Source: Amphiscolops sp. MND2022 (lineage: Eukaryota). Taken from it: DNA of 64,000 nt. The stretch spans positions 41,292,001 to 41,356,000 of the forward strand of contig OZ076409.1 of assembly GCA_964187785.1 (NCBI GenBank), in the 5' to 3' direction. Positions within the stretch are counted from its first letter, which is position 1. Every line of letters begins with the position of its first letter. Positions 1 through 64,000 of the stretch are shown one piece after another. The notes under the pieces are model-generated. The model was not told where the DNA came from. It ran no database searches and saw only the letters and a program-made list of their open reading frames with translations. The translations under genes and the position numbers were made by a program.

Positions 1-2300
1 CTGGAAAGTTCTACTACAACGGACGCCCACTCCGAAGAATTTTTTGAGAAGGTTCCATTTCAAAGTGAAACATTTTTTTAATTCTGCTGTTCTATCAGTA
101 ACAAATGTAGACCAATTTTTTACTTCTCTATTCAAAAAACTTAGAACAATGGTACAATCAGTCCACGCGATTGTCTTGTCAATTTTTAAATCCATTCGTT
201 ATAATGGTTTAACTACTGATGATGAAGCGCAACTATCCATTTCAATCTTTCCAGTTTAACCAAGTCTTCCAAGGTTACGTGGGTGACTTTGAGATCGTCA
301 GGATATACAAAGAACGTCTCGATCACGTTTCTGTGATTCGACTTGACGACACAATTTAGCTACGTCTGCTGACATTGCTATATTGAAAAAACGTTCTCGT
401 TTTATACAATTGAATAAAATGCATTGATGTATTGAGCTCATCATTAGGCAATCATATAGAGAGAAGCCATTTATTGTTTCTGCACTTCCATCAAAAACAA
501 CGCGCAGTTTCGACGAGAACTGGCTCCCTTGAACACGCAATGATGAGGAAGATAAAATAGCTGATGTTTGTTAAATTCGCTGTTTGGCGTTTTCTCTAGG
601 TGTCTTCACTCAAAATGATCGTTTAGAAGTCTGAGTACCTCTTGTGCAACTCAGGATCACGTATAAGTTTTCCCTCTTCCTGAGATTGAAAACCGTCGTT
701 GCATAGCCAGGTTTTCACTCAAATCGAGTATCGACTGGCCCCTTTGAAAAGCTTTCAAATGACAAGCCGACCATCGTGATTGTGTTTTGTTGTAGACAAA
801 AACTGTTTATCACCATGGTTTTCGTCAACAAATTCAGTAGACGCCTGCATCATGTCAAAAGTGCTGGCGACGTTAAACTGGGGTCGGTCTTGTTCCAATT
901 TCTGACGAGCCGCAATTGTGAAATGACGATTTTGTTTAACAGAATGAGATGTTGAATCTTCGGTGAAAACAGATAAACGTCCACTGAGTCGTTGAGCTTC
1001 GCAGCTGGCAACTGATTGATTCTTGCGTGGTAACAGTACCAAATGGTGTCAAAGTAGTGCATGTCATTTTGGTAGGTAACATTGGTGCATGAGACTTATC
1101 ATTGATGATAAAACTAGCTTGTGATCCGGAGTCCATGCATTGTACAGGTTTTTCGCATTTAGCAAGCTGAAAACGTTCCCTAGCAAACGCAAACAAGTTT
1201 TTGGATCCGGTGCATACATGTACTTCATGCTCAAGATCGCAATCAGAAAAAGTACCCACAGAATGCGATTGTGTTTTTTTCTTTCAAGGAGACTGATTGC
1301 TGGGTTAGGAAACAACATGACCAGTTTCGAGAACACCCTTCTTGTATCCAGAATTTTTGCTGACTCCGCCCAGGTGAACAAATCAGATCCGTACTGATCC
1401 ATTTAGCCTTGCTTTCTTGACTAAAAACGTGTGCCAATGTCCAACAAGTTGACCCAAATCAGCCAAGCTTTCAGGTGCTCGTGTATATGTTCCAAGATCT
1501 TCCGCAGGCCAGATGACAGCTCCATTTTCACTAAAGGTTTCGACCAAAACTGTTTGCAGATGCGCGTGGACGATGCTGCGTTTGTACTCGTAACGTTCCT
1601 CAAACAGTTGACTTGCAATTGGATAATTGATAAATGTTACGGTGTGGAACTAATCATTTTCGCCTTCCACGTGAGCTCGGAGGTTTTTTGATTTTTCAAA
1701 CTTGGTCAACTGTGAATTGGAATCAACAGACACCTTCAACAAATCGATGACGGAGATCCAATTCATGTAGGAGCCTGTAAAAAACTATATCCGTTTTGGG
1801 GAGTCTAACTTTACTCGTATTGCCACCGGATGATTCATAACGGGGAGAATTATCTAATTTTTCTAAAGACTTGTGATAATTGCTAATCAGAGCTAAAAGT
1901 GGATCTACAGTAATACTAGTGTTATTGTCGAGAACAGCAGAGGTCTCCAATTTTTCGACCACATCTTCGAATAACTATTTCATTTCACGATCCCAACGAT
2001 GAATGTCTAATGACTTATCTTTCAAAGTACAGCATAAGGCTTCAGTTTCACATAAACAGTTAGAATCGTCAAATGGATGACCCAAGAATTCATCAAATTC
2101 TCTATTCAGACGCGTGAAAGCCGCTCTTTGTTCACCATGGACAACATCTTGGTTAAGCTTTCCAGACATAAATGATTGTTGAATCGAGTTTTCGTTCGAA
2201 AATGTGGTGAATGGTAACTTTGATCAACTGAATTGTTAGGTTAGTTGTATCGGTGAAAACCGATAGGCCAGTGAGTAGGTAATGTCTAGAAACCACAGTA
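1..2300 (-). mobile_element. Degenerate BEL/Pao LTR retrotransposon (gag-protease-RT-RNaseH remnants, internally deleted)
   Basis: Minus-strand frames give Pao motifs: YLPHHCVFK / KLRVVFDGSAET..GFSLYDCL / IAMSADVAKLCRQV (ORF 298-540), DRPQFNVASTFDMM and TTKHNHDGRLVI (755-1042), and WTDCTIVL near 150-175. Many stops and frameshifts. Confidence 0.85.
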
Positions 2301-4561
2301 CATCAGTAAGATACTAACCGGTGTCGTCAGGTTTAGATTACACTTTGTAAACTTTTTTTCTTCAGCAAGCGTCGTTTACGTTGGGATAGGTTTTGGATTT
2401 TGCGTCGGGTGTTTTTGGATTGCGCTTGCAGATGATGACTATTTTGCAGGACAATGGACGAAGATTTCAACTCAAGTAATGATGAAGCAGAACTTTGCTG
2501 TATTCCAACAAATGCGAAAAACTCCGCTGCTTTATCCTTGAGGTGAGATTTTTTGTATCTCCTAAGGATTACAGTTTTTCGCAGAGTGCTAAAGATATTG
2601 GGCGCTCCTGTTCTGTGACAGTGAATAAATGCAAAAATGCAACTTCTATAGCCTTCAAGTATTCCCACTCAGGCTCTTGGATGTAGTGCTTTATAAAAGT
2701 TAGACTTGTGTTTTGTCAAGGTGTTTTCGAAAAAAATGTCGTGCCGCAAAATAAGATTGCTTTTGCCCCTCAAACGAGCCATCATTCAAAAAGAATTGAA
2801 TGGATTTCATTTCAAAATTGATGTTTGGGGTATTGGGTGCTATTCTGCCCAGCTGAATGATAACATTTTATACAACATCTTGGTAAATTCTACAGGATTC
2901 ATCCATTCAATCTTATTAAAAACAGGCAAGCCTGACTTTCAACCTGACTTTCAATACAATCAAAAAGGAGAAAACCAAAAAAAATATTCGACCTTGCATA
3001 CAAAAATCAACAATTGCAAAATGTTCTTGATACTGTTCCCAGAGTTTCAGGAATCTCCATGATAAAAAATCATTTTCTGGTATTTTGAAAAGAATTATCT
3101 TTTGAGCATAAAATCAAGTATGGCGCATATAATGAAAGAACAGCTTTCGGGAGTTTATGAATTATGGGAGAAAATTCTTGGCTCCAGTTAGATCAATGTG
3201 ATCGGTACAGATTGCGAAATGCGCACTGGATGGCAAAACAGAGCCTAAAAATGCAAAAAGTCACTTTTTCGTCAGATTTCATGCAGTTTTTATCCCAAAT
3301 TGCGAAGATGCACCAATCCATCGATGGCAGGTCTAAGCGGGTTAACTTTTTTAGTCTCAAAATGAATATTTTGGTCGTGATCAAACGACTATGCTCAAAG
3401 CCTATAACGAATGTATACATGTTGATGAAAATGATTTTAATGAAAATGTTTTTGAAAATAGTTAATCAAAGGTGTCTTCGATTGCATTGCGCTTTATAAT
3501 CATCCACAGCGGTGGAAAAATCCAAATTTTGCCAATATGTGTAGCCATCGATTAAAAAAATTCAATATGAAAAATATATATATTCCCAAAACTAGAATGT
3601 ACATAACAGCGAAAAATTAATTAAAAACGTATCCAGAACTATTCGTTTTTTCATATCCAGTCACAATCCAAGTTTGCTGGACAAAAGATCTTTTGGTCTG
3701 ACAGAAAAAATGTGGTGCAACTTTTGCTAAATTATTCAGTGTCTCAGAAAAACAAATGGTTTGTCTCTACATTCACTATGGTCTGCTTCACTTTTACCAC
3801 ATGTTCGCTTTCTGAACATATGTGCGTGACGAAAATGCGAAGTTTCGAAACGAAGTGCTCTCACAAGCTTTTGCTAGTCGAATATTGAAGAAACGTCTCA
3901 GACAACGTTTAGAGAATTTGTTGCTGAAAAACCACTTTCGCTTTAACAACGAAAAACAATTATTAAACATTGAAGATTTTCACGACACACTAAAACACTT
4001 TAATTCGTGCGGTCAATGCATAAATACACGTTAAATATGACATACATATACTTCTTTGGACCTTCAAAAATTTTTTGAGTCGGTTTTCACAAAGAATCAC
4101 TTCTCAAGAATTATTTCATCTGATTGTTACCATTACTTTTATTTAGCTCGCAATATTCCAAAATTACCACTTTCCATTTTGGTCTTCTAAACTTATGTAG
4201 AGATGACACTGTGAGATGACAAGGGTTAATTGCCAAGGGTCTGTTTATTAGTTTATCTACAAGATGTTGCATAACCTCGTAAGTTTTTTGTGCGGTATTG
4301 GAACAAATTTAAATATCTATATTCTCGACGTTAGAATTTTTGTCGTAGGAAATTTTGTCGTTTTAGCAAATCCAGAAGTTTCATCGTTTCATCGTCAGAT
4401 TATCAACGAAAAGATATATTTTGAATTATTCACTTAACTAATTATTAAAATGAGATCTAGAAAACAAGTTTCATTTTAACACCAAAAGTGAGTCAAAAAG
4501 GTATTTGTATTCAATCAGACGCTTATTGACTAACGGTATAATTTCACTCCCGAACGAGCTA

Positions 4562-4736
4562 CAGTTGAATCGGACTAATTCGTATCGCTAGGGACCGAAG
4601 AAAACAGTACGAATGATGAGAATTACGAATTAACCGGGTGATATTACTTTGGTCGTCGCGAAAAGGGGGGTCTCAGATACATACGAGTTAAACGACGATC
4701 CGAATTATCCGGATACGAATTAACCGGAATTGACTA
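4562..4736. mobile_element. Tc1/mariner (pogo/Tigger-like) MITE, ~175 bp
   Basis: Imperfect TIRs cagttgaatcggactaattcgtatc ... gatacgaattaaccggaattgacta, flanked by TA on both sides (4560-61, 4737-38). Confidence 0.6.
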
Positions 4737-5039
4737 TATTCATTTCAACCGATGATCAGTTCAACCCAGTGAAAGATGAAAAAGTGCAACACGAAAAAAC
4801 TTTGAAGATTCACACCATATTGGGTAATTTTAAACAAAGCGCTGATAGTGTTTTATTTCATGTCAATCATTCAAAAGGAGGCTCACTTTTTTGTTGCTCA
4901 TTTCAATTTACGGCGGAAAAAATTTGCATAAAATCAGGAATTAAGTATTTATATTACACTTGTTCCAGGTGTCAATTTTCTTTTTTGTCGGAAAAATACT
5001 TGAAAATCCCGTTAATTTTTGCTGAAAGTAGTCAATGAC

Positions 5040-6800
5040 AGCAAATATTGCACATTTAACGATAATTATTAACACTCTTCAATAATAGACGATTCCTAAA
5101 AAATTAGATGAAATGTAACGTTTTGTAGAACGTAATTACAGACGACGAATATAATATACATGTAAAAATTAAGGGAGATTTTTCACCCATTCCAACAAAG
5201 CTGGTTGGAAAACATTGAAAACTCATAAAAATGATGACGTCAGGTTCCAGGATTACCCAGAACTAGATAGCTTGAACGAACTTTTTGCTACTATAGGGTG
5301 GCGTCGGTCATCCAAATTACAAATGAAAAACTTGATTTTCAACATGCCAGCTAACGAAACTCTATGGTCATTTTTCCCACGGACCAACTAGAAATCGGGA
5401 AAATCATCTCAAATTAGAAAAACAAGAAAAGTCGCGGACACGACTGTATTAGTAAAGAAACTCTCGAACGCTGTTCGCCAATGGTTGCACCATATCTAGC
5501 TGGTGCTTTCAACAGAGCAATAGAAGAGTCTAAATTTCCAAATTCGTTTAAAATTGCAGAAATTACTCCGCTATTCAAAAGGGCGATAGAGCTAAATTGG
5601 AACACTACTGCCAGATTAAGTTATTGAGTTCCCTTAGGAAAGTTTTTGAAAGTCAATAACCTTCTGAGGAGCTATTTAGGTGAACGTGCTCAATGCATCA
5701 GTATATCCGGCGAAACTACCAGCTGTCAAAAAATTGAAACTGGCGTACCACAAAGGTCAATGCTAGGGCCATTAGTGTTTATAATTTACATCAATGATAT
5801 AACGAAATGTGATATCAACTGCAAGATAGTATTTTTTGCAGACGACACCAGGATATTGGAAACGAATCGGAAAAGAGATACGGGGAGTCAACAAGATGTA
5901 AACGAGTTAATCAATTGGTACATAGCCAACAAACTCTTTGTCAACCTGAATAAATGTGAAATCTTGCCTTTCGGTTCAGGAAAACGAGAACAAATCCAAA
6001 TGATGAATAATACCATACCATACAAAAAGTCGTGGACATATTTAGGCATTCACTAAGATAGTTCGTTAAGATTCAAACATCATAATGATTATGTAGTGAA
6101 AAATTTGAACAAATTTTGTGGTCTCATCTATAAAATTCGACATCTTTACGACCAAAAATGCATTTTAATGTTCTACAACTCGTTTGCAAAAACTGTTATC
6201 TGTCATTGTTTAGTGATTCACGGCACAGCTGTAAATAGCAATTTGGGAAAAATAGAAATGGCCCAGCGACGTTTCCTTAGAGCAATTTTTTTTCAAACGA
6301 AAGTACGATTCTTTAGTGAACATTTTGCGGCAAAATCTAATTCTTTATGTCTCTGAACTCTATTTAGTTGAACTCATCAAAAAATTCCCAGTCTCAAAAA
6401 AACCCAACAAATTTTCTGTCCCAACTTAAAAGCGTTGTTAATAGGATCATAACCACAAGGTTTCAATGAAATTATTCATTACCACTGGCTACACGACGTA
6501 GGTTAATTAAAAGAAAATGCTTTCAAAATGCACTTTACTAAAGTTACAATTGGCTAAGTCAATTCAATCTTTTACCCTGTGACATGCATTTGATGACCAA
6601 ATCACAAATACATACCTATATAAAAAGACTAGAAATACTCTACATCGTTGATAATCATCAACTTCTCAAACGGTTTCCTAAGTGTCTCCGTATTCAATGC
6701 ATCGATGTCTCGAAAAAGTGTGCCTTTTTAATTGATTCTCCGGGGTGAGAACTCGAAGAGCTACTAAGCCTCTTTCTCATCCTTATTGGATATTTTATAT
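5040..6800 (+). mobile_element. Degenerate CR1/L2-group non-LTR retrotransposon (RT and C-terminal region)
   Basis: Translates to KNKKSRGHDCIS..FPNSFKIAEITPLFK, GVPQRSMLGPLVFIIYIND, FFADDT, NLNKCEILPF, YLGIH*DSSLRF (ORFs 5646-6056, 6096-6356). There is an internal deletion in RT. Confidence 0.85.
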
Positions 6801-7139
6801 ACAAAGTGATTCTTTACTTGATATGTTTTGCTTTTAATATATTTTAAACTTCCAACTTTCAGCTGGTTGATGTGAGTTCATATTGCGAAGTGTATGGCTC
6901 ACAGAAATTCCGGCACGGTGTTCCGCTGCCGTTTTTGCTTTATCAGTTCTAGTTCGTTACGGCATAACATTCTTTTTGTTATATGAATAAATTAAACTTA
7001 CCGCTGTTTTAACTTGCTGCTTTGCTGAGCCGACCCTGGAATTGTAAAATCAAAATCTTTTGGTAGTTTTTTGTCATTAGACCTATCAAATCATAGTATC
7101 CCTTTGCATGTTTAAAATACTTGGTTCATGTGAACCTTG

Positions 7140-8060
7140 AGCAGGGCGCCCACTTGGGCTCTTCCCGGCTTGTTTGGTTGACTCGTTCATTGTAAGGTCA
7201 TGTTTGCGTAGTAACCGTTTTCCCGTAATTCATCATTTTTTGATCTGGCTGAACACTCATGCTGTTCTGACCAATTTGGTACATCACAATTCAAGCAATC
7301 CGTTGTTTATTCTCCAAATGCAAGTGCAGCGGATTCATATGTTTCTCTCTGAATGCCAAAACACCTGCTCAGCAGTGGAATCTGTTCCTTTCAAGAGTAT
7401 TTCGTTTGTTGAATGTGTTGCAAGTCTTTTTTCGAACGGCTTTTGCCATCTCTGTTATAGCAGACTCATCCAAATGAAATCTGTCTTCAAGTCTTCTAGT
7501 TTGTTCTCGTTCTTCGTTAGAATTTACTTAGAGCTCATTCACTCAACTGATACGGCTCAACTGATTCAGTTTTTCTTTCACTAGATTGGGGGTTCAACAA
7601 CGCCGCAATTTGAAAACTCTTTGTCACCCTGTCAAATAGAGGAGGTTTAGTTTTCTCAGCGAATTCGTGCGTTGGCAGCAGAGTCCACGAAAATAAGTCA
7701 AACACATGTTCAAAGCTGTCATTTAAAATTACTCCTTTTTAACTCAGCCCAATGGTCGACATTTTGGTATGCTGCAAACCTGTGGAAAACACGTCTCAGG
7801 ATACGACTCGTCAAAAATAACTCCCTGGAAACAACTGGATTCGTCGATTATTCATTAGATGCAAACTTTCTATATGAAATCGTTGTCTTTTGCCTCTTTA
7901 TAAATTGAGTGAATCTTCGCCAGCACAATTTTGTGCTGTTTGCATTTGTCTGTTCCAAGAAGGGATTTGTATCATTTTGATCGTCTGTTCCACAGACCGC
8001 GTATTTAGCTCACTGACTTGAGTATTATCTCTGATACCTGAAAGGACGCTCTCTACGTTT
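7140..8060 (-). mobile_element. Highly degenerate Gypsy-like pol remnant (RT/RNaseH to integrase zinc-finger region)
   Basis: Broken minus frames resemble ILLKG..LHL.HL.. (integrase H2C2 region) and the RT IID.S segment. Motif recognition only. Confidence 0.45.
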
Positions 8061-8065
8061 CCGTC

Positions 8066-8599
8066 TTTTTTAGTCGGCGCCTTTTCCCGTAAGGAAAAAA
8101 GCCCGAATAATACAGTGGGTAGTTTTTCTTCTTTTTCAGCCTACAATCTCACTCTGAATGGTCCACTTTTCTTACAATCTTTGTTCATTTGTTCAATTTT
8201 CTGAGAAGCCGGAGATCGTGGGTTCGATTCTCGCACTAAACCACAAATTTCTTATGCTTCCAAAAGTAGATGCGAGGCCAAAGATTTTTTTGTTTGATTT
8301 TTTTCGTTTGGTTTTTTTCGGCACTATGCGACTTTTTTTTCGAAAATTTTCGGATCTATCAAAGGGTACCCCCTTGCATTTTTTTGAAGTTTTCGGTTTC
8401 TAAAAACGTTTAATGAGCCTGTATGGCCTCTTTTTGAGTTTTTCGGCATTGTGCGACTTTTTTTAAAACAATTTTCGAGAAAAAAAATTCAAAAAATTTT
8501 TTTGGAAAAAAATAGTTTTTCCAATTACTTCCAATAGGTGTTCCTTGAATATTTTTGAGCCTTAGATATGGCGCCGACTTGAGACGATCCCGTCTTGTT
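8066..8599 (+). mobile_element. Helentron-like non-autonomous element (HINE), copy A
   Basis: Subterminal inverted repeats agtcggcgc (8072-80) / gcgccgact (8571-79), a 3' stem-loop followed by cttgtt, T-rich ends, and internal ~60-bp repeats (ttttcggcact.tgcgacttttt). Confidence 0.6.
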
Positions 8600-8984
8600 C
8601 TAAATAACTTAGGTTTAAAAACTTCAACTGAGAGATGATTACTTCACTGTGCCATAATGTAAAATTACTTTTCAGCTCCAAAGATTGTATTGTTCTCAGC
8701 TAGTTTACCGTCATTTGTTTTTAAATTCAAAAGTAATATACCGAATCAAAATTTTCAACTCTTCTTTTAAGATTGATTTGAATTATTTGGTTTGAGTAGT
8801 GAGTGAATCGTGTTATTAGTTGGCGATTCATGAAGTGAAACGCCGCGACTATACTAAAGACTTTTTTTCAATCCACACTGATTAAAATAGTTCTACAAAG
8901 TTCTACGAAATTTTAAGGTGCCAAATTGGACACAAGGAACTGAATTATAAAATTGTTTTTTTTCAGCGTAACATACAATACCGG

Positions 8985-9370
8985 GCGAGGCTAAAGGTTC
9001 ACCCCTCTCATTTTTTTCGGCATTGTTAGACTTTTCTCGATTATTTTTTCTCCAAAGTGTCCGCATTCATTTTTTTGATGTTTTGTGACAGAATGGATGA
9101 TGAAAATTCCGAAAGGGTCAATCCCTTTAGCGGGCTAGGGGCCAGCGCTAGCGGGCCTCCAGCGGGCCAATTCGGTCCAATTTTTGGGTATTTATAGACG
9201 GACGCTGAGTGTGTAAGACTAGAGAAAGAATTACGTTTATTAACCATTTGCTATATTGCTGCTACTATTGCTTTCACGCTTCAGTAAATTTTAACAATAA
9301 CATTCTTTGCATATTTTAGAATTTAAAAAAAACTGAACAGGGCACCGACTTCGGCCAGTCCTAGCTTGTT
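8985..9370 (+). mobile_element. HINE-like element, related subfamily, 3' part
   Basis: 3' end ggcaccgacttcggccagtcctagcttgtt (9341-9370) and an internal ttttttcggcattgttagact motif shared with copy A. Confidence 0.5.
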
Positions 9371-9889
9371 GACACCTTCTTCTTGGGGGTGGGGTGAGTT
9401 GTGCCTTTAGTTTTCAGCACTATTCGACATTTTTTTCTGAAATGTTTTTCTGCCCCTTTGATTTTTGAAGCAAACTGCTTGGTGAACATACAGGGCCCCC
9501 TCAATGGTTTTCGGCTCAGTGCGACGTACGGAAAACAATCAGAAATTATTTTTGGTTTCCTGAGATTTTCTATTCAGCAAAACTATTTTCAGTGTCTTAA
9601 GAGTTGTTTCTCTTTGGTTGCTTTTTAGTTCTGTGGAACTAATGAGAGTTTTTTCAAAATAGAAGGAAGAGACCTACGGTGCTACTATTTTATACGAATT
9701 CTCTTTTTCTTCGCTAGAAGATCGCTGCTTGGGTTTTTCAATAATTTCAGTTCAGTTGCTGAAAAGCGTTTCTCGTATATGACGTTTCCCATTCGTATTT
9801 CAATGGATGCGAAGCTGTCGGTGTATGAAAAACCAACTGTTCGCTCATCTTGAAAGGATTGTCTCACTGCTACCGGAATTGGCGAAGAA

Positions 9890-10170
9890 ATTACACGATA
9901 TAAATTTTGAAAAAAAAAACAATCGTGACCCATTTCTATAACATTTCAACTAGCTCAGAAATATCGCGAAAAAACTAGCGTTGACGGTTTCAATAATATT
10001 TCAGTTCACTCAGAAATATTGTGAAAAAAAATAACAAGCGTGACCTATTTCTATAAAATTTCAGCTCACATAGAAATAGTGTACACAGAAATAGTGTTAA
10101 AGAAAACGGCCTGGCTTGTTTTTTCACGTGCAAAAAACAAGCCAGGCCGTTTTCTATAACATTTCAGCTG
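9890..10170. repeat. Degenerate ~60-bp tandem repeats with an embedded 21-bp-arm perfect hairpin (10104-10152)
   Basis: Repeated atttctataacatttca(a/g)ct..cagaaatat. Arms aaacggcctggcttgtttttt / aaaaaacaagccaggccgttt surround the loop cacgtgc. Confidence 0.6.
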
Positions 10171-10937
10171 ACGCAGCTAAAACAAAAAACAAACACCCTT
10201 CTTTTATCCATAAGTGGAATCTGATAGGCTTAGTGCATTGAACTACAGTAATGATTCTAGAAGAAGCAACATAGCACGCGGAAAGAACCTAAATTTGGTC
10301 AAAAATGGACTATCGTAACTTCTACAATTTTCATCGCATATTCTTCAAACAAACATATTTGTAAACTAGATGAAAATCTAAGAAACCTTTCACTTTTATC
10401 TTTTTTTTTCAAAAATGGCTGCTGTTTTAGAGATATCCGATTTTGAAATTGGCCTTTTGTTGCTTTTAGAAATATCACTACTGTACTTCATCTACTTTCT
10501 TTCGGCTAGCAAGTTTTGATTTATAATTGCTGCATTTACCATTTTAATAAAGCTTAACTGAAGTAAATAGTTAGTTTACACTATTTGATTTTTCATACTT
10601 CCTTGTAGCCTTTGTAGGTATATTTCTCTTGTCATTTCACTCTGGATAATTCGCTCCTATTGTGATATAATCAAATTTATTTTCGAAACAAAAGTTACTT
10701 AAAATTATTCTTTATCTTCTTCTCTCTTCGTTATCTCTTACACATTCCGCCCACGTGTGAAATACCTTCAAGTTTGCTTTGTTTTTGACAACTTCAATGT
10801 GTGAAAACCCATCTCTTTTTTCCCGGTTTTATCATCAATTCACAGTGTAAAAAGATCTCTAATGGCCCAAGTTAGTGGTATCCCAGAAGATGTTTCGCTG
10901 TTCTACAAAGAATTGGATGAGTTCAAATTACATTTAC

Positions 10938-11435
10938 CCGGTAACAAGTTGAAGCCTTTCTGCTGTGATGAAACTTTGCTAGAAATGACCGCGAAACAGT
11001 ATCCAAAATGGAGAAACCAGGGTTGAAAAACAGCTTTTTCGCACGATTATTCATCAAAACAACTCCTAACAATACATCGTTAATTAATTGCAATACATCG
11101 TTAATTAATTGCAAATAATTAATGTGAGACTCTGCTTCAAAAAACTCAAAAAGCGTCACAAATTGTCCGAAATTCTTCTCACAAGAGAAAACGAACTCAA
11201 AAACTGTGTTGATTTCATCTGAAGAAATTGCGTGATGATCAGGTTTCTCCGTTGTGAAAAATAATTTCGTGATGAAGTCAAGCATGGAAACAATTTTACG
11301 CAAACCTAAAGTTGATATTAGAGACTGTTTGTCAACAGTATGCGTATAGCTTCTGGAAAAATGTGGTTCATTGCTTTCCAACCTATCGCGATGTAAGCTT
11401 TTGATATGAATTTCGTGAAATTCAAGCATCACAAA
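10938..11435 (-). CDS. Putative orphan coding exon (166 codons, phase 0-0), unknown helical protein
   Basis: ORF 10923-11432 is bounded by an in-frame acceptor ttttaacag| (11436-37) and donor |gtaaat (10937). It contains an in-frame 21-bp duplication (LQLINDV x2). No family recognised. Confidence 0.4.
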
Positions 11436-12689
11436 CTGTTAAAACTGCCGGCTCAACCCGGACACACCCCTCTCGAATGCCGTAGTACCATCGTGCTACA
11501 TTCGCTGCATGATAACGCCTAAATTGGCACGAGTCGGATTACGATTGACGTGATGTCGTAGTAAAGTTTTACTATGAAACGCATGATATGACACATGGTA
11601 TTGGCAAGCTCCGGGAAGCTTACACAGGTTACATGAATGGGAGGAACCTAAAGAAATAGGGCTTCATTGCAAGAGCTCCAAACGACCAACAGGTCCAATT
11701 AACTTCTCTTGGGTACTGTCCCTTTGTTCCGAGGAAAATATCGCCTCATTTGATTAACCTCCGACCTATACCTTTACTGTTGAAGTCCTTTACTGTTGAA
11801 GGCAACTGAGCCTCTCCAGAACCACCGTTTTGATAGTTTTTAAAAACACATGCTAGGACAATATAGTGTCAATTTCCAGGATACCTTAGTAACATGGTCT
11901 ACAATGCCCAGAAAGCTCACGAGCTCAGGTTAGAGTCACATTCAATATTCAGTACAGCAAAACATTAAAATGACAATATTTAGCACAACTAATCAAATGC
12001 GTCTCAAATGACGTCGATAGTGAGTACTTCGGAAAAGCTACTCAATTATGCGGTGCTGTAATCGCTGAATGAAGCAGCATTCTGCTGAAATCCAAAGAAC
12101 ATACACTTAAACTGCAACTTCAGCAGCTGTTAATAGAGTCCACATTTGTCGAAAGAAGTTCGCAAGTTATGCTCAAAACTGACGCCACCTTTGCTGCAAA
12201 GATTTTCGCATGAATGGGTGCTTAAAGGAGAATGAAGCTGCAAACTACACTGCATGAATGAGTGAAAAATGCCAATGACAAATCAGCAAAAGGCAACGTA
12301 ATTCAACACACAACGTTACGAAACGACGCCGAGCCAAAACGTAATGAAATTAACTAAAATCTTGAGTGGAAGGAATAAACAACCGGCCACTATCCTACAC
12401 CACAGTAACAAAAATTTTTGCTAAAAAACCAAAATTAAAACATTATACACAATACAGAAGTAATTTTATCAACGTCTGATATTTTCAGTTGTCATTTGTA
12501 AATCACCAGTGACCTCACTTATAGCACTACATATAACTCACTTCATTATATAGTTATTATCAGTGTAGTGGAATTATTTTTTTTCTGGATTTTTAACTTC
12601 GTTTACGTACAATGTAATATTTAAAGAACGATGGTGACATACCATCATCACTCTAGCAATAACGCCACATGACGACAAAATTATGCAGT

Positions 12690-12840
12690 AACAGCTAACA
12701 TGCGTATTCAAAACAGTGAAAAAGCGCAATGCTACTGGAAAATGCCGTCACATGACGTGGTTCCGTGACCAACATTGGACATTGGTAACAAAAAAGCAGG
12801 TGCTAAAGAGTGCGCAATAGCAAAAGTGGTACGTGCATGA
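12690..12840. repeat. Dispersed repeat copy (related to 31740-31870)
   Basis: aacatgc.tattca..cagt.aaa.agcgcaat.ctactgga.aatg.cgtcacat.acgtg is shared by both sites, roughly 75-80% identical by eye. Confidence 0.6.
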
Positions 12841-12869
12841 AATCAGTTGTTGGCAGCATTGACTGAATT

Positions 12870-15247
12870 TAAGACACACAGTTGGACACAAAGGTGTGCC
12901 CATCGAGCGGGGTCCGCCTTGATCCTAAGACGTGGATTGTTGTGTCTGAGTACAACACCGAGATGTTCAATGTGTGCTTCAATTTTGACATTGCCCCCTT
13001 AACCACCGTAGCAAGTTTGGCACCAGTGTGGATTGCTAGGAAATCAGGATGGGGAAAGAGATGCCACTTAGAATTGGGAGAAAAGGAGAGTTTAGGAGAC
13101 GATGTCATTTTTGACTAACACCAGATAAACACAAGAACTTTATGAATTTTCGGAAACATCACAGAAAACTTGCAAGGACGCTTCATCATACAAATGGGTT
13201 AGCAGCACTTTTCCTGGTATCTTGTGAGAGTTGTGAGAGAGCCATGAAAGCGAGTCACAGCAAGATCGAGCTTCCAACTGAGAGATGATCTTGAGTACAG
13301 TAAAAGTTGCAACTATTATGCCAAAAGGATCAAAATGCTTTGAATCATCAAAGAGTGACGATCGTTTTGTAATATTTGAGATGTACCCACTGCTACATGC
13401 CTACAAAAAATGATTCTCCAGAGGATGTCACGTCAGTCCCAAGCTTCTGATTTGATGAATTTTGCTGTTGATTTCGGATGTCTTGCCAGATTTAGGGAGA
13501 TGAGTTACAAGCTGGCGTTTGTCGCTGCTCCACTTGTTTAGTGGAAAACACTTCTTGTCGAGGGTTTCGATGAATGGGTTTTGAAGCTTGCACGCTTCCT
13601 CCAGTGTATAAGCTCCACTCAGTAGATCATCAATTCAGATATCATTGAGTATCACATTTACAGTGTTTTTGGATTGGGCTCGTGCTTTTACCCACACTTT
13701 CGAAGCGCTCGGGTTAATTGACAGGAAGAGCTAGCATCACAGGAAGTCACGCGAGTCATACGCAATTTGGATTTCGTCTGCCACGTAATCGGGCCACAGA
13801 ACTCGATAGATATAACGACCTGATTTTTTCACATTTTTGCTACATCTGCCGAAAACACAAACTGATGAAAAGCAAAATTGAGGAGCAATCGATTGAGGAT
13901 GTCAAACACATTGTCTTGCAAGTGGGGTCCTCGCAGGAGGCAATCATTGAGGCAATTGCACTTCGGGGATTTGCTGCTGTCAAGGAACACGACACGCAAC
14001 TTTGTCATCGTACGTTCCTTGAATTTACAGTGATGGGGTAAGTGAAGTCTGAGGAGCTCGCTCCAAACGGTCCATGTCTGCAAAACCTTGAGGGATTCAC
14101 GGTATTGTTCACATAGTTTTGACGTCTGAGTTTTCTTTCTGGCCAAAAATCTCAGTCAGGCTTTTGAAAAATACTGGAGGTATGTGCCTCAAACTGGAAA
14201 ACCCTTCAACTGCATCAGAGGTAGTTGTGTCGTAGTGTTCCACGCACTGACGACTTTCTTTCAACACGAGCTTTACTTGATGAGACGCTTTTTCTTCCCA
14301 GAAACGGACAGAACCAGCCGAAGATCGGTTTCCGAAAGTGCAGCCGTCTACCCAATTCTTTCAGCCAGGAAAAATCTCTGTATACATTTGCACCCAAGAA
14401 CAAGTGAACGGGGCCCGGCTGATGGACGTGTACGTCCGCTAATGCTACTCGTTTTATTGACTTCAATTGTTTCAAGTTTATGGATTAAGAGGGAATTCCA
14501 GCGATAGAGTTCAGACCTAGAGCTGAAACTGGCATTTTTGAGGACCAACTAGGCGACTGACTGACTTCTTTACTGCTTCTTACCGTCCACCAATTCCAGT
14601 AATCTTCACATTATTGAGCATTCAATTTTGAACTTTGATGATGAATCCGCTATGATGAAGGTCGTTCGGGACCATTGCATTGCAAGGATGATAAAACTGG
14701 ATTGACATTGTTGTTATGAGCCTCTCTGGACTCTTGCTGTTGACGAAAGCCTTGGCGGACCACTGAATACAGCTCCTTCGCAACACCACTTTACTGCTAT
14801 TCTGGACTTTTAAAGTACAGGGATGTAAGAAGTCTCACGTTGCAAGAGGGGCAGCTGAATTTCGATGGTCTGTCAGTCACGATATTACAACAGTTCACTA
14901 CAGTTTTCACCACTTCTGTTGTAGCGCTCCACTGACTGCCGTTTCGTCATAGTTTGCATCAGTGACCAACAGAGACCGGAGAAACTATCTGAACTGCATT
15001 CCCCTTCAGTGACAACTTGAGGTATGATAACTTCTCAACTTGACCATGTCAACTTTGTTGTCAATCAAATTTGAAAACTGGTGCTTTCAAAACGTATATT
15101 CGACGCTGAATGATGAAATGGCTAGCTTGGGGAGCTTAGTTGTCAGACTGCCGGTTGATGAAACCGATGTGCAGCTGATGCTTGGAAGCTGCATTTCCTT
15201 GACTTTGCGCTGACACTACTTCGCTGCTTTTTCTGCTGCCAGGAACA
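12870..15247 (-). mobile_element. Degenerate BEL/Pao element, gag (DUF1759-like) to integrase; 3' segment of the nested element
   Basis: Motifs KLPKLAISSFS, LRLHLPHHCKFKERTMTKLRVVFLDSSKS..LNDCLLRGPHLQD..FVFSADVAKM (13829-14146), and the integrase-like SKWHLFPHP (12869-13108). Confidence 0.85.
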
Positions 15248-15260
15248 CTTTAACAGCGTC

Positions 15261-17798
15261 TTCTTCTACTTCTTCTATAGCTTTCACCCTCTTCCTGAGG
15301 GTCCGCTATCCTCTGTTCCAGTTCGGCAGGTGCGAAGGTGTCGGGCCAAGTTGGTCTCTGCAACTGGACGTTCACATTGTGGGCATGGAATGTATCTGGT
15401 CGTGTATACTCTAGGTTGATTGTCTGCGAGGAGTGCGGTGCAGCATTTCTTCCTGTCTCTGGCGAGATTCGAAGGATGTTATTAGTATCCCACATAATGC
15501 AAACTAGACCGAGCCTACATTTCGTTATTCCCCTTGACACCATTTTAGGTGGTTTTTCAGAAATTCTCTGTTTTGAATTGTTCTTGGCATTTTTTGCATT
15601 AGAATGACGATCTTGCTTGGTCATGCATTGGTTTTACGTGGATACACGGTCCTCCTGCTGCTTCGCTCACTTTCACACACTGGTTGCATATCAGTTCTTC
15701 TGCAGGGTCACCGTACTGTTGTTAGATCCCAGATGTTGCGAATGTCTTGCATATTGAAATGTGTGCCTTCAATGGTCTTCAGCGGCGCTTCTTTTCTGTT
15801 GCTCTATACATATCGGTAAGCCCTGTCGATCCAGCTTTGGATTTATTTGGTTACTTTTTTTGCCAAGACCTCATTGTTACATGAAAGAGGATGCCAACTT
15901 CTACACATGCTTGGATTATGAGTGCTTGTTCTTTTTTGGAGAGTCTGTTTTTTCTGAGAGAGGGAATCTCTCAGGCCCATTACTTCAGTGCTCTGCGAGA
16001 TACGATTGCATGTGTCCGCCTTGGGGTCTACCCAACATCATAGCATCCTAATTCCAGCCGATTGCTCCTCGCCAAAAAAGAGTCGCTCTTCTTTCAGCAC
16101 GTTGTTCCTCGTGAATGCCTTGCAGCCTACCTCCTTTTCTCCCTTTTCTCCTGCTGGCCCGATGATGATGGTTTCGTTGCCAAGAAGGACCTTGGCCTTG
16201 CCAGTAAAGTCTCCATTCATTCGGAGTTGAACTCCCCGAATTGAGTTGGGCCCGGAATTTCGGTCTGTTCAATATTCTTCCAGGAGATCCCTACCGGTTT
16301 GGTAGTTTGCGCTTGTCGATTGCTTTCGGCCACTCTGAAGACCAGCTGCTGGTAAACGTTGGACAGTATTGGGCTTGCTGAAAAACCCAGCTGAGGTCAC
16401 GCTGCAGCAGCCACCTCTCGCTATCTCCTTCCTTGTTTTTGTGGTTTACGTCGTCGCTTCGTGGAGATCCTTGATGGGGTCTAGAAAGTTGCCTCTAAGG
16501 CCGTGTCTTTCTAGAAGTTGCTATTGGGAGGGTTTTGAGACCATACAGTACGTCTTCTGTAAGTCGAGCAACCGCCTTCGATGTTCCTTTCCATTTCCCG
16601 CCCTGCCGGTCCCTTCACGTCTGGTTCTGATGTTTTGCATGCCGTCTTGAATCCGGATAATTACATGTGTTGAGTCTGCTGTGGATCGTCTAAGGCAGAA
16701 TCCGCTTTATTTGTTGTCCAGGATGTCATTTTTCTCCGTCCACTCCCGGAGACGCTTTGCGAGATCTCTGGCAAGGATACGGCTTATCATGGCCAGGAGA
16801 CATACTCCTCTATAGTTCGCCGGTTTGTCTCTGTCTCCTTTCGTGAAAAGCAGGAGAATCTATCCAGTTCTTAAAATGTCATCCCATTTGTCCGCTCTGG
16901 CCTTGAACATCGGTTGGACGAGATCGATGGATGACATTCCATCGAATTTCCATGCACGCCTCTTTGATGAATCATATGAAAACTTTGTCGCTCCCCTGGG
17001 CTGAGTCATTGATCTCTTCAATTGCCCGAGTAATCTCCTGTATCGGAATTTCATTTAATTCTCGTTCGCTAGTACAACTTCGGGCTCTCCTATGCGGTCC
17101 GTCGTTAGCACCACTGCCATCTGGAGGTCTTGCGGGGGCTCTCGTAACGTTTCTCCGAATTTTCGCAGAAAGGGTTACTAAACTGCTCGGTTGTGATTTT
17201 GTGGCTGCTTGGGGCTTGCTTTGTCTTAATCCCAGTTTCCGCAGGAGAACATGCAGGGTGCCGAAGTCTTTTTCTGGCTGCCTCCTCACATCCTGCAATT
17301 CGTTCGTCTCATCATCCTCTTTTTAGCTCTGTCGTACGTTTTTGCGTTAGTTTCCGCTCCTTTTTTTCAATTTTTGCTGGAAGATTCAGTAAGTTGGTCG
17401 CGGCTATTCTGGCATCCCTCCGTTTGTTGATGTTTTTGCGGATCTCAGCTAGTTCGTCCTCGTGTCCGTATATCCACGGTTTGTTTACTTTCTTCGTGTG
17501 GACCCCGCATACTTAGTTGGCTACTCTCAACAGGATGTCCGAGATCTCCGTCTACCCTCGGTTCTTCTCGATTTCTTGGTTCTCTAACATTATAGGTGTT
17601 TGTCGGAGGAACTCGGCTATCTTATCGCTAGAGAGGGGAGCTTCCCACCTAATCTTTGGTTTGGGATTGGCAGAGGATCCCCTGGTTCTCATCTTTGTGT
17701 TTATTCTTGTTTTCACTGGTTGTGTTCGGAGAAAGATACTTTGTTCATCACCTGCATGGCTACCCCGTGCCTGTGCCTTTACCTTTAGTGCATTGTGA
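15261..17798 (-). mobile_element. RTE-like LINE, 3' segment (end of endonuclease, RT, C-terminal region, (AAG)n tail)
   Basis: Motifs FTKGDRDKPANYRGVCLLAMISRIL, LLDLQKTY, the degenerate LLGNETIIIG (=LFADDT..IG), and SEH.PV at the endonuclease end. Tail ttcttctacttcttct at 15261-15276. Confidence 0.8.
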
Positions 17799-18613
17799 CA
17801 TTACGATACACATGCCGGTACGAACTAGCAGGATCCTGCTAGTTCGATTTTTGTCCAATCAGAGCGCGAATATTTTTTTTGGAAGTTTTACACTTTTCTC
17901 ACATTACGCGCATTGATAGGCCGTTACACTCGTTGATTTTGCTACGTACGTTGACTAGTTTACACCATTGGATAGTACAGTAATTGACTAGCTTACACCA
18001 TATGACTAGTTTAAGCAATTTGACTAACTACACTGTGCATCTCATATTTACACATAGTTCTGGCAATTACGGGTTTTTACTGGTGAGCTACACACGCCGA
18101 CTCGTAACTACACTGCTTGATTCGCCTACACAGTATCAAATCGCATAAACAGTAAATCTGACTACAGGAAGTGCTCACGACAGGGACCAAAATTACCAAG
18201 TTCAATGAAGCAACCGCCCCTTCATTATGAGACCTACTTTCATTTGTTTGGGAAGTCTTGGATGGGGGGGGGTGTTGTTGGATAAGAAACAGTATTTATC
18301 TGAGGGAGGATAAGGCACATGGTCCAAACTTCGTTTTTAGTTCAATAATTCAAGATCGGTGTTCCATAAACTACTGTTTTCGGTTTGATAAAGTTTCAAC
18401 TTCGTATAGACTATTTGTTACAACTTTTCTTGATGTTGCTCACGACAGGGATCAAAACCACATATGTACGTTATCAATTTTTTATTTTGAATAATATCAA
18501 TAAATATCAATTAATTTTTTATTGAATAAAAGAATAATATCATGAATTGACAATATATTGTTCAGAAATAATAAATTCGATTGTGAGGATTACTCTTTCT
18601 TGAAGATGTTGTA

Positions 18614-19110
18614 AAAACAAACCGGGTCCGGCCCAAGTCGGCGCCATATCCAAGGCTCAAAAATAGCAAAAGGACTTCCCAGTGTCAAGTATTCTCTTCT
18701 ACAGTACCCGCATGAAAAAAGGAAAAAAATCGGAAAATTTTCGATTTTTTTTGAAGAACCAAAAAAATGGACTGAGTGGCGCGCCGGGCTGATTTGGGAT
18801 TTTCCAACATCCATTCTGTCGCAAAACAGCAGAAAAATTGAAGGGGGACCCTTTGGGGGAAAAATTTCCGAAAAAAGTCTCGCAGTGCCGAAAAAAATTG
18901 AAGGGGTACCCTTTGGTCTCGCCCGGTACGGTATGTTACGCGGGAAAACAGGAAAAATCTTTTTGGTTCAGTTCGCTAGGCCAAATGGTGCAATTTGGTG
19001 CAATAATATTTTGTAGAACTTTTAAGAACTACTTTGGTCAGTTCGTGGTGATAGAAAAAAAGAGCCACTATAATAGTCGCGTTTCACTTCATGAAGCACC
19101 GACTAAAAAA
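18614..19110 (-). mobile_element. HINE-like element, copy C
   Basis: aacaaaccgggtccggcccaagtcggcgcc at 18616-45 and gcaccgactaaaaaa at 19096-19110, with internal aagggg.accc repeats. Confidence 0.6.
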
Positions 19111-19477
19111 TTGCAGCTGTTGAAAACTTAAAATTCGCTAAGCCAATGTTTTCTTCCAGAAAGCGCCTCTTGAGCGTAAACCAGCCAGTCATAAGCGCAG
19201 CAACCAATAAGCGTTTTTTGTGGAACCTAATTCACTGCTGACAATCAATTGTCGATTTAACAGGTTCCTCGGTTGTGGGCAAAGTTATTTTGCCTCTAGT
19301 TTCTTCATCTTGACTTTTAATTTCCTGTCCAATTTTGGACGTTTTAAACATCCCGAGCTATGAGATCATTTGCTGATATACTTATCGTGCTGGTTTCGGA
19401 TACTGGATAGCCAACTCTGCATGAAAACCGGATTAAACTTGCTATCAGGTACACCGCTAGTGTGAGCAATGCTCCAG

Positions 19478-19740
19478 TTTTTTAGTCGGCGCTTTTTGAA
19501 ATAAAACGCAACTATTTTAGCGGTTTTCTGTCGCTTTTTTTCCAATCCAATCGAAATGACCCAAAAAGTTCTACAATAGGCTTAAGATAAGGAAGTTCTC
19601 TCTTATGGTTTTTCATTTCGTCAAGGTGCTTGAAGTTTTCATCTCAAAATAACTCAACTTTTTCAAAATTTTTTGAGCTTGAAGGAGCCCCCTCTGGATA
19701 ATTTTCGCACTGCGGGTGTTTCTGGGATTTTCCACGGTAC
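19478..19740 (+). mobile_element. HINE-like 5' fragment
   Basis: tttttagtcggcgctttt start identical in type to copy A. Confidence 0.45.
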
Positions 19741-19833
19741 CACGATAGAGTCTATTAAAAACTAGAGATAGAGTCTATTGAGCCTCGAGCCTTCCGAGTT
19801 GAGGAATTCCTGTTGAGGTATTCGAATATTTAG

Positions 19834-20166
19834 TCAAAGTTTCGTGTAATGACAAACTGAATATCTAGTGAAATCCGACGGAATATCGTTCAGTCCTGTT
19901 TCCGAGACCTCTGCCACATTTCCATCTCCGTCGGGATTTGGATACTTCCATAGGAGTTTACTAGCATCCACGACTTTTCCGTCGTTGTTCGTCCAGTTAC
20001 CATTATCATCAATTCGTATTCCGACATGAAATCTCCTGCGCGGGTCTTCTGATAACGCAGTTGTATTTAGGAGTTTTGTAAATTCTTGCATACATTTTTT
20101 CATAAGTTCCCAATTTTCAGCTATTCTTTTTCAAAAGATTTTGAACCTGTGTGGGATCAAATGCAT
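19834..20166 (-). pseudogene. C-type lectin domain exon/fragment
   Basis: FHVGIRIDDNGNWTNNDGKVVDASKLLWKYPNPDGDGNVAEVSETGLNDIPSDFTRYSVCHY fits the CTL pattern (WIG-like, W..dG, W...P, lND, C). Candidate acceptor cacacag. In-frame stops lie upstream. Confidence 0.65.
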
Positions 20167-20899
20167 CTTTCTGCTCCCAAACGTCTGGACTAGAACAAGT
20201 GAACAACCACTAGAACAAGAAAATGGCCGCCGCTCAACTCACTGTTTTCGTCTCATTGAGTTCTTTTAAAATAAAGGTTTATCGGGCATTTATTTAATCA
20301 AAAACGCAAATTAAAAAGACCCTCGCTGACTTGTTAAGCCCAGATTTAGAGATAAGAAAGTCTATCTGTGACTGTGATCCATCGAAGTCGTCGAAAAGTG
20401 TTGCGCCCAGTTTTTCGCAATTAGCTTTAGCTGCATTCCAGCTCTTTGCTTTTTTGATGCCTCTTCACGCAGGTTTGCAATAGCATTAGGTGCTTGTTTA
20501 GAATATGCCTTTAAAAATCGCATTGTAATGCAAGCATTCCTAGGATTAGATTCGTTTGTGTTTATGTACAATGATGTGATGGGTTAGAACTTGGCGTCTC
20601 ATTAAGCATGTTTTCATCACTGACCTCCTAAAAGTTTTTATCTCTGAAATGCCCATCTTTGGGCGTTTTTTCAGTGTATTGGTACTAGTGGTTCGTATCT
20701 TGTTTCGAATTATCAAGCGCATGTCCATCATTAATATCTCCACAACTACACGTACCATAGAAACGAACTATAGCGCATTTGAAAGGTCTGGTACTGGGCT
20801 TTCATTTTGGTCAGGTGAGCCCCTGTCGTCGCGCGCCCTCTCTTTCAGAATTTCAGTTTCTTTTTCGGTACTGCCGCCACGCGGCCATTCAGCAGTTCG

Positions 20900-22600
20900 G
20901 GGCTTGCAGTAATAACAAACAGGACATTATTGAGGTTTGTTGCACACGGACGTGTTGTGGAAGCGTATGTGGTATAATGCTTAGGCCTTTCAAATCAATC
21001 TAAGTACCAATTAATTGTTGAAAAAAAAACTGTGCTAGAGAATATGGGCTACTGGCAGAAGGAATCCGAAAGTGAAAAATAGGTAGGCTGCTTCAAAGTA
21101 CCACTAGGGTCATTAGGGTTAATGACTCTCAACTTGTTTCTTGAAACCTTTCTTATTATAGGTTTTTATGAAATGCTGAAAAAGATATAAACTGCAATGG
21201 TGAACAAAAGGAGTAGCATATTCAACGATAGCCCAAGACGACACCTTTCAGTGCCAATTTCATTGCGGTCCTTAGTCATGAAAATTGAATGTTTTGAAAG
21301 ACATTTGATGTTACTTTTATTCATTTTAGAGGCAAAAATAGAAAAGGTGTAATTACCCCTGTGACGGTTTGCTCTTCTGGTATTCTGATTGCTTGGATTT
21401 GTCTGTTCAAGTGAGCTTCGAAAGTGATATTTTTAACATGGAAGGGTCCAGTGATATACACTGGGAAACCACAAATATTTTTATAGCTCCTTTTTTCTTA
21501 GCTCCTTCGTACCTTGATCCCTTCGACTAGAGGTATTCAATTCTTACAAGGAGCTACGTGGAGTTATTTATTAACAGTTGAAGATATCAAGTAAGCTATT
21601 GTCTAGTATAAGTAGTAGGAAGCGTTTGCTATCGTGACTTGTCATTCAGTTCATTTGTGTAACTTGCAATTTATCATTAGGTTATAATTCTTGGCCTAAA
21701 AAACTAGGCTTTGCACTACAATAGGGTAGAAAGTTTTTTTTTAATTTTTGGAAAATTTACTTGGAATGTTTCATGAATTGACAGTTGTAGAATATTAGCG
21801 AGCGGCGAAAGACCCATGGGTCTGCTGCCATGTGTCACTTGTCTAATCAAATTCAAGTTAGAAACTTTTCCCTTCCAACGGTATGATCCCTCTTGTACTT
21901 TTGATACTTTTTAAACGCTTCTCAAGCACTCTTGGCTCTGAAATTTGCAACCATGCCTTATCCATTCAACTACCATCACGTCTCCAGAACCACTGCATGT
22001 TTTCCCACCGTGGAACCCCTCAAAACATTTCGGGGGCAAATGTCGTTGCCAGTAATTTAGCCTCTGAAGCTCCTCGAAAGGTTCCTCATTTATCCATTGA
22101 CCGTCAACCCTCTTCCCGTTTATGCGACATAAGTTGAGAAATTCACCGTCGTCTTGTATACTTTTGGAAGTTCCTTGTTGATTTAGCATACATTTCGTTC
22201 GATATTATCTCGATAGACTCTACCAGTCCATCTCGCCTAGTTGGGCCTCTAGAATTTTCTGATCTCATTTTCTTGAGATGAATTGCTTCTATTTATCAGC
22301 CACTCTGAGTCCCATAGCCTGGGCCATTTATAACAACCTCTTACTCTCTCTCTCTCTCTAGAGTTTGAAATTCCTTCTCCCAACAATATATCCATGTTAC
22401 CGTAATCAGACATGTTATCCATTTCTCTAGACTTCTTTCTCTAGACCTCTAATTGAAGCCATAGAAAAGGTTAAAATGACCTGACCGACTAACAGCCCCG
22501 TTAGGCTTTTCAATGGACAAGGACAGGGGTTGGTATTGAATGTAAAATATCAGTTAAGGTATATAGTTAGGTCACTAGCTAGCACAGTCACTCCAAAGGG
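20900..22600 (-). mobile_element. Possible degenerate L1/Tx1-like LINE (ORF1-like remnant)
   Basis: ORF 21911-22189 (GKRVDGQWINEEPFE..GDVMVVEW) resembles Tx1-type ORF1. The rest is decayed. Confidence 0.35.
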
Positions 22601-22740
22601 GCATCATTTTAATGTATAATTCCAAGTACATGTTATTTTTCATCAACAAATTATAGTAGACTAAATACCAACACCGACTAATTGAATATTTGGACTAGAC
22701 CATTCCAGCTTTTTATCTATGTAGCATCGCAACAATGAAT

Positions 22741-23250
22741 AAACAAGACGGGAACGTCCAAAGTCGGCGCCATATATAAGGCTCATAAAGCGCAAGACTT
22801 CTTTTGAAAGCAAAACTTGAAAATTTTGATTTTTTTCTTTCAGAAAATGTCGCATAGTGCCAAAAAATGTAAAAGGGGGGACCCTTTGGGGTTTATTAAC
22901 ATATATTCTGTTGGAAAATATAAAAAAACTCGAAAGGGGGACTGTTTTGAGACATTGAAAAATTTTCGAAAAAAGTCGCACAATGCCGAAAAAAAACCAA
23001 AGAGGGGACCCTTGAGGCACGTCCGGTTTTGTAGGTTACGTTAAAAAAGTAAAAAATAAAAGGGGGGACCCTTTTGCACTAATTTCTGCTGACCGGACTT
23101 GGCCTTATGGTAGTAGTTTTAGTAGTTTCGATTGTAAGAAAAGTGGACCAATCAGAGTTAGATTGTAGTCTGACGAAAAAAAAAGGAATTAAAAAAAACT
23201 AGCCACTGTAATAGTCGGGCACTTTTCACTGGGAAAGCGCCGACTAAATA
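22741..23250 (-). mobile_element. HINE-like element, copy E
   Basis: aacaagacgggaacgtccaaagtcggcgcc at 22742-71, gcgccgactaaa at 23237-48, and internal repeats. Confidence 0.6.
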
Positions 23251-23457
23251 ATGAATAAAGATCAAGCCGTCATTGACTACAATGCCACTGACAGCTACGC
23301 TAGCTATCCTGAACAGGCAGATATTTGACGGCGCCTGTCTGCCTGTGAGTATAGTTGTCTTATCAAATAATGATTGATGCATTTATACAAAAAATTTTAC
23401 AGGTTTGAAAAAGCAAAATATACAACTGTTTTGAAAACTTTAGTTTGTAGTAAAGGA

Positions 23458-23780
23458 ATGGTTCTGGGTAAGGCAGTGTGTCTTGCTTTGTCTATCGTGT
23501 TGGGGTCGCCATCACATGCGGCAGCCTGCGACAGATACAGCGCCAACGGTTGGAATAAAGCGAATTTTCGATCGAAACAAAAACAGCGAATTCGAGAAGT
23601 GTGTTATCATGATTCAAATTGAAAGAATCCGATTTTTGGCACTTGTTAGATGCGAACACTCGCTCTGTAGGACAATTTGGTTGCAGTTGTTCACGTTGAA
23701 AAGAATGGTTGTGTGACACCCTCGGAGCAAGAGCCGAACTTTGGGTACAGGTCTTTCAGACTTGGCAATAGATTATCGCT
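23458..23780 (+). pseudogene. Secreted C-type-lectin-like N-terminal fragment (signal peptide plus C..GW..CY)
   Basis: MVLGKAVCLALSIVLGSPSHAAA-CDRYSANGW...EVCYH, then frameshifted F.ALVRCE. Preceded by acceptor ttttacag at ~23402. Disrupted by a stop and a frameshift. Confidence 0.5.
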
Positions 23781-23789
23781 ATACTTGCA

Positions 23790-24240
23790 ATAAGTGGAAG
23801 TTAGTCAAAGTTTTGACTAACTTACACCATGTTTATATGCATTCAAAACTCAGTGTTCATTTTAATTCCAATTCATACCACAGCATCGTAAACCAGTCAA
23901 AGTAAACAATGATTCAATAAATAATTAGTTATTACTGAGCTCTACCGTGCATAGTACGTATAAACTGCATTCAATGCAAGTTGCACACGTGAACACGTGT
24001 GTTTCATCCACGCATTTACGTGCAAATAAAATACCTTGTAGCTTCTAATTAGTACAATTGATTGATCTGTCAACAGGTTTCCTATTTTAACAAAACATAA
24101 TTTCAAAGCAGCCCTCATTAATAGTTGCCTAACATTTATTTTGGTCCCTGTCGTGAGCACAGTCACCGGAATGATTGGATAACTTGTTATTTTGTGTTCA
24201 TTATTTATCAAGTGTAGACGCACTACACGCGACCCTGGCT
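23790..24240 (+). repeat. Inverted copy of the element's right-hand region (homologous to 29340-29760 and 48100-48520)
   Basis: Near-identical reverse complement including gcacacgtgaacacgtgtg, ctgtcaacaggtttcc and ggtccctgtcgtgagcacagtcaccgg. Confidence 0.8.
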
Positions 24241-24249
24241 CTACAGTAA

Positions 24250-25160
24250 AACAACAAGACGGGAACGTCTCGAATCGGTGCCCCGCTGAAAGCGCAGCAA
24301 TGTATTTTTAAAATGCTCGGAGTCTGTGAAGTAGTCTCATTTCTGTAGCTGCTGTAATGAAAATAAGCCATTTTGTTGGTATTTTTAGCTGAACAGAAAC
24401 TACCTTTTAGCGTTTTAAAAATATATAAAGCGTTTTAAAAATCGAAATTTATGTTGATACAGCAAATATTGATATGTTGTCAATGGTTCTCGAGCAAAAA
24501 TTGTTGATCAGTCTTTCTAACGAAAACGCATCAAACATGTTCTGCATTATCACTAATGAAACCTTTTCAACAAACGCTCACCCAAAAACTGAAGTCACCC
24601 AACTTTACTGTATTTCAACAGTAATGAAGATTCTATTGCATGCAACATCTCTAGATTTTTAAATCTTTATAGAGATGATATAATCCGGGACAGCTGAAAA
24701 CGTAAACTATTCTCTAATAAGATTGCACCATTACATAAAACATCTCAACAAACATTAAAAATTAAGAACCCGAGCTCTCCAATCAAGACACAAAACCAGC
24801 TAAATTGAGAAGCTTTCAAACGAAGTAAACTTCCTAAGCAAAATGCGAGTTGCAAATGGAATTCTAAAACTTTTATAAGACTGATGTAAAACTGAGAAAA
24901 CTTGGGAATACTGTTCTAAAAACAATCCAGGAACGGGCCAAGTTGGCACCCCGCTGAAGGCTCAGAAAAAGCGATACCATTTGAATGAGCTCGAGTTCAA
25001 TCATTGAAAAAAAATGTTTGTCAATCTCACAGTGACAAAAGCACCTTATGGGCACCCATGAGATTCGAAAAACACTTTTCATTAAATAAAGACATTTTGA
25101 AGTTGTCAAAAGTCGCAGTGCCAAAAAAACGAAAAAACCTTTGACCTAGTCTAATTTTCC
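24250..25160 (-). mobile_element. Two HINE-like 3' ends/fragments
   Basis: aacaagacgggaacgtctcgaatcggtgcccc (24253) and aacaatccaggaacgggccaagttggcacccc (24921), plus an agtcgcagtgccaaaaaa repeat at 25111. Confidence 0.45.
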
Positions 25161-25177
25161 AAACAACAAAAATCTTT

Positions 25178-25255
25178 TAGTTCCGCTCGAGATTCAAAAC
25201 CCACAACCAGATTCTAGGTTGCGAAGCAGGCAGCCTAACCACGAGGCTTGGCCGT
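25178..25255 (-). mobile_element. tRNA-derived SINE head
   Basis: The reverse complement has an A-box-like tggttagg and a B-box-like ggttttgaatctc. It does not form a complete cloverleaf. Confidence 0.5.
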
Positions 25256-26014
25256 AAAGAAAGCCTCACAATCAAGGAATTTTTATGGAATTATAAAATT
25301 TATAGAAAGTGGTCGCTACAGTTACAGCTAAAGAACAAACTTGCAACTATTTTGTGTAAGAATCTTGCATTTTCCAAAAAGCGCCTATTGAAAACGTTTA
25401 GTACCGCATACTTCAGTCTTTTCCTTCATTTCCAATATTTTTCTAGCGCAAAGTAGTTCGAGCAATTAAAGCAACGAGTGTCAGAGCAAACGCTGATTCC
25501 TTTATCCAGGCTCCTAATTTCAGCGTTAAACTGCAAGCTGAGTGACAATTTTTGCTAATTTCTAGTTTTGCATTTCGACTTAATAAAGGGTTAATTTTTG
25601 CTCCACAGATACTCCAAGCTTTTTCAACACACTCTGCAAGTAGTTAAGTAGTTCCAAAAGAAAACTCAAAATTGTCTGACCAGCAAGCTATTTCATTAGA
25701 TTCCAGGACTAAACTAGTACAATTACAAATATTGAAAGTTCAATCCCTTACAAAATTTAGAAGTTCCAGGAGTTGAAAACTGAATGTATCTCTATCAGGT
25801 CAAAATCTCTTTTATGAGTGAAAATAGGAGTATTCTCTTAACCGCATTACTCAGAACCAGGGTTGTAACAAAAAACAGCTGCGCTTTTAAGCTTGACTCC
25901 AAATTAGTTCAAAATTAGTTTTGAACTGGAAGGAAAGTAGAATTCATTTCTCAAAGGAAAATTTCTGTCCAAATTTTGCTACTTCGTTTTTAGTATGTTA
26001 TCGATTGTGTAAAT

Positions 26015-27970
26015 CGACAAAAAGCGCCCCCATTCTATAGTCATAAGCGCCTCGCTAAGTTTTGAACTGCTTTCATCGTCTCTAATTAAATCTAATTGAA
26101 GATGTTCAAACAAAATAATTCACTGGTAATGCCATGTTTAACATTTTCACATTTAACGAATTCCAATTGAAATCGACTTGAATCGTTAATATTGGCAAAT
26201 CTGTCAATAAAATGTAAATTATTTTCCGTCCATATTTCATATGGGAAAGAAAAAAATGAATCAGCCGATTTTTTCCCCATAATTTTCCCCAAATGTTCGA
26301 AATTTATACCTAACTGAAGGGTTTTACCCATAGAATTCAACGTAAAAACCGTTCAACAAGTGAAACATTCGTTGTCCAGTAGTAGGCTCTTCGAAAGAGA
26401 TAAATGCAATTTTTCAATTTAAAAAAGCTTCAAATCGACACCCGAAAAGCATAAAAACTTTTACAAACAAAAAACACAAACTTTTACAAATTTTAGCGAT
26501 TTTATGCAATTTGTCAAACATTCCAAAAATTTGGTGAATTAAAACGTTTAAACGAATTCGTTGTCCAATAGGCTTTTTGGGGATATAAAAGCAAATTCGT
26601 AACAGAAAATGGCAAAAAAGACCCAAAATAGTCGAAAAATTATTGTGAAAATATGAAAAAGTTAGTGACATAGTGCAACAATTGAATTCGTTGTGGAGTA
26701 GGCTTTTTAATAGATGAATGCAGAAGTTTTCATTAAAAATATGCCTTAGTTTGACACCAAAAAAGTAGAAAAATTGAAATTTTCTAAGCTTGAAAACATT
26801 CAAAGATGAAGAGACTAGCTATGCAGTGTTTTGTGGAGAGAGAGAGAGAGAGTTGCTGTTTTGCTTCAAATACATTTCAATGACTTCAATGAGTGGAGTA
26901 AAAATTATTTTCAACGTTTTTATGCAATTCTTGTGGAAAAATTTGAATCGTTTTGATCATAATCTGAAAAGGTGTTCAAAACAATAGCAGTCGACATCCA
27001 CTTGTTTTTTTGAAGACATATTTGCAAATCGGTGTTTGAAAAGAAAACTCAAATGACCTAAAAATTGTCAAAACATCGAAATTTTCGTTTTCGACAATTT
27101 CAGTGATTGTTTGTGTAAAGCTTCTTGAGTTTAACGGTTTTAAAAGTACAGAATACTTATCAAAGTATTCAATACGCCTTCAAAAGGAAAACTTGATAGC
27201 TTTCTAGGTAGAACAATATCTCAATGGCCCCAATCCCAAATGTTTTTCGAATTTCGTGTAATTTTAGAACTTTGCGAAATTTCGTATGCTAGAAGAATGA
27301 AAACTTTCAACAGCAAACAACTTCGTTGTACAGTAGGCTTTTTGGAACTGAATCGCAGTCTCGCGCTAGAAAAGACACAAAATAATCTCATAAAATTTTT
27401 CCAATCTTATGGACACTTTCAAATATAAATAAGAGAAATTGTGTATTTGAGAAATTTCAAAAAGGTGTAAACGATATAATTGGGTGTGCATTAAATTTTC
27501 AAAAAACTGATTTTGCAGTTTTGTATGTAGAAAAGTACCTCAGAATGACCATAAGTGATTGAAAAATCCAAAAGTTTTAGACGTTTTTTGCGAAGTTTGG
27601 TGAAATTTTTGAGCTACTTAATAGATTAGATTTTAGATTGGTGTAAAGATTCAATTTTTTCCTTTATAAAAATTTTTTCACTTGAAACTTCTTGACATTT
27701 TCATCGCTACTCTTGAGACTCGTAATTATGTCGTTGCTAGAACAGTTCGGACGGAAAATATCCCGCTGGTCAGCGGGCGCCTTGTTTCTTAAAGCAGCTA
27801 TTAGTGAATACGCTGTTTTAAAATGGACACTTGTTTTATTCAACTGGAGTTAGGAACTGGAGTCAGCAAGTTGGCGGAGGAAAAGAATGAGCAACTTCCA
27901 TGTAGCCTTTGATAGGGGCGCTTCTGACTGTGTATTTTGGGCGCCTTTGACTAGGGCGCTTTTGTCTGGT
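26015..27970. mobile_element. Old non-autonomous DNA element(s) with internal motif repeats
   Basis: Inverted gacaaaaagcgccc (26017) / gggcgcttttgtc (27955), and ttcgttgt.(c/g)agtaggct repeated at ~26367, 26555, 26684 and 27320. Confidence 0.35.
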
Positions 27971-28963
27971 AACTGTTATTGATGTATCCATGGAGCGTTC
28001 CTGTAAGTTATTATTCTAGTAAAGAGGTCATTTCTATTGATATCTATTCTCATCAGAAACTACGGACTGCAAAACAAAATCAAACCTTCCATTCATACTG
28101 ACAATGTTGAGTTTTGCATGTTTCGGTTAAATTCGACAGTATTATTACCGAAAGTAAAAATATTTTATATTGCTAAAACAATTTTGAACCAGTTTGATTC
28201 AACTGTCGCGGCATTTCAGATTCGAAATTTTAATTTGCGAAATTACTTCGGAAGAAATTCTAACAATGTTCCGGTGCCTCTTGCTTGGGGTTGATAAATT
28301 GCGCAATTTTACTGAGAGTGGTTTCTTTAGCGTTATCGCCTTCAATTCCTTTGGCCCATCGAGCGATGGTGTTTGAATTTCATATGACAGGCCACAAGTT
28401 GACCAACAGTGGATTAGCTGTTTACAGAAACATAGAAACCTTTTCATGCTTGAAACTATGTATGATTCACCCGCAATGCATTTCCATAAATTGGAACCGA
28501 AAAGGATTTTGTCAGCTAAACTCTCAGGATAATTATTCGTTTAAGAGTATTCTCCAAATCGATCCCAATTTCAACTTTTCTGGAATTTCTATTCTATTGC
28601 ACACAACATTCTAACACGGCATAAATGTAAAAAAACTACAAAAAGTCTCTAAATTAACATGTGAATGAAGTTTTACAGAATTTACGGCTAGTATCGTCAC
28701 CACAATAAATTTTTAAAAATGTAATCATAAGGTTAGCTATAAAAAGTTTGTTAGTTTTCAATGTTAATTTGTTCCATCATTTGATCAACGTGTATAATGT
28801 CTCCTCTGTCGTGCTGGGGTTCATGTAAAACAGTATAAGACCTAGTATCGTCGTTAATTTTTTCTCCAAACAACTGCTTCCACGAAAAGTTGATACTTCT
28901 GCATTATTTTAACAGCTGACGTTTAAAATTTTTTCATGATTTTATATCCAGATGTTACAATTT

Positions 28964-29480
28964 TCAGGTTTGGCTGATATCACAAATTGAACAGCGATTT
29001 CTGTTTATGACTGGACTGTTGCGCAATCGCCCGACAGGGCAATAATTTATCAAAACTTTTTGATCCCTTTCTGCGTTTGGGAACTTTGGAGCCCATAGTG
29101 ATTCTGGGAAGACAACTTTCTCTTCTCGCAAATTCTCCCATTTTGAAGTAGAACTGGAGCCCTGTGGCTTTTTAATACCGAGCCAGCTTCGCTCGCAATT
29201 AGGTATTTTCTCACAAAGCAGCTTCAACTGAATGTTACTAAGGTTGTACAACCGTTAGACTATTTGTTACAACTTTTCTTGATGTGCTCACGACAGGGAT
29301 CAAAATAGATCCTTGCCAATACCCTGGCTCAAAATACCCAGACCAAAATAACAAGTTATCCAATCATTCCGGTGACTGTGCTCACGACAGGGACCAAAAT
29401 TAAAATTAGTTAGGCAACTCAGGCTATTAATGAGGACTGCTTTGAAATTATGTTTTGTTAAAATAGGAAACCTGTTGACA
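28964..29480 (-). pseudogene. C-type lectin-like gene remnant (domain exon plus upstream signal-peptide-like exon)
   Basis: SWLGIKK...KWENLREEKVVFPESLWAPKFPN...GRLRN...CSICD parallels the 19834-20103 domain. An upstream segment after acceptor gtcaacag| gives a hydrophobic LVPVVST stretch. Confidence 0.5.
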
Positions 29481-30032
29481 GATCAATCAATTGTACTAAT
29501 TAGAAGCTACAAGGTATTTTATTTGCACGTAAATGCGTGGATGAAACACACGTGTTCACGTGTGCAACTTGCATGGAATGCAGTTTATACGTACTATGCA
29601 CGGTAGAGCTCAGTAATGATAACTAATTATTTATTGAATCATTGTTTACTTTGACTGGTTTATGATGCTGTGGTATGAATTAGAATTAAAATGAACACTG
29701 AGTTTTGAATGCATATAAACATGGTGTAAGTTAGTCAAAACTTTGACCACATTCCACTTTTCGGAAGTATAGGAGTCCCTCAATTTGCAAAAAGTGGAAG
29801 TTAGTCAACGTTTTGACTGACTTACGAAAAAGAGTATTTTTGGACTAACTTCCGCTTTTTTCTAATTACGTGTTTTGACTAACTTACACAATTTTCCATT
29901 ACGCGCGTTGATTTTGCTACACCGTTGAAGCATAGACCGTCTTGACTAACTTACGCTGAATGACCATTTTACCATTTTACTCAGATTACGCAGCTTGACT
30001 GACAGCAGCTTACCGGTACGTGTATCGTAATG

Positions 30033-30743
30033 GAAGCAAACCAATTCAAATGACTTTTGCGCATTTCTGTGCCACCATGCTCGGTGCACCCCCGTGCTCG
30101 GTGGCGTGAGAACGAGTTGACCCGTGCTAGTTGGTTTACATTACACCAATTGAGCAGGTTGCGACGCTGTTCTTTAATGCGGTCCCGGAGGTCCCACTTT
30201 CCCACTGTTCCTGGTTTTTCGGACCCTCTGCTCATTTGGGAGTTGTGTTCCCCTCCCGTACTAATAGGTTTTCTTGCAGCACTTTAGCAAGCAGATCTTC
30301 GACGTTCATTCTGTACGCCTCGATTGCCGTTTCTCCATGATTGCAACAGGCTGACAAACCGATAATAGTGTTAGTTTTTTGATCTGGATTCTTGCAGATC
30401 TTTCCTCGAAGTCCATTTTTTGGTTTTCCCTCACCCACTTGTCCAAGGCTGTGCCACCGAGAATGATACCACATTCAGGGGATTGGAAGACTGCCGTGGT
30501 CTCTTTTGAGATCCCATCGTTTTGACTCCCATCCTGTCTGTTGTCTGTCCTTCCAATTCGTTTGGTGTTGAAATCAACCGTGCTTTTCAGTTGTGCTTGG
30601 TCCGTACTCTTGTGGAAACCCACTGAAGCTTCCATGTCACGATTTGGATTTTGGCCTTCATTTCCTAATTGCTTTTCATCCTTCTCTTGGCTAGACGACG
30701 TTGCTGTTGGCTGCCCAGATGCGCTGCGACACACTGTAAAAGC
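30033..30743 (-). mobile_element. RTE-like LINE, 5' segment (APE endonuclease)
   Basis: GIILGGTALDKW..ERSARIQ..LTLLSVCQP, GGEHNSQM..VGKW..NLLNWCNVNQL..NSF. Putative TSD cttcaacagcatc (30744-56) vs ctttaacagcgtc (15248-60), 11/13. Confidence 0.75.
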
Positions 30744-30756
30744 CTTCAACAGCATC

Positions 30757-30804
30757 CTCACATCGGCTACTAGGTCGTAGTCATTGTCATCGTCGTCGTC
30801 GTCG

Positions 30805-30870
<66 letters not shown>

Positions 30871-31180
30871 TTGTTGTCTTCATTCCGTTGTTGAAACTGT
30901 GCTTCCAACTCAGAACGGATCTTACGGCGATCAATGAGAATCCCAAATGTTGCTTGGACATCCTCGAGTGGTTTAACGGCATGCTGGATTGCTGTTGCAC
31001 GTCTAGTGAGAATGCCACGAAGTTTATTTTCGATAGCTTCAGTTCAGGCAACTTCAACACACCTCCAGAGGAAACTGAACCTGCTTAACCTTCCGTCGTT
31101 AACATTGCGTCGATTTCACCAAAGTTCCGGGGTAGCTGCCAAAAGAGCTACAACGGGGGATCTGAAGAAAGAGTTTAACT
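30757..31180 (-). mobile_element. 5' gag segment of the interrupted BEL/Pao element
   Basis: RGILTRRATAI..LEAQFQQ..DYDLVADV joins across the LINE TSD to VFLAAEKAAK..KLPKL at 15247. The join is inferred. Confidence 0.5.
30781..30876. repeat. (GTC/ATC)n trinucleotide microsatellite (poly-Asp on the minus strand)
   Basis: About 30 tandem tcg/tca units, directly visible. Confidence 0.95.
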
Positions 31181-32820
31181 AAAAGGTTGAGAAAACTCAA
31201 CGATGGAGTTCACGCTTTTAAATAATGGGTCTTGTTTCAAAGCCAGAGGACTGTAATTGACAACACTTATTGCCGGTTTGAGTATGAATTTTCTTTCGAA
31301 AAAAAAAGATAGAACGGGGGAACTGGTTGTTAGAAGGTTGTTAGCTAGAAAATGAAGTTTTACAGTCAATATGACATTGAAAAGATCCCACCTGGTGGTT
31401 TACATATGTTTAGTGTACGTTTACATCACTTAGCAGTGATCGTTAGATGTTACACATGAAAATTGAGCAATATCAGGTCAAAAGTAAACAGCAATATTGG
31501 ACTCTTACAGGATTAGATTAACTGCTGAAAGAATAAAATGAGCAAATAAAACAAAAAGAAGGGCCGCCCCAGGCTCAAACTCGCGTATCGATTCGAACGT
31601 AAACACTGATCAATTAGGCAAATAGAAATAGCGCAACAATCTTGATGTAATACGCTAACACGCACCATGTAGTCTTTATATGACGATCCTGACATGCCAT
31701 CGTCACTCAAGCATACGGCCAACTTAAGGCGAACTTACGCCGAAAAACCAACATGCTTATTCACACCAGTAAAATAGCGCAATACTACTGGACAATGTCG
31801 TCACATAACGTGATCAACATTGGTATGAAAAGAGCAAGTGCTCAATAGTTCGCAATAGAAAAATTGTTACACTAATAGTTGACCACTACGTTACATTTTG
31901 GTTTTAACGAATTTCATACCTTTCAACACACAATGCTCTTAAAAGTCAATCATTACACTCTCACAACCTATTCTTTGATAGTTTTTAGTTAGAAAATCAG
32001 AAAATAGCAATGAGTACCTACAATGAGTGTGATCAAATTGTTTTCCATAGCCGTCGTCGGAGTGACGATATCCATGCTGAATTGATAACCAGCGCGAGTT
32101 TGTTCTCATTGAAAAGCGCGAGTTTGTTCTCTTTCTGTTTGTATCCTTCATTGAATACTGGTTGTTCCGTGACGTGCCAACAAAATTTTGCTGAAAAAAC
32201 CATTGTTAAACGATTTTTGGAGAATCATCTGATTACACTCGGTCCCTATGACAATTATGTACACCCAATTCTCAAACAGCAAGCGGTTACCTAACCTGTT
32301 ACTTAACCGGGGTTGCTATAAAATGTGTATCCTGGGGTGTCTTGCGAAATTTTTTTGCATACAACTCGCACTCGATGGCCAGCGCTTGTGAATCGCGATT
32401 AATCCCTGTGTCCGCAGCGCACGTGGTTTGAAGCCTATTTTAGACACCTACTTTGCAAAGAAGCAGAATGATTTTTTAAGAAATGTACGACGCTCGGAAG
32501 CTTTGAAGAACTTGTTTACTATGCTAAATTTCTGCAAATGAGAGTGTTGTGATCTCAAGGATCAATTTTTGATTCAAAACTTTTGATGAATTATGATTCT
32601 TGATTGCCACACAGCAATTTTTACAGAAAGACGAATCTACGTAAATTTGCGTTTCGTATTCCGATGTGTAGTACTAATCGCAATACGAGATACATGATTG
32701 ATAGGATATTGCTTCGAGCATATTACGATAAGCGTGATGGTGCTGTGATGGTCAGCGTGGGAATACTTATCACTTAGTTACTTCCCATGGAATTCCGTGG
32801 ATTGCTAATAGGTAATTGTC

Positions 32821-33114
32821 ATGGATGAGTCAAACAAGGATATGTACACGGAATTATATTCAAAAACTTCAACCCTGGCTTGCTAGGCAAAGTGACGTCA
32901 GTCCCAGTGGCAAGAGTCCCGAAACTGTTTATAGATAGTGAGCAAATGCATAAAAAACTACAGCAAAAATTAAAAGGAACTATAAAAGGAGAAGAAGCCG
33001 AACACCGCCTGTACCGATTGTTTACAGAACACTCTGGTTCAAAAAATGAATTCCTCACAAAAGTTGAACTTTTTCAACAAGTTGTAGCCTTCTTGAAAGA
33101 TGTTTTCGATAAAC
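32821..33114 (+). CDS. 5' exon of the NERD-nuclease/helicase gene (apparent 1-nt frameshift near 32860)
   Basis: Open frame 32829-33119 gives FKNFNPGLLGKV..VPKLF..KGEEAEHRLYRLF, a NERD-type G..(A/G)E helix. ATG 32821 joins it if one T is added. Candidate donor |gttgat at 33115. Confidence 0.55.
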
Positions 33115-33271
33115 GTTGATTTTGTTTTTTTTATGCTGAATTCAATAGGCAGCAGTACTTTTTCCTATCAACACATGAATGTCTAAAAATTTACACGAAG
33201 TCTATTACGGTGCGTTTCGGTTTATTAGCGTGATTTATCGTTGTCCTTCAAGACAAAAAATCATCACATTG

Positions 33272-33350
33272 CGCATTTTGAAGACGTCCCCATCATTCGT
33301 CTCTAATGGCCGCCATTAGAGACGAATGATGGGGACGTCTTCAAAATGCG
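33272..33350. repeat. Perfect 79-bp palindrome (39-bp arms, 1-nt centre)
   Basis: cgcattttgaagacgtccccatcattcgtctctaatggc-c-gccattagagacgaatgatggggacgtcttcaaaatgcg. Confidence 0.95.
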
Positions 33351-33380
33351 GCGAGAATTTTGAATTGAGCGGATCTTGAA

Positions 33381-34293
33381 TTGCGAGAATTCGATCAGGA
33401 CTTTGAGAAGATCTTGGAAGATAAAGTTTTGTTGAGGACCCAAACTTGGTTAAATTGTCCAAGGTTTTCAGAATTTTGCAGAAATTTTGTTATTTGGGAA
33501 GGAATACATTCGTGGTCGGCAAAAGGGGCGTTCAAAGATGAACCTGGAGTAATAATTTTCCCAAACTTTGATGGTTCCCACATTTTCAAATCCAAAGCTG
33601 CTTCGGTTGAAATCGACATGGCTCTCATTCATCCAACGAAAGGGGTTTTCGTATTCAATGTGAAAAACGAAGGTAGTTCCAAACAAGTTGACCGTGCCAA
33701 ACAATTGGCAGGAGTCAGGAAAGATATCAAGAAACACACGAATTTCATTCGCTTGCTGATTAACTACAAATCCAAAGCCGATCTTCCAATACACTCAGTC
33801 ATTTGTGATTTCGCGAGCGAAAACTCCAAATTAACTGAATTGAAGAACGAAGATTCCAGCGAAAAGATTATCGTTTTTTCAAAAGAGGAGCTGAAAAAAA
33901 GTAATTTCGTCAAATTCTGGAGCTCTAAACTTGCAGAGATTGGATGCAAAGCGAAGCCCAATGAGGTTGATTTGGTAGTTGCTCGTATGATAGCTCTTGC
34001 TTCGATAGAAGGAGCGGACGTTTTAATAGGTGAGAAGATGAAAAGAGGTCTGCTTCAATCCGTCTCTAAGATGGAACGTTTACAAACTCAGATGGAACGA
34101 TACGACGACGAGGAACTCAAGCAAAAAATTCCCAAACTCTCTGAAAATAAACCTTTGCAAAAGCATACTGGTGAACGCTCGAAAAAGGTTTTCATTCTCT
34201 GGAGCGCAGACCAATTGGAGGTTATTGGAAGAATATATGAACAAATATATCCGGAAAACAGAACGACCAAAGGAGCACGAATTCTAATCAATG
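33381..34293 (+). CDS. Main exon: NERD-like PD-(D/E)xK nuclease domain, linker and first residue of Walker A
   Basis: 308-aa ORF with GVIIFPNFD..VEIDMALIHPTKGVFVFNVKN (NERD-like EiD...GifviEvK), ending RILING. The 5' boundary is uncertain (acceptor candidates 33369, 33471, 33481). Confidence 0.75.
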
Positions 34294-34703
34294 GCAGGGT
34301 TTCCTAGCATGTCAATGAAACAACTTGCACCTTAACGTTTGGAAATGCAATAAGGAGTGGGTGCTAGGGTTGACCTATCATGCAAATCATCATATGTTCC
34401 TATATGTGGAAAGTAGTTGCCATACAAAAAAAACATTCTTTGTTCATGTCATGACTAAACAGTTTTCCATGAATGATCATTGTATGACATGCATGTTTTC
34501 CATAAAAATTTTAGTACTACTGTGTTCATTTCTAGGAAACCTTTCGAATAGTAACAGTCATCAGGTGTCATATTCACCTCCAGTATAGTAGAAAGAATAG
34601 ATTTAGGATCTTTGCAAATCCCGCTACTCCATTTTAGCTGTTAAAATTGCCCTTTTTGAAAACAATTTTTTGATATTTAATTTCTATGGAATCCTAACTG
34701 CAG

Positions 34704-34934
34704 GCGGTAAAGGCACAGGAAAAACAATGTTGCTAGTTTTCCTCGCCAAAATGGCAACAATAATGCTGGAGTCGGAACACGAAGTAGCCGAAGAACTTCA
34801 ACAACCCAAGAAAGAAAAGAACAACAAAAAGATGTCGACTTTGGTGAGTCACGGTAATCTCAGCTGTCGGAGTTTGACCACTGCACTCGAGGAAGCTCTT
34901 AAGGGTATTGACGTCACTGTGGAGGATCTAAAAC
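34704..34934 (+). CDS. Exon with Walker A (GGKGTGKT) and helicase motif Ia
   Basis: Branch-like ctaac and cag| acceptor at 34703. Translates to (G)GKGTGKTMLL..GNLSCRSLTTALEE. Donor |gttagt at 34935, phase 1. Confidence 0.8.
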
Positions 34935-35259
34935 GTTAGTCCGATACACGCATTTCTCTATGTTAAAGTCATCTAAATCAATCTACAGGGGTGTCGTTTT
35001 TGTGAGAAAAAGGTTAGTTCCGAATGAAAACTTGAAAACTTTGAAAAAATTCAACGTTTTGTGTTAATTATCGACATTTCGTTGAAAAAACCTTATTGCT
35101 GTATACAAAGTATGCAATGTACTCAGATTGTTGTTTCACTCAGTTGGTACACATACCCTCAAAATCCCAAAAACCTACAAAACTGATCGAAACCATCCAA
35201 AGCTAAAAGTTTAGTTTTCTGAAAAGCTAAAAGTTTTCTGAATTCGTTAAAGAAGGAAT

Positions 35260-36320
35260 GCTACTAACTTTTGTGGATACTGTTGTTCTTAATTTCGGTG
35301 GATACTGATACCCACGAAAACAATCAACATGACCCCATTGATCATCACGAATCTTTCCGCTCGAACTATTTTAGCGACGACGCACGTTTACTGCTCGAGC
35401 GTAGCCAGTAAATTACGAGAAGAACTTAGAAAAAAACTTTGACAGGTCTTGGTTCATCTTGCCGTTCTTGAAAACCTATACTCCTTACTCAAGTGTATGA
35501 AAAGTATGCTAAAGCGGCAAGTGAGTATGCAAACTACAGCACCAATCTAACTGCCAAGTGGTTATATACAGTCCGCATAAAGCTTTGATTTGGTAGTGAT
35601 TACTAAAGCGAGCTTAATCTTTTATCCTACACAGAGGCTTGAGCTCTAACCACTACAATATGCTATTCAAACACTAAACTATGAAGCGAGCTTCATAAGT
35701 TATTCTACGCAGAGGCTTGAGCTCTAACCACTACAGTATGCTATTCAAACTGTTGCTTCATTTTTTGGATCATTCACACGTTTTTGAATAACTTGAAAAC
35801 TTTTGAAAAAGTGTGTTTGCTTTTGGAGTGACAACTGCAACACGCAGTCGTAATTGCGCTATAATCAACACCTGAAGCAACAACCAACCAGAAAGCAATA
35901 ACTAATGACGCATAAGAAAAGTGAGTACTCGCAAAGGATACGATCGAACTTCAGTAAGATTTTGGTTACCATACTGTGCGGATTCTATCAACATAAATAC
36001 TCTACAGGCTTCCAACGTTTTTCATTTTTTAAACAATTTCTTTTGACATAATCTCAATTCAACTCTTCAGACTCAAAGACTTCCCTTCATGGTGATCACC
36101 AGAGCTCAAACTACAACTAACGCCCAAGCCAAAAAAACCAACATGAAAGATTATAGCGATAAAGAAAGTGATATCAGTTTGCCCGAACTCAACTCACACA
36201 ATTTAATTGCTGGAAACAGTAGTCATCACTCTAATGAGTAGGAAAGAGATCATGAACTAACAAGCCTAGTTATAATATTGACAGAAAAGGTTGCCTCAAG
36301 TAAGAGGGAAGAGAATGACT
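35260..36320 (+). mobile_element. Gypsy-like LTR retrotransposon fragments (internally deleted), including a 2x ~77-bp tandem repeat at 35600-35755
   Basis: gaaagtgatatcagtttgcccgaactcaactcac matches the reverse complement of 55600-55680. The class is assigned from general resemblance only. Confidence 0.4.
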
Positions 36321-36808
36321 CTTGCTAGTGTGAAACGCTGAGTGTCTCTATCAACTTTTTGGGCTTTCACGCTTTCAAAACCTTCGGAAAAGTGCAGAAA
36401 GTGTTCGAAATTTATTTTTTCACTTGTAGGCGTTTTGATGATTAAATTTCCGATGAACTCTATGGATATTCATACCAACAACAATTGTTGATAGGAACTT
36501 GAAACCGTCGAAAACTTGCATTTTTAGTATTTCTCTTTGCTTTTTTTTGATGTTCGATGCTTTTTTCATGACAAAAACCGCTTTTTGGAAATAAAGAACT
36601 AAAAGGTGTGTAATTTTTCTTGTCGCTTGCAATTTGTGCCTGGGGACAACTGAAAATTCGAGAAGCTGATAAAGAGTCAGTGCGTGAAGATACAGTGAGA
36701 TAAATGTGTGGCGGATCACATCGCATCAAACAAGTGCAAGAGGGATCGCAGGACCCACATCGGACACACCAGTCAAAAGATACAGTCCTTTAAAACAAGA
36801 AAAATAGG

Positions 36809-37204
36809 CATTACGATACATATGCCGCAAAAGTGGAAATTATCATCAAGTGTACAATGTATTTTCCGTAAAACGAGAGCGAACCGTATTCTAGTCAAAC
36901 AGTGCATTGTGTTCATCGCGGATTGTGATGCACAGTGTAATCAGAGTTTCGGTACACACCGTGAGTAAAATTAACACCAAACGATGCTTTTATTCGTGTG
37001 TGAAGTGGAAACCAGTCTAAGTTTGTAATTGCAGAGAGTGTAAAGTCGTCATTTACTGTATTTGGATCACTACGCGTAACGCCAAATCACACAGTGTAAC
37101 GAGCAAAACACGTAACGCGTATTTAGAATAATAACGCATTTTCATTGACTGTTATTCGAACTAGCAAGATTTTGCTAGTTCGTTGCGGCATATGTATCGT
37201 AATG
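36809..37204. mobile_element. 396-bp MITE of the CATTA family, inserted in the 5' LTR
   Basis: Perfect 22-bp TIRs cattacgatacatatgccgcaa / ttgcggcatatgtatcgtaatg, 2-bp TSD GG, and a subterminal hairpin gaactagcaagattttgctagttc shared with 17821-46. Confidence 0.85.
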
Positions 37205-37419
37205 GGATTTGTTCAGGAACGGTTCACAGTACTAAGTAACGGATCAGCGCGGCGTAAAGCTTGTCAAGCCTCAGCGCAGGATAAGGGCAACCGGCCGTTA
37301 CTTTTGGTCCACCGACACGGACTGGAAGAAGACGAGGACGAAGACGACTCGTTCGTGGACAACTGAAGAAGATTGCCCTAGTAAAGTAAGTGTCTATCTC
37401 ACAGAGGAGCTTGTGCTAC

Positions 37420-37652
37420 TGTGTATCTTGGCGATGTGCCACTGTGTATCTGGGCGATTGCGCCACTCTGTCTTTTGGTGATTGTACCACAGCGTCTCTT
37501 GACGAGTGTGCCACTGTGTGTCTGGGCGATTGTGTCAGGGTGACTCTGGGAGTTTGGGCTATTGTGACTCTGGGAGTTTGGGCAATTGTGACTCTGGGAA
37601 AATGAGCTATTGTGACTCTGGGAGTTTGAGCTATTGTGTACTCTGGGAGTTG
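37420..37652 (+). repeat. Minisatellites in the Pao 5' leader (~30-bp gtgccactgtgtatctgggcgattg units; ~24-bp tgtgactctgggagtttgggctat units); second copy at 41018-41250
   Basis: Directly visible head-to-tail units without unique spacers. Confidence 0.9.
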
Positions 37653-40411
37653 GGCTTTAGCGGCACTCTGAAGGCATTTGTGCAACAATTCTAGTTTTGA
37701 GGAGATTTGTATACTTTGGAACGTATCTCTGATCGAAGCAAAGATTTGGTATAAACGTCATCAAATAAATCTACAAAGTATACAAAAGGGTTGAAATCAG
37801 AGGGACAAGATCCACCGAAACAATCAAGCTTGTCCAAAAATCAAATATATTTGACAGTGTTGAGTTGATTTTTCAAGAATTGGCCATTGATTACCGGATT
37901 GAGCAGTTGACACTTTGTATCTGAGAAATTGCAGAATTGGGGAAAAGTGACTAAGTCTACAAGAATTAATTGTGAAGTTCGAAAGCTCTCAGTGAAACAA
38001 AGAGTCACCTGATCAAATGAACGGCAGAAAGAAAGAAGGGCACGCATCCTCGAATGACAAATGTGTTTGATGAAAGAAACACAACGCAGAGCCAAGAACT
38101 GATGGAACTCAAAGCAAAAGGTTTGGAAATGCGTCAGATTGGTACTTGTGGAACCTCTATTGGAAACGTGTACCCATACATGTGAAGAAACTCCATACGT
38201 TGGTTAAAGACTTGGATGACAAGCTTGATGAGAAAGAAGATGTTGTGTCCAAAAGCAACCTGATTGATCGGATAGTTGATTATCGCAACAGAACACAAGC
38301 GTTGCTGTTTTGTGTCAACTTCATGTTGAGCCTTACGAAAGAAGAAACGCAAATACAGCTCAGTTGAAGTGTGACTGAATGGGAAGAATGCTCTGCAAAA
38401 CTGGAATCGAGTTGGGTATATTGGATCCCTGATGTGAGGCAAAGTTAAAGTGTCCAATTGACGGGACAAAAGCGTTGAAACTAAGCCAGATGACAAATGG
38501 TACGTCTACAGACGCAGCTATGAGATGCCCTCGCACAAGAAAGTTGATGCAAAGATGTGTCGATCAGACAAAACAAAATTGTATAAAGAACACGGCTAGT
38601 GAAAAGGAATAAAGACCAATGACCAAAACATTGCTGAGTCATGGGAGACAGCATTTCTGAAGTGGAAAACTCAGTCAACAATGTGACATCAATGCTCGAA
38701 AAAAAGGGTAATGTGTCTGACAAAAAAGTCCAGATACACAACAGAATAACTGTTAACTCGAAGGAGTCTAATGAAGAGCGATTGGTTCTTCTGGCGAAAA
38801 AGAAAGCGGATGATCAGAAATCGAATGACTTCGGAGACCAAAGAAGCGAGCCTGGATCATTACAAATAAAGAAACAGGGCAAGCATTCACAACTGGTTGA
38901 AACCAAAAGCAACAGAACCTGTGATTTCAAAAACTTCGAGTGCTAGACCAATTATTTACTTGAAAGTAAAAGCTCTGAAAGAGCAAGAAGAACTGCAAAG
39001 CCGACTGGAGGAGCTGAAGCGCGCAGCAACACAAAAAGAATAGCTGACTTGCATGCAGATCTTTTCCGCAAAGTTAGAACAGCTGAAATTGAAAGAAAAT
39101 TAGCGGAAGCATCAAGCAGTCAGGGGACTAGCTTTCGAAGTATCTCACCAGTTGACAGTTTCACGGAAGACTCAGGATGGATGGACAAGTCATAAACAGC
39201 CGAGAATGAGGCTAAGTCCATTATTGCACTATCAAAACATTCGACGCCAAAGAATTCAATGAAAAGTTTTCCTTGCCTAGGAGAGACTCGAAACTTCCAA
39301 CAAAAACCGTTGGGCAAGGTGATCGGAAAGACAGAACAAATGCTGATAACGGAGCATGCAGACAAGGAACAACATCTCAACCAAAAGTGAAAGTTACAAA
39401 CAAAGGATACTCGAAGCTCCTCACAGCGGAACGTATACAGAATTGGTCAGAAACAATCGTTGTAGAAATTGTCGGTAAGACTTCCATACCGAAACCCTCC
39501 TCGTGGATACCAATTGAGTTTTGGAAGAGATTAACTTGGTTATGAGTGAGCATTCGGTAGTGAAAACAGAGATGAACTTGAATTATACAATGATGGAAAC
39601 AAGGAAAGAGCATAGAAACTCAGCATTCGCATCTAGCAAGCAAACTTTGGAAGAATTGAGTGTGCAAATTGAACTGCTGCAAGAGATTGTCGAAGTTTCC
39701 ACCGCACTACAGCACGTAGAACAACCGAACCTGTTCCTATTGACACCGTTCTTTGCCGGTATTCTACTTCTTGAAGAAAGAAACAAATGTTTTGAATTGG
39801 ACAAAAGTTATGGTTTTGTGCATGAGCAACAATTTGCACTGGAAGACGATTGGAATGAAGGAGGCATGTATCAGAAGCTATTCCACGTTGCAATGAAACA
39901 TGAAACATTCGTGGATGGCAATGCAATACCAAAAGTGAATTACAAACCATGAATGAACAATTTGGAAAGGAGACTGATTTCGAATTCAAGGCAAGACTTG
40001 ATGAAGAAATTATTCCGAGTGATTTTACTGTATGGAACCATAGGACTGGTATTGGAAACTCTGGAATGAACGCAGTGGCACAGGCTAACGGACTTGATGA
40101 AATTCAATTTAGCAACGGCCGCCGCAAGCAACAGAGGAAAACACTTGGAAGAGTGAAACTAATTGGAAACTGGTACATAGAATGGAGGAAAACGCTCAGT
40201 TGAACGAGAATGCAACACAAGCTGACATATTTCGGCTAAGTGAGTTCACAGGCGAATCATCAGTGACCAGAACGCAAATGTGTTCTTCGAAAGTACCAAC
40301 AACAACACGTTGGAGCGACGGGCCTTGCAATCGGCCGGCCAGCTGCATCAATCAAGACCATGTGGACTCAGTAAGAGTCTTTTGGTAAATTGGAAGTTTC
40401 TGATGATAATT

Positions 40412-40802
40412 CGATACATATGCCGCAAAAGTGGAAATTATCATCAAGTGTACAATGTTTTTTCCGTAAAACGAGAGCGAACCGTATTCTAGTCAAACAG
40501 TGCATTGTGTTCATCGCGGATTGTGATGCGCAGTGTAATCAGAGTTTCGGTACACACCGTGAGTAAAATTAACACCAAACGATGCTTTTATTCGTGTGTG
40601 AAGTGGAAACCAGTCTAAGTTTGTAATTGCAGAGAGTGTAAAGTCGTCATTTACTGTATTTGGATCACTACGCGTAACGCCAAATCACACAGTGTAACGA
40701 GCAAAACACGTAACGCGTATTTAGAATAATAACGCATTTTCATTGACTGTTATTCGAACTAGCAAGATTTTGCTAGTTCGTTGCGGCATATGTATCGTAA
40801 TG
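40412..40802. mobile_element. Duplicated copy of the CATTA MITE, left TIR truncated by 5 bp
   Basis: Begins cgatacatatgccgcaa at the duplication junction. The right TIR is intact. Confidence 0.85.
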
Positions 40803-42068
40803 GGATTTGTTCAGGAACGGTTCACAGTACTAAGTAACGGATCAGCGCGGCGTAAAGCTTGTCAAGCCTCAGCGCAGGATAAGGGCAACCGGCCGTTACT
40901 TTTGGTCCACCGACACGGACTGGAAGAAGACGAGGACGAAGACGACTCGTTCGTGGACAACTGAAGAAGATTGCCCTAGTAAAGTAAGTGTCTATCTCAC
41001 AGAGGAGCTTGTGCTACTGTGTATCTTGGCGATGTGCCACTGTGTATCTGGGCGATTGCGCCACTCTGTCTTTTGGTGATTGTACCACAGCGTCTCTTGA
41101 CGAGTGTGCCACTGTGTGTCTGGGCGATTGTGTCAGGGTGACTCTGGGAGTTTGGGCTATTGTGACTCTGGGAGTTTGGGCAATTGTGACTCTGGGAAAA
41201 TGAGCTATTGTGACTCTGGGAGTTTGAGCTATTGTGTACTCTGGGAGTTGGGCTTTAGCGGCACTCTGAAGGCATTTGTGCAACAATTCTAGTTTTGAGG
41301 AGATTTGTATACTTTGGAACGTATCTCTGATCGAAGCAAAGATTTGGTATAAACGTCATCAAATAAATCTACAAAGTATAGAAAAGGGTTGAACGCAGAG
41401 GGACAAGATCCACCGAAACAATCAAGCTTGTCCAAAAATCAAATATATTTGACAGTGTTGAGTTGATTTTTCAAGAATTGGCCATTGATTACCGGATTGA
41501 GCAGTTGACACTTTGTATCTGAGAAATTGCAGAATTGGGGAAAAGTGACTAAGTCTACAAGAATTAATTGTGAAGTTCGAAAGCCCTCAGTGAAACAAAG
41601 AGTCACCTGATCAAATGAACGGCAGAAAGAAAGAAGGGCACGCATCCTCGAATGACAAATGTGTTTGATGAAAGAAACACAACGCAGAGCCAAGAACTGA
41701 TGGAACTCAAAGCAAAAGGTTTGGAAATGCGTCAGATTGGTACTTGTGGAACCTCTATTGAAAACGTGTACCCATACATGTGAAGAAACTCCATACGTTG
41801 GTTAAAGACTTGGATGACAAGCTTGATGAGAAAGAAGACGTTGTGTCCAAAAGCAACCTGATTGATCGGATAGTTGATTATCGCAACAGAACACAAGCGT
41901 TGCTGTTTTGTGTCAACTTCATGTTGAGCCTTACGAAAGAAGAAACGCAAATACAGCTCAGTTGAAGTGTGACTGAATGGGAAGAATGCTCTGCAAAACT
42001 GGAATCGAGTTGGGTATATTGGATCCCTGATGTGAGGCAAATGTTAAAGTGTCCAATTGACGGGACAA

Positions 42069-45000
42069 AGGCGTTGAAACTAAGCCAGATGGCAAATGGT
42101 ACGTCTACAGACGCAGCTATGAGATGCCCTCGCACAAGAAAGTTGATGCAAAGATGTGTCGATCAGACAAAACAAAATTGTATAAAGAACACCGCTAGTG
42201 AAAAGGAATAAAGACCAATGACCAAAACATCGCTGAGTCATGGGAGACAGCATATCTGAAGTGGAAAACTCAGTCAACAATGTGACATCAATGCTCGAAA
42301 AAAAGGGTAATGTGTCTGACAAAAAAATCCAGATACACAACAGAATAACTGTTAACTCGAAGGAGTCTATTGAAGAGCGATTGGTTATTCTGGCAAAAAA
42401 GAAAGCGGATGATCAGAAATCGAATGACTTCGGAGACCAAAGAAGCGAGCCTGGATCATTACAAATAAAGAAACAGGGCAAGCATTCACAACTGGTTGAA
42501 ACCAAAAGCAACAGAACCTGTGATTTCAAAAACTTCGAGTGCTAGACCAATTATTTACTTGAAAGTAAAAGCTCTGAAAGAGCAAGAAGAACTGAAAAGC
42601 CGACTGGAGGAGCTGAAGCGCGCAGCAACACAAAAAGAATAGCTGACTTGCATGCAGATCTTTTCCGCAAAGCTAGAACAGCTGAAATTGAAAGAAAATT
42701 AGCGGAAGCATCAAGCAGTCAGGGGACTAGCTTTCGAAGTATCTCACCAGTTGACAGTTTCACGGAAGACTCAGGATGGATGGACAAGTCAGAAACAGCC
42801 GAGAATGGGGCTAAGTCCATTATTGCACTATCAAAACATTCGACGCCAAAGAATTCAATGAAAAGTTTTCCTTGCCTAGGAGAGACTCGAAACTTCCAAC
42901 AAAAACCGTTGGGCAAGGTGATCGGAAAGACAGAACAAAAGCTGATAACGGAGCACGCAGACAAGGAACAACATCTCAACCAAAAGTGAAAGTTACAAAC
43001 AAAGGATCCTCGAAGCTCCTCACAGCGGAATGTATACAGAATTGGTCAGAAACAATCGTTGTAGAAAGTTGTCGGTAAGACTTCCATACCGAAACCCTCC
43101 TCGTGGACACCAATTGAGTTTTGGAAGAGATTAACTTGGTTATGAGTGAGCATTCGGTAGTGAAAACAGAGATGAACTTGAATTATACAATGATGGAAAC
43201 AAAGAAAGAGCATAGAAACTCAGCATTCGCATCTAGCAAGCAAACTTTGGAAGAATTGAGTGTGCAAATTGAACTGCTGCAAGAGGTTGTCGAAGTTTCC
43301 ACCGCACTACAGCAAGTAGAACAACTGAACCTGTTCCTATTGACACCGTTCTTTGCCGGTATTCTACTTCTTGAAGAAAGAAACAAATGTATTGAATTGG
43401 ACAAAAGTTATGGTTTTGTGCATGAGCAACAATTTGCACTGGAAGACGATTGGAATGAAGGAGGCATGTATCAGAAGCTATTTCACGTTGCAATGAAACA
43501 TGAAACATTCGTGGATGGCAATGCAATACCAAAAGTGAATTACAAACCATGAATGAACAATTTGGAAAGGAGACTGATTTCGAATTCAAGGCAAGACTTG
43601 ATGAAGAAATTATTCCGAGTGATTTTACTGTATGGAACCATAGGACTGGTATTGGAAACTCTGGAATGAACGCAGTGGCACAGGCTAACGGACTTGATGA
43701 AATTCAATTGAGCAACGGCCACCGCAAGCAACAGAGGAAAACACTTGGAAGAGTGAAACTAATTGGAAACTGGTACATAGAATGGAGGAAAACGCTCAGT
43801 TGAACGAGAATGCAACACAAGCTGACATATTTCGGCTAAGTGAGTTCACAGGCATATCATCAGTGACCAGAACGCAAATGTGTTCTTCGAAAGTACCAAC
43901 AACAACACGTTGGAGCGACGGGCCTTGCAATCGGCCGGCCAGGTGCATCAATCAAGACCATGTGGACTCAGTAAAAGTCTTTTGGTAAATTGGAAGTTTC
44001 TGATGATAATTCGGAACCTGAGAGAACCCCACATGCTAAAAAATTGGGTTTTTGTGGTAAAAGATGCTCGGTGACGCTCTACAAACACAAGCAAAAGCGA
44101 CACTCCACAGCATTACGATTACTTGGAAAAAACACTGATGTAGCTACGGAAAACGACGTGTCTGTAAGCAAAGAGCAAAACGTACCACAGCGACTGAATT
44201 CAAAGCACAAATCTATACCCATCGAATGCATAGAGAACACTGAAACTAAAAAGTAGGACTTCAGTTTCTGTAAGATTGGAAATTCTCTCAGGCGTTGAAA
44301 CTAAGCCAGATGGCAAATGGTACGTCTACAGACGCAGCTATGAGATGCCATCGCACAAGAAATTTGATGCAAAGATGTGTCGATCAGACAAAACAAAATT
44401 GTATAAAGAACACGGCTAGTGAAAAGGAATCACTGACGCGGTCAATAAAGACCAATGACCAAAACACCGCTGAGTCATGGGAGACAGCATATCTGAAGTG
44501 GAAAACTCAGTCAACGATGTGACATCAATGCTCGAAAAAAGGGTAATGTGTCTGACAAAAAATCCAGATACACAACAGAATAACTGTTAGCTCGAAGGAG
44601 TCTAATGGAGAGCGATTGGTTCTTCTGGCAAAAAAGAAAGCGGATGATCAGAAATCGAATGACTTTGGAGACCAAAGAAGCGAGCCTGGATCATTACAAA
44701 TAAAGAAACAGGGCAAGCATTCACAACTGGTTGAAACCAAAAGCAACAGAACCTGTGATTTCAAAAACTTCGAGTGCTAGACCAATTATTTACTTGAAAG
44801 TAAAAGCTCTGAAAGAGCAAGAAGAACTGCAAAGCCGACTGGAGAAGCTGAAGCGCGCAGCAACACAAAGAGAAATAGCTGACTTGCATGCAGATCTTTT
44901 CCGCAAAGCTGGAACAGCTGAAATTGAAAGAAAATTAGCGGAAGCATCAAGCAGTCAGGGGACTAGCTTTCGAAGTATCCCACCAGTTGACAGTTTCACG

Positions 45001-48000
45001 GAAGACTCAGGATGGATGGACAAGTCAGAAACAGCCGAGAATGGGGCTAAGTCCATTATTGCACTATCAAAACATTCGACGCCAAAGATTTCAGTGAAAA
45101 GTTCTCCTTGCCTAGGAGAGACTCGAAACTTCCAACAGAAACCGTTGGGCAAGGTGATCGGAAAGACAGAACAAAAGCTGATAACGGAGCATGCAGACAA
45201 GGAGCAACATCTCAACCAGACGTGAACGTTACAAACAAAGGATCCTCGAAGCTCCTCACAGCGGAATGTATACAGAATTAGTCGGAAAAAAATGGTTGTA
45301 GAAAGTTGTCGGTAAGACTTCCATACCGAAACCCTCCTCGTGGATACCAATTAAGTTTTGGAAGAGATTCACTTGGTTATGAGTGAACATTCGGTAGTGA
45401 AAACAGAGATGAACTTGAATTATACAATGATGGAAACAAGGAAAGAGCATAGAAACTCAGCATTCGCATCTAGCAAGCAAACTTTGGAAGAATTGAGTGT
45501 GCAAATTGAACTGCTGCAAGAGATTGTCGAAGTTTCCACCGCACTACAGCACGTAGAACAACCGAACCTGTTCCTATTGACACCGTTCTTTGCCGGTATT
45601 CTACTTCTTGAAGAAAGAAACAAATGTTTTGAATTGGAAAAAAGTTATGGTTTTGTGCATGAGCAACAATTTGCACTGGAAGACGATTGGAATGAAGGAG
45701 GCATGTATCAGAAGCTATTCCACGTTGCAATGAAACATGAAACATTCGTGGATGGCAATGCAATACCAAAAGTGAATTACAAACCATGAATGAACAATTT
45801 GGAAAGGAGACTGATTTCGAACTCAAGGCAAGACTTGATGAAGAAATTATTCCGAGTGATTTTACTGTATGGAACCATAGGACTGGTATTGGAAACTCTG
45901 GAATGAACGCAGTGGCACAGGCTAACGGACTTGATGAAATTCAATTGAGCAACGGCCACCGCAAGCAACAGAGGAAAACACTTGGAAGAGTGAAACTAAT
46001 TGGAAACTGGTACATAGAATGGAGGAAAACGCTCAGTTGAACGAGAATGCAACACAAGCTGACATATTTCGGCTAAGTGAGTTCACAGGCAAATCATCAG
46101 TGACCAGAACGCAAATGTGTTCTTCGAAAGTACCAACAACAACACGTTGGAGCGACGGGCCTTGCAATCGGCCGGCCAGCTGCATCAATCAAGACCATGT
46201 GGACTCAGTAAGAGTCTTTTGGTAAATTGGAAGTTTCTGATGATAACTCGGAACCTGAGAGAACCCCACATGCTAAGAAGTTGGGTTTTTGTGGTAAAAG
46301 ATGCTCGGTGACGCTCTACAAACACAAGCAAAAGCGACACTCCACAGCATTACGATTACTTGGAAAAAACACTGATGTAGCTACGGAAAACGACGTGTCT
46401 GTAAGCAAAGAGCAAAACGTACCACAGCGACTGAATTCAAAGCACAAATCTATTCCCATTGAATGCATAGAGAACACTGAAACTAAAAAGAAGGACTTCA
46501 GTTTCTGTAAGATTGGAAATTCTCTCAGGCGTTGAAACTAAGCCAGATGGCAAATGGTACGTCTACAGACGCAGCTATGAGATGCCCTCGCACAAGAAAT
46601 TTGATTCAAAGATGTGTCGATCAGACAAAACAAAATTGTATAAAGAACACGGCTAGTGAAAAGGAATCACTGACGCGGTCAATAAAGACCAATGACCAAA
46701 ACACCGCTGAGTCATGGGAGACAGCATATCTGAAGTGGAAAACTCAGTCAACGATGTGACGTCAATGCTCGAAAAAAGGGTAATGGGTCTGACAAAAAAT
46801 CCAGATACACAACAGAATAACTGTTAGCTCGAAGGAGTTTAATGGAGAGCGATTGGTTTTCTGGCAAAAAAGAAAGCGGATGATCAGAAATCGAATGACT
46901 TCGGAGACCAACAAAGCGAGCCTGGATCATTACAAATAAAGAAACAGGGCAAGCATTCACAACTGGTTGAAACCAAAAGCAACAGAACCTGTGATTTCAA
47001 AAACTTCGAGTGCTAGACCAATTATTTACTTGAAAGTAAAAGCTCTGAAAGAGCAAGAAGAACTGCAAAGCCGACTGGAGAAGCTGAAGCGCGCAGCAAC
47101 ACAAAGAGAAATAGCTGACTTGCATGCAGATCTTTTCCGCAAAGCTGGAACAGCTGAAATTGAAAGAAAATTAGCGGAAGCATCAAGCAGTCAGGGGACT
47201 AGCTTTCGAAGTATCTCACCAGTTGACAGTTTCACGGAAGACTCAGGATGGATGGACAAGTCAGAAACAGCCGAGAATGGGGCTAAGTCCATTATTGCAC
47301 TATCAAAACATTCGACGCCAAAGATTTCAGTGAAAAGTTCTCCTTGCCTAGGAGAGACTCGAAACTTCCAACAGAAACCGTTGGGCAAGGTGATCGGAAA
47401 GACAGAACAAAAGCTGATAACGGAGCATGCAGACAAGGAGCAACATCTCAACCAGAAGTGAAAGTTACAAACAAAGGATCCTCGAAGCTCCTCACAGCGG
47501 AATGTATACAGAATTGGTCAGAAACAATCGTTGTAGAAAGTTGTCGGTAAGACTTCCATACCGAAACCCTCCTCGTGGATACCAATTAAGTTTTGGAAGA
47601 GATTCACTTGGTTATGAGTGAGCATTCGGTAGTGAAAACAGAGATGAACTTGAATTATACAATGATGGAAACAAGGAAAGAGCATAGAAACTCAGCATTC
47701 GCATCTAGCAAGCAAACTTTGGAAGAATTGAGTGTGCAAATTGAACTGCTGCAAGAGATTGTCGAAGTTTTCACCGCAATACAGCACGTAGAACAACCGA
47801 ACCTGTTCCTATTGACACCGTTCTTTGCCGGTATTCTACTTCTTGAAGAAAGAAACAAATGTTTTGAATTGGACAAAAGTTATGGTTTTGTGCATGAGCA
47901 ACAATTTGCACTGGAAGACGATTGGAATGAAGGAGGCATGTATCAGAAGCTATTCCACGTTGCAATGAAACATGAAACATTCGTGGATGGCAATACCAAA

Positions 48001-49456
48001 AGTTAATTACAAACCATGAATGAACAATTTGGAAAGGAGACTGATTTCGAATTCAAGGCAAGACTTGATGAAGAAATTATTCCGAGTGCCACTGATTTTG
48101 CCCAGACCAAAATAACAAGTTAACCAATCATTCCGGTGACTGTGCTCACGACAGGGACCAAAATTAAAATTAGTTAGGCAACTATTAATGAGGGCTGCTT
48201 TGAAATTGTTTTGTTAAAATAGGAAACCTGTTGACAGATCAATCAATTGTACTAATTAGAAGCTACAAGGTATTTTATTTGCACGTAAATGCGTGGATGA
48301 AACACACGTGTTCACGTGTGCAACTTGCATTGCATGCAGTTAATACGTACTATGCACGGTAGAGCTCAGTAATGATAACTAATTATTTATTGAATCATTG
48401 TTTACTTTGACTGGTTTATGATGCTGTGGTATGAATTAGAATCAAAATGAACACTGAGTTTTGAATGCACATAAACATGGTGTAAGTTAGTCAAAACTTT
48501 GACCACATTCCACTTTTCGGAAGTATAGGAGTCCCTCAATTTGCAAAAAGTGGAAGTTAGTCAACGTTTTGACTGACTTACGAAAAAGAGTATTTTTGGA
48601 CTAACTTCCGCTTTTTTCTAATTACGTGTTTTGACTAACTTACACAATTTTCCATTACGCGCGTTGATTTTGCTACACCGTTGAAGCATAGACCGTCTTG
48701 ACTGACTTACGCCGAATGACCATTTTACCATTTTACTCAGATTACGCTGCTTGACTAAAGGCAGCTTACCGGTACGTGTATCGTAATGTGATTTTACTGT
48801 ATGGAACCATAGGACTGGTATTGGAAACTCTGGAATGAACGCAGTGGCACAGGCTAACGGACTTGATGAAATTCAATTGAGCAACAGCCACCGCAAGCAA
48901 CAGAGGAAAACACTTGGAAGAGTGAAACTAATTGGAAACTGGTACATAGAATGGAGGAAAACGCTCAGTTGAACGAGAATGCAACACAAGCTGACATATT
49001 TCGGCTAAGTGAGTTCACAGGCAAATCATCAGTGACCAGAACGCAAATGTGTTCTTCGAAAGTACCAACAACAACACGTTGGAGCGACGGGCCTTGCAAT
49101 CGGCCGGCCAGCTGCATCAATCAAGACCATGTGGACTCAGTAAGAGTCTTTTGGTAAATTGGAAGTTTCTGATGATAACTCGGAACCTGAGAGAACCCCA
49201 CATGCTAAGAAGTTGGGTTTTTGTGGTAAAAGATGCTCGGTGACGCTCTACAAACACAAGCAAAAGCGACACTCCACAGCATTACGATTACTTGGAAAAA
49301 ACACTGATGTAGCTACGGAAAACGACGTGTCTGTAAGCAAAGAGCAAAATGTACCACAGCGACTGAATTCAAAGCACAAATCTATTCCCATTGAATGCAT
49401 AGAGAACACTGAAACTAAAAAAAGGACTTCAGTTTCTGTAAGGTTGGAAATTCTCT
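42069..49456 (+). repeat. Tandem array, 3 x ~2.24 kb (42069-44289, 44290-46526, 46527-49456 including a 700-bp insertion)
   Basis: Offsets of 2235-2237 bp between matching ORFs (43121/45358/47593; 44295/46532). The junction ttctctc|aggcgttg is repeated. Confidence 0.95.
48089..48788. mobile_element. 700-bp right-end piece of the CATTA element inserted in the last array unit
   Basis: Near-identical to 29337-30032 and ends ...gtgtatcgtaatg. The empty site ccgagtgattttactg is seen in the other units. 2-bp TSD TG. No left TIR. Confidence 0.85.
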
Positions 49457-50060
49457 TTATTTATTGATTATGATCATGGATGATTCAACGCCCTTTCGAG
49501 AAGGCCGAACCCAAAACAGCATTATGGAAAGACTAGTGAACGAATTCTCTTCGACATATCTCCCCGTGGTCAGTCAACTTTGATGGTGAAATCTTTAGCA
49601 GAGCAAATCTTGGCAAACTGGCTGAAGATTTTCGACTTACCTGGAAATCTACAGTTCGGAATATGAAGTAATTATGGAAGCCGAAGTAACTGATTTGAAT
49701 CATTCTTGTATCATACCGTTTTAAGGTTCGAAAGGAAAGCAAATGATTGAATTCAATGAATGTTGGACGTCGATGATGAAGTTTACGATATTTGGGGAAA
49801 CTATGACTTCGAATGGAAAACCAGTTTTTTTGGAAATGATTGAATGTCTTATGTGAATCTGTGGAAAACAACCTTTTGGTCAGCGAGCTGGATTATGGTC
49901 AAGCAGAGAAAGAACATAGCAAACAACTGGCCAACATGACTAAGAAACTGGAGCTTTCGGATAGACAATGACAATTGATGACAAACTAAAAAGACCAGTA
50001 GTGCAACTGGGCACCCTTGTACCATGAAAGTGCTTTTCGGGAGAAACACAGGGCCGGCAA

Positions 50061-50369
50061 TGATGGCGCCAGTCAATTGCAAGACAAGAAACTGAGAAAT
50101 GAACGATTGAATAGCTCTAGTCAAGTTGGGTCTTAGGACCAAGAGACTATTTGATCAACTTCTCATTCTTCACAACTTTTCGCTAGAGTTAGAGCGACTA
50201 AGTAGCTAGTCTCATAGTTGGCGAGCCGGAGCGCGTGAAGATACAGTGAGAGAAGAGAAACAAGAACACCATGATTCGTTCAGTAACGGTCCACAGTACT
50301 AAGCAACGGATTAAAGCGGCGTAGAGCTTGTCAAGCCTCAGCGCAGGATAAGGGCAAGCAGCCGTTACA
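50061..50369 (+). mobile_element. 3' LTR of the Pao element (309 bp)
   Basis: TG..CA ends. The 3' half matches 37205-37301 and 36680-36700. Confidence 0.75.
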
Positions 50370-51569
50370 TACATGTTCTGTATACTTAAAAAGGAATAGG
50401 CGACATTTACTTCATTTAAATATACCTTTGAGCAACCTGACAATGATGGCATTTTCACTACTTAATTTATTTCTATATCAAATAATTTCGAAATATACTT
50501 CAAAAGTGATTTTTTAGATATATATTTGAAACGTAATCTATATTTACAACGGAATCTATTTCTTTTAATTTTATACATTTACAACGGAAATGACGGCCTT
50601 TTTGTCTTTGAATATACTTTTGAGCCACCTCACAATGGTAGCATTTTCACTACTTACAAAGTAAGGTAGTACCTTCTTTACAAATTAAAAAGCTTCCAAT
50701 AATACTCTAGATGTCATTTATACCATTTTAAACCATTTATACCATGGTTGAGTTTTATACCATTACTAGTTGAGCGCTCAACGGAAAATGAATGTAGTCA
50801 ACCTGATTCTACCGACTATAAACTAGTTAACTAGTCTCATATCTCAACAACTGTTCGCTGACAAGTCAATGCGAACAAGTAGCTGCTCTCGTTATTGGAG
50901 TGTCGGAGCGCCTTAAAATATAGAGCGAGATAATTAGGACAGATCTCAGAAGATCCTCTCTAGTGTCGAGCGGAATCACAGGAGATCTTAGGGGGTTGCA
51001 CCGGACCCGCTAACTTCAAGATGCAGTCCCTCACAAATACAAAAAAGGCATTACCGTTTAGTAATACTCTCTAAGACGCGAAGAAGGATTATCCAAAAAT
51101 TTTCAATCAAAAGCATCCTTAAAATTTTTTGTTTGTTTTGAACGCTTTAGTCTCCGTGTCCTCATCTCCAATTTTTAAACCAAGCGATTCGATTAACGTT
51201 ACTTAAAACTCCATTGGAGCAACATAAACTCACATGATCTGGGAAAGGTTCCTAGGCTGCGCACTCAGAAAGTTGTCATTAGATGGCTGCCCGGTACTGT
51301 AACTTGGAATGGAATGAGTTGAATCTCGCATTTTGATTGGCTGATCCAATGTGAAACTAGCACGCGAATTATTCTTGTTCAAATCCAGGACTCACTCCCA
51401 GGTTGCTACTACAGAGCCTCAGGCTTAGTTGTCTCACGGATCCCGTAATTTGATTTCAGAATGCCTATAAGCAGTCTAAAGCTGCTTGTCCGCGGTAGTT
51501 GGTTAGGTTGTCTTTTTTGTTGTTTTGTTGTTTTCGCCGTAGACGGCGCTCAGCCGGACGAGGCGTCTT

Positions 51570-51775
51570 TCATGTGATGACTTTGATGCTACTATTTAAA
51601 GTGCAATGTTGCAGTTGACAAAAGGGATAGCATTGAAGTGTATTACTAACAAGGTGCCGCTATTTTTCAGCACCGGGATAGTTGCCGCTAAAATTGGAAA
51701 GCATTAGCACGGGTTCGAACCCACGACCTCATATCTGCCATGCAGACACACTACTAACCGCTCCATGGTGACTAG
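51570..51775 (-). mobile_element. tRNA-derived SINE
   Basis: Reverse complement ctagtcaccatggagcggttag...gtcgtgggttcgaacccgtgctaatgc, with a B-box GGTTCGAACCC and an A-box-like segment. Confidence 0.6.
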
Positions 51776-51999
51776 ACTTTACTAAATAGAGGAATAAAGT
51801 GAACATTTGGCAGACTTTGTAAAAAAAAAACGCAACACAAATTATGAATTTCCTCCCCCATTAAATGTGGGCGGAAGATGATAATGTTTGATTACATTCC
51901 TCCCTCTTATCATTGTTAACCTTGTCTTTGAACCCAAACATTTTTGGTGATATATAATGTCATGTAAGTTGGAACCGGTATTCTAGACTGTGAGTACGA

Positions 52000-52900
52000 A
52001 GTGTTGAATTGTGTTACATGTAAATGATGACATATCGAGCATAAGCCGCCCGCACATTCCGATTACGACCACGTGAACAAATGTACGCGCGAAGCCTTTG
52101 ATGCTTTTAAATAATTTTTAAATGTTGACATTATGCACTTTTTAGTTTTGATGAGAGCCTATAATATCAGTATAGTGAAACATTGAAAGTCATCCTTCTT
52201 AGGGTAAATAAACAAGGGCTAACAAAAACTCGGACACAATTCGTTGAATGACAGTGGATGTTGAAAACTGTTCTTTGAAAGGTAAACTAGAAAAAAGACC
52301 AGGAAATTCAATATTATAATCCTGAACAATTCATTAAACAACGAAACAGAATGCTAAACCTAGATGATTTAGAGAGATGGACATTTTGTCCGATAACTAA
52401 AACAAGGACGTAATGCAGGGGAGATTAACTTCAACTCAATTCAAAGAGACCCGAAGAACATAATCAATGCACCAGTTAGCCAAGAGGACTCTGGGGCTAA
52501 TTTTAACCTTCAAGAAAATTCATCACAGGAGAATGAAATTGGGAACATGGAGAGTGAAATTATGAATTCAAGGTCTGATAGGCTGCTAGAGTCTATGGAA
52601 ATACTGTCTAATGAGATGAATCTGAGAATTGTCACAAGAAATAGATTCAATGGTCAGTATGATTCACGCTCAAATGAATAGAGCTATCATTTCTGCAATG
52701 AACGAGAGGGTTATTCCAGAGATACAAAAATTGCTAGTAATTGGTCTGTGAGAGAAAACGAAAATGAGACGGGTACTTCCACTGCGATTAGCCGGATGTG
52801 TCAAATGGCAATTTAACAAAGAAGAACTCTAGATCGACCTCTCACATAAGGAATGAGGCGGATCTGGGTCCTAACAGGGAGTTTTTGTCTGGGATCAGCG
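52000..52900 (+). mobile_element. Gypsy-like LTR/gag 5' remnant
   Basis: Decayed gag-like N-terminal frame resembling those at 36090-36300 and 55250-55740. No intact motif. Confidence 0.3.
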
Positions 52901-54180
52901 ACTGTCATAGCTGCGGGTTATGATATTGGGAGCAAAAAGATCATAAGCTGTAGTATTGAGGTTAACCTGGCAAAATTAAACAGGAGACCTGTTCGAACTA
53001 TTATTTATGCATGAAATACGATTACTTGATAATGCCTAATTAATAAAATGCTTTCCCAATTGAAGTATGTAGATTAAAAGATTAGGCTTTTGAAAGGAAC
53101 ATTTTTTGTGTGCTAGTCGTTCACTTAAAAACGTGTCCCCTATTGAAGGCGTTTTTATGTCTTGTCGAGGCGTCCTTTTGCGCTCTGATCAGTTGTTAAT
53201 TATCTTGCTGATAAGATGTGAACTTATTATTGTTTTAGCATCATTGTCAAATTTTCAGTTTTTTCCGATGACTCAAACGTTTCTTCGCTAAGCATTCTAC
53301 CGAAAAGTATATCTGTTCATACACGTACGCTTCGCCAACGCTAATTTCGGCACTTTCTAAAGATCTTGACTAGAGGAAAATACGGACTATTTTTTGTCGG
53401 TTGAACTAAAATAAAAACTACTTCTTTTTTCCGTGACCACTTTTCAGCTCGTTGCTGTAACGAGTTTCTTGTTAAATTTCATTTTTATTTTGTGTTGACG
53501 CAATTATTGAAATATTTCGCAGTAGTTCTTTATAGAAACCATACATGTTTACTTCGAGAAAAGAAATAGCTTCGAAGCAATACATCAGTGGAAGTAATTT
53601 AGCCCTGTTCAGCTAATCTGAAAATCGACTGCTGAATGACCTCCAAAATTGCGGATCGAAAACAACTCGTAACAAGTGCTTTGAAAAAAAAACAATATTG
53701 ACAAACTGCAGAATAATCAAATGGGGTCTTTTAGAAACAAACAAGGCGTTGAATAACAGAAAAATGTCAAAGACCGAAGTGCGGTCCTCAAGAAAAAGTC
53801 GACTAAGAATCGTGCAGTGCCGAAAACAACCCAAAGGGACACTTTAGTCTCATATTCGAAGATCGAAGACCATAGATTCGAAGATCAGGTATAATTATGA
53901 AGTACCCAAAGGGAGTACCCATTGGTGTTTTTGGGCACGCTTTAGATCTTACGCGTACAGAATGTAAAAAATACCATTGTTTGAGCTCAGTGTTTGTGAG
54001 CTGGAGAGTGCAACTAATTGCCGTTTAAGTCTGGCAAATTTTTAAAAATGAATTACGCCAACTACTAAAAATGCGGCTTTGTTAGTAGTTTTCCTTACCC
54101 ACATTGAACATAACGGAAAATAAAAATCGTATCATGTTACACCAGTTTTTTTAATATATATTTTTTCCTTGTTATTTCAG

Positions 54181-54749
54181 CTGCTGAGCTTCAACATCAA
54201 TTACAAAGCTTCAAGATGATACTATGCGACGAAGCCACGAACCGCGTAATTCGACTTTTGCTTGAGAATTTGAGAGAAGACCAACATTTGGTTCTGTTCA
54301 CCGCAGAAAAAGAAAGAAACGTGGACCAACAGTTTGAACAGTTCTTTCTCAAAACTTGCCTCCGATCCACTTCACAGTTGGCACGGTTCGCAAACACTTA
54401 CCATTTGAGACAGTTAGAAAGTTTCTCAGTACACATAGCTTTTCCATCCAAGACTTTTCACGGTGAACTACCGGAGATAAGGTGGGCAGATGAAAATTCA
54501 AATGAAAATGACTTCATGCAGAAAAGTATCGATGCAATTCTTGAATTTGCTGCCGACCCTATTTGGCTCAGGAATTCGAATCAGGATTTCCAATCAAGAT
54601 TTGATTTCGCTGTTGTGCCATTAATACCTAAAGATCTTCTCCAACGAATATTAGAAAAACTGCCTGCAGATCATTCATGTAGCGTTGACCAAGCCCTGGT
54701 TGAGAAAAAGGCTCTCGTTGCCATATTCTTTAAATATCTAGCAAAGTAA
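54181..54749 (+). CDS. Exon with Walker B (MILCDE) and further SF1 helicase motifs (Schlafen/DUF2075-like)
   Basis: Strong acceptor ttttttccttgttatttcag| at 54180. Phase 1 matches the 34934 donor (…EDLK-P-AELQHQLQSFKMILCDEA). Also LKTCLRSTSQLARFA (L..n.R..I type motif) and FHGELP. The 3' end is uncertain. Confidence 0.75.
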
Positions 54750-55249
54750 TTGAATTTCAGTTGAAAAGTTTTAAAATTTGTGAATCGTCGGGGATTTCCT
54801 GACAACTTTCCCAGCTTGATCATGGAAAAAAACATACAAAAAGCATTTGGTTCACACCAATTCCTAGATATGAAGATTTGGAGATAAATGTGGAGATTAT
54901 TTGGAACATTGGCCAATCAAAAACCCAACAATGCAAATCATACAACGAACATATTAAGGTCATTGTACCTTAAATATATCCTTCACATTGTGGTCGTTGC
55001 ATGGAACAAAAGCTATCCATACTATGGACGTAGATTACATATTTTTCATACAGGTCATTTTGTGATTAACTTAGGATAACGTAGTCAGTTATTGCTAATA
55101 TTGATTGGTTATTCCAGTTATTGGCTATTCTTCCACTCAAGTACCATTCGCTATCAAGGTGAGCAACTAATGGTATACGCCGTTTGTTGGCATCTGACCT
55201 TGATTTGACACTGTTTATTTTCGAACAAAGCACAAATTGTCCAAAAAGT

Positions 55250-55740
55250 GGATCTAACGAAAGAATTTAAGCTGAGTAGATAGTAATTTAGCGGCTCTAA
55301 GCGGTCTATGTAAATTGCGTATTGTACAAATGTATTTTGATAGTACTGCGACGACAAGGTATGGGATGCAGTCGTTGAATGCGAGTTTCATTGATTGATG
55401 GTCAGCTTTCAGTGTGTGGCCGTTGTCAGAATCACACAATGTGTCGTGGTAAACAACGTTTTGTGTGTTCGCTTCCCTGTTTGGAGGGGTATTTCGCTCA
55501 TTATTTGGGTTATTCTGGCTATTCATCTCTATAAATCTCTGGTCATTTCTGATCCTTTCATGATCTCACTCAAGATCTAACAAGTTCGCTCTTTCGACGT
55601 TGTTGAAGGCACTGCGTGAGTTTAATTCTGGGAAATTAGCTTCACTTTCGTTATCACTAATGTAGTCCAGACTTTTCGTTTCAGGTTGGTTACTTCTAGA
55701 CGTTTTTGATCTAGTTAATATCATAAAAAACGATTAATTG
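55250..55740 (-). mobile_element. Gypsy-like gag 5' remnant
   Basis: Reverse-complement similarity to 36140-36260, and ORF 55254-55526. Confidence 0.4.
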
Positions 55741-58700
55741 GGTTTAAGTTGAATTGAATTTTAATGAGATACTGGAATATGAAATTATTTAGAATATACT
55801 GATGAAGGCAGCAACTGTACGATATAAAGAAGCAAGAGTTAATGTGCGCGCGATATCACCTGTTACTGAGAAAACCAATGCTGGTCACCTGACAGCTTCA
55901 GCAAATCATATGACTTTGTTGAGTTGGTGTTAATTAGCACCTTGTATCTGGTAGCGCAATTTCGTCTAATGGTATGAGTGCAGTGATGATGCGTTCCCAT
56001 CGTTACATGAATCATTAAATAATACATATGGTTATCATGAATGAAATAATTTCGCCAAAGTGTGTACTGGGGTATGATGATGTTGTGTTACGATCGTTAC
56101 ATGATTGACTAACTAATATGGACTGTCTAGCATAAATGTATACTTGCACATACTATAATGTTGCAATCGAAGCTATGAACACTTTTAAGTATAGGATTAA
56201 TGAACTCAACATGACTACATTGAAATTGAGCATGGTACCATCGAGTTACTGTTGAAAAGGAAAATGATCACTTCAGGTAAATAAATGATGAATGTATGCA
56301 AAATGGCTGCGTGAGTTAACTGGTTTAGTTTATTGGTATTATTTCACAGAAGGTACATGTAAAATGTTTGAGTTTGTTTTCATGATGCGGTGTTGTTAAA
56401 TGCGTCATCTTCGACTTCTTGTATTTCAATTCGTTCATTCTTCTCTCTGATGGTCATATGATGTGTGTGTGACAGCGTCACTTCTCAATTTCGTGTATTT
56501 CATGGTATTCGTTCGTAGTTTCGGTTTAGTAACGTTTTGTAGGTAGCAGCTTCGATTGTCAGTTATGATTTCACTAGCAGTAGTCATCGATCTTCAATGC
56601 ATTGCCGACGCTTTTTTGTCAAAGCAGCGCATTTATTTGATGTAGACTGACTGACAATTCGTTTTTTTTTTTCAGAAAATTGCACCTCATTGACTCGCTT
56701 GTATTTGTAGTTGATCTGCTAACTCTGTGTGAGATGCGTCTGTGGAATACTGTCAGTGACTCACATCCTAGTTTTCACTGGCAGGTGATGTTTGAATTCA
56801 TAACTGCTACTTGTACGTAAATATTCTACATTGGTCATTGATAATTCGACGGAGTTTTTCAGTGTCGCGCGCGTTCCCTTAATGTATGCCAAATGTTTGT
56901 GCATGCTTCTTCGACGCGTGTTTTACTTCAACGTTGAGAATTTTTTAAATTCGTTTTACTACAACTCCGATTGGAGTGGTGAGCTGTAACGTTAAGCTCT
57001 GGTACAGCAATATCAACCGATTTTGCAACTTTGACATGTTCAGAAATTTTGTCAAAAATTCTAATTCGATGTGTGACGTGGCACTGAGCATGTGATTGCT
57101 CTTTTCGCTGTTTCTACGAAATTGGCAGGTACTTCGACAACAAAGAGCAAGAACGAGCAAAAACACGGGCGCGCCGCCATGACAGAAGCCAAAGACAACA
57201 AGAACATCCGAATATAGACTCTTTTTGATGTGCTAACCCCGGTCTTTATCGATTTTCAGCATTATGCTACCCTATGTAGCAGAAACCGGTAAAATGAGTA
57301 TTTTCGCTTAATTGTCCTTGTTTGGTGCTTGGAGCCCCTGCGCCCCAGCTTTTTAGCTGTGTGGTTTGCCATTCCGATGTGTGCTTTGATGTATTTTTGC
57401 TGGATTTAGCCGTTTGAACTAGCGCCAGCGCTGGTTTGTGCAATTTTAGATCCTATTCCCCATTTTAGATATTTTTCCGATATCAGGTGGAAGATGGAAA
57501 TTTACACTGTTTATTCTTGGCATTGTTTTTAACGGCTGTCTAAACAGTGGTCCCAGGCGAAGGGCCGAGACGGATGCCCGTTATTCTCAGCAGTTACAGA
57601 CTGGGACCAGGCCAGAGAGCGTCCTACAAGACGGTTCCCCCACCTTGGGACTGGCTCCTTCGGAGGGAAATGAGCTAGGGCGGCGGAGATCTTGGTCCCA
57701 GATTATATTCGCTGTTCTAGTTCCTCCACTTTAAGTTGCGGTTCAAGCGCCAGCGCTTATCGTTACATAGAACCTCATTTTTTGGCGACCACAGAGGGAT
57801 CGTCTTGGGAGGCTTTCCCTAGCGGTTTTTAAAAGATCTGGCCCCCTGGTGTTTGACGCCAAGAACGCTTGGACTCTGGAAAGAGATGTTTACCCACAGT
57901 TTTTCCAAATTTTTTAGATGTTACGATGTTATATTTTGGTATTTTTCCAGTATTCAGGGGATATTTCCGAGTACCTTTGGTATGTTTTGATAACAGGTAC
58001 TTGTTGACAGATATCGTCTAAAATTGCAAGGTTCCCATCAGCGGGTCCTCTTTTTTGAAGCGTAGTGGACAGTAGCACTCGCTACTGGTGTTTAACAGGT
58101 TTTTCTAGCTGTTTTTAGTGATTTGCGCTTATGTACGAGAGGTGAAATTGATGGTTGAACCACAGTCCAACCGATCGATAGATGAGCAGAAACGAGTGTT
58201 CCCGACTCTCCTCTCTCATTTCTTCTACAGAGCTCATCGAAAGATGGGATTTGGTGGAAAGGTAAAGCAAGCACTAACGTTGCCGACGGTGCAAACCGTT
58301 TCTCTCTGGCTGGTCTGGATGTTGAGAAAAAAGACGGCGAATGTACCACCCCTCAATCCGGAAAAATCGACATTTTGGAGTGTGGTATGAAAAAATTTTT
58401 CGATTGCGTATTTTTTGATGAGGAATTGTTTGGTCAAGTTAGTTCGTCCGTATTGCAACTCAGTGTGTGCTTTTGCTGCTGTTTTCGGTGAGAAAAGTCC
58501 GATTTTAGGTGCAAAAGTAGAAAAAACGTCGTTTTTGGCATTTTTGAGTGTTTTTCTTGGTACGAGCGCGAGCGCTCAAAGTATTAGCCACAGCAGTTGC
58601 AAAAATGAATAGAAAACAGCCCAAGACCTTGAGAGTTATGCTACATAATGTAACGACAACCAGAAAGGCCGTTGGAGTCCCTTTTGAAACACATTTTGCA

Positions 58701-59149
58701 TGAAAAAACCCGGTTTTTGGCGAAATTGGCAAAAAACCACTACGAAATGCCACTGGGAGAGTGCTGGATTGTGATGTAATTGCCTCTTCCGTGCTGCTAT
58801 TAGTTTGGGGCACACTCCACAGTACCAAAAATAGGATTTAAGAGACTTTGTAACGTTTTCTTGGTGAGAACAGGTCGAAAAACCTTGAATCATCAAATCC
58901 TCTGGGGCATTCAGTGTTTTCGAGACCCGGGAGCCCGCGCGCTCTCATTTTCTGTTTTTATAGTAAAAATAACGCGTGGTGGTGAAATCCGCGTGCAAAA
59001 AATCCCATTCAGTGCTGAGAAAACTGGAAAAACACACTGAATTTGATCAATTTTCCACAAAACCGGACTGTCTCTGAGCTAAGGTCGGGTCGTCAATTCC
59101 TGAACCCTAGCCAAAAAGTGGTTGCATTTTCGTAACCACCGCCAAAACT

Positions 59150-61460
59150 AACGTTAGTGCCGAAAATTTGGTGAGCGTATCGCTCACCAAAGTCGAGAAA
59201 AGCACTCTGACGTTTCGCCTTCAGAGAAGCGTGAGAGGACCGAAAACATCCAAAACTGCAGGACTGTCAGTGCCTTATACCTAACGGGCACAACCAATTG
59301 AGGGTTTATCCCAGTGCTACGGATGGCGGGGCAACACGTTGGTCCCATTTTGCCCGCCGTATCACTTCCTGAGGTGATCCTCTTGGTCAAATTGTGAAAA
59401 AAGTAGTCAAAAACAGTGTTTTTTCGCGTGTAACGTCCATAATAAGTCGAAACCTCAAATAAGCGCTCGCGCTTCAATTCGACCATATCAGTGGCATTGT
59501 AGGTGCCCACTGGCATATACTACCAAGTTTGATGCCGATCTGTGTGATACTTGTCGAGAAAATAGAAAAAACGTGGAGCCCAGAAAAGTGCGCGAAAAGG
59601 CAGTTTTTTCTTAATTTTTCCAAGTAACCCGGGCACCTTGGCCGACGGGTGGGGCTATAATGCAGCCCACCATTGTAACTTGTGCTAGTTCTTACGTTGT
59701 TGCAGAGAATTTGAGCTTGCTAGCTCTTTCCAGTGGACCGCAATCTTGAAAAAGACGTGAAAAACAGTGTATTTCGGTACATAGTGGTACCGCACGTCTG
59801 TACCTAAGTGAAACTGTGTAGAAGGGGCGCAGCTCAAAACTGTGTTCATTTTCGTAAACCTACGTGTACCTAAGATCTGCTGGTCAATTTTGGGCTTGAT
59901 ACAGCGCTTCCAGTGCACACACGAGCCTCTTGAGTGTTGTGGTGCGATTTTTGGAAAATCCAAAAATTCTTTGAAATTCTTCCTGTGGGTGACTGGAGAC
60001 TTTTTGCCCTAAACCAGGTTAATTCTTTGGCTCAGTGTGCTTGTGGAAAAACGCGGTGCAAATTTGATCAGCCTACGAGCCTTAGAACGTGTTTTAAAAA
60101 ATCTTGGACGTTGAAAAACATCAATTTTCTTAAGTCCTCACCGAGACGAGCAGAGAGCCAAATCCTTGAGGAGACCCCCTGCAAGCCTACCAGCGTCTGT
60201 TTCACTATTCTAACAGCGTGGTTGGTGCCCACTGGCAGCGCCTGCTAAGTTTGGGGTCAATTGGTACTGTATCTGTTGAGAAATTGACTAAAACAAATTG
60301 CACGAGAAGGTGCGCAAGAAGGCGAATTCTACGAAGTCTTGTGGGATTGCCTGAACACCTTATTCAAAGAGTGGAGCCAAATTGCTGTCCACTATCGTAA
60401 CCAGTGCAAGTTTATCGTATTTTTGCCGAAAAAACGAGCGTGAGTGCTCTTTGCAGTTCGCCAGAATCTGGGTTGACACGTGAAGAACAGTACATCTTGG
60501 AACACAGTGATACCGAACGTCTGTACTGTGTTGAAATTTCACCTAGTCACCTCAGCACAAAGCTATTATTCCCGTGTACCTCAACTTACATGGGATTGTG
60601 TGGTTGATTTTGAAGCCGATTCTGCGTTTCTAGCGTTAGCGCTAGCCTCTGGAGTTTTTTTTCAAGTGAAACTGAAAAACCCAAAAAATATCTGAAAAAC
60701 CTCTGACCTGTTACTGGATCCTAATACCCCGATTCTGGACTCACTTTTTTGGTCAGTGCATCAATCCGGAAGTGCTGTATAACTTCCAGCACGGTACAAC
60801 CCTTGGAACTAATTTCGACTCTTCTTGGACGTGCATATTCATTGTTTCAGTTCAAGGTTCCACAGAGACGAAAACTAGAGAAGTGGGAAAAAGGTCAGTT
60901 CTACGTGTTGGAAGCCTGTTGAAACCCCTAGTTTGAACTCCCAGCAGTTAGTTCATTGCTGTGCGTGTAATATTTGATCAGTATCGAGTGGGCTGCCTTG
61001 CTGGATCTTAGTATTTTGTTACTTGAAGTTGTGATATCCTGTGTATTGTAACGAATTGGATCATTTTTTGGAACTGTCGGCGTACCATATTGAAAAGTTG
61101 GGACTACATTGCCCTGGACTATTCCTATTAGTGTCAGTTGGTGCACCGTTGCTGAAAAAAGTGAGCTTGAGAGCTCAGCACTGTGGACGAGAGTCTTTGA
61201 TTGCATGTGAAAAATCGTGTCAATCGAGACACGGTGATACGGAACTTCAGTATCAGATCTAAATCTTGCCCAGTGGTCTGAATTCTCATTGGTTGTTACT
61301 GTAGTGTAGCTGGCTATACGTGTGATCGCGTGACCAATTTTGAGCCCGATACCACGTTTCCAGCACTTGTAAAAGCCATTTGAGTGACTTTCGAAAACAG
61401 TTGAAAAATCCAAAGATCGTTGAAAAAGGCTGTAGCTTAGAGCTGGAGGCAATCATCAAC
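59150..61460. repeat. Ancient ~720-bp (possibly 2 x ~360) near-ungapped repeat, at least 3 units
   Basis: Anchors gtg(g/a)ta at 59784, 60507 and 61234; ggtgcccactggca at ~59502 and ~60224; aaaacagtgt at ~59411 and 59761. Confidence 0.7.
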
Positions 61461-62308
61461 TACGGTAGGTTATTTTTCTGACTTGTGTGGCTGACGAAAC
61501 GTGCTGTGTCATTTTTTACCCAGTACGATTGATAAAACTGAATTTGACTCTGTTCAGACACACGTTTTGAACGAAAATCCCAAGAATCCATCAAAAAACT
61601 ATCATTGTAAATCCTCAATACTTCCGCTGTACAGGAGGCAGACCCAAAAAGCTTTCATTTTCCGACGGAACGGACCCAGTAGACCTTCCTGGGTGCAAAC
61701 GAGGCAAATCCCACAGTTCAAAAAAATTGCCGGGGGTCATAAATTTTGGACTCCTCTGGAACTTCGATCCTGAACAGTTCAAGGCAGCAGTTTTAAGTGC
61801 CTGCGACGCACTCTGGACTACATTTTTACTTTTTTCCAAACGAAAATCTCTAGGAGTTACCTTGAGCAGGGTTTTCGACATTCAAAAGAGACCCTGTGAG
61901 TTCCGACTTAGCCAAAATCACGAGATTTTGAGAGGAGCAACTTCCTAGTGACAATACTTTGACCGGATTGCCCGGGTGTGTCACCTTTTTGAACGCTCTG
62001 GTGCCTCATTTTGGTGTTATTCCGCTGTATCGAGTAGCATCAAAGCCGAATATTACGCCAAATTTGCAGAGAACTCTTTTGGGTAATCACAACACATCCA
62101 AATCCATTGAGGTTGAGAGGTCCACGAACCGCTCGACTCTGTTTGGTGCGCACTATCCAACTTGGCTGCAGCAATTTGCTCTAGAGCAAAAGTTTCTGGC
62201 CCACAGAGCAGTGTGCAAAGTGTTTAGCAGTTTTCAGCACGCTGATTGCTAGAAATTCTCTTGACTTTGACCCTGACACTGAACTTGGGTACACAGGTTG
62301 TTCTAGTG

Positions 62309-63625
62309 ATGCAGTTCGGAACCTCTAAAGCTGAAATTAAACATGGGAAGACCTTCCGCCGCCTCCGTTCCTTTTTTAAAGGGGGAAGGAGTGTCCGTGC
62401 AGCACAACCAATGGATGTTCATGATGTTCAACCTCAAAATGAATCCCAAATGGTAGATGAACATGACCGATCGACGAAGTCAGAGGATTTGAACTTGGAA
62501 GATTGGCCTATGGAAGATAGTTTCGAACATGTCTTCAATTTTCTAGACCCAATGCTATCTAACTTTCAGGATACCGAGCCGGAGAGGAGCATAAGCACTC
62601 CCAGTTCTAGTTCAATATCGTTGTCGAAAAGATCCTCTCTCTATGAAACCTGTATCCAGATTTATCAGAAACAGGACCAACGATTAGAGGCCCTGGAGCA
62701 ACAGATGGATGAGATGTCAACCTTTTTGGCACAAAGCACACTTCGCAGGGAGAAACTGCTAGCGCGAGCGCTAGCACAAATGCAGTTGATAAATGCAGAA
62801 GTGCAGGTACACCTCAGAAATGCCGATATCAATATTTCAAACGACGCCGAATCAGAACCACTGACACCGCCGACAAAAGACATGGGGGTGGACCCAATAC
62901 CTTTGGACACCACAACCATGTGTATTGCTGACACGTTGCCTGAATATCACGCCGGTGATAATGGTTTGCGCGAGCGCAACCTCTACTCAAGTGATACAAA
63001 GAATGAACGAATATCAATCTCACCCTCCACTTCCTTATCGCTGGATTCTTCAAGCAACTCTCACTTCCCTGGAACAAAGTCCCTAATATCAACTACGTGG
63101 TTGCCACCGAAGTTGCTGAAAGACTCCAATGAGCCACCTTTTGCTGAACGTGGGCTACGGGATTTTATTCAGGTGGACCCGCCAGTCTTTATCAATTGGT
63201 TGCCTGGTGGTTCAGCTAAAACTCGACCAACTGGTCATAGACGTGGTCGACCACCGCGCACAGACTATGAGCACTCATGGCAAAAAGTTCTCTTGTCCCT
63301 TTATGATGGACGTCGCCGTGGCCGTCCACCACGCCAAGTTCTACCATGGTTGCTCCGACCGAAGGGACATAGACGTGGCCGTCCTCCGAACAACTTTTCC
63401 AGTCTTAAGACAGACCCAGTCTCCACGGTTTTCTTTATCGGATTTCCTGGTGCTTCGTGCTTGTTGCACGTCCTGCTGCTATTGGATGGTGATGTCTATC
63501 CAGTCCAAACCACACTCCACTTCTTTTCAAAGGGGGAGGTATGTCAGGCATTCAATTTTGTCCATTCCTCACTATCCTCATGTGAAAGAGGGTGCTCAAC
63601 GACTAAGGCCCGGGAGGTCAACTAA
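62309..63625 (+). CDS. Orphan protein (~438 aa) with coiled coil and three AT-hook motifs (RRGRPP)
   Basis: Long uninterrupted ORF (62246-63625; first ATG 62309). Heptad-like QDQRLEALEQQMDEM and (G/H)RRGRPP x3 at 63233-63390. Confidence 0.6.
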   Translation: MQFGTSKAEIKHGKTFRRLRSFFKGGRSVRAAQPMDVHDVQPQNESQMVDEHDRSTKSEDLNLEDWPMEDSFEHVFNFLDPMLSNFQDTEPERSISTPSSSSISLSKRSSLYETCIQIYQKQDQRLEALEQQMDEMSTFLAQSTLRREKLLARALAQMQLINAEVQVHLRNADINISNDAESEPLTPPTKDMGVDPIPLDTTTMCIADTLPEYHAGDNGLRERNLYSSDTKNERISISPSTSLSLDSSSNSHFPGTKSLISTTWLPPKLLKDSNEPPFAERGLRDFIQVDPPVFINWLPGGSAKTRPTGHRRGRPPRTDYEHSWQKVLLSLYDGRRRGRPPRQVLPWLLRPKGHRRGRPPNNFSSLKTDPVSTVFFIGFPGASCLLHVLLLLDGDVYPVQTTLHFFSKGEVCQAFNFVHSSLSSCERGCSTTKAREVN

Positions 63626-64000
63626 GGCCCGGGGAGCCTCAGTTGAAGACAAACACCCCTACACTCATCAACTCAATTGGATAACGCCCGGAGGATATCA
63701 CTACGTTTGGTAATGGATACCTTGCAGCGCGATGTTCTTGTTGGAGCAGTTTTTTCTGCAATTTTGTTTCGTAATTTTAGTAGTCATGTAAACGTACGTC
63801 GCGACATTTTTGTTTTTAGTTTTATTTGAGATGTTTGAATTCAAATACTTCTGTTAATTCAATAAGTAACACAGAAACTCTAAAAAAAACTCTACATGTA
63901 TCTCTTCACCCGAAAGGTGCTATTTTTGTTTTTGCGTAAATTTTCCCAAAGATTTCCAGTAGTTTCCTTCAAATTTCAGTGTGGTATCCAGAAAAAACGG

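What the first reader, a model, noticed from the sequence alone, without database searches (positions are those of the whole stretch)
32821..54749. Intron-containing animal gene fusing a NERD-like nuclease to a Schlafen-type SF1 helicase
Four exons can be joined by eye into NERD-like nuclease (KGEEAE..., EIDMALIHPTKGVFVFNVKN), then Walker A GGKGTGKT, motif Ia, Walker B ILCDE and CLRST. Splice phases match across 410-bp and 19.2-kb introns (seen). NERD plus SF1-helicase fusions are best known from bacteria. The nuclease-plus-helicase layout parallels animal Schlafen proteins and several bacterial anti-phage nuclease-helicase systems (established analogy). The inference is a lineage-specific nucleic-acid-sensing or antiviral effector, possibly of horizontal origin and later intronised. 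This is the best candidate here for an undescribed system. Nothing in the sequence demonstrates function.
Basis: partly seen in the sequence, partly recalled or inferred. Interest (0 to 1): 0.8.

Follow-up and report, generated by a model that had tools for sequence, protein, structure and literature searches.

The report
Acoel NERD-helicase gene, six exons
This is a real, intact animal gene, larger than first drawn, that joins a restriction-enzyme-like NERD domain to a compact Schlafen/UvrD-like helicase motor; it is one of at least 30 copies in this acoel-type genome and its function is untested.

Summary

- **Gene model.** Homologues and paralogues give six coding exons and an intact 1164-aa frame. 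The true first exon is 10862-11021. The ATG at 32821 is out of frame. The stop at 54749 is intronic. The last exon (helicase motifs V and VI plus a helical tail) lies about 18.8 kb beyond the window.
- **N-terminal domain.** It passes Pfam NERD narrowly and has a restriction-endonuclease (PD-(D/E)XK) fold. The glutamate of the ExK motif is replaced by N or S across the whole family.
- **ATPase.** It is a compact SF1 core. Its best structural matches are bacterial NERD-UvrD/DUF2075 helicases (TM 0.74-0.77) and the Schlafen group III helicase domain (E about 1e-10). No Pfam helicase model is passed except Viral_helicase1, marginally.
- **Family.** At least 32 paralogues sit in tandem clusters, with dN/dS 0.35-0.71. 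Sequence relatives carry names only from acoels. Structural cousins occur in molluscs and cnidarians.
- **Limits.** No RNA data were available, and one intron needs a GC donor.
- **Function.** A nucleic-acid surveillance or defence ATPase is an inference only.

First-stage readers of this scan noted the same family on three other pieces of this genome.

The parts
10862..11021 (+). Coding exon 0: ATG plus 53 codons and 1 nt. Encodes the conserved N-terminal segment (FYKELDEF...QYPKW). Donor G|GTTGAA, phase 1.
   Evidence: tblastn of paralogue exon A hits 10886-11035, E 6e-9. Sequence read. Paralogue L003 has the same exon (75% identity) only about 630 bp upstream of its exon 1. The joined frame matches P0003 residues 9-438.
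11022..32886 (+). Intron 0, 21.9 kb, phase 1.
Evidence: Donor and acceptor printed.
32887..33036 (+). Coding exon 1. Encodes VTSVPVARVP... and the first NERD helix with G..GE (KGEEAEHRLYRLF). Donor G|GTTCAA, phase 1.
   Evidence: Aligns with the pXO1 NERD protein motif KGKAGE.
33037..33525 (+). Intron 1, 489 nt. Holds a near-perfect palindrome (about 33272-33351) with raised read depth.
   Evidence: The acceptor AG at 33524-25 is conserved in all 7 subfamily paralogues. The alternative AG at 33500-01 is followed by frame-breaking indels in L004 and L005. The alternative at 33536-37 is lost in L003.
33526..34293 (+). Coding exon 2. Encodes the NERD core (VEIDMALIHPTKGVFVFNVKN), an alpha/beta linker, and the ILWS helix leading into the ATPase. 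Ends ...ILIN G|.
   Evidence: Pfam NERD 23.6 bits against 22.1. dN/dS 0.35-0.55 against six paralogues.
34294..34703 (+). Intron 2, 410 nt, GC-AG (G|GCAGGG ... CTGCAG|G), phase 1.
   Evidence: The GC donor is conserved in L001, L002, L003 and L006. Paralogue L009 has a GT donor at the same codon position. L008 has no intron there. DNA contigs span 34107-34401 with no differing letters.
34704..34934 (+). Coding exon 3. Encodes Walker A (GGKGTGKT) and the first strand-helix units of RecA-like lobe 1. Donor C|GTTAGT, phase 1.
   Evidence: Walker A is invariant in family alignment A1.
34935..54180 (+). Intron 3, 19.2 kb. About 36.7-49.5 kb is filled with locally amplified 2.2-kb and 3.6-kb units of a dispersed repeat.
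   Evidence: Repeated ORFs. Local copies are 92-99% identical. More than 1,000 first-look candidates genome-wide, of which the 40 scored are 75-80% identical. No Pfam domain.
54181..54698 (+). Coding exon 4. Encodes Walker B (ILCDE), the motif IV-like LKTCLRSTSQLARF, and the start of lobe 2. Donor G|GTTGAG, phase 0.
   Evidence: Motif IV aligns with HelD L..TYRST..I..F. dN/dS 0.40-0.71.
54699..64000 (+). First 9.3 kb of intron 4. The intron continues about 9.5 kb past the window. The last coding exon is G000:C1:41365535-41367202 (L031:2036-3703). That exon holds motif V (TIEGFEFSKVLILL), motif VI (FTACTRACLKLLIV) and a helical tail of about 450 aa.
   Evidence: A profile of the family C-termini hits L025/L026 and the equivalent exon of four paralogues. 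Acceptor AACCAG|GGA. Pfam Viral_helicase1 22.5 bits against 21 on this exon. dN/dS 0.37-0.45.

Best explanation
The locus is an intact protein-coding gene of an acoel-type animal. It has six coding exons spanning about 64 kb: window 10862 to 54698, plus a last exon about 18.8 kb further on. It encodes 1164 aa.

The protein has four parts:
1. A short N-terminal segment that, among the sequence relatives found, occurs only in this family.
2. A NERD domain with a PD-(D/E)XK restriction-endonuclease fold. It keeps the helix glutamate, the aspartate of EID and the lysine, but has N in place of the ExK glutamate.
3. A compact SF1 ATPase/helicase core without the 1B/2B insertions. It has Walker A, Walker B (DE), motif IV (LRST), motif V (GFEF) and motif VI (TRA), but no GDxxQ motif III.
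4. A helical tail of about 450 aa.

It belongs to a fast-evolving family of at least 32 copies arranged in tandem clusters.

Most likely mechanism, all inferred:
- The SF1 core binds and moves along, or clamps, single-stranded nucleic acid using ATP.
- The NERD module, which sits directly before the motor as in bacterial NERD-UvrD/DUF2075 helicases, holds or cuts the strand. Cutting would be weak or non-canonical given the E-to-N change.
- The variable helical tail mediates partner or target recognition.
- I put about 0.4 on a role in surveillance of foreign or selfish nucleic acid.
For: Gene model:
- Exon phases match and the frame is intact.
- The spliced product aligns collinearly with full-length acoel proteins across all junctions, for example P0041 residues 3-673, E 3e-70.
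- The NERD exon and the Walker-B exon are paired on the same strand in more than a dozen paralogues.
- Distant paralogues encode the same protein in two exons.
- dN/dS is 0.35-0.71 with no stop codons.

Domains:
- Pfam NERD is passed by this gene, by paralogues and by P0023.
- Alignment to the pXO1 NERD protein shows QID...ETK against EID...NVK.
- The helicase model has pLDDT 76.5. It matches SLFN11 and SLFN14 at E 7.5e-11 to 1e-8. It matches SLFN13, 8, 11, 9 and 5 at E 2e-10 to 4e-9. It matches bacterial NERD-UvrD/DUF2075 Atlas clusters at TM 0.74-0.77 over residues 1-330.
- The family profile hits HelD at E 1.4e-4, aligning motifs IV to VI.
- Viral_helicase1 is passed on the last exon.

Family size and spread.
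Against: - No transcript evidence. Only DNA-type runs hold the locus.
- One intron needs a GC donor. Four of the five donors have T at +3, and the acceptors are weak.
- The exon 2 start is ambiguous among three in-phase AGs.
- The ExK glutamate is missing and motif III is absent, so neither nuclease nor unwinding activity can be assumed.
- No Pfam helicase family other than a marginal Viral_helicase1 reaches its cut-off.
- Nothing links the gene to infection or immunity except analogy and the pattern of gene-family expansion.
Confidence: 0.68

Rival explanations
1. The copy in this window is an unexpressed or decaying paralogue (a pseudogene in the making), even though the family as a whole is functional.
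For: - GC donor at intron 2.
- Very long repeat-filled introns of 21.9, 19.2 and 18.8 kb, against about 630 bp for intron 0 in paralogue L003.
- No RNA support.
Against: - All six exons are open, giving an 1164-aa frame.
- dN/dS is below 1 in every exon against every paralogue.
- The GC donor is shared by four paralogues that also keep open frames.
- All ATPase motifs are intact.
Confidence: 0.12
2. The family is a housekeeping DNA- or RNA-metabolism helicase set (repair, replication restart, RNA decay), not a defence or sensing effector.
For: The fold also matches UvrD, PcrA, Upf1, MOV10, RecD and HelD, all at probability 1.00. HelD and UvrD act on stalled polymerases and in repair (established knowledge).
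Against: - At least 32 divergent copies in tandem clusters, with dN/dS up to 0.7, is not the usual pattern for core repair factors.
- No sequence-level orthologue outside acoels.
- C-terminal modules vary within the family, including beta-helix and zf-MYND.
Confidence: 0.2
3. The gene is carried by, or derived from, a transposable element, which would explain the copy number.
For: There are many copies on at least 12 chromosomes and on unplaced scaffolds. Transposons are abundant in and around the locus.
Against: - Copies differ by 20-60% at the protein level, with purifying selection.
- Intron positions are shared while intron lengths vary from 0.3 to more than 30 kb.
- The arrangement is in local same-strand tandem arrays.
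- No transposase, reverse transcriptase, Rep or Pif1 signature was found.
- The dispersed repeat in intron 3 is unrelated to the coding exons.
Confidence: 0.04
4. One reading: a four-exon gene (32821-54749) giving a truncated NERD plus half-helicase protein, recently acquired from bacteria and then given introns.
For: The open frame does continue to a stop at 54749. The NERD-helicase order is typical of bacteria.
Against: - The ATG at 32821 is out of frame.
- Conservation stops at 54698 in all paralogues.
- A conserved exon carrying motifs V and VI follows in this gene and in four paralogues.
- An upstream exon is conserved.
- There are no close bacterial sequence relatives.
- The N-terminal extension is shared with other invertebrate proteins.
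Confidence: 0.03

Closest known systems
Bacterial NERD-UvrD-like / NERD-DUF2075 (PF08378 + PF00580/PF13361/PF09848) helicases, 600-720 aa, enriched in defence islands
   Same: - Same domain order: NERD directly before a compact SF1 core.
- Best whole-core shape matches, TM 0.74-0.77 over residues 1-330.
- The NERD module also matches these clusters.
- G..GE, (E/Q)ID, xK and KH motifs align with the founding pXO1 NERD protein.
- Weak PADLOC hit to the NERD-helicase associated with defence reverse transcriptases, E 9e-6.
   Different: - An animal gene with introns.
- An extra N-terminal segment of about 75 aa and a helical tail of about 450 aa.
- The ExK glutamate is replaced by N or S.
- No motif III.
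- The Pfam UvrD and DUF2075 models are not passed.
- No sequence-level bacterial relative.
Vertebrate Schlafen group III proteins (SLFN5, 11, 13, 14)
   Same: - The helicase domain is the best match among solved structures and reviewed UniProt (Swiss-Prot) models. E is 7.5e-11 to 4e-9 and TM by query 0.54-0.62, covering query residues 3-330 against SLFN residues about 576-897.
- Both are multi-copy, fast-evolving families.
   Different: - No Schlafen core RNase domain.
- The PF09848 score is below the cut-off: 17.1 against 24, with 3 of 12 members hitting.
- No sequence similarity to any SLFN chain in the PDB profile searches.
- A helical tail is present here.
HelD / DNA helicase IV (PDB 6wvk)
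   Same: Best sequence-profile match among solved structures, E 1.4e-4. Walker A and motifs IV, V and VI align.
   Different: HelD has large insertion domains that reach into RNA polymerase and has no NERD domain. The match is marginal.
Uncharacterised invertebrate proteins in AlphaFold DB and ESM Atlas clusters (Mollusca, Cnidaria; some named 'DNA helicase' or 'DNA2/NAM7 helicase domain-containing')
   Same: The whole N-terminal module (residues 14-334), including the part absent from bacterial NERD proteins, matches at E 2e-10 to 2e-6 and TM 0.45-0.61. The hits are 680-1225 aa long.
   Different: No detectable sequence similarity by phmmer. Their helicase parts and active-site residues were not examined here.

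Membership tests
NERD (PF08378) | Score above Pfam's gathering cut-off (22.1 bits) | tested here: met
   Exon 2 alone scores 23.6 bits. P0023 scores 25.6 bits over profile positions 1-109. Paralogues reach up to 32 bits.
NERD (PF08378) | PD-(D/E)XK restriction-endonuclease-like fold | tested here: met
   [not shown]
NERD (PF08378) | Catalytic D ... (D/E)xK triad | tested here: not met
   D of EID and K are kept, but the acidic residue is N here (FNVKN), and N or S in the family. The pXO1 NERD protein has ETK at that position.
SF1 helicases (UvrD/Rep-like) | Walker A (GxGKT) and Walker B (DE) | tested here: met
   GGKGTGKT at residue 360 and ILCDE at residue 450. Both are invariant in alignment A1.
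SF1 helicases (UvrD/Rep-like) | Motifs IV (YRS-like), V (G.EF) and VI (TRA arginine) | tested here: met
   CLRST at 496, EGFEFS at 642 and CTRAC at 671. These align to the HelD motifs. Viral_helicase1 profile positions 164-228 score 22.5 against a cut-off of 21.
SF1 helicases (UvrD/Rep-like) | Motif III (GDxxQ) coupling ATP hydrolysis to translocation | tested here: not met
   The family has H.C.FSS, and this gene has LVLFTAE, at that position.
SF1 helicases (UvrD/Rep-like) | Two RecA-like lobes (fold) | tested here: met
   Foldseek probability is 1.00 to UvrD, PcrA, Upf1, RecD and SLFN11. TM is 0.74-0.77 to bacterial UvrD-like clusters.
SF1 helicases (UvrD/Rep-like) | Pfam UvrD-helicase, UvrD_C or AAA_19 above cut-off | tested here: not met
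   Only sub-threshold hits. UvrD_C_2 is hit by 9 of 12 members, best E 5e-4.
Schlafen group III | N-terminal Schlafen core (RNase) domain | tested here: not met
   No Pfam hit of that kind appeared in any member. The N-terminus is NERD.
Schlafen group III | SLFN-g3_helicase (PF09848) above cut-off (24 bits) | tested here: not met
   Best score is 17.1 bits, E 0.0036, with 3 of 12 members hitting.
Schlafen group III | Helicase-domain fold, with a globular alpha/beta domain packed just before it | tested here: met
   [not shown]
Known anti-phage defence proteins (PADLOC) | Significant match to a defence-system model | tested here: inconclusive
   P0003 matches RTasNERD-Hel at E 9e-6 on the NERD part only. 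P0040 matches AbiO at E 1.7e-6. This gene's own exon 2 and last exon gave no hit better than E 0.03.
Any helicase | ATP-dependent strand separation or translocation | not testable with these tools
   Needs purified protein.

The most novel reading that the evidence does not exclude
The animal NERD-helicases seen here (acoels, with structural cousins in molluscs and cnidarians) would be eukaryotic descendants of bacterial NERD-DUF2075/UvrD defence helicases. The 'linker domain of unknown function' plus helicase of vertebrate group III Schlafens would be the same two-domain module with a degenerate NERD. The acoel family would then be a Schlafen-less sister of the Schlafen C-terminal half, used as a diversified nucleic-acid sensor or effector.
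Probability: 0.25. Interest if true: 0.7.

Novelty: new variant of a known kind. Interest (0 to 1): 0.5.

Why it matters
- NERD-SF1 helicase fusions are common in bacterial defence islands but have not been described in animals, in the literature I could search.
- An expanded, selected family in acoels gives a tractable set of candidates for testing whether this prokaryotic module works in animal nucleic-acid surveillance. Acoels may be the sister group of all other bilaterians. Structural cousins in molluscs and cnidarians widen the set.
- The collinear match of the NERD module and the motor to the Schlafen linker and helicase suggests an origin for the Schlafen linker domain. The SLFN5 structure paper still calls that domain 'of unknown function' (PMC8789055).
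- For genome annotation, the case shows how repeat-swollen introns of about 20 kb split such genes. A window-limited reading then truncates them.

Tried and rejected
- **RNA evidence.** Two run searches found only DNA-type runs of one study. Laying their contigs showed no joints. That call confirmed only the genomic letters, including the GC donor.
- **Transcript check on a relative.** The contig carrying P0040 has no poly(A) tail and looks genomic, so it is not a transcript.
- **Profile search with a full-length alignment** in the word-indexed protein collection returned only 6 acoel-type proteins. It could not reach mollusc, cnidarian or bacterial relatives.
- **The genome search 'relatives'** is not available for this genome.
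- **Profile of the N-terminal module against PDB sequences** gave only a marginal SPT16 hit (E 0.006) on the linker. I regard it as chance.
- **C-terminal tail.** No Pfam domain was found. Atlas feature scores were 0.78 or lower, pointing to TPR-like clusters. These are below the level the tool treats as meaningful.
- **Alternative exon 2 acceptors** at 33502 and 33538 were considered and ranked below 33526.
- **Target-site-duplication reading of the 410-bp intron.** The direct repeat GCAGG at its two ends has a spacing of 406 nt, which would break the frame. I rejected this by reading the sequence.
- **Not attempted.** Complex prediction was not used, because no binding claim is made. The spliced protein itself could not be folded, because it has no reference. 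Close homologues were folded instead.

Full report
**What is in the sequence.**
- 32880-33119 (KGEEAEHRLYRLF)
- 33381-34307 (VEIDMALIHPTKGVFVFNVKN)
- 34670-34939 (GGKGTGKT)
- 54216-54749 (ILCDE ... CLRST)

Exon 2 alone passes Pfam NERD narrowly, 23.6 bits against a cut-off of 22.1. The junctions 34293/34704 and 34934/54181 are both phase 1 and give ...ILIN-G-GKGTGKT and ...DLK-P-AELQ....

The window is G000:C1:41292001-41356000 of a 1.07-Gb genome. The only named sequence relatives are 'uncharacterized protein' models of the acoels Convolutriloba macropyga and Symsagittifera roscoffensis.

- **Start.** The ATG at 32821 is in another frame and stops at 32884-86. A paralogue's N-terminus hits window 10886-11035. 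Reading that stretch gives ATG at 10862, 53 codons and a phase-1 donor G|GTTGAA. It joins the acceptor TTGCTAG|GC at 32887 to give ...YPKWRNQ-G-KVTSVPVARV, as in the 54%-identical relative P0003. In the paralogue L003 the same exon (75% identity) lies only about 630 bp upstream of exon 1.
- **Exon 1/2 join.** Exon 1 ends at 33036 (G|GTTCAA). Three in-phase acceptors are possible for exon 2. The AG at 33524-25 is the only one conserved in all seven subfamily paralogues without frame-breaking indels after it.
- **Intron 2.** It uses a GC donor (G|GCAGGG). Four paralogues share it. A more distant paralogue has GT at the same codon position, and another has no intron there. DNA contigs confirm the letters.
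- **End.** All six subfamily copies keep CTGGTTGAGAAAAA and then diverge, one pair with a 1-nt indel. So the exon ends at 54698 with donor G|GTTGAG.
- **Last exon.** A profile of the family C-termini finds a conserved 555-codon exon at G000:C1:41365535-41367202, about 18.8 kb downstream and outside the window. The equivalent exon follows in four paralogues.
- **Result.** Joined, the six exons give an open frame of 1164 aa. It aligns collinearly with full-length acoel proteins through every junction, for example P0041 residues 3-673, E 3e-70.

**Is it a working gene?**
Pairwise dN/dS against six subfamily paralogues is 0.35-0.71 in every exon, with no stop codons. This indicates purifying selection on a fast-evolving family.

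No RNA run holds the locus. The four runs that do are DNA-like contigs of one sample and show no joints. Splicing is therefore inferred from homology and reading phase only.

Intron 3 (19.2 kb) is filled with copies of a 2.2-kb dispersed repeat. The local copies are 92-99% identical. The first look found more than 1,000 candidates genome-wide, and the 40 scored are 75-80% identical. The repeat has no Pfam domain.

**The family.**
- The NERD exon has at least 32 matches in this genome and the Walker-B exon at least 27. They are paired on the same strand 3-50 kb apart, on at least 12 chromosomes, often in tandem clusters. There are three copies on C1 at 41.3-41.5 Mb.
- Distant paralogues encode the same protein in two exons: about 420 aa with the N-terminus, NERD and Walker A, then about 810-860 aa with Walker B, motifs IV to VI and the tail.
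- A phmmer scan of 1.84 billion representative proteins found only 72 hits. Every named one is from an acoel.
- Some members carry a beta-helix and a zf-MYND domain at the C-terminus.
- First-stage readers noted the same family on three other pieces of this genome.

**The N-terminal module.**
A model of P0003:1-335, built with 25 family sequences, has pLDDT 86.3.
- Aligned with the founding NERD protein of pXO1, the family keeps G..GE, the D of (Q/E)ID, the K and a KH motif. It has N (or S in some members) where pXO1 has the E of ETK. Canonical two-acid metal binding is therefore not conserved.
- From memory, Cfr10I has S-V-K with the acid supplied from elsewhere, so activity cannot be excluded.
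- In AlphaFold DB clusters the whole module (residues 14-334) best matches 680-1225-aa proteins, some named 'DNA helicase' or 'DNA2/NAM7 helicase domain-containing', at E 2e-10 to 2e-6. Bacterial NERD proteins follow, and they match only from about residue 75.
- The ESM Atlas gives eukaryotic clusters (Mollusca, Cnidaria) and bacterial NERD+AAA_19/ResIII, NERD+PF09848 and NERD+UvrD_C_2 clusters.

**The ATPase.**
- *Motifs.* The core is about 330 aa. It has Walker A, Walker B (DE), L..SLRST..I..F, G.EF..V and TRA, but no GDxxQ.
- *Sequence matches.* No Pfam helicase model is passed by family members. The last exon of this gene passes Viral_helicase1 narrowly, 22.5 against 21. The family profile hits HelD (6wvk) at E 1.4e-4, aligning motifs IV to VI.
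- *Structure, solved and reviewed entries.* A model of P0023:325-654 has pLDDT 76.5. It matches SLFN11 and SLFN14 first among solved structures, at E 7.5e-11 to 1e-8. Upf1, UvrD, the tomato mosaic virus helicase and RecD follow. It matches SLFN13, 8, 11, 9 and 5 first among reviewed UniProt (Swiss-Prot) models, with query 3-330 against SLFN about 576-897.
- *Structure, ESM Atlas.* The closest shapes are bacterial compact UvrD-like helicases, many with NERD or DUF2075 annotations, at TM 0.74-0.77 over the whole core.

'Schlafen-type SF1' is therefore a fair structural description. The family is not a Schlafen, because it has no Schlafen core domain and PF09848 is below its cut-off. Its nearest whole-architecture relatives are the bacterial NERD-helicases.

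**A side observation bearing on the Schlafen parallel.**

**Mechanism (inferred).**
- The intact nucleotide-binding and arginine motifs argue for an ATPase that binds single-stranded nucleic acid.
- The missing motif III and the compact core argue for a translocase or switch rather than a processive unwinder. This resembles the situation in SLFN5, where no ATP hydrolysis was observed (PMC8789055).
- The NERD domain, placed as in bacterial NERD-helicases, would hold or nick the substrate. A recent preprint models the bacterial NERD domain as threading ssDNA into the helicase (10.64898/2026.09.30.754977).
- The divergent helical tail and the tandem expansion fit a recognition or effector role in conflict with viruses or transposons. 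I give this about 0.4. A repair or RNA-metabolism role and a decaying copy are the main rivals.

**Novelty.**
I found no paper describing animal NERD-helicases. The architecture itself is well known in bacteria. I therefore class this as a new variant of a known kind: moderately interesting as a family, ordinary as a single locus.

Noticed in passing
window 36700-49500 (intron 3): Locally amplified array of a dispersed repeat: 2.2-kb units at about 38472-40413, 42069-44694, 44700-46930, 46936-48088 and 48788-49456, plus a 3.6-kb duplication (identical ORFs at 37145 and 40743). Local copies are 92-99% identical. The first look found more than 1,000 candidates genome-wide, and the 40 scored are 75-80% identical. 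The region has strong A-over-T skew, long + strand ORFs and no Pfam domain. Another copy sits inside the intron of a paralogue on C12 (11568575-11570828).
   Followed up: partly
window about 33272-33351 (intron 1): Near-perfect palindrome with arms of about 37 nt and a 3-nt loop. Contig depth is raised about threefold over its neighbours, so it is probably a small repeated element (MITE-like).
   Followed up: no
window 11022, 33037, 34935, 54699 (donor sites): Four of the five donors of this gene read GTT (GTTGAA, GTTCAA, GTTAGT, GTTGAG) and the fifth is GC. T at +3 is unusual against the common GTRAGT consensus. It may reflect this genome's splice-site usage.
   Followed up: no
[not shown]
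   Followed up: partly
If so, it explains much of the 21.9-kb first intron. Paralogue L003 has about 630 bp there.
   Followed up: no
window 30774-30871: (GTC)n microsatellite, 32.7 copies, 87% matches.
   Followed up: no
L022 = G000:C7:14263000-14272900: Two NERD exons lie head to tail on the minus strand (L022 6392-7402 and 7795-8862) upstream of one long helicase exon whose product has an acidic EKVA-repeat insert. This is either a tandem duplicate or a two-NERD gene.
   Followed up: no
P0042, P0051 (family members of other acoels): Some family members replace or extend the helical tail with a right-handed beta-helix (PF13229, E 1e-18) and a zf-MYND finger. The C-terminal module is therefore swapped within the family.
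   Followed up: no
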